From positions 14,198,001 through 14,262,000 of the forward strand of contig NC_058376.1 in assembly GCF_018350175.1 (NCBI RefSeq): DNA of 64,000 nucleotides, given 5' to 3'. The stretch comes from Felis catus. Taxonomy: Eukaryota. The notes beneath the pieces were generated by a model. It saw only the letters and a program-made list of their open reading frames with translations. It was not told the DNA's origin and searched no databases. This document shows, one piece after another, positions 1 to 64,000 of the stretch. Position 1 is the stretch's first letter. Each line of letters starts with the position of its first letter. Position numbers and translations under genes: made by a program.

Positions 1-1184
1 ATTACACAAATAGTAAAAGCCAAAGCTTGGATTTGAACTTTGGCAGCCTGGCCCTCAAGTCAGTGATAATAGAATACTGATACAATTTAGTATCCAAACT
101 GGAATACCCTTGAGAGTAAAGGATAGCAATATTAATAATTACACCAGCCCAAAAAGGTACATGGTCCTCCTAGCTTTTAATTGTGAATGCACTGTGATTG
201 TGATATTTCTCAGTAAAACAACACATTTAAGATGCATTGAATTTATGATTACATTTTTTTCTTTACTTGAGTAATGACTGTATTTGGTTCAGTTGCCAAA
301 AGATGAATGATGTTTGGTCATGGGAAAAGAGAAACAGAATGAAGGGCAGGAATTTGGAGGACACGTGGAGAAGCGTGAAACATTTCTTCCTAGATTTACC
401 ACTGCGATGGATTTTGAATGATAGAAATACATAAAACAATTACATGAAGGATGGATAGGTTATCAAAATATTATGAATAGCAGCAAGTTAGATAGATGAG
501 ATATTCCAAAGAGAAAAAATAAATTATGAGCTTTGATTGTGTTTTCGATACATGGGTTGATCGCTTTTCTCATTAATTAATTCTGTAGATTTGATGGCAC
601 ATCTGGCGTAATCACCACTGTGTATTGTTGTGAAAGGAGGCAGACACAGACATACTCCTGCCTGGGTGGCTTTATGCATTAACGTGAATACTGGTCAATT
701 TGATGCATTACACCGTAATGAGGAAGAAGCTGAATTTACGGGCTTAGGTAAAATAAAGGATGGTGAAAGAGACCAAGGTTGGTTGGAGTAGCTCTCATGA
801 AGACATGTGTTCACATGGGAACATTTCCTGTTAGGGACCCCTAACAGAAGGTATCGCACTGCTGGTTATGTATGATAAAATCCGAAAAGTATGTTTCATA
901 AAAATACAAGTTATTATTTTAGACTGAAGTTTTATTGGGGGGAAACCCAAGTTAGCAGGTGAGGACCTGAAAACTTCCTTTAACTGCTGTGGCAAAACGT
1001 TTTTTTAAGAAGACATCACAAAATAATGAGAAGCTTCTATACAAACTGATGGAAGGATGAGAGACAGACTGTGTATGAGACACTCTCCACCCATTCCTGG
1101 CAGTTGAGCTATAAATTGGAGTTGGAGCTCTGAATGACATCCATCTTCCTTTGTCACCACCTGAAACTTCACCTGCTGACTGCC

Positions 1185-1396
1185 AGGCGTTCTGATTTTG
1201 ACGGGAACTCTTGGGACGGGGGGTGCTGTGGATGTGGCCTTGACCGTGGCTATGCTGTGGCAGGAGTGACCCAGGATCAGGCTCTGGATATGGTGGTGGC
1301 TGTGGGCTGAGCTATGGCTGTGGATACAGGTGTGGCTCTGATGACTTTCCCTACTGATCCTCATATATCCAAAGATGTCAGTCACCCTGCTGCTAA
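1185..1396 (+). pseudogene. KRTAP21-like (high Gly-Tyr KAP) pseudogene psi1
   Basis: TATAAA at 1110-1115. Start codon reads AGG (gccAGG) then RSDFDGNSWDGGCCGCG. 1-nt frameshift near 1254, then GYGGGCGLSYGCGYRCG, in-frame TGA at 1355-1357, and a C-terminus QRCQSPCC-TAA resembling RRCYSSCC. AATAAA at 1652-1657. Confidence 0.85.
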
Positions 1397-2481
1397 TTTT
1401 GGACTCTCACAGTTTTTATGCCACTTACTAGTGTCCTGCAATGAATTTCAAGAAGCCTGCGTTGATTTTTCCTTACACTTATCTTCATCCCCTTTGGACA
1501 GCAGCAGACAACACGACATTGCAATTTACCCTTCAGCCTCTGGGGCCGTTTCCAAAATTTTGATACAATCAATTTTTAAGCATTTGCTCTTCTGTTAAAC
1601 CATACCATTCTAACATCTCTATGGAGTTTATGTCTTGTAACACAGCTCCTAAATAAATACATTTAAATTCACCTCCCAGGATATTTTTCTGTTTCTGTTT
1701 GTCAAAAACTTTATGATTCTTTTTACCATTCATAAACCAGGCCACACTTAAGAGTTGTAATGGTCCAGAACAATCTGTCTATCTAGAGAGCTGGACACAG
1801 GAGCAAACAAGGATTAGACCAAATAAAAGAGCTTATGTTGTTTTGGTCTCTGCTTCCAATATTTTATGGCTTTTATGCCCAATTTTTAAGTTTCAAGTCC
1901 TATAAAACATCTTTTGGGAAATTTCCTTCTTAGTCTTGATTTGTTATAATATAGAATGATTGTTTTCTTCCTACCATGATGTTTATAAAGATCATAGGCT
2001 TTTTTACTCCTGCAACACATGAAAATATTATTGTGTTCACCAATTGCCATTACCTGACTTATCTTCAGCACTGTTATGAAATAAACTGTAGGGACCTTCC
2101 TGGTAATTTAGAAAGTCCATTTTTAACTTTGTGGCTCAGGTACAGCATTCGCACTTGAAATATAGCTTTTAATTCAGTGAGTCTAGATAGGAAACTCTTT
2201 GGGCAGGGAAGCCCAGATCTTGGAAAAAATAAACAAAATGGGAGATTATGCTTATTAAAGAACAAAATGCCATATTAAAAGTAAAATGTAAGAAGGAGTT
2301 TTCTTAAGTCTTTCAAAAATGATGTGTTCCAACAAACACATTTTACAGCATAAGTTCACTTAATAAACAAAAGTTTGTATGTATAGTGCCAACCATTGAG
2401 GCTAATTTTTTTGTTTGTTTGTTTGATATTTTTACCACTTTTACCATTTGGTTTACTGTCTTATTATCTCTTTAGATTTTT

Positions 2482-2689
2482 AAAAAATGTTTATTTATTT
2501 ATTTTGAGAGAATGAGAGAGAGCACGCATGCAGGGGAGGGACAGAGGTAGACGGAGAGAGAATCCCAAGCAGGCTCCACACTGTCACCACAAAACCCGAT
2601 GTGGGGCTTGAACCCATGAACCGTGAGATCATGACCTGAGCTAAAACCAAGAGTTGGACACTTAGTTGACTGAACCACCCAGGTGCCCT
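2482..2689 (-). mobile_element. Can-SINE (feliform SINEC)
   Basis: tRNA-derived head, CT-rich tract and A tail on the minus strand; 15-bp TSD tctctttRgattttt at 2467-2481 and 2690-2704. Confidence 0.93.
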
Positions 2690-3479
2690 TCTCTTTGGAT
2701 TTTTGAGTAATTATTATATATGTAAATTTGAAAAATGAAAGGATGTAAGGTCCAAATTTATAGTCATCAAGAGCCTTAAAGCTTTTCTTTTAACTAGAGG
2801 CTCTGTAAAGTCAGAGATTATGTCTTCTTTCTTGCACATCTTTGTATTTCCAGCCCCAGAACTGTGTCTGGCATGTAAGAACTCAATCCATTTTTTTGAG
2901 ATAAATCATGTATGATTTTTTTATTATAATGATGCAAATTATATTGTCTTCAATTTTTAATACTAAACAGATTTGCAAAAGATATTTCAATTTATCCTCG
3001 TAATAATCTAATGAAATAGGCAATATTGGCCTTAACATCTGACTTTTTAAATCCCCACACTGCACTGTCCCCTTCCCCTCACTCATTTTAAAAATGAAGA
3101 AACTATATCTCATTGAGTTTAAATGACTTATATAATATCATATGAAAATGATCTGTAGCTTCAATGTGACTTTCTGATTTCCAAAGCCATGGCCATTTCC
3201 CTGTATGATTAATTACTATGAATTCCAAGATATTGTTTAACATGTTTCAAAAATATTAAAATAATAATTCTTTGTGCTGATTCCCTCCCCACACACATTT
3301 TAATCTTAAAAAATTTTGCATTTTATCTTTAGTCCTCTGCACAAAATTCAATGGTCATTGAATAAAAGCAAATGAATAAATTTAAAAGGTAAAATACAAT
3401 AAAACACATGATAGAATCCTTATAAAAATATTGATATAAGTTGAATATTTTGTGAACTGATATATCCTTTTCATAGGTA

Positions 3480-4375
3480 TAAAAGAACACTGAATTCAAC
3501 AAATTATGACAGAATACCTGGATATCCACATGCAAAAGAATGAAGTTAGGCCCCTTCCTATTACCATTCACAAGTCGATTCTAGAGCTAAATATCACAGC
3601 TAAAAGTATAGAAGAAAGTATAACAGTAAATCTTCATGACGTTAAGGCCAAACCTAATAATAGTTATGATAATAAAGGCACAAGTGACAAAAGAAATAGA
3701 TAAATTGGACTTTATGAAATTAAAAACCTCTGATTCAATGGACATGATCAAGATAACTTACAGAATAAAATATTTCAAATCATAGATCGTATGAAGGAAT
3801 TTTTCCAGAATGTATAAGGAACTCTTACAACTGAATGACCCAACTCAAATATGGGCATAATGTTTGATTGATTACAAATGGAATCTGTTTATACAAATGA
3901 CCAATAAACACATGAAAAGATGCTCAAAATCATTAACCATCAGAGAACTGCAAATCAAAATCCCAATGAGACATTTACTTCACAGCCAGTAGGTTAACTA
4001 TAATAAAAACGTCAGGTAATAAGTGTTGGTGGGGATGTACCGAATTTGGAATCTTCATCCAATGCTGGTAGGAATGTAAAACGAGGCTGGTATTTTGGAA
4101 AATATTCTGGCAGTTCCTTAAAAGTTTTAAATATGAAGATACCATATGACCCAGCCATTTAACTCCTAGGTAAATATTCAAGAGAAATGAGAACATATGT
4201 CCACACAAATGCCGGTATATACTTGAACTACACAGCAGTATTCAGATTAGCCAAAAATTAGATGCAAACAATATGTCTGCCAATTTATGAATGGATAAGT
4301 AAATGTGATCTATCCATAACATGGAATACTGTTTAGCAATAAAAAAGAATAAAGTACTAATGCAAGAGGTTACAA
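3480..4375 (+). mobile_element. Old L1 fragment (3' ORF2/3'UTR, L1M-type)
   Basis: Typical L1 3' ORF2 motifs (tggatatccacatgcaaaagaatgaag; catgaaaagatgctcaaaatcattaaccatcagagaactgcaaatcaaaa; ccatatgacccagc); heavily degraded. Confidence 0.85.
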
Positions 4376-5913
4376 TTGTGCCCCTACTGGCCATCTGAGC
4401 ATTGAAACCCATGAGAAGACTCATGATGAGCTATACTTTAAGGTAGGCAGCAAGAGGATGTGTAATGATTCTTCCTGTACTGTCTATGACACTTGGTAAA
4501 CGAGCCCAATTTTTGCCTCTTCTAAGGTTGTTTTAGGCTCACTGTTAATATGAAAATCTAGATTTTACGGAGTTAATTCTTCCTACATCAAAGGTTGGGA
4601 TGCCCCACATCCCCATAAAGTCCTTGGTATACTCCTCTTTTTTTTTTCTTTTGTCTGTATTCAGGTGTTTCTTGGGTCTCTGCAATTCTTGCAAAAGCTT
4701 GTGTTTTTTATCAACAAGGAGATACTGAAGAAATCAGGACAGACTATTAAATAATATGGTGGTTCCTAAGATTGCACGAAGGAGAGGTCTCATTTCATTA
4801 GCTATTGTTGGCATTATTATCATTTGATTTCCAAGACAGTTCATTGGGTAGCATTATGACTCAACAATAAGGCTGTTGGTTAAAATCCTGTGTTTTTGTG
4901 GAAAAATTTCCCTTTATTTATTCATTTTATGCATGCCTATATTTCAGTATGTCTGTGTCCATAGATCATCCTTCACTTAGTGTGGACTGAATACCAAATG
5001 AAGTTTTCTCTTCTGAAAAAAAGAAAAAAAAAAGATATGTGAGATTTATGAAGATATGTGAATACTTTTTGATTCCCTCCTCAGCATTAAACTGGAGTTC
5101 TTAAATTGCCAATAAAATCAGAGAGTGCTTAATCAGATGTAATGGTGTGGTGCTCAATTGATTGCATCAATCAATGGCCTGAGGGGTCCCTGGAAAGTGG
5201 AGTGTTATGGTTACTCCATCACATGGTCTGACTGATTTTTCTGGGGGGAGGAAGACCATGATAAATATTTGAAAATTAGAAATTTTAGCAAATGTAGATA
5301 CTGTGTGTAAGAAATATTCACATGTTTGAAGTAGCTAGAATACTGTCTAATTCTTTTTTCTCATCTCAGATAAGACATTTGATCATGTAAAGACATCGTC
5401 TGGGTATTTTCCTAGTTTAAATTGATGAAATACTCAAACCTTTCAATGAGCTGGATTATATGAGGTGTTGATGAGAGGTATATTTTTGTATTCATGTCAA
5501 TTTATCTTATGTTTAATCAAGCATTTCCTTTGTGATATTTATTACCTGAAGTAATAGTTCACAACTTAAAACCTAGGTAGGGAGATAAAATCTTGCTAGT
5601 GTCATAGGGATAGAAACAAAAATACTTACTAGTGTTAAAAAGAATTCACCTGCCAACTTGTATCAATTCATTTATAATAGAGATATTTCAGGCATAGGGA
5701 GATAAAAAACAGGAGGTGAGATCCAACGTATTGTTATCTGCTTATTTCCCAGTGATTGAATATAGAAACACAACACTCGACAGAAGTGAAAATGATTACA
5801 TTACAGGATTATTTCCTTTGGCTGGTTTCCTGATGAAATTATTTGTATTTTTGAACATGCAAAATCATTTAATTTGCTAGAATATATATTTTTCTAATGT
5901 TTTGAGCAATTTT

Positions 5914-5925
5914 TATATGTTTATT

Positions 5926-5978
<53 letters not shown>

Positions 5979-6141
5979 GCTGGGGAAAAGGCAGGGAGAG
6001 GGAGACACAGAATCCAAAAACACAGCTCCAGGCTCCAAGCTGCCAGCACAGAGCGTGATGCGGGGCTCGAACCCACAAGCGGCGAGATCATGACCTGAGT
6101 TGAAGTTGGACTCTCAACCGACTGAGCCACCCAGGCGCCCC
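5914..6141 (-). mobile_element. Can-SINE (SINEC_Fc-like) with (GA)n tract
   Basis: Ends gagccacccaggcgcccc; TSD atgttttgaRcaatttt at 5897-5913 and 6142-6158. Confidence 0.95.
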
Positions 6142-6454
6142 ATGTTTTGAACAATTTTGAGTCTGTTGTTATTCTTTGTTAAAGAGAACTACTTTGAGAA
6201 CATACAGAAACTATTTTGTTGTCATTTTGGAAAATGTTTATACTATTTTTTTTTTCCAAAATAGGTAAGACAAAAATAAGCAATAATCTCCATCGGTCTC
6301 TCTTCCTTTTTCTCACTCAACCATTCTCTCTCTCTCTCTTTTTTTTTTTTGATTTTTAGTTTCTTTTGAACCATTCTTGATGAGAAGATATTTACTCAAT
6401 AATAACATAGAAAGGGCATCTTGCAAACTGATTTGCTCACTTTCTGCATGCAAT

Positions 6455-6456
<2 letters not shown>

Positions 6457-6491
<35 letters not shown>

Positions 6492-6564
6492 ATCTATCTA
6501 TCTATTTGTTTCTGAGGAAGAGAGTGTGCACGTGCATGCACCAGTGGGGGAAGGGCAGAGGAGG

Positions 6565-6606
<42 letters not shown>

Positions 6607-6728
6607 CTCAAGTAGGTTCCATGGTCACTGTGAAGCCTGACATGGGCTTCATTTCAGGACGGTGAGATCATGACCTGAGCAGAAATCAAGAGTCAGACAC
6701 TTCACAGACTGAGTCACCCAGGCATCCC
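6457..6728 (-). mobile_element. Can-SINE whose tail has become a (TCTA)n microsatellite
   Basis: SINE body 6510-6728, (TCTA)n at 6457-6504, TSD tgcatgcaattt at 6445-6456 and 6731-6742. Confidence 0.92.
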
Positions 6729-7112
6729 TATGCATGCAATTTTTCAATAGGAAGTAGTCAACTTGGTTCTTGTTAAGATGAAACTTTAGGAAGAGTCAAA
6801 TTATATCCTAAAATATATCAAGGTAGCCTTGTGATTTCTTGGTGTGTTTCTGAATTCTGGGGACTTCCAAATACAAAGTCGGGTTTGGATATAATTATTC
6901 CAATTACCTATGAAGATATTAAAATTGTGTGCAATCTGTTCTAGGGTTTTGTCTTTTTTTTTTGGTACCATACCTACTATTTGAACAATTTTTTACTTTG
7001 ATCTGAAAAACCTTGGCTACCATAATCAATCTAAATAGAAACTGTTAGTTTCCTCACTTGAATGTTATGGTTGAACCTGGAGATAGTCATACCAGCCCTG
7101 AGCTGACAGTAA

Positions 7113-7475
7113 CTGTATTGTTAGCTTGGGCTGCATTTTAATGCCCATAGACTGGGTGGCTTAAACACTAGAAATTTATTTTTCTCAGTTCTGGAGGCTG
7201 GGAAGTCAAAGGTCAACGTTCCTGGTGAGAGCTCTCTTCTTGGCTTTCAGATAGCCTCCTTCTTCCTGTGTCTTTTCCATGGTAGGGAGAGAAGAAGTAA
7301 GCTCTCTGGTATATTTTCTTATAAAACAACACTAATCCCTTCATGAGGGTCCCCCTCGTGATGTCATCTAATCTTAATTAGCTCCCCCAAACTCCATCTG
7401 TAAATACTATCACACTGGGGGTTATGGCTTCAATATATGTATTTGGAGGTAGGGGGGACACAGTCCAATCTTAAC
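7113..7475 (-). mobile_element. MaLR solo LTR (MLT1A/B-like)
   Basis: Reverse complement of MLT1 hallmarks: actgggtggcttaaac..gaaatttattt..cagttctggaggctgggaagtc; atactatcacactgggggtta..gcttcaa..gggggacaca. Confidence 0.85.
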
Positions 7476-8479
7476 CTTATGTTAAGTGAAAGTCAGGCTA
7501 GTCTACCAAGTGTCATAGATAGTATAGGGAATCGTGGAAACTCTTGCAGCCTGTTTTAAAATCTAGTTCATCATGAGTCTTTTCATGGATTTCAAATTCT
7601 TGGCTGTATACAGAACATTTCATAGGATTGTAAGGGCACAGTTGTATCTTCTTTGAGATAAGTTTTTTCTTTCGGTATCCTATGCAATGTGTTGCCACGG
7701 TTTCCTCTTGAAACAGCCGGCAAAACTATGCATTTGGCACAGAATATATCCCGGCTATCAGATCTCACATGGCTTGCCAGTCTGTCCTAATTTTGGAGAC
7801 TTGTTAGTTGCAAACACAGTCTTAGAACTTGCATTTCTTATTTTTCTAACATCAGCATCAGCACAACTCAGGCCACAAGGCATGCCCTTCCTTGCATTTC
7901 TGTTCTGCATGATTTAGGGCCACGGCACAACTGACTTTCCTGGACTCTTCTATAATTTTTTTTTAAGAAGTAATGACAAGTTATTGAAATTTATGTTCTC
8001 CCACATATTTAGCCAATTACAGTTTGTTGGCGATCCAGAGCTTCTGAGAAAGGAATTGTCTGATATAAAACTGGTAGTGTCATTCCTAACAGGAACACTT
8101 AGGCACGCCTAAATTATACTTTGTCATGATTACCCGACTTGCTGTTATACCAAGATGACAAAATAAATGATATAATGACTATAACTGTGTTTATAATAAG
8201 GAATTGTGGTGGTTACAACAATAGCCAGAGGTGTAAAGTTAATAACTGGATCATTTTTTTTATGAGCATTTCCTGGGTGTGGAATACCTAGCGGAGATGA
8301 ATTATCAGAGCTTTCATTACTCATTTTAATTACTGTTATTGCCAAGTAATATAAAGTCTGGGCCATTTTCTCACCATGCTTTGTGGGAATCTTTCCTTGA
8401 TCCCAAAGAGCTTATTACACCTTGAAATCACCTTAACTGTAAAGAAAAGTAAAATAATAAATATTAAAATTATGTTATC

Positions 8480-8740
8480 ATTGCCAAGTTGCAAAGGTCT
8501 GAAAATTTAACATTATCGTTCATTTCTCCTTTTTCTTCACTATTAGAACCAATCTCTCGCCTAATGTAGTTGTATTTTTTTTTTATAACTCCCCCTTCTT
8601 TGGAGTACCATTTCAACTGCTCTAGGCCAGAAATTTCTTGCCTTTTATTTTGTGCAATGACTTCACGAAGGTTCTCTGTGACTTTAGATTTTCTCCAATT
8701 TATACTAGACATTACCACAAGAATTAATTTTTTGCATCCA
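8480..8740 (+). mobile_element. L2 fragment
   Basis: Degenerate similarity to the L2 3' region, by eye. Confidence 0.5.
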
Positions 8741-8776
8741 GTCCAATTCCATCCTATTTCACAAATAATTAATGAG

Positions 8777-8778
<2 letters not shown>

Positions 8779-8816
<38 letters not shown>
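8779..8816. repeat. (CA)n microsatellite
   Basis: Directly visible. Confidence 0.97.
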
Positions 8817-9129
8817 AGTTGCTGCGTTTGAGAGGCAATGGGAGAATATTAGACAAACAGAAGAAAACACATTGTACCCAAGGTGTTCACAGACTTTAAA
8901 AGAAAAGAAACAAACAAAAAAAGTAAGATGAAGATTGTAAAAAGTTATGTCCAGGATGCCACGTAGTTGATTTTAAAGAATACTTGTCTATGAATCTTTA
9001 CTTTGTATATTAGATTTAAAATGAATAATAAAACAAGAGATAAAAGTAATTCCTCTTAATTCATGTGTTTACTCTTATGAAATCCATTAATGTAATATTG
9101 CAGATGGACACTGCTTGGTATAAAAAAAG

Positions 9130-9800
9130 GAGGTCCTAAAAACCTCGCAAAAGAGGTGAAGACTGGGTTTGCCAGATAGTCACCTGACGGAAATATTCCA
9201 GGCAGGAAAAGTAGCACCAACCAAATTCAACATCATTGTATCCTGAGAAGTTTGGTGAGGTTAAGAACATACAGAGTATGTCATGTTAAGTTCAGCATTT
9301 GTGTTTCACTCTTATGGAGACAGGGAGTACTGAATTAGTGAAGACACACAATCGGACTGGTAGCTTAGAAAAAATTATGGTGGTGGTTTGCAGGATGGGC
9401 TGGTGCTAGAAAGATCAAATAATTTGTATCAATAACGTGGGAAAGATGATAATGATGATATATGACTAGAGGATGGCCTGAGAGAATGGTACAGATTTTA
9501 GAGATATGTGTAGGAGATAGAATCTATCAGGAGATAGATATGCTTGTAGAGAATGAGAAATAACTGGAGAAGGCAGAGGTAAGGCACCCCGAATAATTAA
9601 AGGATGAGCAGAAGATGTATTAAAAGGAGACAGTGAAAACTAAGGATTTCTCAGAGTGGTGGGGTTGGAGCTAGAAACTAAGGAATGCAAGTGTTTAAGA
9701 AAAATCAGACAGATAAAAGAGGAACTGAAAACTGGAACATGGGTCATAATTAGCATTTTTGCCAAGAGCAGTTGGGGTGGATGATGGGGTTGGAGTACAG
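9130..9800 (-). mobile_element. L2 fragment
   Basis: Purine-rich L2-like motifs (agattttagagatatgtgtaggagatagaatctatcagga). Confidence 0.55.
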
Positions 9801-10272
9801 TTCTGAAATGGAGATGACACGGAAAAGAAGCACAATTGGGTCACAGATAGGTGATGTGCAGGCTCAAAAGAGAATTCCTAAAATACAAATTTAAAGCTAG
9901 AAGCAGGGACACATATTTTTAAGATTCAGCATCCTGATGCCTATTATATGGTACGTGTTTAATAAATGCTTACCAGTTGTCTGATGACCATAGAAAAGCA
10001 AGTAAGACCATTAATGCAAATGAAGATTATTGTAATAAAATCTACTTTGTGGTAATGGAGGTGGAAAACACATTTATAATAAATCCTGGAGTCTGGAAGG
10101 ATTGATATTTCAGATGATTATTATAGGAAAGAGTAATCACAGCACCTACAATAATTAAACAAGGATGAGGAAGCTTTGAATGAAAGGCACGTCTTTAACA
10201 GGATTTATGACACTCTATATGTTTCAAAGTTAAAACTTCTAGAAAAATTAATGTTCTTTCTCCCTAACTGTA

Positions 10273-10467
10273 TTTAAAATTTTTAAATGTTTATTTATTT
10301 TTGAGAGAGAGAGAGAGCAAGGGAAGGGCAGAGAGGGAGACAGAGGATCCAAAGCAGGCTCCACACTGACAGCAGAAAGCCGGATATGGGGTTTGAACTC
10401 ATGAACCATGAGATCATGACCCGAGCTGAAGCTGGACACTCAACTGACTGAACCACTCAGGTGCCCC
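10273..10467 (-). mobile_element. Can-SINE
   Basis: SINE body; TSD ctccctaact at 10260-10269 and 10468-10477. Confidence 0.92.
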
Positions 10468-10819
10468 CTCCCTAACTCTTAATGTTACACAACTCCTTGT
10501 CATAAAAATTGGGTCCATTCCTCCACAACTAGAGAATAGCATATTGTTACCACAAACACAGAATACCTTGAGTTTGAAGGTGTTCAGTTTGTAGCAAGTA
10601 TAAGAGTTAATCAAGGTGCTCTACTTATGAAGTGTTAATGGTTCAACTAAATGGTGAAGGTCAAAAAGGAAATTTAAAAAAAAGATTTGGGATTGAAAAG
10701 AGTCATCAGTGTGTGTTACTTAGAACATGTAGTGAATACAAGCTCTATAAAAAGAAATACTCAGCAATGAATTATTTTATTTATCCCTGTCCTGTTTGGT
10801 GATATTAAGGAAAAAGTAT

Positions 10820-11010
10820 AAACATTGGATTAGAAAGACCAACTAAACTTCTGACGGTGAAGAGCTGCGTGATATTGTAAGTAACTTAACCTCTGACACC
10901 AGTCTGTTCATTTATAAAATGGGAAGAACAAATTACAAAACATTTCTCACAGGACTCTTGAAAATAACATGGGCTAAGACGTGTGGAAGTGCTTTATAAT
11001 CAAATACAAT
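10820..11010 (+). mobile_element. MIR fragment
   Basis: MIR core (gtaacttaacctctg..cagtctgttcatttataaaatggg). Confidence 0.7.
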
Positions 11011-11149
11011 TGTTAATATTTGTGGTTATTTTAGCCATTATTGTTGAAATTTATGTCCTTGTCTCTATATTAAGATAATAAAAATGGAATATTATAATTG
11101 GAAGGATCTTCAGTATTATCAAATCTAATGATTCTTTGTCTTTAATTCC

Positions 11150-11530
11150 TTAATTAATTCATTTTCTCACTTATTCTTTCATTTATTAAACCTTCATTTG
11201 CTTTGTGCATCCATTGAATCACACATTGGGCCAGGTCTTAGGGATAAATAAACAAAATAAAAGTCCTTTCTGGGAAGCAAATGAAATTCAGTAAGGAAAG
11301 TAGACAAAACAAAAATTATAGTATGATATGCAGGGATTATGATAAGGTAAGGATCAGGTTATGACCTCAGAGAAGGGGTATGTGGATCAAATTATGGGAA
11401 TCTTAGAGGGCCTCCTAGAGAAGGGGAAGTCTGTGTTGAGTCTCAAATGATGAGTCAGATTTTGCTAGAAGTTATTCTGGTGGGAGTATGTCTTAGGCAT
11501 TTGAAGCAACTTATAGGAAATGTGGAATTA
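11150..11530 (-). mobile_element. L2 3' end fragment
   Basis: ttcatt-rich tail followed by L2-like ggccaggtcttagggata. Confidence 0.55.
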
Positions 11531-11874
11531 ATCTTTGGTATTCCGGAAAGCACTGTGGAGAGAGGCTAATGAAGAGAGAGTGTTTTCAAATATGTTTTAA
11601 TAGCATGGACTTGGGTGATGTCAGTGGCCTTCAAGGCTGATGATTGGCTTGATATACCTTTTCAATAACAGCAAATTATACTGAAACTTTACAACAAATT
11701 TGGAATCTCCAAATAATGAGCTCAGCTCATTTTATGCAAATTACTGTGGTGATGAGAAGCAGAGTCAGACTGAAGTAAGCCATACCCATTTCTCACAGTA
11801 TGGGAGAGTCCCAGGTGTGTGGGTGACATTCATGTGTGAAAAAGTTCCTACCACAATTTACTGATCCTGAAACC

Positions 11875-12062
11875 GTGGGCTGCTACTTTTATGGAAACTC
11901 ATATAGAGGCTGTGGCTATGTACCTAGTTATGGCTGTGAATGGAGCTACAGAGGACCGAATTGTGGATACAGTTCAAGATATGGCTGTGGATTTGGATCC
12001 AGATATGGCTGTGGATATGGTCCTGGCCATTTTGCTACAGATGTTATTTTTCTTACTGTTAG
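11875..12062 (+). pseudogene. KRTAP21-like pseudogene psi2
   Basis: Start ATG>GTG (accGTG) then GCYFYGNSYRGCGY..SRYGCGFGSRYGCGYG. A deletion/frameshift near 12022 puts the conserved tail (WPFCYRCYFSYC-TAG) out of frame. TATA is degraded (cagtatggga at ~11797 versus cagtatataa). The 3' flank resembles the 3'UTR of the intact genes. Confidence 0.87.
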
Positions 12063-12689
12063 CACAAGCATATCCTTTGCCTCTGAAGTGATTCTTCTAA
12101 GTAATATCTATGTCAAGTCTTTGTCTGACAAGGCTACGTCCATCTTAGAACTAGGTTATTACTTACTTGAAACCACTTAGGCATAAATAAGTGTTATCAT
12201 GAATAGAAGCTGAGTGACCAGTTGTTCCACATTGAGCTGAAGATTGGAGATCTGAGTTGGATTATTTTTCAAAAGAAACTCTGTATTTCCTGATTCTTTA
12301 TTATGAACTCTCTCTGGGAAGAAAATCACACTTCCCATTCCCATCAATATGATTCTTTGGATCCTTTTGTTTGTTTGTTTGAATCATTATTATCTTGGGC
12401 AATATACATTACAGATGAATCTTACGTTTTCCATTGGTTCAACCCAAACACTGATCCGTATACATTTATTTTCAGTAATTTGTGGTTGATTATTCTTTTT
12501 ATCCCATATCAACATACTTCTACACAAACAGGGAAATTAATTTGGCAGTGAAATCTAAAATAGATATTAAGAAGGACAGCTGAAAAGTTTGGTGAATACT
12601 CTGAAAGAGAACATGTGGTCTTAACTTTGAACAACAAATTTCTCCTATGTTTAGGGATATTGTGGGATATATAGCAGTATTGCAAGAGG

Positions 12690-13405
12690 GCATGGGGACG
12701 GTGTTTAGGATCCAAAGTAATTTTGAACAAGAATAGCAAACCTGGAGGACTTATGCTTTCAGGAATATTGAAACTTATTATGGGTCTATAGCAGTTAATT
12801 ACTGTATTATTATCTGAGTGCCAAATTGGCTCAGATATAGAGAAATATGCAAATGAAAGGAAAGAGAGTTCAGAAGCAGGGCATCCCATGTATGGTTTTC
12901 CATTGTGACAAAAATGACTCTGTGTGAGGTTTAAAGATTATTTTTTCTAATAAATGGTACTGATCATTGAATATCCGTATTTTTGAGAAAGAAACTAACC
13001 CTTATCTTAAGCCACACACAAAAGTCTGTTAAAAAGAAGCATAGATCTAAATGTGAAAGGTGAAATGAGAGATTTCTGACACAAACATTGGAGAATATCT
13101 TCAAGATCTTGGAGTAGGCAAAAATTTCTTTAAAAAAGTGTAAAACATCAAGGAAAAATGGATATGTTGGGCTATCAAAATAAGTTGAGAACTTTTGTTT
13201 AATCAAAAACATCCACTAAGAGAGTAAAAGGAAAGCTATAGGCTGGAAGAAGACATTTACAGTATCTATTTACATTTGATGAAGGACTTGTATCCAAAAT
13301 ACATAGAGAATTATACATTTATAAGGAAAAAATACATTCTAGTAGAAAAATGAATACAAGACTTGGATACTTCACCAAAGAGGATATAAATAGCCAATAA
13401 ACATT

Positions 13406-13444
<39 letters not shown>

Positions 13445-15660
13445 TTATTTTTTTATTTTTTTATTTTTTTTGCATTTGGTTTTTTTTTAAACAATTTATT
13501 ATTATTTTTTGTAATTTACGTCCAAGTTAGTTAGCATATAGTGCAACAATGATTTCAGGAGTAGATTCCTTAATGCCCCTTACCCATTTAGCCCATCCCC
13601 CCTCCTACAACCCCTCAGCAAACCTCTGTTCTCTATATTTAAGAGTCTCCTATGTTTTGTCCCCCTCCCTGTTTTTATATTACTTTTGCTTCCCTTCCCT
13701 TATCGTCATCTGTTTTGAATCTTAAAGTCCTCATATGAGTGAAGTCATATGATATTTGTCTTTCTCTGACTGACTAATTTTGCTTAGCATAATACCCTCT
13801 AGTTCTATCTGTGCAGTTGCAAATGGCAAGATTTCATTCTTTTTGATTGCCGAGTAATACTCCATTGCATATATATATACCCCATCTTCTTTATCCATTC
13901 ATCCATCAATGGATATTTGGGTTCTTTCCATATTTTGGCTATTGTTGATAGTACTTCTATAAACATTGGGGTGTGTGTGCCCCTTCAAGGCAGCATACTT
14001 ATATCCCTTGGATAAATACCTAGTAGTGCAATTGCTGGANNNNNNNNNNNNNNNNNNNNNNNNNNNNNNNNNNNNNNNNNNNNNNNNNNNNNNNNNNNNN
14101 NNNNNNNNNNNNNNNNNNNNNNNNNNNNNNNNNNNNNNNNNNNNNNNNNNNNNNNNNNNNNNNNNNNNNNNNNNNNNNNNNNNNNNNNNNNNNNNNNNNN
14201 NNNNNNNNNNNNNNNNNNNNNNNNNNNNNNNNNNNNNNNNNNNNNNNNNNNNNNNNNNNNNNNNNNNNNNNNNNNNNNNNNNNNNNNNNNNNNNNNNNNN
14301 NNNNNNNNNNNNNNNNNNNNNNNNNNNNNNNNNNNNNNNNNNNNNNNNNNNNNNNTTGTTTTTTGGGTGTTGAATTTGATAAGTTCTTTATAGATTTTGG
14401 ATACTAACCCTTTATCTGATGTGTAATTTGCAAATATCTTCTCCCATTCTGTTGGATGCCATTTAGTTTTGCTGATTGTTTCCTTCACTGTGCAGAAGCT
14501 TTTTATTTTGATGAGGTTTCAATAGTTCATTTTTGCTGTTGTTTCCCTTGCCTCCAGAGATGTGTTGAGTAACAAGTTGCTGTGGCCAAGATCAAAGAGG
14601 TTTTTGCCTGCTTTCTCCTAGAGGATTTTGATGGCTTCCTGTCTTGCATTGAGGTCTTTCATCCATTTTGAGTTTATTTTTGTGTATGGTGTAAGAAAGT
14701 GGTCCAGGTTCATTTTTCTGCATGTCACTGTCCAGTTTTCCCAGCACCATTTGCTGAAGAGACCGTCTTTCTTGCTTTGTCAAAGATGAGTTGGCCATAC
14801 ATTGAGGGGTCCTTTCCTGAGTTCTCTATTCTGTTCCATTGATTTGAGTTTCTGTTTTTGTGCCATAGCCAATAAACATTTTAAAAGGTATTTGTCTTCA
14901 CTAGTCATTAGAGATATGCAAATTGAAACTACAATGTCATATTATTACATGTCAACCAAAATGGCAAAACTATAAAAGACAATATCAAGTGTTACTAAAG
15001 ATATGGATAAATGGCACTACCACTTAACTTCCAGAAGGATCTATATTGGTACAACAATTTTGGAAAATTGCTTGGAATTAATTTTTAAAATGAGCCTATT
15101 CATAGCTTATGATCAAGTATTTCTACTCTTGACTATTCCCCAAAGAAATACATACCTACGTTTATCAAAGGACATACACAGGAATGTTCCTGGTGGCCTT
15201 ATTTTTAATAGCCAACACATGAAACAACTCAAATGTTCATCAACAAAATGCACAAATGAAACGTCTTTTCATAAAGTGATATACTGTGAAGAAATGAGAA
15301 AGAACTCATGCCTTTGATATATACAAAATGAAAAAAACTACACAAATGCAGTGATGAACAAAGGAAGTCAGTCACAAACCGATGGATGGGTGTAATTCCA
15401 CCTGTGTAATATTTAAAAACAGACAAAATTAATTTATGATATGAAGAGTTGGGATACTGGTTGTACTTTTTGTTCTCCTTTTTGGGAAGAGAATTGGGGC
15501 AGTAACTAGGAGGATGTATGAGAGGGTCTCTGAAAATTTGATTTTGTTATATTTTTGGATCTAGACAATGGTCACTCAGTTGTGCTCACTTTGTGAGATG
15601 TTGTTGAGCAGCACACTTTGATTCTGTACTTTTCTGCATGCATGTTTTACTACAATGTAA
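12690..15660 (+). mobile_element. Old L1 (L1M-type) 3' fragment, interrupted by a younger L1
   Basis: L1 ORF2 3' motifs at 12700-13389 continue at 14884-15660 across the inserted element. Confidence 0.8.
13409..14864 (-). mobile_element. 5'-truncated carnivore L1 (3' ORF2 + 3'UTR + A-rich tail); N gap 14040-14355
   Basis: ORF2 peptide [30 protein letters not shown]; (TTTA)n tail; 19-bp TSD atagccaataaacatttta at 13390-13408 and 14865-14883. Confidence 0.95.
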
Positions 15661-16113
15661 GGTTTGTAAATATTCTGCCATCTGTCTCATAAAGGATTTA
15701 TCTCTGGCCAACTATCTACTCATTAACGACCATTCATTATGCCATGTCTGTTCTCTATTTGCAAACTTTCTCCCTTTCTCTCTTTCTTTTAATATGCACA
15801 GTAATTTAGTTCTCTTTGTAGCCATCATCCAGGATGCTTCTGGGTTCTTACTTTTCTCTACTAAAAATAAAAACTGTCTACAAGGTTGCATTTCTAAATC
15901 AAGGAACATTTATTTCCTGGAGATGAATTCTGTCTACTTCTCCATCTCCTGGAGATGTGGAATTAATTACACCGCATTTTTATTTGTATTTCCCTTTGGG
16001 AAGTAGCATTCAGGAGAGGCACAGGGAAGATTTTCATTTTTACTTAGTAAGATTCATGATAGAATGATTTAAGTTAAATAGGTATAGACATGGATTAGAG
16101 CAAGACACCATGT

Positions 16114-16331
16114 GGGGTGCCTGGGTGGCTCAGTAGGTTGAGCTGCAGACTGTTGATGTCAGCTCAGTTCGTGATCCCAGGATCCTGGGATCCAGTTCCG
16201 TGTTGAGCTCCATGCTGAGTGTGGAGCCAGCTAGGGATTCTCTCTCTCCCTCTCTCTTTCTCCCTCTCTCTGTCCCTCTCCCTTGCTTGCTCTCTCTTGC
16301 TCTCTCAAATAACAAAGAAACAAAACAAAAT
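16114..16331 (+). mobile_element. Can-SINE
   Basis: ggggtgcctgggtggctcag head, CT tract, A-rich tail. Confidence 0.92.
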
Positions 16332-16519
16332 AAGATGCTATGGAGAGCAATGAGGAGGGTATAAGGGAAATGATATGTTATAATCATGTGATATTTGTGA
16401 TACTCTGATTCATAAGAAAACATTGATTACCACTAAGATCTCCTGTTATAAGAAAGAATGATTTCAGTTCATTAAAATTGGACATTTCAGAGCCTAAACC
16501 TAATGACATATAATGATTA

Positions 16520-16720
16520 AAAATCCAGAATCTGGCATAAACATTCTTGATTTTGACGTTCTAATCTTCTCTCTGTCATTTACTTGATTTGCGATCTTGG
16601 AAAATTTATTTTCTTGTCTAAATTGTATTTGAAGAGATAAATTATAGGGAATAATAGTGCCTTTTATAAGAGTGTTGTGAAAATTAAGTGTAGCTTTATA
16701 GAGTAGGGTTTATTATATTC
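16520..16720 (+). mobile_element. MIR fragment
   Basis: Degenerate MIR-like core. Confidence 0.5.
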
Positions 16721-17344
16721 TAAGAGTTAATTATCAAAATGTCATCAAAATCATTTGTTGGTAATAGACTTTCAAGGAAGAATTGCAACTACTCACAATC
16801 AAACATATAGAAATATTTCCAAATAAGATGTCATCTCAGAATAAAAATTGTTTATACCTTAGTTACTGAACTCCAAAGTGTTATATGACACCAGACTACT
16901 TTCATTATATTTTAAATAGTAAATAATTATTTAAAGCATTTCAGGAAAAAAAAAGGCCACTAAAAGTAAGATATTATATTTCCATGGTTTGGCTCTTTTG
17001 ATTTTCTGTTTCTTCATAAAATAATATAGTAATTATTTCAAGACATCAGTTACATTTGACAATTAGTTCGATTATAATGATCTTAATGAGAATATTGAAT
17101 ACTTAAGCAGAGTAGTAAGATTGAATACACTTCACTTAACTTGCAAGGGAATGAATAGTAAAGAAGCGAACAAAATTTGTATGGGCTACTGTTTTAAGAA
17201 GCTTCATGGTCAAGAGAAACAGGGAGACTAATAGTCATTGATGATATAGGGTGAAGAGGAACTTCCAAAACATTATATCTGGAAACATAAGACTAAAATA
17301 TATATTCTTCAATGTTGCAACTCCCTGGGGCTTTGCTCATGTAC

Positions 17345-17935
17345 TAATAATCTATTGCTATGTAACTATAGCCTTAGAAGCCTAAAACAATATATATTCA
17401 CTATCTGCCAGTTGGTCAGAAGGTTGGGAACAACTTAACTGGGACTCTGGTCAGGGTCTCACGAGGCTAAAATCAAGTTGTTGGTCAACCAACTGGAGGC
17501 TGAACTAGAAAGATCTAAGTGAAAGTTTCTTCAGGTTTTGGGCAGACTTCATCTCCTTAATGCTGTAGAATTCATTCCTGTCATTTGGTTCTTCAAATCC
17601 AGGAATGGAGAGATAGGGTGGAGAGAAAGAGAGAGAGAGAGAGAGATGTGAATGCTGCATTGGATTAGTCAGGTATACCTAGGATGATCTCCTTTTTGAT
17701 TAACTTAAAGGCAACATTTAGAGACCTTGATTACATCAGCAAACCCTTCACTTTTGCTATATGAGGTGACCCAATCCTGGAATGATATCCCATCATTTTT
17801 ATGATGTTCTAACTGGTTAGAAGAATATTTCAGCTCCCGCCTCTACGCAGGGTGAGGGGATTATAAAAGAGCGAAAACCAGTTGATGAGAGTCACAAGGG
17901 CCATCTTAGAGTTCTGTTGGCCGTGGCCTGCCATC
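17345..17935 (-). mobile_element. MaLR LTR (MLT1E/F-like)
   Basis: ctattgctatgtaac..cagggtctcacgaggctaaaatcaag..ggaccttgattacatcagcaaa..gggccatcttagagttctg. Confidence 0.75.
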
Positions 17936-19093
17936 TTATATATGATCTATGTTTAACAACAGCTTGTTGCTTATTAAGACAACAAACTGAATTAATTAAG
18001 AATACTGTTATTATAAAACTACTTGAGAGAGAAGGAATGTGAGGGAAAAAATGCAGAAAAATACTTGGCCTCAGGAAGAAATGAAGGAAGATGCCTACCT
18101 TGTGATGGATAAAAATTATCAAAATTTACCAGTCATGATTGAACAATAAAGAATTTTTACAAATAGCTGAGAACTTGAAGCTTTGTCTTTGCTTGAGTAT
18201 TTTTGATCTTTGGTACTATACTAAAAACAAACAACAAAAAAGAAAAAAAAGGACAGAAAAAAAGAGAGAAAATTCCTGCAGTGATTCCACTTTTTCTCTC
18301 TCTATTCTCCTTTAGTGTGATTTAATGTTTATAAGAGAGCAAAAGTGGAAGAAATACAATAGGTGTGTGAGCCATTCACAGTGACCTACTTGCAAAACAA
18401 ACTAATTATATCATTAAAATAAAAATAACAGATGACCACGATATGGGAAATACCAGGAAATAATTCAGTGTTAAATTATCAGATATGTTGAATATTGGCA
18501 TTTGAAAATGGAAGCATGGACAATTGCTTTAGATTCTAGAATAAAAAGAAGCCTGTTTCATAGTATTTAAAATGGTAGGAATGGGAGAGAGCAGGACACA
18601 GTGTCCTTGGGATGTATTTGAAGACTGTGGGGTACTGCATTTCATTTGCTTTGTCCAACTCAAGAGGCTATAACCATAATGAATAAGTGGAAGATTCAAG
18701 GGGTTAGACTTATTGAGATAAGAAATCCCTCTAAAAATTAGTTCTGCCTGAAAAGCAGATTGGCAGTGTGCTTGGTTCCCATCCCTGAAGGTATTAAAGC
18801 AGCCCAAGGCCGCAGTTTGTAGACATGTTGCGGACAGAATTCCAGAATCGAGGAGAGAAGCAGGACTAAGTGTTCTCTCAAGTGCCTTCTTACTGTAGCA
18901 CTCTGGGATTCTGTACGTGCAGCACAGCATTGAAATACGAAGGCTTGGGGAGAATGATGGTGCTGAATCTAGAAACAGAAAAAAAATGTGATGCAGGGAG
19001 AGGTCAAATCGTAGTAGTTAGTTAGGAACCCCATCCCATTATGGAGAGATACCTTCTAGCATTGAATAACTTTGAGATCTAAAGTAGGAAGCA

Positions 19094-19096
<3 letters not shown>

Positions 19097-19136
<40 letters not shown>
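19097..19136. repeat. (TG)n microsatellite
   Basis: Directly visible. Confidence 0.97.
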
Positions 19137-19139
<3 letters not shown>

Positions 19140-19364
19140 ACTTTGTGGAAATCTAAAAATTCACCTCTGTGGGCCAAACACTATTTTAGATTCTGAGCTA
19201 TAAATATTTATTTATCGATGTTTACGAAATATGTGTTGAACTGTACCAGGGGCTGTGGATTCAATGGTATAAGATAAAGTTTTAGACTCTAAAGAGTTCT
19301 CACTCTGGTATACAGGGGAGATAAAAAGATCACAGATTCCATTTTATATCAAAAATAAAACTTC

Positions 19365-19580
19365 TTAAATAGCACTTACTAGAGGCCAGGTGCTACTCTA
19401 AGGGGTTTACAGATACTAACTTAAATTCTCCTCAACAACTTTAAGAAGTAGATATTGCCATTATAGTCTTTTTATACATGAGGAAACTGAGGCACAGAGA
19501 GGTAAAGAGAATTGCCCAAGATGCTAGAGCTAGGAAGTGGAGAATTCGAAGCTAGGCTCCATGTTTTTAGAGTGCCACAC
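19365..19580 (-). mobile_element. MIR
   Basis: atgaggaaactgaggcacagagaggtaaag..ttgcccaagatg..gagctaggaagtgg. Confidence 0.85.
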
Positions 19581-19892
19581 CAAGAGGCCTCTTTTGAAGA
19601 GGTGTGTGGCCAGCCTGCCTCAGCTTGTGAGGGGTTAACTATGTGTGACTCTTCCCAAGCCCACACTGGGGACATCATGTTGCTAGTTTAAAGTTGGCTA
19701 AGATGGAAATAGTTATTCATTTTGTTTTCTGGTGAAACAGTTTACCAGCCCCCACTAGCAGCTTACAGTACAGATGACATGATTGCTCTGAAAGTTACAC
19801 ATGGGGTGTTTTGGGAGAAAAAAACTTAAAAGAGAGGCATCGAAATCAGACATGATGGGGAATGAGAAGTTCAGGACGCCTGAATTCATTCT

Positions 19893-19990
19893 TTTTTTTT
19901 TTTTTTCTTTTTCCTTCCAAGTTTTTATTTAAATTCCAGTTGGTTAACATACAGTGCAATATTAGTTTCAGGTATAGGATTTAGTGATTC
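19893..19990 (-). mobile_element. Extremely 5'-truncated carnivore L1 3' end (~100 bp)
   Basis: polyT plus ttccagttggttaacatacagtgcaatattagtttcagg, which matches the L1 3' end at 13520-13560; flanking attcattct direct repeat. Confidence 0.75.
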
Positions 19991-21662
19991 ATTCTGGAAG
20001 GATGAATGGGAGGCAGACTATCAGATGACTGGGGAAATGACCGTATAGGCCAAAGAAGGGAAAAGGAATCAATAAGGTATCATCTTATTGACAGGAGTTT
20101 GGCCTTTTCTGCGACAGCCAGATTTAGGAGCGACAGTCCCAGGTTTCTCTTACAAATGCTCTCACAGACTGAGTGTCTCGGAATGCCTGGCTAGAAGATG
20201 TCATATCAGCCGATCTGCAATAGTCAGCAGGACCTCCCTTGTCAACACGAAAGTGGGAACAGAGAAAGATCGCGTCAGGCAAGAGTGTTGCATCGAAATC
20301 CACAAAAATGACTCTGAGAGGAAACCAGCGTAGACAATATTTCCATCAGGAATCCTAAGTACCTTGGGTACTATTTGTTGTTGAATGCTGAGGGGCTCTG
20401 GAGAGGTTGGGACTATTTCTGAATAAATGAATGAATATTCCTGGAAACTAGCTATCTCTTTGTTATGACAAGTCTTCAGTAAGAGACTGGGAAATCATCT
20501 TGTATGATGTGGATCGGGAGAATCATCTCTGGATCTGGAAGTTATTGGGTAACTACTTGTGAGCGGGGAGACTTTGGGAAAAGGGCATTCTCCTTCAGTT
20601 TCATTTTTCTCCTTGATGTGAAGCTGGGATTCAAACAATTGCTGTCTCCTTCACAATATTTTTTTTACTGGGACCAAATAATTTTGTTTTTTTATTTATA
20701 AAGTCACTGTGCAATGTAAGCATATAGAGATATTTCTGTTGGAGAATATTTCTTTGTTTGAGAGAATGGCTCATTAGTTTCTTTCTTTCTTTTTTTCCCC
20801 CAATAGTTTCTTGATTTAGCACTGATGGCTTTTGGTAAATTGCCACGAGGTAAAAAGTATACTTAGTATCAGTACAGTCTTTCCCTTCATGTGTACTATA
20901 CATAATAATGTTCCTATGTCATTATTTAGCAGGCCACAACTATTCGTATCAAGGTTAATGAACTCTGAATTATGTCACGATGCCAAGCCTAGTAACATAC
21001 TGCATAGCATTTGTTTTTGGCAATAAATTATTGTACAATGTGCTCCAGGCAATGTGTGGTAAAGCTTCTATAGCTGGTTTATTGTCTGAATGTTTGGTCT
21101 TGCTTGTTTCATTCATTCGAAAAATATTAAGATCCTTTTGTAATAAGATGTCCAGACTTTAGTATATCAATTTGAAAACATATAAGGATATAGTACAGCG
21201 AGATCAGTAGAGTTGTCACCAGCAAATATTGATTAGTTGTATTTTGGGGGGACTTAAGTGTTTTGAGGATAAAATTGTTGAGTAAGGAATTAAAATTCAA
21301 TAAGAAGATGGAGGCTTATGTTGATAAATGCTCCAGAGGAGGTTAAATAATACCAAGATCTGTTTAGTACCCAGGCAGTAAGCCACCCTTGGTGACCTAC
21401 TGAGAGTACTAGCTTTAAAGTGCTAATAGGGGATGGAATGCAAACTGAAATTAATTGAAAAAACTAATAGGTAAGAGGAAGTCCACCTTCTGGGCACAGC
21501 CCACATTTGAAGAAGTTTCATTGGGAAGGAAAGCAGGGAGGTAGAGTGAATGCTGGACCAGCCGCAGGGTTAAGGACTAATGCCTAAAATATTGATGGAA
21601 ACTTGAAGGTCTGTGAACCCATGTTTTTCCTACATACGTCCTCCCAATTCTTAACATTGTAC

Positions 21663-22095
21663 CTGGAGCCAGCTACATAATTTGAAGGCTCAGTGCAAAC
21701 TGAAATTGTGATACCCCTTGTTTAAAAAGCTGAAAAGTAAATCTTTTTTCCTGTATCCTGTGGTCTCTTTTGACATGTTGCGGTTGCTTTTTGTTCACTC
21801 TTTAATGTCATGTGCTCTTGGGCACAGGGATACCTACTGAGGGAGGCTAGCCTCTCACAGAGCCTAGACCCCAACCTCTCCCATGCCTGTGCCCAGGCTC
21901 CCATGGAGGGAGGGGCAGAAGGTGGCAGCAGCCACTGGGTGGGACTGGGACAGTAGAAAACTGAGGAGGCATTTGGGGAGGGAGTAGGTGGTGGGAGGTG
22001 GGACTTCATATGAGAAGACACCACAAGTCCCTAGTCCCATTGTTCCAGCAGAGTTCACTTACAAACCACAAATTCAAAGACAGAAGTAGTAAGGA
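21663..22095 (-). mobile_element. MER45B/C-like hAT DNA transposon fragment
   Basis: gccagctacataatttg..gctcagtgcaaactgaaattgtg..ccccttgtttaaaa resembles the MER45 terminus; ttacaaaccacaaattcaaaga internal motif. Confidence 0.7.
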
Positions 22096-22901
22096 CCTGC
22101 GTAGGTTGGCCTGACTGTGCTTCATATATAGCGTGTACTCAGTCCATGTGGGATAAATTGAATTGATTTGTTTAGTGACTATCTCTTGAAGAATCCAATT
22201 AAACTTGTGTCAGTAAACATCATCATTCTAGACTTGTCTGGGGAGAAGGCAGGCCAGACTTTGCCATGGGATGGGATCATAAAATTTTAAAGGATCACAT
22301 GTGTATGGGAGATTTTGGGGGTAGGGTTGGAATGGCCACAGATACTCATGCTGGAAGTCCAAGCTTCAAGATGGCTTTTACTTTCTGGCTTAATTCTGTA
22401 TGGTCACAATTAAAGTTAATATACTTTTACATAGGCTTAAAATCCAGAATTAAAGCACTTATAAACAGCCATATTCATTCTCTCCTACATCCAAGTCTTT
22501 TGTTCAGGAAGAAGAATAGTAAGCAATTCTGATGTCAAGGGGCAAAACCTTGAGGAATAGGTAATAATCGTACTTTGTTCATTGAGGGATGGAAGGCTCA
22601 GTGCAAACAGAGTAGTTTGAAGTCACAGAAATATAGTTAAAGTTGAGTTGCATTTGGTGTATACAAATCTGTGAGGGTCAAAACACAATGTATGAAATGA
22701 CCTACTAATATAAAATAGAAAGTTTATGGAGGTTGACAATTTATGAAATACATATATTGGCATTTTGATTTTTAATGAGATCTAATTTATTGGATTCTGA
22801 CTTTTTTTCAAGGTCAAACGTAAGCAGTATAGAATTTGAAGTCAAATAAGTAAGTTATATCTCTATCATTATACAAGTATGTGATTCTGGCCAAGTCACT
22901 T

Positions 22902-23122
22902 AAAAAAAATTTTTTTTAATGTTTATTTATTGTTGAGAGACAGAGAGAGACAGAGCATGAGCATGGGAGAGGCAGAGAGAGGAGGAGACACAGAATCCAA
23001 AGCAGGCTCCAGGCTGTGATCTGTTAGCACAGAGCCTGATGCGGGGCTCAAACCCACAAACGGTGAGATCATGACCTGAGCTGAAGTCGGACGCTTAACC
23101 GACTGAGCCACCCAGGCGCCCC
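22902..23122 (-). mobile_element. Can-SINE (SINEC_Fc) inserted in a MIR
   Basis: Low-divergence SINE; TSD ccaagtcactt at 22891-22901 and 23133-23143. Confidence 0.95.
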
Positions 23123-23663
23123 CCCACCCCCCACCAAGTCACTTTTTTAAATGTGAACACAGTAATATTGTTTTGTATAAAATGAGAATAATGATAATAA
23201 GAATAGTCTTGCCTAACATGGATTAACACACACGTACATAACATACAAGCCCATATGTACACATGCACATACAATGTAAAAGTCACTGAATTTAATTAGA
23301 GGACGAAACACATATTTTGGTCTATGTAAGGTCATGAGTCACATGAAAGATCGGTTTTTTAGTAGAACCGGAGTGATGAAAAAGAAGTCAATTTTATTCC
23401 AGGCTCATTATTAACTGGAGATAAACCCCGGTTAAGAGCAAACCTAAGACTTCCTGACAGAATTGGAATGCCTAGTGAACTGAGCTCATTTGAAGCAAAT
23501 TATTATGTGACTGAGTAGGCAGACTTCATGTTTCTCATCCACCTCTGACTGTATGTAAAGTTCTGAGACCGTGAGTACCATTCAGGCTTGCAGAACCATC
23601 CTGCACCTGCTCTCCCCCTCTCATATACTTACACCTCATTGACATTTTCACCCCCTAAACGCC

Positions 23664-23857
23664 AGGGACTGCTACTGCTCTGGAGACTCCTGTAGAGGCT
23701 GCGGATGCGGCTGTGACTATGGCCGTGTCTGTGGGCACGGATATGGGATATGGATCTGGCTATGGCTGTGGCCCAACGGGTCAAGCCCTGGTTCTGGCTG
23801 CAGTTGCCACGCCTCCCATTCATTTTGCTGCAGGAGATGCTTATTCCTTGCTGTTAG
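23664..23857 (+). pseudogene. KRTAP21-like pseudogene psi3
   Basis: Start reads AGG (gccAGG) then DCYCSGDSCRGCGCGCDYG..; internal frameshifts; tail SFCCRRC..tgc tgt TAG; TATA mutated to TATGTAAA at 23552-23559. Confidence 0.85.
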
Positions 23858-24585
23858 AAAATCACTACCGGAGCATCCTTTGCTGCTAAAGTGGCAGTAG
23901 GAAATCTGTTCCAAGGAGTAGTCATTGACGACTTTTATTCCTGTGAATGTTTTTGTCCTAGATGGGCTTTAAGGTCGATGGAAGAAAGAAGATAAAATTC
24001 CAATTGTTTTCTGAAATTTAACTCTTCCATCTCATGGTTTCTTTCCACACCGTAGCCTTGGCCACAAGTACTAATGCTCCACATTTGGGCAAATCAGTTC
24101 CCCAGTGAAATGCTCGTTTGAATCTAGTAAGTCTGTCACCAGTTTTAAGTCATCAGTGAGTACAGATTTTGAAAGTTCCCTGTCTTTTTTTTTTTTTTTT
24201 CCTTTCCTGTGATGTTATGGGGTTTTCCAAACAGTTCTCAAAACTTTTTCTTCAATAATTTACTGTTAGTGATTAATCACATCTACAGTAACAAAAACCT
24301 CACCCACTTGTGTCTACATATGCACAGAAATCAGAGTTGTGTTTATGGAGAATGAAACTGGTAGTGTCTTGTTGAATTGTCTGGAAGAGGGACAAATACG
24401 AGCTGAGCGAATGCAGGGTAGATGTCACGTAGGTCTGAGTGGAGTATCGACACCAGTAAAGGGGAAGAAGTGATAGACTTCTGAACCCATCTGGAGGTCA
24501 AATCTCTGAATTCTGGGTATAATGAGGGGGAAGATAGAAGGAAGGGAAGCTTAGTGGAAATGTATGCTTAGAATATCTAGATTCG

Positions 24586-24802
24586 TGTGCCACTTGTGTG
24601 GCACGAGTCGGTTGAGCATCTGACTCTTGATCTCAGCTCAGGTCATGATCTCAAGCTTCATGAGATTGACCCCAGTGTTGGGCTCTGTGCTGACAGTGCA
24701 GAGCCTCCCTGAGATCCTCTCTCTCCCCCTCTCTCTCTGCCCCTACTCACCTTGCATGTGCTCTCTCTATCTCTCTCAAAAATAAATAAACATTAAAAAA
24801 AT
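24586..24802 (+). mobile_element. Can-SINE
   Basis: Diverged head, tgactcttgatctcagctcaggtcatgatctc, CT tract, aataaataaacattaaaa tail. Confidence 0.9.
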
Positions 24803-24916
24803 TAGAAAAATATATAGTCTTCTGGATACTCAGCAGTGTAGAAAGGAGTTGTTATCTAGTTTAGAGACTAAGGAAAGAGATGAAAAGCTTGTATTAATGG
24901 TAGATATTGTGGATAA

Positions 24917-24926
24917 TCTATCTATC

Positions 24927-24969
<43 letters not shown>

Positions 24970-25034
24970 ATCTATGTATCTATACCATCATCATCATCTA
25001 TCTGTCTTTCTATCATCTATCTATTTATCATCTA
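24917..25034. repeat. Compound (TCTA)n/(TCA)n microsatellite
   Basis: Directly visible. Confidence 0.95.
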
Positions 25035-25881
25035 AATGGACCCACTTCTCAGTGAATTCATAATCTCATGTAGGAGAAATATGGTAAGATTGACAATAGA
25101 ATGAAGTGATTATTTTTATGGTTATATGCCATAGGAGATATACAATACAATGTGGTTATTTAGTAGTGTGAGAGTCAGGATTGTTCCAAGCAGAGGGGAC
25201 GCTTGAGTTGAGGCCTGAGGCACGAATAGGACTTGGCCAGGCAGAAAGGAGAGCAGGACGAGCAATCTTCATATGCATTTATGATCACTGCTGGGGGAAG
25301 TGTAATCACGAAGCAGATCTGGAGAGGAATTCCCAGGCTTTCCCTCCTCTCCTAAGAGCATCTAGACAGCAGATATACATGAACAGGAGAGGGCAGGGCC
25401 AGGAAGAGCATAGGCTGATGAGCCTACCAGCAGAAGACTAAGAAGACGTGGCTGATACTCATCTGCTGTGTGACTTCAGACTAGTGACATAATCACTCTG
25501 ATCCTCAGCTTTTTTCTGCAAACACTTGCATGTCAGGTAGATGCTCTATTCATTCCATAAGCATATGATAATGCATTGAGATAACGTGTAAAGACACTTT
25601 ACAAAATACAATGTAGATGGACTGGTTAGCAGAGATTTTCCATTGTTTAATGAGAGTTTAGAGAAGAAGATTTTTTTGTGATTAGAAGCTAGAAAAAATT
25701 GTATTATGAGGGGGAATTTATATTCATCACAGATTATGGGAATCTCTAGAATGTGTTTCACATGGATATTGAGGATTCAGTGTTTAATAAATCTTTAATC
25801 TTGACTGAAATCTCTTATTACAAGATGATACTTAATCAAGCTATCTAAACAGACATAGTCCTAAAAATTAAGTACATTTCT

Positions 25882-26082
25882 GGGGCGCCCGGGTGGCTCA
25901 GGCGGTTAAGCCGTCGACTTCTGTTCAGGTGATGATCTCACAGTTCCTGGGTTGGAGCCCTGTGTCAGGCTCTGTGCTGACAGCTTGGAGCCTGGGGCCT
26001 GCTTCAGATTCTGTGTCTCCCTCTCACTCTGCCCTTCTCCTGCTCACACTGTGTCTCTCTTAAAGATAAATAAACATTAAAA
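25882..26082 (+). mobile_element. Can-SINE (SINEC_Fc)
   Basis: ggggcgcccgggtggctcag head; 19-bp TSD aaaaattaagtacatttct at 25863-25881 and 26083-26101. Confidence 0.96.
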
Positions 26083-26388
26083 AAAAATTAAGTACATTTC
26101 TACTATGGACTGATCTTTTGACTCTTCTGGAATTTCAAAAAACCCACATCACCTTTTTATATGGTATGTACTTAAACATGTTCCCAAAGGATATGCTTTG
26201 TAAATACAATATTGAATCGTTCTCTAATTGCTGAACTTGAAAATATGCGTGATATCATATCCAATGATATTATGTTGACACTGTGGTTTTAGTAACAAAT
26301 TACCATACAAAATAGTTAATTCAGGGTGTAAAAATGCCCCTAGGAGAGTAATTTATGTCCCTAGGGGTTTGCTGTTTCATCATGAAGA

Positions 26389-26402
26389 TGTTTTTAATTA
26401 CA

Positions 26403-26466
<64 letters not shown>

Positions 26467-26590
26467 TAGAACCTATGCTGTTTTTAATTACAGCATATAT
26501 ATACATACATATATATATATACATATGTATATACATATGTATATATGTATACATATATATGTATGTATACATATGCATATTAGAACCTAT
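26389..26590. repeat. Two-copy tandem duplication enclosing (TA)n tracts
   Basis: Unit tgtttttaattacagca-(TA)n-ttagaacctat occurs twice. Confidence 0.9.
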
Positions 26591-27875
26591 TCCAAACTAC
26601 AAAGTTATTATGTTAAGTGCAGACACAATCAGCATTTCTGCACAAATAAGTATAGATATTTGAAAAACAATTATTTTATGAGAACTTAAAACTATGATGT
26701 GAGAAAAATAAGATGAAGGGAATAACATTTATTGAGAACAATTCCTACCTAAAGCACTGAATAGGCATGAAACAAAGAAAACAATTCTGTAATGTGCTCA
26801 GACCCAATTTTAGAAAGAAGAAACTAGTGTTCAGAGGATTTAAGCATATATCCAAATCTTTTAAAGCTTATATGTGGCACACCAATATTTGAACATATGT
26901 TTGAATTAATCCCTCCATTTTTTTTATTGGAGAGATATTAAGTACAAATTACTGAAAGGCATTGTACTCAGAGCTGGTCATTCAGGGATGCACAGAATAG
27001 AGATTGTCTTTTTCATCATGGATCAGTATCCAGCATTGTGAATGGAAAGGTATTGAAAATAATGCAATATAGATGGAACAATGTTTCAATAATCTAGGGG
27101 TATTTTTGCATGAAAGAAGGTGTTGGCAGTGACCCTGAAAAGAAAATGGTCTATTCTAAAGAATTTGTGAAGCACAATTTATAATTTTGAATTTCAAGGA
27201 TGAAAGATAAGGAAAGAAACTGAAGGTAAGTGGAATGGAATGTATTTTCTTTAAGTTTATTATTAAGGTGAAACATAGAGAGTGATCAGATTAGACCAGT
27301 GGAAAATATTCAAAAAAGAAAAAATGAAGGCTTATTGACTGAAGAAAAAATATTTATTAATAGAAGTTCTCAAAAAGTGAAATTGACAGTTTTGTAAAGA
27401 TCCCTGTTGAAGGTTGTCAATGAAGTTCTGAATCGCCACTCTTCCCCTTGCCCTTGATGTTCGAATATTCAGTACAATGAATGATCTTTCATAGTTTGTA
27501 CTCCTTTCCAACTTGGATTTAATAGTTGTTATAGTAAATTTAAATTTTGTATTGTTTGATTCTGAAAATGGTGATTTAAGTAAAATCTAGACAAGTAAGA
27601 TAAGCTAAAAACTCTTCCACAAATAAACAAACAAACAAAATCCCACTTTTTTGTAAGATTAGCCAAAATATCTTCCACANNNNNNNNNNNNNNNNNNNNN
27701 NNNNNNNNNNNNNNNNNNNNNNNNNNNNNNNNNNNNNNNNNNNNNNNNNNNNNNNNNNNNNNNNNNNNNNNNNNNNNNNNNNNNNNNNNNNNNNNNNNNN
27801 NNNNNNNNNNNNNNNNNNNNNNNNNNNNNNNNNNNNNNNNNNNNNNNNNNNNNNNNNNNNNNNNNNNNNNNNNNN

Positions 27876-28048
27876 CCAGTGGGGAAGGGGCAGAGAGAGA
27901 GAAAGAGAGATTGAGAGAGAGAAAGAGAATCCCAAACAGGCTTCATGCTGTCAGCACAGATCCTGACACGGGGTTGAACTCACAAACCATGAGATCATGA
28001 CCTGAGCTGAAGCCACACACTTAACTGACTGAGACATCCAGGCACCCC
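27876..28048 (-). mobile_element. Can-SINE (tail lost in N gap 27680-27875)
   Basis: SINE body ending catccaggcacccc. Confidence 0.9.
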
Positions 28049-28168
28049 TATGATTGCATATTGTTTATAGAAAGGTCAGATGTTTGATATAGAATAAGAA
28101 GAAAGGGTATATTTGGATTTATACACTTACAGGTATAGAAGCTTATGTGTAGATGCATAACTATAAAC

Positions 28169-28392
28169 CAGAGTTTCTAGATCCCAGTACTGTTGATATT
28201 TTGGACCAGCTATTTCATTGTTGTTGGGGCTGTTCTGTGCCCTGAAGAATTTGCAGCATCCCCAGTTTCTACCACTACATGCCAGTAGCATCCAACCACA
28301 CCCAAGCCTTGACAGTTGACCACCTGTCTAGATATTGTCAATTGTCTCCAAGATTCCAAGAGGCAAAATCACTCACAGGTTGACAACTACTG
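28169..28392 (+). mobile_element. MER20 (hAT-Charlie), near full length
   Basis: cagagtttct..tactgttgatattttggaccag..ttgttgttggggctgttctgtgc..ctaccactacatgccagtagca..ggcaaaatcac..ggttgacaactactg with CAG..CTG termini, ~224 bp. Confidence 0.85.
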
Positions 28393-29051
28393 ATACGGAT
28401 GGGCTAATAGGTTCATAGTTTGTTTCTCTTGTGGTGTGGAAAGTGGATGAGTAGAGACAGTAGAGACAGTTAAAATGTAGGATGGCCCAGAGAGAACCAC
28501 TAGATCTCCTTCTTTTGAGGAGTCTCTTTATATGTGCAGATGCTTAATCCTGGGATAAGAATGTGTGACCGTCTTTGCAAATTCCCAGTTCCCAAGACAG
28601 CACCTTGGTTGTGGCATGTGCTTACTTAGTGTCTGTGGAATTCAGCTAAGTTGCTGAAGGAATGTTTCGCAAACAAAGCAGTCAACACAAATGCATAAGT
28701 TATTTACAAACTATTGTAATTTTAGAACTATGTGCAGAGATGAGAAAAACTCAATTAGAAAAATAATGGGATTCTGGTTAGGTCAAGTGAAAATTTAATA
28801 TATTTCCCCTGGAAGATGGGATGCAGGTAAATAGATTTGTAGGCTTGTTCTTTGGATTAAATACAGTGTTAGAATTTTTAGGGCTACAGAGTTTCTGGGA
28901 CTAAAAAGCTGGGAAGGACTATGTATGCAAGGACCAAAGCACTGGAGGTCCTGATATTGTTTCTTTAACCCTCCACATCCTGCAGGCGGGGTGTGTGGTC
29001 TTCCTAAGTTTGCTTCAATAACCAGTTGTCTTTATAATTTACATATATATA

Positions 29052-29260
29052 TTTTAAAAGTTTATTTATTTATTTTGAAAGAGAGAGAGAGATAAAGCAT
29101 AAGTGGGAGAGGGGCAGAGAGAGATGAGAGCGAGAATCCCAAGCAGGCTCCACACTGTCAGCACAGAGTCTGAAGTGGGGCCCGAACTCACGAACCAAAC
29201 CAGGAGATCAAGACTTGAGTGGAAATCAGACGCTTAACCAACTGAGCCACCCAGGTGACC
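29052..29260 (-). mobile_element. Can-SINE
   Basis: SINE body and tail on the minus strand. Confidence 0.92.
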
Positions 29261-29901
29261 ATAGAGTTTATATTCTTTTAAATGGAAGTTTACGGAGTTT
29301 AAATGCGAGTCCTTCTGAGATGGCAATTGAATGCAAGTGCAAAAGGAGGCAATAGAATAGGTATTTTCCCATTTGCTTGATTCCAACAAGATGTACCTAC
29401 ATGAGGAGTGTCATTGACAGTGGACTACCCCGTGGAAGAAACAAGGTGAGAAGGAAAGGCTGGGCAAGACATGATGCTGAGTCCTGCAGAGCACCTCATT
29501 TTCTGCTATGTTCTAAATCTTTTTCTGAAATGTCAAGAACTTGGAGCAAGTGTCCTTCTGATCACTTGCCACCAACCAAACCTAACCGGATCACCGTATG
29601 GAAAATCATACAGGATAACAAGTCTGAGGGAGGGGCCAGGGAGGGAAAAAAGGAGTCTGGGGAATTCTGAAAATCAGTATTCAACTCTAGTCTTTACTGT
29701 ATTATGGATAGGGATGAATTTTGTAATTTTTTGGTGATAGGGATGCAGAATTGAGGTTCCTTGAAAGGTATATTTTTCCCATGAATTCTTTGCTTATCCC
29801 AGTCACTTTTAGGATATCAGAAGGATATTTTGCTGTGGAGTGCTGAGTTGTGTTGCACATGGAATTTTGTAATTGAGGTAATGTATGGATGGTATTGAGG
29901 T

Positions 29902-29904
<3 letters not shown>

Positions 29905-29932
<28 letters not shown>
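29905..29932. repeat. (CA)n microsatellite
   Basis: Directly visible. Confidence 0.95.
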
Positions 29933-30168
29933 GTATGTATGTGTGTGTATCTATACATCTACACGTATGTATATATGTATCTGATCCAAGTGCTAATTAT
30001 AGGTGTCTTCTTGAAAAATGACAGTGGTTCAGCTGAGGCTATGAAAATCATCAAAAAATTAGAGAAAATAGGGAAAGAAGTCATACATAGTAGACATTTC
30101 TGGAATGTGGTAGAAATTTGAAGGCTAAAAATAAACAAGCAAGTGCTATTTTCTGTATCCTGGTCATT

Positions 30169-30379
30169 TAAAAAAAAGTATTTATTTACTTTGAGAGAAA
30201 GAGAGAGAGACAGTGTGAGTCGGGGAGGGGCAGAGAGAGAGGAGAAAGAGAATCCCAAGCAGGCTTCGTGCTGTCAGAGCAGAGCCTGACTCAGGGTTCC
30301 ATCTCATGAAACATGAGATCATGACGTGAGCCGAAATCAAGAGTCAGACACTTAACCGACTGAGCCATTTAGGTGCCCC
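30169..30379 (-). mobile_element. Can-SINE
   Basis: TSD atcctggtcatt at 30157-30168 and 30381-30392. Confidence 0.93.
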
Positions 30380-31623
30380 AATCCTGGTCATTGTTTGATC
30401 TTCGGTAGAAAGACTATTTATTCAGTGTGGCATCAAAACACCTTGCTACATTTCTTTCTCTCAGATGTGGCTGCAATTTGGGTTTATACTTTTACTTCCA
30501 CTGATCCTTAAATCTGTCTTGTATAAAATGTGGACCAAACACCAGCTCTGCCCAAAGGTTCCAACATTGAAGGGACAGTGCTTCCTCTAGAATATCATTA
30601 GTAAAAAAAAAAAAAAGTAGTTTCAAGAAATCTTGGCAAGTGCTATGACATATGTCTGCATATAGGAGCAAAGAGGAAGATCATTCAATCCAGACAGTAG
30701 CAGCAAGGAAAAGCTTTGTGTAGGAAGTGATTACAGACCTGAGTGTAAAGGAAAGTTTTATTAACTGAGAATTAAGGGTAGCCAGAAAATATTACTGGCA
30801 TTAGAAAGGACACACACTTTCCTCTTTTGTATGTTGAGAAGGCAAGTATGATAGAGTAATTTGGAAGAAAGGGGACATACATATTGTATTTCAAAATCAC
30901 AATGAGCATTTTTGTCAAAGACTGAGACCTTCTGTCAACCGGGTAATCTTGGGAACTTTGAATGAGTAGAGTGGAATCTACATATAAATAGGGGTAAAAG
31001 TTGATTTGTGTGCTACTTTATGTCATGACAGTGTCAGGAATTGAGAGCGGGCTCTTGCTGTAGGTATCTTAAAGTTATTCACTCTTCTGCTTCTGAACTA
31101 AATGTGCAATGAACAATAGTGGTAGGAGAAGGAAAAACTGGTTTATTAAATTGAAGGAAGGCACTGGTACCTCATGATATGAAACTCTGATAAGATCTGC
31201 ACTGGAAAAAAAAGTTTCGTTTTTGGTTTAACTGAGGCATTCTGTTTTCTCATCCAAATAAACTGCAAGACACTTACATAGCCACAGAAAATGAGACAGA
31301 AAAGGAGGGCTGCCCTACTCCCCAGGACCTCAGTTTGCCTGGTATATAGAAGAAGAACATATAAGAAGATACACGCATATATAGCACAGTTCTCCAAACT
31401 TATTAATAGTCAGTGTCCCAGTGAAAGTGAATGAATTATCAGATGTTGAACTGCTTCTTGGGATTTGAGGAGGGTTGAACAAAGGGGTGGAGGAATGGAA
31501 GTTGAGGGTGAGTGGGAAAAGCCTGGCAGAAAGTAGCAAGGATTCCAGAAAGGAGATAGGAGTTATTTTCTTCCCTATTGGCAGAGGCAGCTATTTTACA
31601 AAAGAGAAGAGATCAGGAGTTAC

Positions 31624-31817
31624 AGGTGCACCTGGGTGGCTCAGTTGGTTAAGTGTCTGACTTGGGCTCAGGTCATAATCTCAAGGTTTGTGAGTTCTAG
31701 CTTTGGGCTCTGTGATGACAGTGTAGAGGCTACTTCACATTCTTTCTCTCCCTCTCTCTGCTTTCTCCTGCTTTCTCATTCTTTCTCAAAAATAAATGAA
31801 TAAACTTAAAAAAAAAA
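31624..31817 (+). mobile_element. Can-SINE ~290 bp upstream of the gene-1 TATA
   Basis: aggtgcacctgggtggctcag head and A tail; absent at the paralogous site of the other seven units. Confidence 0.9.
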
Positions 31818-32106
31818 GAGGGGCAGAATTTTTCTATTCCCCTCAGCCTTGTTATATATATTGAAGGATAGGAGGTTGTGAAGGCGAGTATCAGTTTTAT
31901 GGACAGCACATGATTCTAGTGAGACAATTCTTTGGCAGAGTGAATTAAAATGCTGTTCTTTAAATAAAACAAGAGTGTCCAAAAATAATGAGCTCATTTA
32001 TCCCAAGCCATTATTGATTGTTCACGGTGCCTGGCACACCACAGCTACTTACATGTTTGTTGGGAACGTCAAGGGATGAATGGCATGCTCTGCCAATCAT
32101 TGACAG

Positions 32107-32114
32107 TATATAAA
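32107..32114 (+). promoter_or_regulatory. TATA box of gene 1 (paralogous TATAs at 36071, 40098, 44144, 48155, 51875, 56057, 59840)
   Basis: tgacagTATATAA conserved in all eight copies, 83 bp upstream of the ATG (86 bp in gene 1). Confidence 0.9.
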
Positions 32115-32192
32115 GGTCCAAGGCTAGTAGCAGACACACAGTTCACCACATCCTCTCGCAACCCACGTGAACTCTCTTCTCTTGACAACAAC

Positions 32193-32480
32193 ATGTGTTG
32201 CAACTACGGCAGCTCCTGTGGCTATGGCTGTGGATATGGCCCCTATTATGGCTGTGGTTATGGAACAGGCTATGGCTGTGGCTATGGTAGGGGATGTGGC
32301 TGTGGATGTGGCTCCTGGTATGGCTGTGGCTCTGGCTGTGGATATGGCTCAGGATATGGCTGTGGCTATGGCCCCTGCTGTGACTATGGCACCAGATATG
32401 GCTGTGGCTGTGGCTATGGCTCTGGTTGCTGTGGCTACCGACCATTTTGCTATAGAAGATGTTATTCTTCTTGCTGCTAG
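32193..32480 (+). CDS. KRTAP21: Keratin-associated protein, KRTAP21-like, copy 1 (95 aa, class A)
   Basis: MCCNYGSSCGYGCGYG...CCGYRPFCYRRCYSSCC; single exon; TATA and AATAAA (32756); N- and C-termini match the KRTAP21 family. Confidence 0.92.
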   Translation: MCCNYGSSCGYGCGYGPYYGCGYGTGYGCGYGRGCGCGCGSWYGCGSGCGYGSGYGCGYGPCCDYGTRYGCGCGYGSGCCGYRPFCYRRCYSSCC

Positions 32481-32755
32481 AACATCACTGTCCAAGCCAC
32501 ATTTGCTTCTGAAATGACACACCTTAATAGAGGGCTGAGTCAAGGATCCATACCCCAAGATTTCTATATCCAAGAAATTGTATGCTTCACAGAGGGTTTG
32601 ACCACTGGTCAACTATTGTAGGATGGCATCTTGCGGCTGTATAGTATCATCTTACTTTTTTTCATATATTGGTCTTTACTTCCTTAATCTGGATTCTGCA
32701 TTGTGACCGTGGCAACAATCCTAACACCCCGCAGTTGGGGAAATCCTTTATTCTC

Positions 32756-32761
32756 AATAAA
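32756..32761 (+). terminator. Polyadenylation signal of gene 1 (paralogues at 36680, 40684, 44771, 48752, 52444, 56686, 60427)
   Basis: ctcAATAAAaatg conserved in all eight copies, followed by T/GT-rich sequence. Confidence 0.88.
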
Positions 32762-35700
32762 ATGGTTCTTTGCTTCTAACACGTCTCTGTGTTCTTGCTT
32801 GTGAATTACTCCTTTTTTCAGGTGTTATGGCTTCTCTTGAAAATTGGGCTGACAGTGTTTCATGAACCTGGGGCTCCTCCTTGATATAATACAAGCATTT
32901 CTACTCATAGGTGAATCAGAGAAAATGTCTTCTTCACCTGTTTCTCATATTCCTCTTGCTAAGGTCCTCAAAACCCAACACAAATCACATAGTATTTCAG
33001 AACTGTCACCTGGATATCACAGTGTATCTAGAATGGAGGTGGAGGGGAAAGATAAGGAGGAATGACATCTCTTCAGGAGGTTGTGACACAAGCTCAAGGG
33101 AGAGGAGGTGTGGCCTGAGTACTTCAAGGATGGAGTGGAAGAGAGAGTTTCCAGGATTAATGAGAAATTAGAAATGGACTCAGGTGTCTAATGAACTAAG
33201 GAAAGGGTAATTTAGAAGAAAGATGTGGTATTGTAGCCTCTGTATTTTAATGGAAGTCCGGATGTATTTGTTGGCATATATTGAGAGTGAGGAAATTGAT
33301 TTCAGTCACTTAACTCACAAATAGTTTAGAATGTTTATTAAAGGGAACTATCCTACATGCTGAAGATACAGGAGCAAAATTGTAGACAGGATTCCTGCTG
33401 TCAGAGCATTTCCATTCTAGTAAGTGAAAATTAAAAAAAAAAAAGAATTAATTCGGATAAATTTAGAGAGATAATTCCTATGGAGGGAATAAAACAGCAT
33501 CCTTGGGAAGAGAGTTGCAGGATGAAGTATTGGAGAGTTAGTTCAAGGAGGTATTTTGACATTTTGTGTAAAATGAATTAATGCCCGTTGAAAGAAATAC
33601 TAGAATGAACAGCTGTAGGTATAAAGAGGAAAGAGAAATTCATTAAGTTTTGGGTATGATCAGTGGTGCCACAATTTTTGGTAGAAAGGAGCAATGATCT
33701 AGTGCTGTAAATGAGCTCTCTTTGTTTGGGGCACATATAAGAATGAGATTAATAGTCCCAGTTGATTTTCTGAGTTTGAGGGCTGACTACTTTGTTAGGT
33801 TCTGACTTCAGTGTTCTATCCCTGTGTGACTTTCCAAATCTCTAACATTTGACCCTACATCAGAAAATGTCTTTTCAGACTGAATTTCCACCAATAGAAA
33901 AAATGAGTCATTGTCTCATCTCCATGACAAGGGTCACTGCACAAAGTTTGGATCTGAGGAACTTGGAGCTAGGAGACTAAAACACGGCCAATTCCAAGGA
34001 AGATGGCTCTGTCATCAAGGACAGCCCTGAAGTGAGGTTATGCCCAGGATATAATGTGTCTTGCTGATGAATAAATAAGGCTTCTTTTAAGGGTTGAATA
34101 GTTTTCATAGATAGGATATTTGTAAGTAATTTCTGGGGACTGACTGTGCTCTGGGTTAATCTGAGGTGGGTACCACTTACAAACAGCAGAAAGGAATGCT
34201 AATAATTACAGTTTGTTAAAAATTTACTCATTGTTTCATTATGTTCTTGTCTTTGAAGGCTTTCTGAAAGAGGGAAGAATATCAAATTAGGCACTTGTAT
34301 AATAATTTACAAATCCACTAAAGGGTTAATAATTTATTAGGTATATAAGATAATTTATACAACAGGAAAAATGTGTTCATAAACCGACGACTATCTCCAA
34401 ATGTGAAATTTGAGGCTCACTCAAAGAACATTTGTGACTCTCAGCTTGAATGGATTAAGAACATTGTGATAATACATTGAATTATCTTATAACTACTAAA
34501 TGCACACCAACGTTGGAACACATTTTTGTTTTAATTCATTTTTTAATTGGGGAAATATTGACTGATTTCAAATTATGTGCCAGGAACTCTACCTACTGGT
34601 GATACTGATGATTTCTTCTGCCGTAATGGATCTGTATCCAGAGATCTGAATGGAAAGGTACTAGAAATAATGCAATTAAAGCTAGAAAACTTTTCCAATA
34701 GTTCAGAAGTATTGTGACAAGAAAGAGGGTGTTAGAAAAACAAGTGTGTATTCTAGGGATTTTGTGCATTAGAGTTTATAGCTGTGAATTTCAAGAATGG
34801 TAGAAAAGTAGAGAAAATTAAGTCAAAGAACAATTGTAATGGATATAGTTTCCTTAAACTTCCTGTAAGGGATGAATCACAGCAGAGTGATCAGATAGAC
34901 CAGTGACCAGTATTAGAAAAAGTAATAGGAAATACTGTCAAGTGAAGGAAAAATGTCTACTAAGGAAGGATCACAGGAAAGGAAATCAGCAGTTTTATGA
35001 AATTCCCAGTTGAAAGCATTTAATAAAAGACTGGATGTCACACATTTCTTTGTTGGGAAATTTTAGTGTGGAAGTAGAGGGAATAATCTTCCTGAATTTG
35101 TACTCTCTTCCAGCTTGGATTTTATAGTTGTCACATTAAAAAGTAATGCAAATTTTGGATTCTGCCAGATTCATAAAATGGTGATTGATGTAAAGCCTAG
35201 ACAATGAAGATAAGCAAAAACATCCCAAGAAACAACCATACAAACAAAAAACAGNNNNNNNNNNNNNNNNNNNNNNNNNNNNNNNNNNNNNNNNNNNNNN
35301 NNNNNNNNNNNNNNNNNNNNNNNNNNNNNNNNNNNNNNNNNNNNNNNNNNNNNNNNNNNNNNNNNNNNNNNNNNNNNNNNNNNNNNNNNNNNNNNNNNNN
35401 NNNNNNNNNNNNNNNNNNNNNNNNNNNNNCTGTTGATGGAATGCTTCTATATTTGGTTTACCTGAAGAGAAAGGAAATATTTGGAATTAGACACCAATAA
35501 ATAGAGAAGCTATAGATGCAAGGTTATAAACCAAGGTTTCTAGATCTCAACACTATTGGCATAGTATAGCAGATATTTCATTGTTGTTGGGGTTTGTTCT
35601 GTGGCTTGGGATTAGAGTCTTCCCTCATTTCTCCCACATGCAGCTAGTAGGTATCTGCAGTAGGTATCTGGATGTCAGAATCCTGGCAAGATGTTGCAAT

Positions 35701-36153
35701 GTTTCCAGGAAGGAGATGAAGTATTTCTTTCCTTGTGGGCAGAGGTAGATATTTTGGGAGTGTGGAAAGATCAAGGAGGACAAAACTTTCCAAAATTTCC
35801 CTCAGCCTTATTATATAAAGTATGTTAAAAGATAGGACGTTGTAAACATGATTCCAGTTTTACCTAAAGCACATGATTCTCCTGAAATATTTTTTTTTGG
35901 CAGAGTGAATTAAAATGCTGTTCTTTAAATAAAACTGGAGTCTCCATATTAATGAGATCACGTTACCCAAGACATTATTGATTGTTGACAGTGACTGGAA
36001 CAACACAGTTGCTTACATATTTGTTGGGTAAGTCAGGGGATGAGTGACATGCTCTGCTAATTACTGACAGTATATAAGGGTCCAAAGCAAGTAGAAGACA
36101 CGCACTTCACCACATCCTCCCACAACCCACGTGAATTCTCTTCTCTTGGCAAG

Positions 36154-36399
36154 ATGTGTTGCAACTACGGCAACTCCTGTGGCTATGGCTGTGGATATGG
36201 CTATGGCTGTGGATGCAGTCCCTATTATGGCTGTGGCTATGGCCTCCGTTATGGCTGTGGCTATGGCTCAGGATATGGCTGTGGCTATGGCTCCTGCTGT
36301 GGTTATGGCACCGGATATGGCTGTGGCTATGGCTATGGCTCCAACTTCTGTGGCTACCGGCCATTTTTCTATAGAAGATGTTATTCCTCTTGCTGGTAG
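36154..36399 (+). CDS. KRTAP21: KRTAP21-like copy 2 (81 aa, class B, ends SSCW)
   Basis: Intact G/Y/C-rich ORF; TATA 36071; AATAAA 36680. Confidence 0.92.
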   Translation: MCCNYGNSCGYGCGYGYGCGCSPYYGCGYGLRYGCGYGSGYGCGYGSCCGYGTGYGCGYGYGSNFCGYRPFFYRRCYSSCW

Positions 36400-37355
36400 A
36401 ACATCACTGTCCAAGCCCCACTTGCTTCTGAAATGACATGCCTTAATAGAGGGCTGATTCATGGATCCATTCCCAAGATTTATATTTCCAAGTAATTGCA
36501 TGCTTCATAGGAGTTTTGACCTCAGGTGAACATTTGTGGGATGACATCTTCTGGCTTGAGGCTGTGTAGTGTTATCTGACTATTTTCCAAATGTTAGTCT
36601 TTACTCCCCTAATCTAGATTCTGTGTTGTGACTGTGGCAATGATCCTTTCATCCCACATTTAACAAATCCCATATTCTCAATAAAAATGGTTCTTTGCTT
36701 GTAACACATCTCTGTGTTTTTGTTTGTGAATTACTCCTTTTTTGAGATGTTGTATCCTCTCTTGATAATTGGACTTAAAACATATGTCATGAATATGAAG
36801 GCTCTTCCTTGACATAATACAAGCATTTCTTCTCTTATGTGCATCAGAGATAATGACTTCTCCAACTATTTCTTGTATCCCTAACACCACAACACAAATC
36901 ACACAATATAAGAACTGTGTTCTTGAAATAACACTGTATTTAGAATGGAGTTGAACAGGTAAGGGGGAGTTACAACACCTCTTCAGAAGATTGTGACACA
37001 AGTCCAAGGGAGAGGAGGTGTGGCCTGAGTGCTTCAAGGATGAATGGAATGGAAGAGAGAGTTTCTAGGATTAATGAGAAATTATAAGCAGCCTCAGCTG
37101 AGGTAAAAAGAACTAAGGAAATGCAAAGTAAAAGAAAAATGTGGTATCAATCATCTGCATTATGAAGGAAGTCCAAATATATCTGTTGGCATATATTGAG
37201 TTTGAGTAAATTGATTTAAGTCAATTAATTGACAAATCGTTTTGAATGTTTTTGAAAGGGAACTGTCTTACACCCTGAAGTCACAGTAGAAAAGTTATAG
37301 GTGAATTTCTTGCTCTCAGAGTGGTTCCATTCTAGTAGGTTAATAAAAAAAAAAG

Positions 37356-37412
37356 GAAGAAGAAGAAGAAGAAGAAGAAGAAGAAGAAGAAGAAGAAGAA
37401 GAAGAAGAAGAA
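37356..37412. repeat. (GAA)19 microsatellite
   Basis: Directly visible. Confidence 0.96.
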
Positions 37413-39016
37413 TTAATCAGATAAATGTAGAGAGATAGTTTCTATGGTGTGAATAAAACAGCATCCTTGGGAAGAGAGTGCAGGTTTAAGTTTTGCAGAA
37501 TTAATTTAATGTGGTTTTCTGACATTTTGTTCAAATGAACTGATGTCACTTTCAAGAAAATACTAGAAAGGACAGTTGTAAATGTAAAGGGGAAAGAGAA
37601 AATCATGAGTTTTGGGTATGATCAGTGGTGCCACAATTTTTAGTGCAAAAGAACAAAGCCTAGTGCTTTAAATGGGCTCATTGATGGGGCAGATATAAAA
37701 TGAGATAAATAGTTCCAGTTGATTTTCTGAGTTTGAGGGAGTACTACTTTGTTGTACTACTTTGTTGTAGACCTCCAACATTTAGGTCCTACAAAAAAAA
37801 TGTCTTTCAGACACAATTTCAACCAGCAGAATAAAAGACTCAATGTCTCATCTCCATGACAAGGGTCACTGCTCAAAGTCTGGGTCTGAGAACCCTTGCT
37901 CCTGGGCTCCACGACATGGCCAATTCCAAGGAAGATGGCTCTGCCATCAAGGTCAGTCCTGGAGGGAAACTACACCCAGGATATAATGTGTCTTACTGAC
38001 GAGGAAAGAGATGTTCTTTCAAGAGTTGGGCAATTCTCACAGATGGAACATCTGTAAGTCATTTCTGAAGACTGACTGTGTTCTGGATAAATCAGAGGTG
38101 AGAAAATTGTATACACAGGGAGAGTCAATTCCAATCATTACAGTTTGTTGAACATCTAACTTATGGTTTCATTAGGTTCATTTTCATTGAACACTACCTG
38201 AAAGAAGGCAGAATAGTATTCATTAGGCACCTATCTCATACGTTCTATTTCTAGTAAAGGGTTTATCATTTATTAGGCATATGAGGCAACTTGTATATCT
38301 GTAGAAATGACTTTGAAAACTAACAGATATCTTCACAAGGTGAAATTTGTGACTGTTTTAGCCATGAACATTTGGGACTTTCGGCTTGAATGAATTGAGA
38401 ACATTATGACCTGTATCCACATTCTTATAGATTCTAAGTGATACCAACGTTTGAACATGTTTTTTTTTTTTAATGTGTCTGTTTGTTATTGGCAGAAATA
38501 TTGAGTTGAGATTTGTGCCAGGCACTATGCTTAGAACTAACCGATGATTCAAGGACACACAGAAGAAAAGATCTTTTCCTGCCATTAAACATCAGTGTCC
38601 CGAGCTCTTAATGGAAGTGTATAGAAATAAGGCAATAAAGATAGGAAGTGTTTTTCAATAGTTTGTGGGCATTGTGACCAGAGAGTGGCTGTTTAAAAAG
38701 TATCATGCCTATTCCAGGGAACTCATGCATTGGAATTTATGGTTTTGAATTTCAATAATGATGGAAAAGTAGGAAAATTAAAGGTAAAGAACATTTGTAA
38801 GGGGATATATATGTTTTAAATTTGTTGTTAGGGACGAAGCATAGTGGAGTGATCAGATAACCCATAAGCAATGTTAGAAAAAAAAAAACAGTAGGAAATA
38901 TTCTCAACCGGAGGAAAAATATCTAATAATGAAACTTCTCCGAAAAGGAAATCAGCAGTTTTATTAAAATCCCTGTGGAAGTCATTCAATAAAGGACTGG
39001 ATGACACTCATTTCTT

Positions 39017-39250
39017 TCTTTTTTTTTTTTTTTTTTTTTAATTTTTTTTTCAACGTTTATTTATTTTTGGGACAGAGAGAGACAGAGCATGAACGGGGGA
39101 GGGGCAGAGAGAGAGGGAGACACAGAATCGGAAACAGGCTCCAGGCTCTGAGCCATCAGCCCAGAGCTGATGGGGCTCGAACTCCCGGACCGTGAGATCG
39201 TGACCTGGCTGAAGTCGGACGCTTAACCGACTGCGCCACCCAGGTGCCCC
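39017..39250 (-). mobile_element. Young felid SINE (SINEC_Fc)
   Basis: CpG-rich, long polyT, perfect 17-bp TSD gatgacactcatttctt at 39000-39016 and 39251-39267; empty paralogous sites at ~51023 and ~58982. Confidence 0.97.
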
Positions 39251-40180
39251 GATGACACTCATTTCTTGATGTTGAAATTTGAGTGTGGAGCAGAAGAAAT
39301 GATACCCGATTTGTACTCATTTCCAACTAGGATAGTTGTCACAGTGAAAAGTAATTTAAATTTTGGATTCTGCCTGAATCTGAACATAGTAACCTAGACA
39401 ATGAAGATAAGCAAAAACATCACAAACAAACAAACAAACAATATCCCCCCTCCCCACCACTGTATGTCTGGTGAGTGAAAGGTTGGAGTTTCAGTTTAGT
39501 TGAGAAGAAAGGGAATATTTGTCCTTAGACACTAGTAAAGAGAGAATCTCATTTATAGATGTGAGGCTACAAAGCTAGGTTTCTTGATCTCAGCACGTTT
39601 GCCATTTGACATGAGGAATTTCAATGATGTTGAGGGCTATTCTGTGTCCTGAAATGGGCATCATCCTAGGTTTTACCACACAGAGCCAGTAGGTATCTGC
39701 GGCAAGTATGTGGGTGGAAGAAGCCTGGTAAAATGTTGCAATGATTCCAGAAAGGAGATGAATTTTTCTTTCCTTATGGACAGAGGTAGATGTTTTACAA
39801 GTGTGGAGAGATCAAGAAGGAGAAATATTTCCTAAAAATCCCTCAGCCTTCTTGTTAAATGATTGAAGAGTGTGAACATGGATTTTACTTTTACTTAGAG
39901 CACATGATTCTACCGAGAAATGTTTTATGGCAGAATGAAATAAAATGCTGTTTTTAATAAACCTGGAGTCTCCTTAATAATGAGCTTACATTGCCCAAGA
40001 CATTGTTGATTGTTGACAGTGACTGGCACAGTACAGTTGCTTACATATTTGTTGGGTAAGTCAGGGGATGAGTGACATGCTCTGCTATTACTGACAGTAT
40101 ATAAGGGTCCAAAGCAAGTAGAAGACACGCACTTCACCACATCCTCCCACAACCCACGTGAATTCTCTTCTCTTGGCAAG

Positions 40181-40402
40181 ATGTGTTGCAACTATGGCAA
40201 CTCCTGTGGCTATGGCTGTGGATATGGCTATGGCTGTGGATGCGGTCCCTATTATGGCTGTGGTTATGGCCTCCGTTATGGCTGTGGCTATGGCTCCTGC
40301 TGTGGCTATGGCACCAGATATGGCTGTGGCTATGGCTATGGCTCCAACTGCTGTGGCTACCGGCCATTTTTCTATAGAAGATGTTATTCCTCTTGCTGCT
40401 AG
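40181..40402 (+). CDS. KRTAP21: KRTAP21-like copy 3 (73 aa, class B)
   Basis: Intact ORF with 21 Gly, 16 Tyr and 16 Cys in 73 aa; TATA 40098; AATAAA 40684. Confidence 0.93.
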   Translation: MCCNYGNSCGYGCGYGYGCGCGPYYGCGYGLRYGCGYGSCCGYGTRYGCGYGYGSNCCGYRPFFYRRCYSSCC

Positions 40403-42329
40403 AACATCAATGTCCAAACCCCACTTGCTTCTGAAACGACACACCTTAAGAGAAGGCTCATTCAAGGATCTATACCCCAAGATTTATATATCGAAAACAT
40501 TGTATGTGTAATAGAAGATTTGACCTCCAGTAACATTTGTAAGATGGCAGCTTGTGGCTTGAGGCTATGGAGTATCATCTAACAGTTTTCCAAAGTGTTG
40601 GTCTTACTCCCTTAATATGGATTCTGTGTTGTGACTGTGGCAAGGATTTGAACATCCCACATTTGGGCAAACCCCTTATTCTCAATAAAAATGTTTCATT
40701 CCTTCTATCAAATGTCTCTGTTCTTTCTTGAGAAAGCCTCCTTTCTTGAGGTGTTATGGCCTCTCTTGAAAATGGGCTGACAATATATTTCATGTACCCG
40801 GGTCTCTTTCTGGATATCATACCAGCATTTCTTCTCTTACATGCATCGATATAGTGTCTTCTCCACCTAAGTCTCATATCCCTAACACTCCAACACAAAT
40901 CACACAGTATTCCAGAACTGTGCCCTGGAAATCACACTGTAGGTATAATGCATGTGGAGGGAAAAGACGAGGATGAGGAGGGATGGCATCTCCTGGGAGG
41001 TTGTGACAGAAGCCAAAGGGGAAGGGGGTGTGGCCTAAGCACTTAAAGGATGAATGTGATGGAAGAGAGAGTTTCTGGTATTCATGAGAAATTGGAAGCT
41101 GCCTCAGCTGAAGTGTAAAGAACCAAGGAAAGGGTACGTTAGAAGCAAAGCGTGGTATCATATCATCTGAATTGGATGGATTTGCTAATATATTTGTTGG
41201 CATAAAATGAGTTTGAAGATACTGATTTAAGTCACTTAATTGACAAATCCTTTTGAATGTGTTTGAAAGAGAACCATCCTACACACTGAATACACAGCAG
41301 ATAAATTGTAGATGAATTTCCTACCCTCAGAGTGTATATATTTTGTTGGTTTTAATAAATATTTTACAAATTAATTATGACAAATTTAGACACATAATTT
41401 GCTTGGAGAGAATAAAACAGCTTCCTGGGGAAGAGAATGAAGGTTCATTAAATATTGGAGAGATAGTTCGGGGTGGTACTTTGATGTTCGGTGTCAAACG
41501 AACTGATCAAGTTGAAAGAATGGGCAGAAAGGGCAGTACCAAGCAGAAAGGGGAAGAGAAATTCATTATGTGTTGGGTATGATCAATGGTGCCACAGTTT
41601 TCAGTTGAAAAGAGGAAGGAGTAGGGCTTTAATGGTGTCCTTTAGTGTCTTCCCTGGTGCGTATACAAGAATGGAATGAGAAGCCCAGTCCTTTCTGAGT
41701 TTGAGAACCTTCCGTTTGTTGGGGTCTGACTTCAGTGTCCTTTCCTCAGGTGCCATTCCAGAGCTCTCACCTTTAGATCCTACAATAGAAAATGTATTTC
41801 AGACTCAAATTCAACCAGCAGTGAAAAACCAATCACTGACTCATATGCATGGCAAAGGTGAGTGCACAAAGTCTGAGTGTGAGGATCCTAGAGCCAGGAG
41901 ACTCTAAACCATGTCAAATTCCAAGGAGGATGGCCTTGCCATCGAGGACAGCCCTGGATGGAGGCTATGCCCAGTATAGTAAGTGTCCTGCTGATGAAGA
42001 ATTAAGCCTTCTCTCAAGAGATGGAATATATGGGATAGTCTAAATCTGGAACACATGGGATAGTCTAAATCTGATGTGATGACTGAGTGTGCTCTGAGTT
42101 AGTCTAGGATGGGTACATCCTACAAACAGGGAAAAGAATTTTAATAATTACAGTTTTATGAAAATCTATTCATTGTTCCATTATGTTCCTTGTCTTTGAA
42201 AGCTTCTGAAGGAGGGAAGAATATCATCAATTAGGCACGTATATTATAATTTACATATGTAGTAAAGTTCTGGTTATTTATAAGGCATAGAAGAACATAT
42301 GGAACAATGTGTTCACAAACAGACAACAA

Positions 42330-42564
42330 TATTAATTAATTAACTAATTAATTAATTAGAAAAATTTTCATTTATTTATTTATTTTTTGAGAGATGGTGT
42401 CAGCCTGGGAGGGGCAGAGTGAGACGGAGACAGAGAATGTGAACCAGGTTTCAGGCTCCAGGCTGTCAGCATAGAGCCCTACATGGGGCTCGAACTCACA
42501 AACTGTAAGATCATCACCTGAGCTGAGGTTGGGCTCTTAACCAACTGAGCCACCCGGGAATCCC
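42330..42564 (-). mobile_element. Can-SINE in a Z-type spacer (same insertion as 54032-54322)
   Basis: SINE body flanked by cagacaac direct repeats; AT-rich (TTAA)-like tail. Confidence 0.9.
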
Positions 42565-44226
42565 CAGACAACTACCTTTAAAGTGTGAAATTTGAAACTC
42601 TCTTAGTCCAAGAATATAGGAGATTTTCAGGTTGAATGGAATGAGAATATTGCGATAATATATTGAATTATCTTATAACTTCTAAATGGCACACCAACAT
42701 TTCAACACATTTTTGTCTTAACGCATTTTTTAATTGGAGATATACTGACAGAATTCAAATTATGTGCAAGGCTGTACTTCATCTGGAAAGAGGGGTACAC
42801 AGAATAAAAGATTTTTTTTTCCTGCCATTATGCATCTGTATTCAGAAACCTGAATGGAAAGGTACTAGAAATAATGCAATAGAGCTAGAAAACTTTTTCA
42901 ATAGGTCAGGAGTATTGTGACAAGAAAGAGGGTGTTAGAAAAGCAAAGTGGGTATTTTAGGGATTTTGTGCATTAGAGCTGATAGTTGTGAATTTCAAGA
43001 ATGGTAGACAAGTAGCGAAAATTAAGCTACAGAACAATTGTAGTGGGTATATTTTCCTTAAACTCGTTGTAAGGGATGAATCACAGCAGAGGGATCACAT
43101 ACCCCAGTCTAAAAGTAGTAGGAAATACTGTCAACTGAAGGAAAAATGTCTACTAAGGAAAGATCACAGGAAAGGAAATCAGCAGTTTTATGAAATACCC
43201 AGGTGAAAGCATTCAGGAAAAGACTGGTTGTCACACATTTCTTTGATGGGAAATTTTAGCGAGGAGTAGAAGGAATGATTTTCCTGAGTTTCTACTCCCT
43301 TGCAGCTTGGATTTTTTAGTTGTCATAGTAAAAAGTAATGCAAATTTTGGATTCTGCCAGATTCATACAATCGTGATTTATGTAAAGCCTAGGCAACCAC
43401 GATATGCAAAAGCATCCAAGAAACAACCATACAAACAAAAAACAGAGACACCTTGCTTCCTTCCTTCCTTCCTTCTTTTCTTGTTTTCTTTTTGACTTCA
43501 TGTCTGGTAATGGAATGATTGGATAAAGGGTTTAGTTAAGAAAAAAGGAAGTATTTGCAATTAGACACCAATAAAGTGAGAATATATAGATGTAAGATTC
43601 AAACCAAGGTTTTTGATCTCAACACTATTGGCATTGTACAGCAGAAGTTCCAGTGTTGTTGGGCTTTGTTCTGATGGCTGGAATTTGCATCTTCCCTCCT
43701 TTATCACACATGGAGCTAGTAGGTATCTGCAGTAGGTATCTGGGTGTGAGCAGGCAGGCAAAAATTTGCAATGATTCCAGAAAGGAGATGGGAGTTATTT
43801 CCTTCCCTATGGGGACATGTAGATAGTTTAGGAAAGAGGAGAGATCAAGAGGATAAAATTTTCCTAAATGTCCCTCAACGGTGATATATAAAGTAAATTA
43901 AGTGACGGTAAGTTGTTAAGGTGGATACCAGTTTTACATATGGCCCATGATTCTAGTGAGAGAATTCTTTGGCAGAGCAAATTAAAATGCTGTTCTTTAA
44001 ATATAACTGGAGACTCCAACAGAATGAAGTCACATTTCCCAAGACTTTTATTGATTGTTGACAGTGAGTGGCATACCAGAAGTGCTTACATATTTGTTGG
44101 GTATGTCAGGGGATGAATGGTATGTTCTGTCAATTACTGACAGTATATAAAGGTCCAAGGCTAGTAGAAGACACACAGTTCACCACATCCTCTCACAACC
44201 CACGTGAATTCTCTTCTCTTGACAAG

Positions 44227-44496
44227 ATGTGTTGCAACTACAGCAACTCTTGTGGCTATGGCTGTGGCTATGGCTGTGGCTATGGCTACGGCTGTGGCTA
44301 TGGCCCCTATTACAGCTGGAGTTATGGACCTGGCTATGGCTGTGGATATGGCTCCTGGTATGGCTGTGGCTCTGGCTGTGGATATGGCTCCTGCTGTGGC
44401 TATGGCCCCAGATATGGCTGTGGTTGTGGCTATGGCTCCAGCTGCTATGGTTACCGGCCATTTTGCTATAGAAGATGTTATTCTTCTTGCTGCTAG
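44227..44496 (+). CDS. KRTAP21: KRTAP21-like copy 4 (89 aa, class A)
   Basis: MCCNYSNSCGYG..RPFCYRRCYSSCC; TATA 44144; AATAAA 44771. Confidence 0.92.
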   Translation: MCCNYSNSCGYGCGYGCGYGYGCGYGPYYSWSYGPGYGCGYGSWYGCGSGCGYGSCCGYGPRYGCGCGYGSSCYGYRPFCYRRCYSSCC

Positions 44497-47400
44497 AACA
44501 TCACCCCGTTGTCCTCTAAATAAGACACATCTAATGAGAGGGCTGAATCAAGGATTCATACCTCACATTTTCTATATCCACGAAATTGCGTGCTTCACAG
44601 AGACTCTCACCTCCAAGCAACATTTCTAGAATGGCATCTTGTGTCTCAAGGCTGTGTGGTTTCATCTGACTCTTTTATAAATGTTGGTCTTTATTCCCCT
44701 ATTCTGGATTCTGTCATCTGACTGTGGCAACTAGCCTAACACCCCACAGTTGGGCAAATTCGTTATTCTCAATAAAAATGATTCTTTGCTTCTAATATAT
44801 CTCTGTGTTCTTGCTTGTGAATTACTCCTTTTTTTGGAGTATTATGACTTCTCTTGAGAATCTAGGTGACAATATGTTTCATGAACATGAGGGCTCTTCC
44901 TTCATATAATGCAAAAGTTTCTTCTCTATGTGCATCAGAGAAAATGCCTTTTCTACCTGTGTCTTCCACCCCTTATGCCCAGGCCCTCACACCTCAACAC
45001 AAATCACAGATATTTCAGAACTTTCATCTGGAAGTCACACTTAGTGTAGAATGGAGGTGGAGAGGAAAGACAAGGAGAGATGTTACCTTTTTAGGAGGTT
45101 GTGAGATAAGCTCCAGGGAGAGGAGGTGTGGCCTGAGTACTTCAAGGATGAATGGAATGGAAGCGGGAGTTTCCACATTAACGAGAAATTAGAAATGGAC
45201 TCAGGTGTCTAATGAACTAAGGAAAGGAAAATTTAGAAAAAAGATGTGGTATTGTATCATCTGTAATTTAATGGAAGTCTGGATGTATTTGTTGGCATAT
45301 ATTGAGAGTGAAGAAATTGATTTGTGAGTCACTTAACTCACAAATAGTTTAGAATGGTTTTGAAAGGGAACTATCCTACACTCTGAAGATACAGGAGGAA
45401 AATTTGGAGTACTTTCTTGCTCTCAGAGTGTTGACATTCTAATGGCGATATTTAAAAATAAGTAGGAATTATTTGAAATTAATTTGGAGAGATCATCCCT
45501 ATGGAGGCAATAAAACATCTTTCTGGGGAAGAGATTGCAGGCTGAAGTATTGCGGACATAGTTCAAGGATGTATTTTGACATTTTGTGTCAAATGAACTG
45601 ATGCCATTTGAAAGAAATACTAGAAAGAACAGTTGTAAGTATCAAGGGGAAAGAGAAATTCATGAAGGTTGGGGTTTGATTGTTGGTGCCACATATTGTA
45701 GTGGAAAAAAGCAAGGGATAGTTTGGGAGTTGTGAGCTTACTATTGTGTTGGGATCTTACCAAAGTATCTTTTCCTCATATGCCTTCCAGATCTCTAACA
45801 GAGCGTACATCAGAAAAAAGTGTCTTCAGACTCAATTTCTGCCAGCAGAAAAAATGACTCACTGTCTCATCTCCATGACAAAAGTCACTGCAGAAAGTCT
45901 GAGTCTGAGGACACTGGAGCTAAAGGTCTCCATCCACAACATGGCCAACTCTAAGGAAGATGACCGTGCCATCAAGGTCAGCCCTGGCATGAGGCTATGC
46001 CCAGGATATTAAGTGTCCTGCTGTGGAAGAAACAGAGCTTCTGTCAAGGGTTTGAAGTTTTCAATATGGAACATTCTAAGTATGTTCTGAGGACTGCCTG
46101 TGCTCTGGGTTAGTCAAGGGTGGGTAAATCCTACAGACAGGGGAAGGAATTCCAATAATTACAGTTTGTTAAAAATCTCATTGTTCCATTATGTTCCTTG
46201 TCTCTGAAGGCTTTCTGAAGTAGGGAAGAACATCATTAGTTAGGCGTGTATATCACAATTTACATATCCATAAAGGGTCGAAAATTTTTTAGGTATATAA
46301 GATAACTTGCACGTCTGTGACAAGGTGTTCATAAACTGACAAGTATCCTCAAAATGTGATATTTGAATCTCACTAGTTAAAAACTTTTGAGACTTTCAGG
46401 ATGGAAAGAGTAGAATGGAATGAGAACATGGTGATAATATATTGAATTATCTTATAACTTGTACTGGCACACCAACATTTGAACACGATTTTGTTTAATG
46501 CATTTCTTTACTGGGGAAATATTGACTGAATTCAAATTATGTGCCCAGCTCTACTTCATCTGGAAAGAGGGGTGCACAGAAGAGATTATTTTTCTGCCAT
46601 TATGGATCTGTATTCAGAAACCTGAATGGAAAGTTCAGGTTAGAAATACTGCAAGAAAGCTGGAAAACTTTTCCAATAGTCAGCAGTATTGTGACAAGAA
46701 AGGGGTTGTTAGAAAAGCAAAGTGTGTATTCTAGGGATTTTGTGCATTAGAGCTTATAGCTGTGAATTTCAAGAATGGTAGAAAAGTAGAGAAAATTAAG
46801 CCAAAGAACAATTGTAGTGGGTATATTTTCCTTAAACTTCTGGTAAGGGATGAATTAGAGCAGAGTGATCAGATAGAGTAGTCTAAAAGTCGTAGGAAAT
46901 ACTGTCAACTGAAAGAAAAATGTCTAGAAAGGAAAGATCACAGGAAAGGAAATCAGCAGTTTTATGAAATTCCCAGGTGAAAGCATTGAGTGAAAGACTG
47001 GATGTCACTCATTTCTTTGATGGGAAATTTTAGCATGGAGTAGAGGAATGATCTTCCTGAGTTTGTACTCCCTTCCAGCTTGGATATTAGAGTTGTCACA
47101 GTAAAAAGTAATACAAATTTTGGATTCTTCCAGATCATAAAATGGTGATTGATGTAAAGAGTAGACAATGAATATGAGCAGAAACATCCCAAGAAACAAC
47201 CATACAAANNNNNNNNNNNNNNNNNNNNNNNNNNNNNNNNNNNNNNNNNNNNNNNNNNNNNNNNNNNNNNNNNNNNNNNNNNNNNNNNNNNNNNNNNNNN
47301 NNNNNNNNNNNNNNNNNNNNNNNNNNNNNNNNNNNNNNNNNNNNNNNNNNNNNNNNNNNNNNNNNNNNNNNNNNNNNNNNNNNNNNNNNNNNNNNNNNNN

Positions 47401-48237
47401 NNNNNNNNNNNNNNNNNNNNNNNNNNNNNNNNNNNNNNNNNNNNNNNNNNNNNNNNNNNNNNNNNNNNNNNNNNNNNNNNNNNNNNNNNNNNNNNNNNNN
47501 NNNNNNNNNNNNNNNNCAATGGAATGATTGAATAATGGGTTTAGTTGAGAAAAAAAGGAAGAATTTGGAATTAGACACCAATAAAGAGAGAATATATAGA
47601 TGTGAATTTACAAACCAAGGTTTCTAGATCTCAACACTATTAGCATTGTACAGCAGAAGTTTCCAGTGTTGTTGGGCTTTGTTCTGATGACTGGAATTTG
47701 CATCTTCCCTCATTTATCACACTTGGAGCTAGTAGGTATCTGCAGTAGGTATCTGGGTGTGAGCAGGCAGGCAAAAATTTGCAATGATTCCAGAAAGAAG
47801 ATGGGAGTTATTTCCTTCCCTATGAGGACAGGTAGATAGTTTAGGAAAGAGGAGATAATAAGAGGACAAAATTTTCCTAAATGTCCCTCAATGATGATAC
47901 ATAAGGTAAATTAAATGACAGTAAGTTGTGAAGGTGGGTACCAGTTTTACATATGGCACATGATTCTAGTGAGAGATTCTTTGGCAGAGCAAATTAAATG
48001 CTGTTCTTTAAATATAACTGGAGACTCCAACAGAATGAAGTCACATTTCCCAAGACTTTTATTGATTGTTGACAGTGAGTGGCATACCAGAAGTGCTTAC
48101 ATATTTGTTGGGTATGTCAGGGGATGAATGGTATGTTCTGCCAATTACTGACAGTATATAAAGGTCCAAGGCTAGTAGAAGACACACAGTTCACCACATC
48201 CTCTCGCAACCCACGTGAAATCTCTTCTCTTGACAAG

Positions 48238-48471
48238 ATGTGTTGCAACTACGGCAACTCTTGTGGCTATGGCTGTGGATATGGCTACGGCTGTGGCTAT
48301 GGGCCCTATTATGGCTGTAGTTATGGACCTGGCTATGGCTGTGGATATGGCTGTGGATACGGCTCCTGCTGTGGCTATGGCACCAGATATGGCTGTGGCT
48401 GTGGCTATGGCTCTGGTTGCTGTGGCTACCGGCCATTTTGGTATAGAAGATGTTATTCTTCTTGCTGCTAG
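48238..48471 (+). CDS. KRTAP21: KRTAP21-like copy 5 (77 aa, class A)
   Basis: MCCNYGNSCGYG..RPFWYRRCYSSCC; TATA 48155; AATAAA 48752. Confidence 0.92.
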   Translation: MCCNYGNSCGYGCGYGYGCGYGPYYGCSYGPGYGCGYGCGYGSCCGYGTRYGCGCGYGSGCCGYRPFWYRRCYSSCC

Positions 48472-51400
48472 AACATCACTGTCCAAGACACATTTGCTTC
48501 TGAAGTGGCACGGCTTAAGGGAGGGCTGATTCATTGATTTATACCCCAAGATTTCTATATCCAATGAATTGCATGCTTTTGGTAATTGTGACCTCTATTT
48601 AGCAATTGTATGAAGGCTTCCTGTGGCTGAGGCTATGTGGTATCCTCTGACTATTTTCCAAATGTTAGTCTTCACTTCCCTAATCTGTGTTCTTTGTTGA
48701 GACTGTAGCAACATATCTAAAATCCCACAGTGAGGCAAATCCCTTATTCTCAATAAAAATGTTTCATTTTTTTTCTAAGTAATCTCTGTGTTCTGGCTAA
48801 TGAATGACTCCTTTTTGAGGTGTATGGCATCTTTTGAATCTTGGGCAACAATATATTTCATGAATCTGGGTCTCTTCCTAGATATAATATAAACCTTTCT
48901 TCTCTTATGTGCATCGGAGATAATGTCTTCTCCTATTTCTTGTATCCATAACACTGCAATATAAATCACACTGTGTAAGAACTATGTCCTTGAGGTAACA
49001 CTGTATCTAGAATGGAGCTGAGGGCTGGAGGGGTAAGAGGAAGAGTTAGGACACCTCTTTGGGAAGTTGTGACACAAGCTCAAGGGGGAGGAAGTATGGC
49101 CTGAGTGCTTCGAGGATGAATGGGGTTGAAGAGAGAAATTTTGGGATTAATGAGAAATTGGGAGCCGCCTCTGTTGAGATGTAAGAAACTAAGGAAATGA
49201 GAAGCAAAAGAAAAATGTGATATTGTATTATCTGCATTTTGATGGAAGTGCAAATACATTTTTTGCATATACTGAGTTTCAGTAAATTGATTTAAGTCCA
49301 TTAATTTCCAAATTGTTTTGAATGTTTTTGAAAGGGAACTGTCATACACTCTGAAGGCACAGTAGAAAAATTATAAGTGAATTTCTTGCTGTCAGATGGT
49401 TTCATTCTAGTAGGTTAAAAAAAAAGAAGAATTAATTCAGATAAATTTAGAGAGATAATTCCTATGGTGTGAATAAAACAGCATCCTTGAGAAGATTGAA
49501 GTATTGCAGAATTAGTTCAAGGATGTATTTTGACATTTTCTGTCACATGAACTGATGTCAGTTTCCAGAAATACTAGAAAGGACAGTTGTAAATGTAAAG
49601 TAGAAACAGAAATACATAAGGTTTTGGTATGATCAGTGGTGCCACGAGTTTTAGTGCAAAAGAACAATGGCTAGTGCCTTAAATGGGCTCTCTAATGGAG
49701 CAGATATAAAGTGTAATTAATAGTTCCAGTTAATTTTCTGAGTTTGAATGCGTACTACTTTGATGGATTCTGATTTCAGTGTGTTTCTCTCATGAGACTT
49801 TCCAGACCTCTAACATTTAGATCCTACAACAAAAATTGTCTTTCAGACACAATTTCAACCAGCAGAATAAAAGACTCACTGTCTCGTCTCCATGGCAAGG
49901 GTCACTGCACAAAATCTGGGTCTGAGAACCTTGGTTCTGGAGACTCCACAACTTGGCCAGTTCCAAGGAAGATGGCTCTGCCATCAAGGTCAGTCCTGGA
50001 GGGAAACTAAGCCCAGGATATAATGTGTCTTACTGATGAGGAAAGAGATGTTCTTTCAAGAGCTGGACAATTCTCACAGATGGAACATCTGTAAGTCATT
50101 TCTGGGGACTGACTGTGCTCTGGATAAATCAGAGGTGACAAAATTGTATACACAGGGAGAGTCAATTCCAATCATTACAGTGTGTTGAACATAGAACTTA
50201 TGGTTTCAGAAGGTTCATTTTCATTGAACACTACCTGAAAGAGGGCAGAATAGTATTTATTAGGCACGTATCTCATACTTTCTATTTCTAGTAAAGAGTT
50301 TATCATTTATTAAGTATATGACATAACTGGTATATCTGTAGAAATGACTTTGAAACCTAACAGATATCTTCAAAAGGTGAAATTTGTGACTGTTTTAGCC
50401 ATGAACTTTTGGGACTTTCGGCTTGAATGAATTGAGAACATTATGACCTATATCCACATTCTTATAGATTCTAAGTGATACCAACGTTTGAACATGGTTT
50501 TGTTTTAATGTGTCTTGTTTGTTATTGGCAGAAATATTGAGTTGAGATTATGTGCCAGGCACTATGCTTAGAACTAACCGATGATTCAAGGACACACAGA
50601 AGAAAAGATTTTTTTTTGCCATTAAACATCAGTGTCCTGAGCTCTTAATGGAAGTATATAGAAATAAGGCAATAAAGATAGGAAGTGTTTTTCAATAGTT
50701 TGTGGGCATTGTGACCAGAGAGTGGCTGTTTAAAAAGTATCATGTCTTGTGCATTGGAATTTATGGTTTTGAATTTCAATAATGATGGAAAAGTAGGAAA
50801 ATTAAAGGTAAAGAACATTTGTAAGGGGATATATATGTTTTATATTTGTTGTTAGGGATGAAGCATAGTGGAGTGATCAGATAACCCATAAGCAATATTA
50901 GAAAAAAAAACCAGTAAGAAATATTCTCAACCGAAGGAAAAATATCTAAAAATGAAACTTCTCGGAAAAGGAAATCAGCAGTTTGCTTAAAATCCCTGTA
51001 GAAGTCATTCAATAAAGGACTGGATGACTCTCATTTCTTGGTGTTAAAATTTGAGTGTGGAGTAGAAGAAATGATACCTGAATTTGTACTCATTTCCAAC
51101 TAGGATTTCATTGTTGTTACAGTGAAAAATAGTTTAAATTTTGGAATCTGCCTGGATATGAACATAGTGACCTGGACATTGAAGATAAGCAAAAACATCA
51201 CAAACAAATAAACAACATCCTCCCCCCCCCCCCCCCACTGTATATCTGGTGATGAAAGGGTTGGACTTTCAGTTTATTTGAGAAGGAGGGGAATCTTTGG
51301 ACATAGACACGAGTAAAGAGAGAATCTAATTTATAGATGTGAGGGTATAAAGCTAGGTTTCTCGATCTCAGCACTTTTGACATTTGACATGAGGCACTTC

Positions 51401-51957
51401 AGTGGTGTTGAGGGATTTTCTGTGTCATGAAATGGGCATCATCCTAGGTTTTACCACACAGAGCCAGTAGGTATCTGCGGCAGGTATGTGGGTGCAAGAC
51501 CTGGTAAAATATTGCAATGATTCCAGAAAGGAGATGAATTTTTCTTTCCTTATGGACAGAGGTAGATGTTTTACAAGTGTGGAGAGATCAAGAAGGAGAA
51601 ATAGTTCCTAAAAACCCCTCAGCATTCTTGTTAAATGATTGGAGATTGTGAACATGGATTTTGGTTTTACTCAGAGTCCATGATTCTACTGAGAAATGTT
51701 TTTTGGCAGAATGAAATAAAATGCTGTTTTTAATAAACCTGGAGTCTCCTTAATAATGAGCTTACATTGCCCAAGACAATGTTGATTGTTGACAGTGACT
51801 GGCACAGCACAGTTGCTTACGTATTTGTTGGGTATGTCAGGGGATGAGTGACATGCTCTGCTAATTACTGACAGTATATAAGGATCCAAAGCAAATAGAA
51901 GACACACACTTCACCACATCCATTCACAACCCACGTGAATTCTCTTCTCTTGGCGAG

Positions 51958-52161
51958 ATGTGTTGCAACTACGGCAACTCCTGTGGCTATGGCTGCGGAT
52001 ATGGCTATGGCTGTGGATGTGGTCCCTATTATGGCTGTGGTTATGGCCTCCGTTATGGCTGTGGCTATGGCACCGGATATGGCTGTGGCTATGGCTATGG
52101 CTCCAACTTCTGTGGCTACCGGCCATTTTTCTATAGAAGATGTTATTCCTCTTGCTGCTAG
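51958..52161 (+). CDS. KRTAP21: KRTAP21-like copy 6 (67 aa, class B)
   Basis: Intact ORF; TATA 51875; AATAAA 52444. Confidence 0.92.
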   Translation: MCCNYGNSCGYGCGYGYGCGCGPYYGCGYGLRYGCGYGTGYGCGYGYGSNFCGYRPFFYRRCYSSCC

Positions 52162-54031
52162 AACATCACTGTCCAAACCCCACTTGCTTCTGAAATGACA
52201 CGCCTTTAGAGAAGGCTCCTTCAAGGATCTATACCCCAAGATTTATATATCGGGAACATTGCATGTGTCATAGAAGTTTTGACCTCCAGTAACATTTGTA
52301 ATATGGCATCTTGTGGCTTGAGGCTATGGAATATCATCTAACAGTTTTCCAAAAAGTGTTGGCTTACTCCCTTAATATGGATTCTGTGTTGTGACTGTGG
52401 CAAGGATTTGAACATCCCACATTTGGGCAAATCCCTTATTCTCAATAAAAATGTTTCATTCCTTCTATCAAATGTCTCTAGTCTCTCTTGAGAAAGCCTC
52501 CTTTCTCTAGGTGTTATGGTCTCTCTTGAAAATTGGACTGACAATATATTTCATGTACCGGGGTCTCTTTCTTGATATCATACAAGCATTTCTTCTCTTA
52601 CATGCATCGATATAATGTCTTCTCCACCTATGTTTCATATCTCTAGCACAGTACTGCAGAACTGTGCCCTGGAAATCACACTGTAGGTAGAATGGATGTG
52701 GAGGGAAAAGACGAGGATGAGGAGGGATGGCATCTCCTGGGAGGTTGTGACAGAAGCCATAGGGGAAGGGGGTGTGGCCTGATCACTTAAAGAATGAATG
52801 TGATGGAAGAGAGAGTTTCTGGCATTCATGAGAAATTGGAAGCTGCCTCAGCTGAAGTGTAAAGAACCAAGGAAAGGGTACGTTAGAAGCAAAGCGTGGT
52901 ATCATATCATCTGAATTGGATGGATTTGCTAATATATTTGTTGGCATAAATTGAGTTTGAAGAAGTTGATTTAAATCACTTAATTGACAAATCCTTTTGA
53001 ATGTGTTTGAAAGAGAACCATCCAACACAATGAATACATAGTAGAAAAATTGCAGATGAATTTCCTACTCTCAGAGTGTTTACATTTTGTTGGTGTTAAT
53101 AAATATGTTACAAATTAATTATGACAAATTTAGACACATAATTTGCTTGGAGAGAATAAAACAGCTTCCTGGGGAAGAGAATGAAGGTTCATTAAATATT
53201 GGAGTGATAGTTCGGGGTGGTACTTTGATGTTCAGTGTCAAACGAACTGATCAAGTTGAAAGAATGGGCAGAAAGGGCAGTACCAAGCAGAAAGGGGAAG
53301 AGAAATTCATTATGTGTTGGGTATGCCACATGGTGCCACAAGTTTCAGTTGAAAAGAGGAAGGAGTAGGGCTTTAATGGTGTCCTTTAGTGTCTTCCCTG
53401 GTGCGTATACAAGAATGGGATGAGAAGCCCAGTCCTTTCTGAGTTTGAGAACCTTCCGTTTGTTGGGGTCTGACTTCAGTGTCCTTTCCTCAGGTGCCAT
53501 TCCAGAGCTCTCACCTTTAGATCCTACAATAGAAAATGTATTTCAGACTCAAATTCAACCAGCAGTGAATAACCAATCACTGACTCATATGCATGACAAA
53601 GGTGAGAGCACAAAGTCTGAGTGTGAGGATCCTAGAGCCAGGAGACTCTAAACCATGTCAAATTCCAAGGAGGATGGCCTTGCCATCGAGGTCAGCCCTG
53701 GATGGAGGCTATGCCCAGTATAGTAAGTGTCCTGCTGATGAAGAATTAAGCCTTCTCTCAAGGGATGGAATTATCACACATGGCATAGTCTAAATTTGAT
53801 GTGATGACTGAGTGTGCTGTGAGTTAGTCTAGGATGGGTACATCGTACAAACAGGGAAAAGAATTCTAATAATTACAGTTTGTTGAAAATCTATTCATTG
53901 TTTCATTATGTTCCTTGTCTTTGAAGGCTTCTGAAGGAGGGAAGAATATCATCAGTTAGGCATGTACATTATAATTTACATATCTAGTAAAGTTCTGGTT
54001 ATTTATAAGGCATAGAAGAACATATGGAACA

Positions 54032-54322
54032 NNNNNNNNNNNNNNNNNNNNNNNNNNNNNNNNNNNNNNNNNNNNNNNNNNNNNNNNNNNNNNNNNNNNN
54101 NNNNNNNNNNNNNNNNNNNNNNNNNNNNNNNNNNNNNNNNNNNNNNNNNNNNNNNNNNNNNNNNNNNNNAGGGGCAGAGTGAGAAAGAGACACGGAATCT
54201 GAATCAGGCTTCAGTCTCCAGGCTGTCAGCACAGAGCACTACACGGGGCTCGAACTCACAAACCATAAGATCATCACCTGAGCTGAGGTTGGACACTTAA
54301 CCAACTAGCCACCCAGGCACCC
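54032..54322 (-). mobile_element. Can-SINE, paralogous duplicate of 42330-42564 (tail in N gap 54032-54169)
   Basis: Same flanks (catatggaaca / cagacaacta) and shared diagnostic bases (aagatcatcacctgagctgaggttgg). Confidence 0.88.
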
Positions 54323-56139
54323 TCAGACAACTATCTTTAAGGTGTGAAATTTGAGACTCTCTTAGTCCAAGAATATTGGAGATTTTCGGGTTGAATGGAA
54401 TGAGAATATTGCGATACTATATTGAATTTTTTTATAACTTCTAAATGGCACAACAACATTTCAACACGGTTTTGTTCTAATGCATTTTTTAATTGGACAA
54501 ATACTGATGGAATTCAAATTATGTGCAAGGCTGTACTTTCTCTGGAAAGAAGGGTGCACAGAATAAGAGACTTTTTTTCCCTGCCATTATGCATCTGTAT
54601 TCAGAAACCTGAATGGAAAAGTACTAGAAATAATGCAATAGAGCTAGAAAACTTTTTCAATAGGTCAGGAGTATTGTGAGAAGAAAGAGGGTGTTAGAAA
54701 AGCAAAGTGTGTATTCTAGGGATTTTGTGCATTAGAGCTTATAGTTGTGAATTTCAACAATGGTAGAAAAATAGCGAAAATTAAGCTAAAGAACAATTGT
54801 AGTGGGTATTTTCCTTAATTTCTTTTAGTTTTCCTTAAATTTTCCTTAAATTTGTTTTAAGGGATGAATCACAGCAGAGGGATCACATACCCCAGACTAA
54901 AAGTAGTAGGAAATACTTTCAACTGAAGGAGAAATGTCTACTAAGGAAAGATCACAGGAAAGGAAATCAGCAGTTTTATGAAATTCCCGTTTGAAAGGAT
55001 TCAGGAAAAGACTGGATGTTCCACATTTCTTTGATGATGGGAAATTTTAGCGAGGAGTAGAAATAATGATTTTCCTGAGTTTATACACCCTTCCAGCTTG
55101 GATTTTATAGTTGTCACAGTAAAAAGTAATGCAAATTTTGGATTCATAAAATGGTGATTGATGTAAAGCATAGACAACCAAGAAGAGCAGAATATCCCAA
55201 GAAACAACCATGCAAANNNNNNNNNNNNNNNNNNNNNNNNNNNNNNNNNNNNNNNNNNNNNNNNNNNNNNNNNNNNNNNNNNNNNNNNNNNNNNNNNNNN
55301 NNNNNNNNNNNNNNNNNNNNNNNNNNNNNNNNNNNNNNNNNNNNNNNNNNNNNNNNNNNNNNNNNNNNNNNNNNNNNNNNNNNNNNNNNNNNNNNNNNNN
55401 NNNNNNNNNNNNNNNNNNNNNNNNNNGAATGATTGGATAAAGTGTTTAGTTAAGAAAAAAAGGAAGTATTTGGAATTAGATACCAATAAAGAGAGAATAT
55501 AGAGATGTTAGATTCAAACCAAGGTTGCTAGATCTCAACACTATTGGCATTGTACAGCAGAAGTTCCAGTGTTGTTGGGCTTTGTTCTGATGGCTGGAAT
55601 TAGCATCTTCCCTCGTTTATCACACATGGAACTAGTAGGTATCTGCAGTAGGTATCTGGGGGTGAGCAGGCAGAAAAAATTTGCAATGATTTCAGAAGGG
55701 AGATGGGAGTTATTTCCTTCCCTATGGGGACAGGTAGATAGCTTAGGAAAGAGGAGATAATAAGAGGACAAAATTTTCCTAAATGTCCCTCAATGATGAT
55801 ACATAAGGTAAATTAAATGACAGTGAGTTGTGAAGGTGGGTACCAGTTTTACATATGGCCCATGATTCTAGTGAGAGATTCTTTGGCAGAACAAATTAAA
55901 TGCTGTTCTTTAAATATAACTGGAGACTCCAACAGAATGAAGTCATATTTCCCAAGACTTTTATTGATTGTTGACAGTGAGTGGCATACCAGAAGTGCTT
56001 ACATATTTGTTGGGTATGTCAGGGGATGAATGGTATGTTCTGCCAATTACTGACAGTATATAAAGGTCCAAGGCTAGTAGAAGACACACAGTTCACCACA
56101 TCCTCTCACAACCCACGTGAAATCTCTTCTTTTGACAAG

Positions 56140-56403
56140 ATGTGTTGCAACTATGGCAACTCCTGTGGCTATGGCTGCGGATATGGCTACGGCTGTGGCT
56201 ATGGCACCAGATATGGCTGTGGCTGTGGCTATGGGCCCTATTATGGCTGTAGTTATGGACCTGGATATGGCTGTGGATATGGCTGTGGATACGGCTCCTG
56301 CTGTGGCTATGGCACCAGATATGGCTGTGGCTGTGGCTATGGCTCTGGTTGCTGTGGCTACCGGCCATTTTGGTATAGAAGATGTTATTCTTCTTGCTGC
56401 TAG
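56140..56403 (+). CDS. KRTAP21: KRTAP21-like copy 7 (87 aa, class A)
   Basis: Same protein as copy 5 plus a 10-aa insertion; TATA 56057; AATAAA 56686. Confidence 0.92.
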   Translation: MCCNYGNSCGYGCGYGYGCGYGTRYGCGCGYGPYYGCSYGPGYGCGYGCGYGSCCGYGTRYGCGCGYGSGCCGYRPFWYRRCYSSCC

Positions 56404-59400
56404 AACATCACTGTCCAAGAAACATTTGCTTCTGAAGTGGCACGGCTTAAGGGAGGGCTGATTCATTGATTTATATCCCAAGATTTCTATATCCAAAAAG
56501 TTGGATGCTTTTGGGAATTTGTGACCTCAAGTTAGCATTTGTATGAAGGCATCCTGTGGCTGAAGGCTATGTGGTATCCTCTGACGATTTTCCAAATGTT
56601 AGCCTTTACTTCCCTAATCTGGGTTCTTTGTTGAGACTGTGGCAACATATCTAAAATCCCACAATTAGGCAAATCCCTTATTCTCAATAAAAATGTTTCA
56701 TTTTTTTCCAACAAATCTTTGTGTTCTTGCTTGTCAATGACTCCTTTCTGAGGTCTTATGTTATCTTTTGAATCTTGGGCAACAATATATTTCATGAACC
56801 TGGGTCTCTTCCTAGATATAATATAAGCATTTCTTCTCTTATGTGCATCAGAGATAATATCTTCACCTATTTCTTGTATCCATAACTCCTCAACATAAAT
56901 CACACTGTGTAAGGAGTATGTCCTTGAGATAACACTGTATCTAGATTGGAGCTGAAGGCTGGAGGGGTAAGAGGAGGAGTTAGGACACCTCTTCGGGAAG
57001 TTGTGACACAAGCTCAAGAGGGAGGAAGTATGGCATGAGTGCTTCAAGGATGAAAGAAATTGAAGAGAGAATTTTTGGGATTAATGAGAAATTGGGAGCT
57101 GCCTCTGCTGAGATATAAAATAGTAAGGAAATGAGAAGCAAGAGAATAATGTGGTATTGTAACATCTGCATTTTTATGGAAGTGCAAATACATTTGTTGG
57201 CATATATTGAGTTTGAGTAAATTGATTTAAGTCAATTAATTGACAAATCGTTTTGAATGTTTTTGAAAGGGAACTGTCTTACACCCTGAAGGCACAGTAG
57301 AAAAGTTATAGGTGAATTTCTTGCTCTCAGAGTGGTTCCATTCTTGTAGGTTAATAAAAAAAAAAAAGAAGAAGGATTAATCAGATAAATGTAGAGAGAT
57401 AATTCCTATGGTGTGAATAACATAGCATCCTTGGGAAGAGAGTGCAGGTTTAAGCTCTGGAGAATTAATTGAAGGAGGTTTTTTGACATTTTGTGTCAAA
57501 TGAACTGATGTTACTTTCAAGAAAATACTAGAAATACAGTTGTAAAGGGGAAAGAGAAAATCATGAAGTTTTGGGTATGATCAGTGGTGCCCCAATTTTT
57601 AGTGCAAAAGAACAATGGCTAGTGCCTTAAATGGGCTGTCTTTGTGTGGGGCAGAAATAGAATGAGATTAATAGTTCCAGATTGATTTTCTAAGTTTGAT
57701 AGCTTACTACTTTGTTGGATTCTGATTTCAGTGTGCTTCTCACTTATGCCTTTACAGACCTCTAACATTTATATCCTACAACAAAAAAAGTCTTTCAGAC
57801 ACAATTTCAACCAGCAGAATAAAAGACTCAATGTCTCATCTCCATGACAGGGGTCACTGCACAAAATCTGGGTCTGAGAACCCTTGGTCCTGGAGACTCC
57901 ACCACATGGCCAATTCCAGGGAAGATGGCTCTGCCATTAAGGTCAGTCCTGGAGGGAAACTACACCCAGGATATAATGTGTCTTACTGATGAGGAAAGAG
58001 ATGTTCTTTCAAGAGCTGGACAATTCTCACAGATGGAACATCTGTAAGTCATTTCTGAAGACTGACTGTGTTCTGGATAAATCAGAGGTGAGAAAATTGT
58101 ATACACAGGGAGAGTCAATTCCAATCATTACAGTTTGTTGAACATCTAACTTATGGTTTCATTAGGTTCATTTTCATTGAACACTACCTGAAAGAAGGCA
58201 GAATAGTATTCATTAGGCACCTATCTCATACGTTCTATTTCTAGTAAAGGGTTTATCATTTATTAGGCATATGAGGCAACTTGTATATCTGTAGAAATGA
58301 CTTTGAAAACTAACAGATATCTTCACAAGGTGAAATTTGTGACTGTTTTAGCCATGAACATTTGGGACTTTCGGCTTGAATGAATTGAGAACATTATGAC
58401 CTGTATCCACATTCTTATAGATTCTAAGTGATACCAACGTTTGAACATGTTTTTTTTTTTAATGTGTCTGTTTGTTATTGGCAGAAATATTGAGTTGAGA
58501 TTATGTGCCAGGCACTATGCTTAGAACTAACCGATGATTCAAGGACACACAGAAGAAAAGATCTTTTCCTGCCATTAAACATCAGTGTCCCGAGCTCTTA
58601 ATGGAAGTGTATAGAAATAAGGCAATAAAGATAGGAAGTGTTTTTCAATAGTTTGTGGGCATTGTGACCAGAGAGTGGCTGTTTAAAAAGTATCATGCCT
58701 ATTCCAGGGAACTCATGCATTGGAATTTATGGTTTTGTATTTCAATAATGATGGAAAAGTAAGAAAATTAAAGGTAAAGAACATTTGTAAGGGGATATAT
58801 ATGTTTTAAATTTGTTGTTAGGGACGAAGCATAGTGGAGTGATCAGAACCCATAAGCAATGTTAGAAAAAAAAACAGTAGGAAATATTCTCAACCGGAGG
58901 AAAAATAATAATGAAACTTCTCCGAAAAGGAAATCAGCAGTTTTATTAAAATCCCTGTGGAAGTCATTCAATAAAGGACTGGATGACACTCATTTCTTGG
59001 TGTTGAAATTTGAGTGTGGAGTAGAAGAAATGATACCTGAATTTGTACTCATTTCCAACTAGGATTTCATAGTTGTCACAGTGAAAAGTAATTTAAATTT
59101 TGGAATCTGCCTGGATATGAACATAGTGACCTAGACAATGTAGATAAGCAAAAATATCACAAACAAACAAACAAACAAACAATATCCCCCCTCCCCACCA
59201 CTTTATGTCTGGTGAGTGAAAGGTTGGAGTTTCAGTTTAGTTGAGAAGAAAGGGAATATTTGTCCTTAGACACTAGTAAAGAGAGAATCTCATTTATAGA
59301 TGTGAGGCTACAAAGCTAGGTTTCTTGATCTCAGCACTTTTGCCATTTGACATGAGGAATTTCAATGATGTTGAGGGCTATTCTGTTTCCTGAAATGGGC

Positions 59401-59922
59401 ATCATCCTAGGTTTTACCACACAGAGCCAGTAGGTATCTGCGGCAGGTATGTGGGTGCAAGAAGCCTGGTAAAATGTTGCAATGATTCCAGAAAGGAGAT
59501 GAATTTTTCTTTCCTTATGGACAGAGGTAGATGTTTTACAAGTGTGGAGAGATCAAGAAGGAGAAAATTTTCCTAAAAACCCCTCAGCCTTCTTATTAAA
59601 TGATTGAAGAGTGTGAACATGGAGTTTGGTTTTACTTAGAGTCCATGATTCTACTAAGAAATGTTTTTTGGCAGAATGAAATAAAATGCTGTTTTTAATA
59701 AACCTGGAGTCTCCTTAATAATGAGCTCACGTTGCCCAAGACATTGTTGATTGTTGACAGTGACTGGCACAGCACAGTTGCTTACATATTTGTTGGGTAA
59801 GTCAGAGGATGAGTGACATGCTCTGCTAATTACTGACAGTATATAAGGGTCCAAAGCAAGTAGAAGACACGCACTTCACCACATCCTCTCATAACCCACG
59901 TGAATTCTCTTCTCTTGGCAAG

Positions 59923-60144
59923 ATGTGTTGCAACTACGGCAACTCCTGTGGCTATGGCTGCGGATATGGCTATGGCTGTGGATGCAGTCCCTATTATGGC
60001 TGTGGCTATGGCCTGCGTTATGGCTGTGGCTATGGCTCCTGCTGTGGCTATGGCACCGGATATGGCTGTGGCTATGGCTATGGCTCCAACTGTTGTGGCT
60101 ACCGGCCATTTTTCTATAGAAGATGTTATTCCTCTTGCTGCTAG
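59923..60144 (+). CDS. KRTAP21: KRTAP21-like copy 8 (73 aa, class B)
   Basis: Intact ORF; TATA 59840; AATAAA 60427. Confidence 0.92.
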   Translation: MCCNYGNSCGYGCGYGYGCGCSPYYGCGYGLRYGCGYGSCCGYGTGYGCGYGYGSNCCGYRPFFYRRCYSSCC

Positions 60145-60580
60145 AACATCACTGTCCAAACCCCACTTTTTCTGAAATGACACGTCTTAAGAGAAGACTC
60201 ATTCAAGGATCTATACCCCAAGATTTATATATTGGGAACACTTTATGTGTCATACAAGATTTGACCTCCAGTAACATTTGTGGCATGTTATCTTGCGAAT
60301 TGAGGCTATGGAGTATCATCTAACAGTTTTCCAAAAAGTGTTGGCCTTACTCCCTTAATATGGATTCTGTGACGTGACTGTGGTGAGGATCTGAACATCC
60401 CACATTTGGGCAAATCCCTTATTCTCAATAAAAATGTTTCATTATTTCCATCAAATGTCTCTGTTCTTTCTTGTGAAAGCCTCCTTTCATGAGGTGCTAT
60501 GGCCTCTCTTGAACATTGGGCTGACAATATATTCCGTGTACCCGGGTCTCTTTCTTGATATAATACAAGCATTTATTCTC

Positions 60581-63500
60581 TTTTTTTTCCCATCCATTTT
60601 TTTAATTGGAAATTTATTGTCAAATTGGTTTTCCATACAACACCCAGTGTTCATCCCAAAAGTTGCCTTCCTCAATACCCATCACCCACCCTCCCCTCCC
60701 TCCTACCCCCCACCAACCCTCAGTTTTTTCTCAATTTTTAAGAGTCTGTTATGCTCTGGCTCTCTCCCTCTCTAACCTCTTTTTTGTCTCTTCCCCTCCT
60801 CCATGGACTTCTGTTAAGTTTCTCAGGATCCACATAAGAGTGAAAACATATGGTATCTGTCTTTCTCTTTGTGACTTATTTCACTTAGCATAACACTCTC
60901 TAGTTCCATCCATGTTGCTGCAAAAGGCCATATTTCATTCTTTCTCATTGTCAAGTAGTATTCTATTGTGTATATAAACCACAATATCTTTATCCATTCG
61001 TCAGTTGATGGACATTTAGGCTCTTTCCATAATTTGGCTATTGTTGAGAGTGTTGCTATAAACATTGGGGTGCAAGTGCCCCTATGCATCAGCACTCCTG
61101 TATCCCTTGGGTAAATTCCTAGAAGTGTTATTGCTGGGTCATAGGGTAGGACTATTTTTAATTTTTTGAGGACCTCCGCACACTTTTCCAGAGCGGCTGC
61201 ACCAGTTTGCATTCCCACCAATGGTGCAAGAGGGTTCCCATTTCTCCACATCTTCTCCAGCATCTATAGTCTGCTGATTTGTTAATTTTAGCCACTCTGG
61301 CTGGCGNNNNNNNNNNNNNNNNNNNNNNNNNNNNNNNNNNNNNNNNNNNNNNNNNNNNNNNNNNNNNNNNNNNNNNNNNNNNNNNNNNNNNNNNNNNNNN
61401 NNNNNNNNNNNNNNNNNNNNNNNNNNNNNNNNNNNNNNTCTTCTCTGGATTATTTGTTTTTTGGGTGTGGAGTTTGGTGAGCTGTTTATAGATTTTGGAT
61501 CCTAGCCCTTTGTCTGATATGTCATTTGCAAATATCTTTTCCCATTCCATTGGTTGCCTTTTAGTTTTGTTGAGTGTTTCCTTTTCTGTGCATAAGCTTT
61601 TTATCTTCATGAGGTCCCAATTGTTCATTTTTGCTTTTAATTCCCTTGCCTTTGGAGATGTATCAAGTAAGAAATTACTGCGGCTGAGGTCAGAGAGGTC
61701 TTTTCCTGCTTTCTCCTCTAGGGTTTTGATGGTTTCCTGTCTCACATTCAGGTCCTTTATCCATTTTAAGTTTGTTTTTGTGAATGGTGTAAGAAAGTGG
61801 TCTAGTTTCATCCTTCTGCATGTTGCTGTCCAGTTCTCCCAGCACCATTTGTTAAAGAGACTGTCTTTTTTCCACTGGATATTCTTTCCTGCTTTGTCAA
61901 AGATAAGTTGGCCATACTTTTGTGGGTCTAGTTCTGGGGTTTCTATTCTATTCCATTGGTCTATGTGTCTGTTTTTGTGCCAATACCATGCTGTCTTGAT
62001 GATGACAGCTTTATAGTAGAGGCTAAAGTCTGGGATTGTGATGCCTCATGCTTTGGTCTTCTTCTTCAAAATTACTTTGGCTATTTGGGGCCTTTTGTGG
62101 TTCCATACAAATTTTAGGATTGCTTGTTCTAGCTTTGANNNNNNNNNNNNNNNNNNNNNNNNNNNNNNNNNNNNNNNNNNNNNNNNNNNNNNNNNNNNNN
62201 NNNNNNNNNNNNNNNNNNNNNNNNNNNNNNNNNNNNNNNNNNNNNNNNNNNNNNNNNNNNNNNNNNNNNNNNNNNNNNCCTTCATAAGCTTTCTATAGTT
62301 TTCAGCATACAGATCTGTTACATCTTTGGTTAGGTTTATTCCTAGGTATTTTATGCTTCTTGGTGCAATTGTGAATGGTATCAGTTTCTTTATTTGCCTT
62401 TCTGTTGCTTCATTATTAGTGTATAAGAATGCAACTGATTTCTGTACATTGATTTCGTATCCTGCGACTTTGCTGAATTCATATATCAGTTCTAGCAGAC
62501 TTTTGGTGGAGTCTATTGGATTTTCTATGTATATCATGTCATCTGCAAAAAGTGAAAGCTTAACTTCATCTTTGCTAATTTTGATGCCTTTGATTTCCTT
62601 GTGTTGTCTGATTGCTGATGCTAGAACTTCCAACACTATGTTAAACAACAGCAGTGAGGGTGGACATCCCTGTCATGTTCCTGATCTCAGGGAGAAAGCT
62701 TTCAGTTTTTCCCCACTGAGGATGATATTAGCTCTGGGTTTTCATAAATGGCTTTTATGATGTTTAAGAATGTTCCTTCTATCCCGATTTTCTTGAGGGT
62801 TTTTATTAAGAAGGGATGCTTTATTTTGTCAAATGCTTTTTCTGCATCGATTGACAGGATCATATGGNNNNNNNNNNNNNNNNNNNNNNNNNNNNNNNNN
62901 NNNNNNNNNNNNNNNNNNNNNNNNNNNNNNNNNNNNNNNNNNNNNNNNNNNNNNNNNNNNNNNNNNNNNNNNNNNNNNNNNNNNNNNNNNNNNNNNNNNN
63001 NNNNNNNNNNNNNNNNNNNNNNNNTTGCATCCATATTCGTCAGGGATATTGGCCTGTAGTTCTCTTTTTTTACTGGGTCTCTGTCTGGTTTAGGAATCAA
63101 AGTAATACTGGCTTCATAGAATGAGTCTGGAAGTTTTCCTTCCCTTTCTATTTCTTGGAATAGCATAGAAGGATAGGTATTATCTCTGCTTTAAATGTCT
63201 GGTAGAACTCCCCTGGGAAGCCATCTGGTCCTGGACTCTTATTTGTTGGGAGATTTTGATAACTGATTCAATTTCTTCAGTGGTTATGGGTCGGTTCAAG
63301 CTTTCTATTTCCTCCTGATTGAGTTTTGGAAGAGTGTGGGTGTTTAGGAATTTGTCCATTTCTTCCAGGTTGTCCAATTTGTTGGCATATAATTTTTCAT
63401 AGTATTCCCTGATAATTGTTTGTATCTCTGAGGGATTGGTTGTAATCATTCCATTTTCATTCATGATTTTATCTATTTGGGTCATCTCCCTTTTCTTTTT

Positions 63501-64000
63501 GAGAAGCCTGGCTAGAGGTTTGTCAATTTTGTTTATTTTTTCAAAAAAACAACTCTTGGTTTCGTTGATCTGCTCTACAGTTTTTTTAGATTCTATATTG
63601 TTTATTTCTGCTCTGATCTTTATTATTTCTCTTCTTCTGCTGGGTTTAGGCTGCCTTTGCTGTTCTGCTTCTAGTTCCTTTAGGTGTGCTGTTAGATTTT
63701 GTATTTGGGATTTTTCTTGTTTCTTGAGATAGGCCTGGATTGCAATGTATTTTCCTCTCAGGATTGCCTTCGCTGCATCCCAAAGCGTTTGGATTGTTGT
63801 ATTTTCATTTTCGTTTGTTTCCATATATTTTTAAATTTCTTCTCTAATTGCCTGGTTGACCATTCATTCTTTAGTAGGGTGTTCTTTAACCTCCATGCCT
63901 TTGGAGGTTTTCCAGACTTTTTCCTGTGGTTGATTTCAAGCTTCATAGCATTGTGGTCTGAAAGTATGCATGGTATAATTTCAATTCTTGTATACTTATG
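60581..64000 (-). mobile_element. Felid L1 (LINE-1): 3'UTR plus disrupted ORF2 (RT and C-terminal region), running off the window
   Basis: ORF2 peptides in several frames ([26 protein letters not shown] motif, CWRRCGE, TLSTIAKLWKEPKCPS); frameshifts, stops and N gaps; T-rich tail at 60581. Confidence 0.96.

Follow-up and report, generated by a model that had tools for sequence, protein, structure and literature searches.

Related gene arrays and higher-order repeats

KRTAP21 genes are short and intronless, encode Gly/Tyr/Cys-rich proteins and lie in tandem (PMC4180150, PMC2528016). In the available portions of these two surveys, KRTAP21 copy number ranges from 0 to 13, with eight copies in the panda. 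The same portions describe tests on back-translated coding alignments, in which conversion events were few for this class. The accessible part of the PMC4180150 supplement tabulates recombination among KRTAP21 coding sequences, with apparently non-zero entries for the panda; the gene-conversion table of that paper, as far as it is available, has no match to the term KRTAP21. A second relevant system is the bovid beta-globin cluster, where, according to the accessible text of PMC7299627, a multi-gene block was duplicated and triplicated together with its intergenic DNA, with subsequent deletion of one block in one lineage. Those blocks are tens of kb long, with paralogues that have different developmental roles. 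Block duplication with conversion is thus already known in mammalian gene clusters. A third comparison is with canonical higher-order repeats such as alpha satellite and NBPF/Olduvai, which the accessible part of PMC9584774 describes as present in many copies that diverge by <5%, about tenfold less than their monomers; for NBPF20, the values are ~1.6% between higher-order copies and 18% between monomers.

The array described here lies in a window of 64,000 nucleotides of Felis catus DNA, and its eight copies are typical of KRTAP21, being inside the published range and equal in number to those of the panda. Like the bovid beta-globin cluster, as described in the available text, it shows en bloc duplication of genes with intergenic DNA; unlike that cluster, its blocks are 8–12 kb long and heavily overwritten. 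It resembles alpha satellite and NBPF repeats in having monomers ~20–28% apart in a fixed local order, with multimer copies more alike than adjacent monomers, and differs from them in consisting of two to three partial copies, 7–14% apart, with chimeric units. In the literature searched, mostly papers available without subscription, no description was found of this spacer-level mosaic, of its alternating A/B cassette or of the felid array itself.

An array of eight KRTAP21-like genes

The array contains eight intact, related KRTAP21-like open reading frames (ORFs), all on the forward strand, whose starts are 3720–4182 bp apart. All eight are single-exon and 67–95 aa long, with a TATATAA box aligned ~80 bp upstream and an AATAAA signal ~275–285 bp beyond the stop, as expected of KRTAP21 genes. 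Composition is also as expected, with Gly at 0.29–0.31 and Tyr at 0.22 in the four ORFs that lack an upstream extension, and the best named relatives are KRTAP21 proteins: of 14 matches to the gene 3 protein, nine are named KRTAP21 or KRTAP21-like (automatic “-like” names), two are KRTAP6-2 and three are unnamed or hypothetical. The Pfam family PF11759 (KRTAP) matches gene 4 above the curated cut-off (24 bits versus 21.1) and six further ORFs below it; gene 3 has no match. By structure, composition and named relatives, the eight ORFs are assigned as tandem KRTAP21-like high glycine-tyrosine hair-protein genes, and the array is real. Longer ORFs of 115–134 aa that begin at an upstream ATG were rejected as real proteins: their extension runs across the TATA-like box, and only four of the eight copies keep it open.

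The genes fall into types by promoter and coding sequence. Gene 1 (32193..32480; 95 aa) has its own promoter type, and gene 2 (36154..36399; 81 aa) has a B-type coding sequence on non-B flanks. B-type genes are 3 (40181..40402; 73 aa), 6 (51958..52161; 67 aa) and 8 (59923..60144; 73 aa). Gene 4 (44227..44496; 89 aa) has an A-type promoter, and genes 5 (48238..48471; 77 aa) and 7 (56140..56403; 87 aa) are A type. Comparison with other felids covered three named proteins: gene 4 is identical to Acinonyx XP_053076346.1 at 80 of 81 aligned residues, and Lynx XP_030184360.1 shares a 90% cluster with gene 1 as translated from the upstream ATG.

Spacer classes and their genealogy

The original prediction sorted the spacers into three types in the order X-Y-Z-X-Y-Z-Y-Z, with similarity far higher within types than between them. 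Several specific claims were borne out. A 32-mer said to mark type X has exactly two occurrences, at 33170 and 45191, each one base earlier than predicted, beside a 3-bp gap common to spacers 1 and 4 and absent from the other five. The segments 41343–41907 and 53087–53651, said to be near-identical, match at 551 of 565 positions, and the strongest self-alignments have offsets of 7905, 11772, 19989 and 12083 bp, as anticipated for the dot-plot. Z follows every Y, which is true of 10 of the 560 possible orders of the eight letters; the eighth letter is assigned from 436 bp, and the order of copies is that of the assembly, across runs of N.

Types Y and Z are well-defined. The Y spacers (2, at 36400..40180, with 5 and 7) are 88.9–92.7% identical among themselves and form a clade at 100/100 in the whole-spacer tree. 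The Z spacers 3 (40403..44226, ending in an A-type promoter) and 6 are 94.1% identical and likewise form a clade at 100/100, whereas the eighth spacer, also predicted to be Z, is a stub of 436 bp that is 89.9% identical to spacer 3 and 89.5% to spacer 6, and was excluded from all trees but that of the 3' UTR segment. Identity between classes is 71.6–81.5%. The predicted excess of within-type similarity therefore holds for Y and Z, but not for X: spacers 1 (32481..36153) and 4 (44497..48237) are 82.5% identical, and spacer 4 matches spacer 3 at 81.5% and spacer 6 at 81.2%. Indels also group spacers 3 and 6 most often (five, two of them parts of a SINE at ~42340–42565 in spacer 3 that only these two share), followed by 2, 5 and 7 (four), 1 and 4 (three), 1, 2 and 4 (two), 3, 4 and 6 (two), and 5 and 7, 2 and 7, and 2, 4 and 5 (one each).

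Evidence that type X is real in part came from trees of alignment segments. In columns 0–1250, the first ~1.2 kb, all three predicted clades are recovered, with X supported at 100/99. In columns 1250–3510 the X clade is rejected (p-AU 0.0013) and spacer 4 joins Z at 100/99; at the promoter end it is rejected again (p-AU 1.1e-11), with spacer 4 placed with Z at 100/100. The whole-spacer tree also places spacer 4 with Z, and rejects an X clade at p-AU 2.9e-7. Without the promoter end the tree is undecided (X support 50/30, rival p-AU 0.46). Testing X, Y and Z over whole spacers was specified in advance by the original prediction; the segment boundaries were set after a sliding-window table, making the segment p-values somewhat optimistic. 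Spacer 4 is thus chimeric: X-like to ~45660, then allied to Z, and ending in an A-type promoter that is 95–96% identical to those of spacers 3 and 6. The X label is favoured more by a 300-bp nearest-copy scan than by the trees: spacer 1 and the initial 1.9 kb of spacer 4 choose each other in most windows.

Probable block duplication and exchange among copies

Evidence for en bloc duplication came from colinear alignments that run through genes and intergenic DNA alike, the longest covering 5.1 kb and two genes at an offset of 7905, with further alignments of 3.1–3.6 kb at offsets of ~11.8–12.1 kb. The first corresponds to two copies of a two-gene cassette. Copy 1 (47522..55426, ~7.9 kb) comprises an A promoter, gene 5, a Y spacer, a B promoter, gene 6 and a Z spacer; copy 2 (55427..60580) comprises an A promoter, gene 7, a Y spacer, a B promoter, gene 8 and the Z stub. 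The two are identical at 4684 of 5059 sites (92.6%), and genes 5 and 7 are 98.3% identical.

The divergence between the larger, three-gene blocks is uneven. In columns 0–1250, K is 0.199 +/- 0.029 between the X spacers 1 and 4 and 0.211 +/- 0.030 between the Y spacers 2 and 5, an equality predicted by one old three-gene duplication. That step is weak in distance terms, since the between-class K of spacers 1 and 2 in the same columns, 0.226, is near the X-X value. Over whole spacers, K between blocks 1 and 2 is 0.201 for X, 0.121 for Y and 0.062 for Z (chi-square 234, p 1.8e-51), which rejects a single untouched 12-kb duplication; within the 12-kb block, identity to the partner block rises from 79.3% in the 5' half to 92.9% in the 3' half. 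Moreover, genes 2 and 5, which should be block partners, differ in coding and promoter type. The mismatch and the unequal divergence together indicate that the present high similarity of Y and of Z stems from younger events.

Shared tracts with conflicting genealogies were found both by segment trees with AU tests and by a permutation test of shared runs. One links spacer 2 (38031..39000) with spacer 7 (from ~58021): 907 of 909 aligned sites are identical (99.8%), the longest unbroken run is 429 bp, and 299 consecutive polymorphic columns match, against a null maximum of 72 (p 0.0005). Tracts shared by spacers 2/5, 3/4, 4/6 and 1/2 reach the same p of 0.0005, and four shorter ones have p 0.001–0.01, uncorrected for 21 pairs. 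The 1/2 tract lies at 36006–36151, within the last ~150–300 bp of spacer 1, which is a B-type proximal promoter. The 5' part of spacer 7 is sister to spacer 5 (100/100), and later parts are nearer to spacer 2, with the switch at ~57200 (maximum chi-square 105). The 5' ~700 bp of spacer 2 is only 74–85% identical to the other Y spacers, and a young SINE at ~39011–39250 is missing from spacers 5 and 7. Promoters and coding regions also cross type boundaries: the promoters of genes 4, 5 and 7 are 98.3–98.6% identical proximally, and the coding region of gene 2 is ~97% identical to those of genes 3, 6 and 8, against 76–79% for its 3' flank.

Models for the history of the array

These data are best explained if the spacers are mosaics, produced by block duplications of different ages and later overwritten by exchange between copies, a reading to which we give a probability of about 0.7. 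From the observed clades, conflict between segments and unequal divergences, we infer the following events and order. The three spacer types, X, Y and Z (K ~0.28–0.35), would have arisen by ancient single-gene amplification. An old duplication of a three-gene block (K ~0.20) would have followed, traces of which persist solely in the ~1.2 kb downstream of genes 1/4 and 2/5. Next, spacers 4 and 6 would have crossed over unequally within their similar distal portions, duplicating the 7.9-kb cassette of gene 5, Y, gene 6 and Z and creating genes 7 and 8 (K ~0.09). Gene conversion or further crossovers, mainly of Y with Y and Z with Z, would have evened out differences between the cassettes and the Y-gene 3-Z stretch, the latest event covering ~0.9 kb of spacers 2 and 7; exchanges out of register would have affected mainly promoters and coding regions (those of genes 4, 5 and 7, and of gene 2). 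The order of spacer letters would then be a by-product of recombination. With a single genome, neither the sequence of events nor the choice between conversion and crossover can be settled, a limit likewise stated in PMC2528016.

The original prediction was simpler: after an old triplication, a three-gene block of 12 kb was duplicated once, and the third block lost X by unequal crossover, giving a satellite-type higher-order repeat. In the 5' third of the spacers, the three clades and the agreement between X and Y distances are consistent with this sequence of events, as are the diagonals at ~12 kb and the three indels common to spacers 1 and 4. In its strict form it is already refuted by the unequal divergence, which differs threefold along the block, and it also conflicts with the rejected whole-spacer X clade, the unlike genes 2 and 5 and the overall identity of blocks 1 and 2, only 86.4%; it would moreover need every later exchange of the mosaic account added, and is very improbable. 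Triplication followed by block duplication survives as the oldest layer of the history, but the third block is better read as the gain of a two-gene cassette than as the loss of X. The description “satellite-like” holds loosely. Monomers are diverged by about the ~20–40% seen in higher-order repeats, Y and Z are full-length clades and the order is non-random; however, X is not a full-length clade, and the multimer copies, at 7–14% apart, exceed the <5% of canonical repeats for cassettes and three-gene blocks alike.

A second alternative is that no three-gene duplication ever took place, and that the array grew through copying of the two-gene Y-Z cassette among older single genes, with the X similarity due to conversion long ago or to ancestral sequence that was kept. 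The barely higher identity of spacers 1 and 4 over that of spacer 4 and Z (82.5% versus 81.5%) fits this idea, as do informative sites, which favour grouping spacers 3, 4 and 6 over grouping 1 and 4 by ~91 to 34 (top nine patterns per segment), and the fact that all young similarity falls in the two-gene phase. The agreement of X-X with Y2-Y5 divergence and the 100/99 support for X, both in the 5' third, make it rather unlikely. There is a still slimmer chance that the spacer order is partly a product of assembly, through misordered joins at N runs or the collapse of near-identical tracts between copies. N runs lie at one homologous site in spacers 1, 4 and 6, just upstream of genes 2, 5 and 7, where the gap-free copies carry low-complexity tracts; the sharpest X-to-Z switch in spacer 4 falls at an N run, and the near-identity of the 2/7 tract could reflect collapse. 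Against this, gene 2 to spacer 4 (Y-Z-X) lies within one N-free stretch of 11.8 kb, spacer 4 groups with Z already before the N run, and the copies differ by 6–12%, whereas alleles usually differ far less. A record from a 158.6-Mb contig carries the exact protein of gene 1, and 63–72% of sampled spacer 4 words occur in 20 of the 24 sequencing runs listed (10 studies), which attests their presence and not their order.

The pattern is likely to reflect ordinary gene-cluster turnover, and the array reveals no new mechanism. A more speculative and rather unlikely proposal is that it is an early-stage higher-order gene repeat that maintains itself: X, Y and Z would be too diverged to recombine with one another, so that exchange stays in register among like spacers, and the unit of evolution would be an alternating A-gene/B-gene cassette, each gene type with its own promoter, perhaps under selection in cats to hold two hair-matrix proteins at a fixed ratio. 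If so, copy number of the 7.9-kb cassette would differ between felids, and such a repeat would have arisen within a KRTAP class reported to show little conversion.

Implications and flanking sequence

The array provides a compact illustration of the way in which multi-gene order may arise and persist in a hair-protein cluster. It suggests that conversion in high glycine-tyrosine KRTAPs is easily visible in spacers and promoters, although coding-only surveys found little, and that one-to-one orthology of felid KRTAP21 genes is unreliable. The 7.9-kb cassette and the 99.8% identical tract are candidates for copy-number variation with an effect on coat traits.

Upstream of gene 1, the region at 26.7–32.2 kb was rejected as a ninth unit, since it aligns at ~50% overall and has no gene; it does contain distal spacer and promoter remnants at 65–71% identity. 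At the other end, spacer 8 is short because it is cut at 60581 by an element on the minus strand (60581..64000, extending beyond the end of the window), which we take to be L1-like from its T-rich end and long minus-strand ORF pieces.

Array layout and gene identity

Self-comparison of the window gave long diagonals across 31.8-60.6 kb at offsets of ~4, 7.9, 11.8-12.1, 16, 20 and 24 kb. The diagonals expected for an array of three-gene blocks were among them, and the best self-alignments had offsets of 7905 bp (91.0% identity over 5178), 11772 bp (92.6% over 3068) and 19989 bp (85.9%). Every unit has a single intact ORF (67-95 aa), a TATA-like box ~80 bp upstream of it and an AATAAA ~280 bp beyond the stop codon; start-to-start distances are 3720-4182 bp. 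Gene 3, used as a protein query, found 14 proteins with felids at the top, nine of them called KRTAP21 or KRTAP21-like. Over 81 aligned residues, gene 4 and a cheetah protein have 80 in common, and gene 1 falls in one cluster with a lynx protein at 90%. These matches point to a felid source for the window. One of the eight genes scored above the Pfam KRTAP cut-off, and six more matched below it. An L1-like element (60581-64000, minus strand; at least 3.4 kb) ends the visible array; a shorter related piece, 73-80% identical, lies at ~13566-14865.

KRTAP21-like database proteins of felids, horse and muntjac have a 38-39 aa N-terminal extension that runs through the TATA-like box. Upstream ATGs occur at 32076, 44113, 48124 and 56026, and the extension frame is open in four of the eight array copies. 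The extension is probably an annotation artefact.

Spacer classes and mosaicism

The original prediction assigned the DNA following each gene (spacers 1-8) to types X (1, 4), Y (2, 5, 7) and Z (3, 6, 8), and explained them by an old triplication, duplication of a ~12-kb three-gene block, and a third block without X. The observation was partly confirmed and the interpretation partly supported. A 32-mer shared by spacers 1 and 4 has two occurrences (33170 and 45191), and the Z pair described as near-identical is equal at 551 of 565 positions. Within-type identity exceeds the between-class range of 71.6-81.5% clearly for Y (88.9-92.7%) and Z (94.1%), but X reaches only 82.5%; over whole spacers, the top between-class identities are those of spacer 4 with Z. 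A maximum-likelihood tree of whole spacers 1-7 recovered Y and Z (tree supports 100/100 each) but rejected X (p-AU 2.9e-7), placing spacer 4 with Z at 100/100. Z follows every Y, as in 10 of 560 possible orders, and spacer 8, a stub of 436 bp that resembles Z at ~90%, is truncated by the L1 at 60581.

In sliding windows, within-type identity ranges from the low 70s to 100%. Alignment columns 0-1250 yield exactly the three predicted clades (X 100/99, Y 100/99, Z 100/100), with divergence K of 0.199 +/- 0.029 for spacers 1 and 4, 0.211 +/- 0.030 for 2 and 5, and 0.054 for 3 and 6. Columns 1250-3510 place spacer 4 with Z (100/99) and reject X (p-AU 0.0013); at its promoter end, spacer 4 shows 95-96% identity with spacers 3 and 6 and 81% with spacer 1. 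With the promoter end excluded, the two signals cancel: X has support of 50/30 and the rival tree is not rejected. The X label is not empty, because in a nearest-copy scan most spacer 1 windows still pair with spacer 4.

In its 5' part, spacer 7 has spacer 5 as its sister; past ~57200 it moves closer to spacer 2. Across columns 1720-2990, 907 of 909 sites are the same in spacers 2 and 7; the run of 299 polymorphic columns greatly exceeds the permutation null, which reached a maximum of 72. One SINE is confined to spacers 3 and 6 and marks Z; the SINEs in the window resemble what we take to be a carnivore family. Spacer 2 alone carries a young SINE (~39011-39250, minus strand) with 12 CpG, a long A tail and a ~16-bp target-site duplication, adjoining the end of the 99.8% tract common to spacer 7; it is a possible presence/absence marker among felids. 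Spacer 2 also contains a perfect (GAA)19 microsatellite (37356-37412).

Gene and promoter types

Two gene and promoter types, A and B, were distinguished, with gene 1 apart from both. The B-type genes (2, 3, 6 and 8) are ~97% identical and have a GLRY motif; the A-type genes 5 and 7 are 98.3% identical, and gene 4 has their promoter (98.3-98.6%). In gene 2, non-B flanks surround a coding region and a proximal promoter that are both B-type. One protein of the snow leopard combines upstream sequence of the A type (38 of 38 residues, read in frame with gene 4) with a highest score to gene 3, which is B-type, and a terminal W as in gene 2, a combination absent from all genes in the window. This one predicted protein hints that the array may have been reshuffled separately in other felids.

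Origin of the array

A single 12-kb block duplication without later exchange predicts equal divergence of X, Y and Z. This strict form fails, with K of 0.201 (X), 0.121 (Y) and 0.062 (Z) (chi-square 234, p 1.8e-51). The two blocks (genes 1-3 and 4-6) are 79.3% identical in their 5' half and 92.9% in their 3' half, and the ~7.9-kb two-gene cassettes (genes 5-6 and 7-8) are 92.6% identical throughout. Within the 5' third of the spacers, X and Y are equally diverged, as predicted; the block model therefore probably describes the oldest layer of the array, a three-gene duplication. Support for this old layer is modest, since the between-class pair of spacers 1 and 2 has a K of 0.226 in columns 0-1250.

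We propose that single genes were amplified anciently and that the three-gene block was then duplicated, also long ago. Later unequal crossover in the X/Z-like distal spacer ends, still ~85-92% alike, would have produced the second gene 5-Y-gene 6-Z cassette, and exchange may then have been repeated, chiefly between spacers of one class. If the cassette arose in this way, the gene 7 promoter should derive from the gene 5 promoter; in agreement, the promoter ends of spacers 4 and 6 group as sisters, though at only 85/87. Conversion and crossover are indistinguishable from such data, according to PMC2528016.

N runs occupy a single homologous position a short way 5' of genes 2, 5 and 7; in copies without gaps, low-complexity tracts stand there. 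The mosaic is independent of the joins at these runs, because gene 2 to most of spacer 4 is one N-free stretch and the shift of spacer 4 to Z precedes the N run. Cassette placement, unlike the mosaic, depends on them. Among the runs listed, spacer-4 words occur in 20 of 24, from 10 studies, at shares of 0.63-0.72 that reflect word presence only.

For dating, we took 2.22e-9 per site per year as a blanket mammalian rate, a value that bioRxiv 10.1101/2024.04.06.587788 cites while criticising its blanket use, and half that rate, a lower value of our own choice. Rough ages are 45-91 Myr for K of 0.20, 19-39 Myr for 0.086 and 14-28 Myr for 0.062; the tract shared by spacers 2 and 7 is, roughly, <1 Myr old. 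The crown age of living cats is roughly 10-15 Myr. These rough dates therefore imply that the bulk of the array structure predates the living cat lineages and should recur in other felids.

Comparison with other arrays

KRTAP21 copies number 0 to 13 across 22 mammals, with eight in panda, according to PMC4180150. In that source and in PMC2528016, coding alignments showed little conversion among high glycine-tyrosine KRTAPs, but a supplement row of the former gives KRTAP21 recombination events in several species, apparently including panda. For bovid beta-globin, it is established that blocks of several genes were duplicated en bloc, triplicated and lost (PMC7299627). Higher-order repeats proper have copies <5% apart, with NBPF triplets (~1.6%) as a gene-level case (PMC9584774); by that definition the felid array, in contrast, does not qualify. 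Among the papers listed by our literature searches, none describes the felid KRTAP21 array, which we read as a further KRTAP cluster shaped by block duplication and conversion.

Remnants outside the array

Two broken KRTAP-like genes lie on the plus strand. That at ~11870-12070 has a Gly/Tyr/Cys-rich frame that lacks a start codon where one is expected, with a frame change close to its 3' end; that at ~23660-23860 also has a frame change, with short stretches 67-73% similar to array genes. At 26846-28288, a degenerate distal spacer and promoter remnant, 65-71% identical to array spacers and with no gene behind it, is possibly a lost older unit.

Follow-up and report, generated by a model that had tools for sequence, protein, structure and literature searches.

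Eight KRTAP21-like genes in a tandem array

The 64,000-nucleotide stretch of Felis catus DNA analysed here (the window) contains eight intact, single-exon open reading frames (ORFs) on the forward strand. A six-frame scan and extraction of each unit bore out the initial annotation, which had described eight intact ORFs in the same orientation at a pitch of about 4 kb, each with a TATA box and a polyadenylation signal. The units, given from the ATG to the end of the stop codon, are as follows:

32193..32480, forward strand: u1, KRTAP21-like ORF, 95 aa (TATA 32107, AATAAA 32756); old, in a class of its own
36154..36399, forward strand: u2, 81 aa, mosaic (TATA 36071, AATAAA 36680)
40181..40402, forward strand: u3, class B, 73 aa (TATA 40098, AATAAA 40684)
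44227..44496, forward strand: u4, 89 aa, mosaic (TATA 44144, AATAAA 44771)
48238..48471, forward strand: u5, class A, 77 aa (TATA 48155, AATAAA 48752)
51958..52161, forward strand: u6, class B, 67 aa (TATA 51875, AATAAA 52444)
56140..56403, forward strand: u7, class A, 87 aa (TATA 56057, AATAAA 56686)
59923..60144, forward strand: u8, class B, 73 aa (TATA 59840, AATAAA 60427); an L1 element cuts its downstream spacer

The ORFs are 204-288 bp long, uninterrupted between TATA and AATAAA, and encode products of 67-95 aa. In all eight units, TATATAA lies 83-86 nt upstream of the ATG and AATAAA 275-283 nt past the stop. Start-to-start distances from u1 to u8 are 3,961, 4,027, 4,046, 4,011, 3,720, 4,182 and 3,783 bp (3.7-4.2 kb). 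Self-BLASTN aligned entire units of about 4 kb over kilobases at 69-94% identity (E = 0), a similarity far above chance. Runs of N occur at several places in the spacers and within no ORF. The termini quoted initially for the eight proteins hold as a consensus and fail as an exact description of each copy: u1 starts MCCNYGSS, u4 starts MCCNYSNS, u2 ends SSCW, and the residue following RPF is C, F or W.

To the left of the array lie three decayed KRTAP-like remnants, and to its right an L1 element. KRTAP21 genes are expected in KRTAP cluster 2, between KRTAP8 and KRTAP20/6 genes; among possible neighbours the window shows these decayed remnants and no intact KRTAP gene:

1201..1395, forward strand: HGT-KRTAP pseudogene remnant with a frameshift and a stop
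11872..12098, forward strand: HGT-KRTAP pseudogene with GTG at the start site and a frameshift ahead of a C-terminal RPFCY-type motif
23660..28288, forward strand: decayed ninth unit, in three homologous pieces
60590..64000, reverse strand: L1 retrotransposon, 3′ end and ORF2 remnants

The decayed ninth unit comprises a frameshifted gene remnant without an ATG together with a 3′ UTR (23677-24135, E = 2.5e-28), a distal spacer (26847-27633, E = 8e-92) and a 5′ flank piece (28063-28288). On the right, the homology of the array ends at the element whose ORF2 segments we take to be L1. Because this element, from about 60590, runs past the right end of the window, eight is a minimum gene count.

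Family identity and public records

The initial assignment to KRTAP21 was upheld by protein searches with u3 and u1, in both of which KRTAP21-1/-2-like homologues came first; the best matches were entries named 'keratin-associated protein 21-1-like' from snow leopard, cheetah and lynx. KRTAP21 names were carried by the top 8 of 14 matches to u3, with KRTAP6-2-named entries at ranks 12 and 13 and sheep KAP21-2 also present (E = 1e-8), and by the top 7 of 9 matches to u1; these names are mostly automatic annotations, and the subfamily placement is by match rank and composition. The pooled composition of the eight proteins (G 30.7, Y 21.7, C 21.2, S 8.3 and L 0.6%) fits KRTAP21, for which the published means are G 36.8, Y 21.0, C 17.2, S 12.6 and L about 1% (PMC2528016, Table 2). 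KRTAP21 is the most Cys-rich HGT subfamily, and Leu reaches 4-5% in subfamilies 6, 7, 8, 19 and 20 (PMC2528016). Gly plus Tyr makes up 50.7-54.0% of each of the eight proteins, within the 35-60 mol% that defines HGT-KRTAPs (PMC8657448), and all eight are small single-exon genes with ORFs below 800 bp. The Pfam KRTAP family PF11759 matched five of the eight proteins at E < 0.1 (5.6e-5 to 0.012), one of them above the 21.1-bit cut-off; most of the named KRTAP21-like homologues likewise have no precomputed Pfam match. The eight Gly/Tyr/Cys-rich genes likely encode hair-cortex matrix proteins.

The suspicion that the locus is under-annotated proved justified within the protein collection searched, in which only one of the eight genes has an exact record. 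None of the eight short forms and one of the three long forms tested gave an exact match; the latter is the long form of u1 (upstream ATG at 32076), which is clustered with a Lynx KRTAP21-1-like protein. The start codon of the 134-aa public model likely lies before the TATA box. We rejected the 38-39-residue N-terminal extension of the public models as real coding sequence, because it would begin from an ATG about 31 nt ahead of the TATA box and because its reading frame is broken in four of the eight units. A cat is included in neither KRTAP survey (PMC2528016, PMC4180150), no felid count turned up in PMC10029157 or the PMC9848057 supplement, and a literature search returned no paper on KRTAP expansion in Felidae genomes or on KRTAP copy number in the domestic cat.

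Age classes and block duplication

The spacers differ widely in divergence (K2P of 0.195 for u1-u4, 0.295 for u1-u2 and 0.355 for u2-u3), and on these distances three to five unit classes (K 0.2-0.36) would be at least as old as the cat-dog split and Carnivora. In their 3′ UTRs, the classes are 20-30% different and the closest pairs 6-11%. Named proteins of lynx, cheetah and snow leopard resemble u1, u4 and u2, respectively, which indicates that the array predates the felid radiation. Some units are considerably more similar to one another, and the following features bear on their age:

37960..44230, forward strand: block copy 1, running from a spacer through a class B gene and a second spacer to a class A promoter; K2P of 0.063 relative to 49980-56143
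49980..56143, forward strand: block copy 2; a third, partial copy lies at about 57950-60582
39010..39250, reverse strand: young CanSINE showing features of subtype IIB (T>G in the A box, T missing at about position 51)
42340..42562, reverse strand: CanSINE with a subfamily-II-like doubled 7-mer; same site in the u6 spacer at 54170-54322

Between block copies, K2P is 0.063 and 0.086 (K 0.06-0.09), and similarity of 91-94% is continuous over 5-6 kb across genes and spacers. At a felid rate of 1.54-2.3e-9 per site per year (PMC9290555), a two-gene block of about 8 kb would have been duplicated twice, about 14-28 Myr ago, a date that extrapolates the rate far past 12 Myr and reads paralogue clocks that conversion resets. 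The CanSINE at 42340..42562 is common to the u3 and u6 spacers only; the u1 and u4 spacers, although homologous, lack it. Its insertion provides a date for the u3/u6 block duplication. The published age of subfamily II is about 35 Myr or less (PMC4084570); the u3/u6 element fits the published motif at only four of seven letters, and its assignment rests mainly on length. The element at 39010..39250 has a perfect 17-bp target-site duplication, and its site is empty in the u5 and u7 spacers. Its subtype-IIB-like character, together with the clustering of long-form u1 with a Lynx protein, supports a felid host, in line with the feliform genome named initially. CanSINE subfamilies were called from the alignment and a forward-strand printout; a fuzzy regular expression for the subfamily I motif matched all 12 CanSINEs and was discarded.

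Mosaic units and sequence exchange

Two units combine segments of different affinity. The core promoter and CDS of u2 are 97-98% similar to class B (u3, u6 and u8), its 3′ UTR is distinct, and its downstream spacer resembles those of u5 and u7. The 5′ flank and promoter of u4 are 96-97% similar to u5 and u7; its CDS and 3′ side are divergent and nearest u1. In segment trees, u2 and u4 change clade between segments with UFBoot values of 95-100, and identical-run tests reached the permutation floor (p = 0.0005) in 3 of 28 gene-region pairs and 2 of 21 spacer pairs. We read both mosaics as products of conversion or unequal exchange. Comparable combinations are seen in other felids: in cheetah a u4-type CDS follows a 5′ region of u5 type, and in snow leopard a u2-type CDS follows a 5′ region of u4 type. 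One further tract stands out:

38031..38990, forward strand: near-identical to 58021-58970, with 2 differences in 949 aligned bases

The sequence beside this tract differs by 4-22%, and the tract could be either a recent conversion or an assembly error. Both KRTAP surveys found little conversion among HGT-KRTAPs, in contrast to the felid array (PMC2528016, PMC4180150). It is conceivable, although we regard it as doubtful, that an array with a dog-like gene number was rebuilt independently, through an 8-kb duplication on the felid stem and swaps of promoters and coding repeats that continued within the felid radiation. If so, the locus would be a hotspot at which variation in copy number and promoter swaps is still active and tunes felid hair-cortex composition, and the ongoing exchange would run against the published view.

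Alternatively, the eight genes might be ancient one-to-one orthologues of dog genes, with unchanged copy number and with young distances produced by conversion alone. Conversion is indeed visible in the array, and the dog has eight genes at a pitch of about 4 kb. However, the similarity between blocks is unbroken through genes and spacers, and two spacers have a SINE insertion in common, which makes duplication simpler than conversion over several kilobases. Moreover, about three units appear to postdate the split between cat and dog, which makes a one-to-one pairing of all eight with dog orthologues improbable. We consider this alternative unlikely.

Copy number in other mammals

The initial annotation had interpreted eight copies as a feliform amplification on the strength of a comparison with human only. 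The human family is small, as it had stated (four genes, one of them disrupted, in the published table), and is the low case; mouse and rat likewise have 3-4 genes. By contrast, the dog has 10 intact KRTAP21 genes and no disrupted ones on one strand of chr31 (PMC2528016), and the giant panda has eight KRTAP21 rows, one flagged as a pseudogene, that represent seven distinct same-strand loci (PMC4180150, supplement 2). Published tables give 11 genes for cow, 9 for pig, 8 for bat, 13 for armadillo, 12 for sloth and 6 for horse. Copy number in the cat does not stand out against dog (10), panda (7-8), cow (11), pig (9) and bat (8) in these tables, and an array of eight is ordinary for carnivores; set against human alone, such an array looks like an expansion. 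For dog and panda, the comparison is of published counts and coordinates, from which the sharing of units is inferred.

It is thus quite improbable that two or three ancestral genes were amplified to eight in feliforms or felids under selection for fur properties. Such an amplification would accord with the small rodent and human families, and the blocks at K 0.063-0.086 with their shared subfamily-II-like SINE do indicate some duplications after the cat-dog split. The outgroup counts nevertheless largely refute it, the dog pitch of 3.8-4.7 kb matches that of the felid array, three or more spacer classes are K 0.2-0.36 apart, and dN exceeds dS at the termini in none of 28 pairs. What survives of the lineage-specific reading is likely turnover on the felid line, that is, later re-copying and shuffling of some units, about three of which look younger than the cat-dog split.

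Selective constraint and expression

At the protein termini, pN/pS (dN/dS) is about 0.22 when pooled over the 28 non-independent pairs, which suggests functional genes. Positive selection was not detected in these alignable termini in any of the 28 pairs, the repetitive middle having been set aside as unalignable. Gap runs are multiples of three in 8 of 8 cases in the CDS versus 13 of 124 in spacers, although slippage in a hexamer repeat would by itself yield in-frame indels. A search of sequencing runs with a stretch of u3 listed 24 runs, 20 of them holding part of the stretch; seven of those listed are recorded as RNA (metatranscriptomes, word share 0.25-0.48), and we do not use these runs as evidence of expression. 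A literature search found no paper on felid KRTAP expression.

Most copies might be silent, their ORFs intact by chance or through conversion. There has been little time for the young copies to decay, and in a neutral simulation 58-69% of ORFs survive at K 0.035 each. Survival of all eight, however, has a neutral probability of about 0.03 at K 0.035 and 5e-5 at K 0.1 if the copies are independent, an assumption that overstates their independence. Together with the terminal pN/pS and the retention of TATA and polyadenylation signals in all eight units, where the left-hand remnants have lost their ATG or frame, these values leave silence of most copies with little probability. That some copies are haplotypes wrongly placed in tandem is very improbable: the 949-bp tract and the N runs in spacers would fit such an artefact, but no pair of units is near-identical over its full length (the closest long matches are 91-94%), all eight proteins differ, and the closest spacers can be told apart by whether a SINE is present.

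Proposed history and function

The locus is, with high probability, a felid KRTAP21 array that resembles those of dog and panda in size and pitch and that unequal crossing-over and conversion have likely reshaped within the cat lineage. Three to five unit classes would have arisen first, at an age, judged from paralogue distances, of at least that of Carnivora. The two-gene block would then have been duplicated twice, later exchanges would have swapped promoter and CDS segments (u2 and u4), and about 1 kb of spacer would have been homogenised within roughly the last 0.5-2.5 Myr, while older members at the left decayed in a birth-and-death process. By analogy with sheep and human KAP21, each unit, with its own TATA box and polyadenylation signal, would be transcribed in differentiating cortex cells of the hair shaft. 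The 7-10 kDa proteins are expected to pack between keratin filaments and to cross-link through Cys disulfides and Tyr stacking, according to a published model (PMC8657448), and several near-equivalent copies probably serve dosage.

This analysis adds a felid entry to a KRTAP record drawn from two surveys without a cat, and flags seven of eight genes without an exact protein record. If copy number or promoter swaps vary among cats, the locus would be a candidate for variation in coat texture, because wool traits in sheep are associated with KRTAP21 variants.

Comparison with known arrays

The closest published counterpart is the dog array, KRTAP21-1 to -10 on chr31 (Wu et al. 2008, PMC2528016), which shares the subfamily name and the single strand. 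Its last eight genes are 3,846-4,714 bp apart, against 3.7-4.2 kb in the cat, and its ORFs span 192-411 bp, against 204-288 bp; it has ten genes where the felid array has at least eight, and the felid array has younger block duplications of its own. The panda array on scaffold GL193493.1 (Khan et al. 2014, PMC4180150) also lies on one strand, and four of its six gaps are 3.7-4.9 kb, one of two overlapping rows among the eight having been dropped when spacing was computed. Unlike the felid array, it has one partial gene, one flagged pseudogene and two gaps of about 10 kb.

Ovine KRTAP21-1 and KRTAP21-2 are, like the felid genes, single-exon Gly/Tyr genes whose ORFs vary in length through in-frame changes in their central part (PMC6680380, PMC7073969). 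The sheep KRTAP21-1 forward primer, as printed, resembles the felid 5′ UTR when compared by eye. The sheep genes are supported by skin ESTs and associated with the wool traits yield and staple length, for which we found no felid counterpart.

Pangolins are the sister order of Carnivora. Their HGT-KRTAP array is, like the felid one, tandem and homogenised by non-allelic conversion, and it was collapsed in older assemblies (PMC9848057). It has truly expanded in that lineage, in connection with scales and with the loss of other subfamilies (PMC9848057), whereas the felid gene number is ordinary and homogenisation of the felid array is partial.

Structure and identity of the array

Scanning all six frames of the window for ORFs rich in Gly/Tyr or Cys gave 10 rows, 8 of which were the KRTAP-like ORFs of the initial annotation (here units u1–u8). 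All eight lie on the + strand, encode 67–95 aa with an MCCNY start and recur at a pitch of 3720–4182 bp, with TATATAA 83–86 nt 5′ of the ORF and AATAAA 275–283 nt 3′ of the stop in every unit. The ~4-kb units align end to end, at 69–94% over kilobases, in a self-BLASTN of the window. The arrangement proposed initially, eight same-strand ORFs at ~4-kb spacing with TATA and polyA signals, was thus recovered by ORF scan, unit extraction and self-BLASTN. Because array homology stops near 60582, at a reverse-strand L1 that continues past the window end, eight units is a minimum. An older L1 fragment (13566–14865), 73–80% similar to this right-end L1, matches 60668–61982 on the + strand. GC skew on the + strand, the sense strand of all KRTAP genes in the window, is positive in 29/30 2-kb bins from 1 to 60000, up to the L1. 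The u2 spacer (the intergenic part of the unit) contains a perfect (GAA)19 microsatellite at 37356–37412.

Protein searches with u3 and u1 gave 14 and 9 matches, respectively; the top-ranked, from snow leopard, cheetah, lynx, zebra, fox and muntjac, were named 'keratin-associated protein 21-1-like'. The pooled composition of u1–u8 (C 21.2, G 30.7, Y 21.7, S 8.3, L 0.6%) is nearest to the KRTAP21 row in Table 2 of Wu et al. 2008 (PMC2528016). Names and composition together uphold the proposed KRTAP21 identity. Pfam PF11759 matched 5/8 proteins weakly, and 1/8 passed the cut-off.

The suspected under-annotation was also supported within the protein collection searched: exact look-ups retrieved 0/8 short forms (from the MCCNY ATG below the TATA box) and 1/3 tested long forms (from an upstream ATG), with four units having an open upstream frame. 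The recorded long form is that of u1, which shares a cluster with a Lynx protein. This clustering and a CanSINE with subtype IIB features in the u2 spacer (described below) mark the host as a felid. In u1, the upstream in-frame ATG reads through the TATA box (32076–32192), and matching 114 nt precede u4, u5 and u7. The resulting 38–39-aa N-terminal extension occurs in public models for the window's u1, lynx, cheetah, snow leopard, zebra and muntjac. We rejected it as coding: because the start of the 134-aa form on record lies about 31 nt 5′ of the TATA box and the upstream frame is disrupted in u2, u3, u6 and u8, this form is likely to be a gene-caller artefact and the extension misannotated.

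Selection and function

Over 40 gap-free terminal codons, pooled across 28 non-independent pairs, pS was 0.176 and pN 0.043, a ratio of about 0.22. Gap runs were multiples of three in 8/8 cases in the CDS versus 13/124 in spacers, a pattern that hexamer slippage would also yield for the CDS. In simulations assuming independence, neutral survival of 8/8 ORFs had a probability of 0.03 at K (K2P distance) 0.035 and 5e-5 at K 0.1. The array is real and, on these sequence patterns, probably functional.

High Gly-Tyr keratin-associated proteins (HGT-KAPs) are the earliest KAPs to appear after keratin filaments, chiefly in the orthocortex (PMC6680380), and cross-link by Cys and proposed Tyr stacking (PMC8657448). 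In sheep, KRTAP21-1 is supported by skin ESTs and associated with wool yield (PMC6680380), and KRTAP21-2 is associated with staple length (PMC7073969). By analogy with the family, u1–u8 would have the same hair-cortex cross-linking role.

Mosaic genes and turnover

Tree topologies conflict between segments of u1–u8. In core promoter (UFBoot 99) and CDS (95), u2 is placed with u3/u6/u8, but both of its spacer segments place it with u5/u7 (100). For u4, 5′ flank (100) and promoter (96) cluster with those of u5/u7, a grouping lost downstream. Judged by these trees, u2 and u4 are mosaic genes. A longest-identical-run permutation test of exchange reached its floor (p=0.0005) in 3/28 gene-region pairs (u2–u3, u4–u5 and u4–u7) and 2/21 spacer pairs (u2–u7 and u1–u5), with weaker signal in the others. 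Single annotations, read by eye, point the same way as the trees: in a cheetah protein, a u4-like CDS follows an upstream segment identical to that of u5, and in a snow leopard protein, a CDS with a u2-like end follows an upstream segment identical to that of u4.

A profile of the eight units located a decayed ninth unit at 23.7–28.3 kb, plus remnants of genes at 11.9 and 1.2 kb, consistent with birth-and-death turnover. The decayed genes are about 11–12 kb apart:

1201–1395, same strand, decayed HGT-KRTAP gene
11872–12098, same strand, decayed HGT-KRTAP gene
23660–24135, same strand, decayed HGT-KRTAP gene

Within the ninth unit, an (AT)n-rich region (26363–26600), which contains a short internal duplication, gives rise to a spurious 85-aa Tyr/Ile-rich minus-strand ORF.

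Layers of duplication

Pairwise distances between units form old, middle and young layers. Old-layer spacer K is 0.195 (u1–u4), 0.295 (u1–u2) and 0.355 (u2–u3), or ~42–63, ~64–96 and ~77–115 Myr at the felid rate of 1.54–2.3e-9 per site per year (PMC9290555). By this rough extrapolation, the old layer would be at least as old as the feliform–caniform split (45–60 Myr; PMC4084570). The middle layer pairs 37960–44230 with 49980–56143 (K 0.063; 345 differences/5754 sites) and 48472–52600 with 56404–60582 (K 0.086), about 14–28 Myr at the same rate. The spacers of u3 and u6 carry one CanSINE at an identical site, and it is missing from their u1 and u4 homologues; the element has the additional 7-mer of subfamily II (dated to at most about 35 Myr; PMC4084570), the literal motif fitting at just 4/7 letters. 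From these distances and this CanSINE, about three of the eight units are likely duplications on the line to cats.

In the young layer, 38031–38990 and 58021–58970 differ at 2 of 949 sites, and neighbouring stretches are 4–22% different. The tract dates to about 0.5–0.7 Myr (up to 2.5 by Poisson bound) and reflects either conversion or assembly error. Beside it is a second element, assigned with the subtype diagnostics of PMC4084570:

39010–39250, u2 spacer, young CanSINE with subtype IIB features and a perfect 17-bp target-site duplication

This insertion may be polymorphic among cats and a useful unit-specific marker.

Comparison with other mammals

KRTAP21 counts, as tabulated, are human 4(1), mouse 4(1), rat 3, dog 10(0) and platypus 11(1) in Wu et al. 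2008 (PMC2528016), and panda 8(1), cow 11, pig 9, horse 6(1), bat 8(2), armadillo 13, sloth 12(1) and marmoset 8(2) in Khan et al. 2014 (PMC4180150). In the supplement of the former, all ten dog genes lie on the chr31 minus strand, with start-to-start gaps of 10625, 7276, 4056, 4262, 4714, 4334, 4128, 4046 and 3846 bp. The panda rows of the latter share one scaffold and one strand; two overlap, so we count 7 loci, with 4/6 gaps of 3.7–4.9 kb. Same-strand arrays of 7–10 KRTAP21 genes at ~4-kb pitch had therefore already been published for two caniforms, and the feliform-specific amplification to eight proposed initially did not hold. We rejected eight copies as an expansion, the counts of several outgroups being similar or higher (for example, dog 10, panda 7 loci, cow 11). 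Cat is absent from both surveys, and a literature search for a felid KRTAP gene count found none.

The array represents the felid version of a KRTAP21 cluster that is carnivore-wide and ordinary in size, with some re-duplication and exchange on the felid line. Both surveys describe conversion as rare in HGT-KRTAPs; a pangolin array provides a published precedent for it (PMC9848057).
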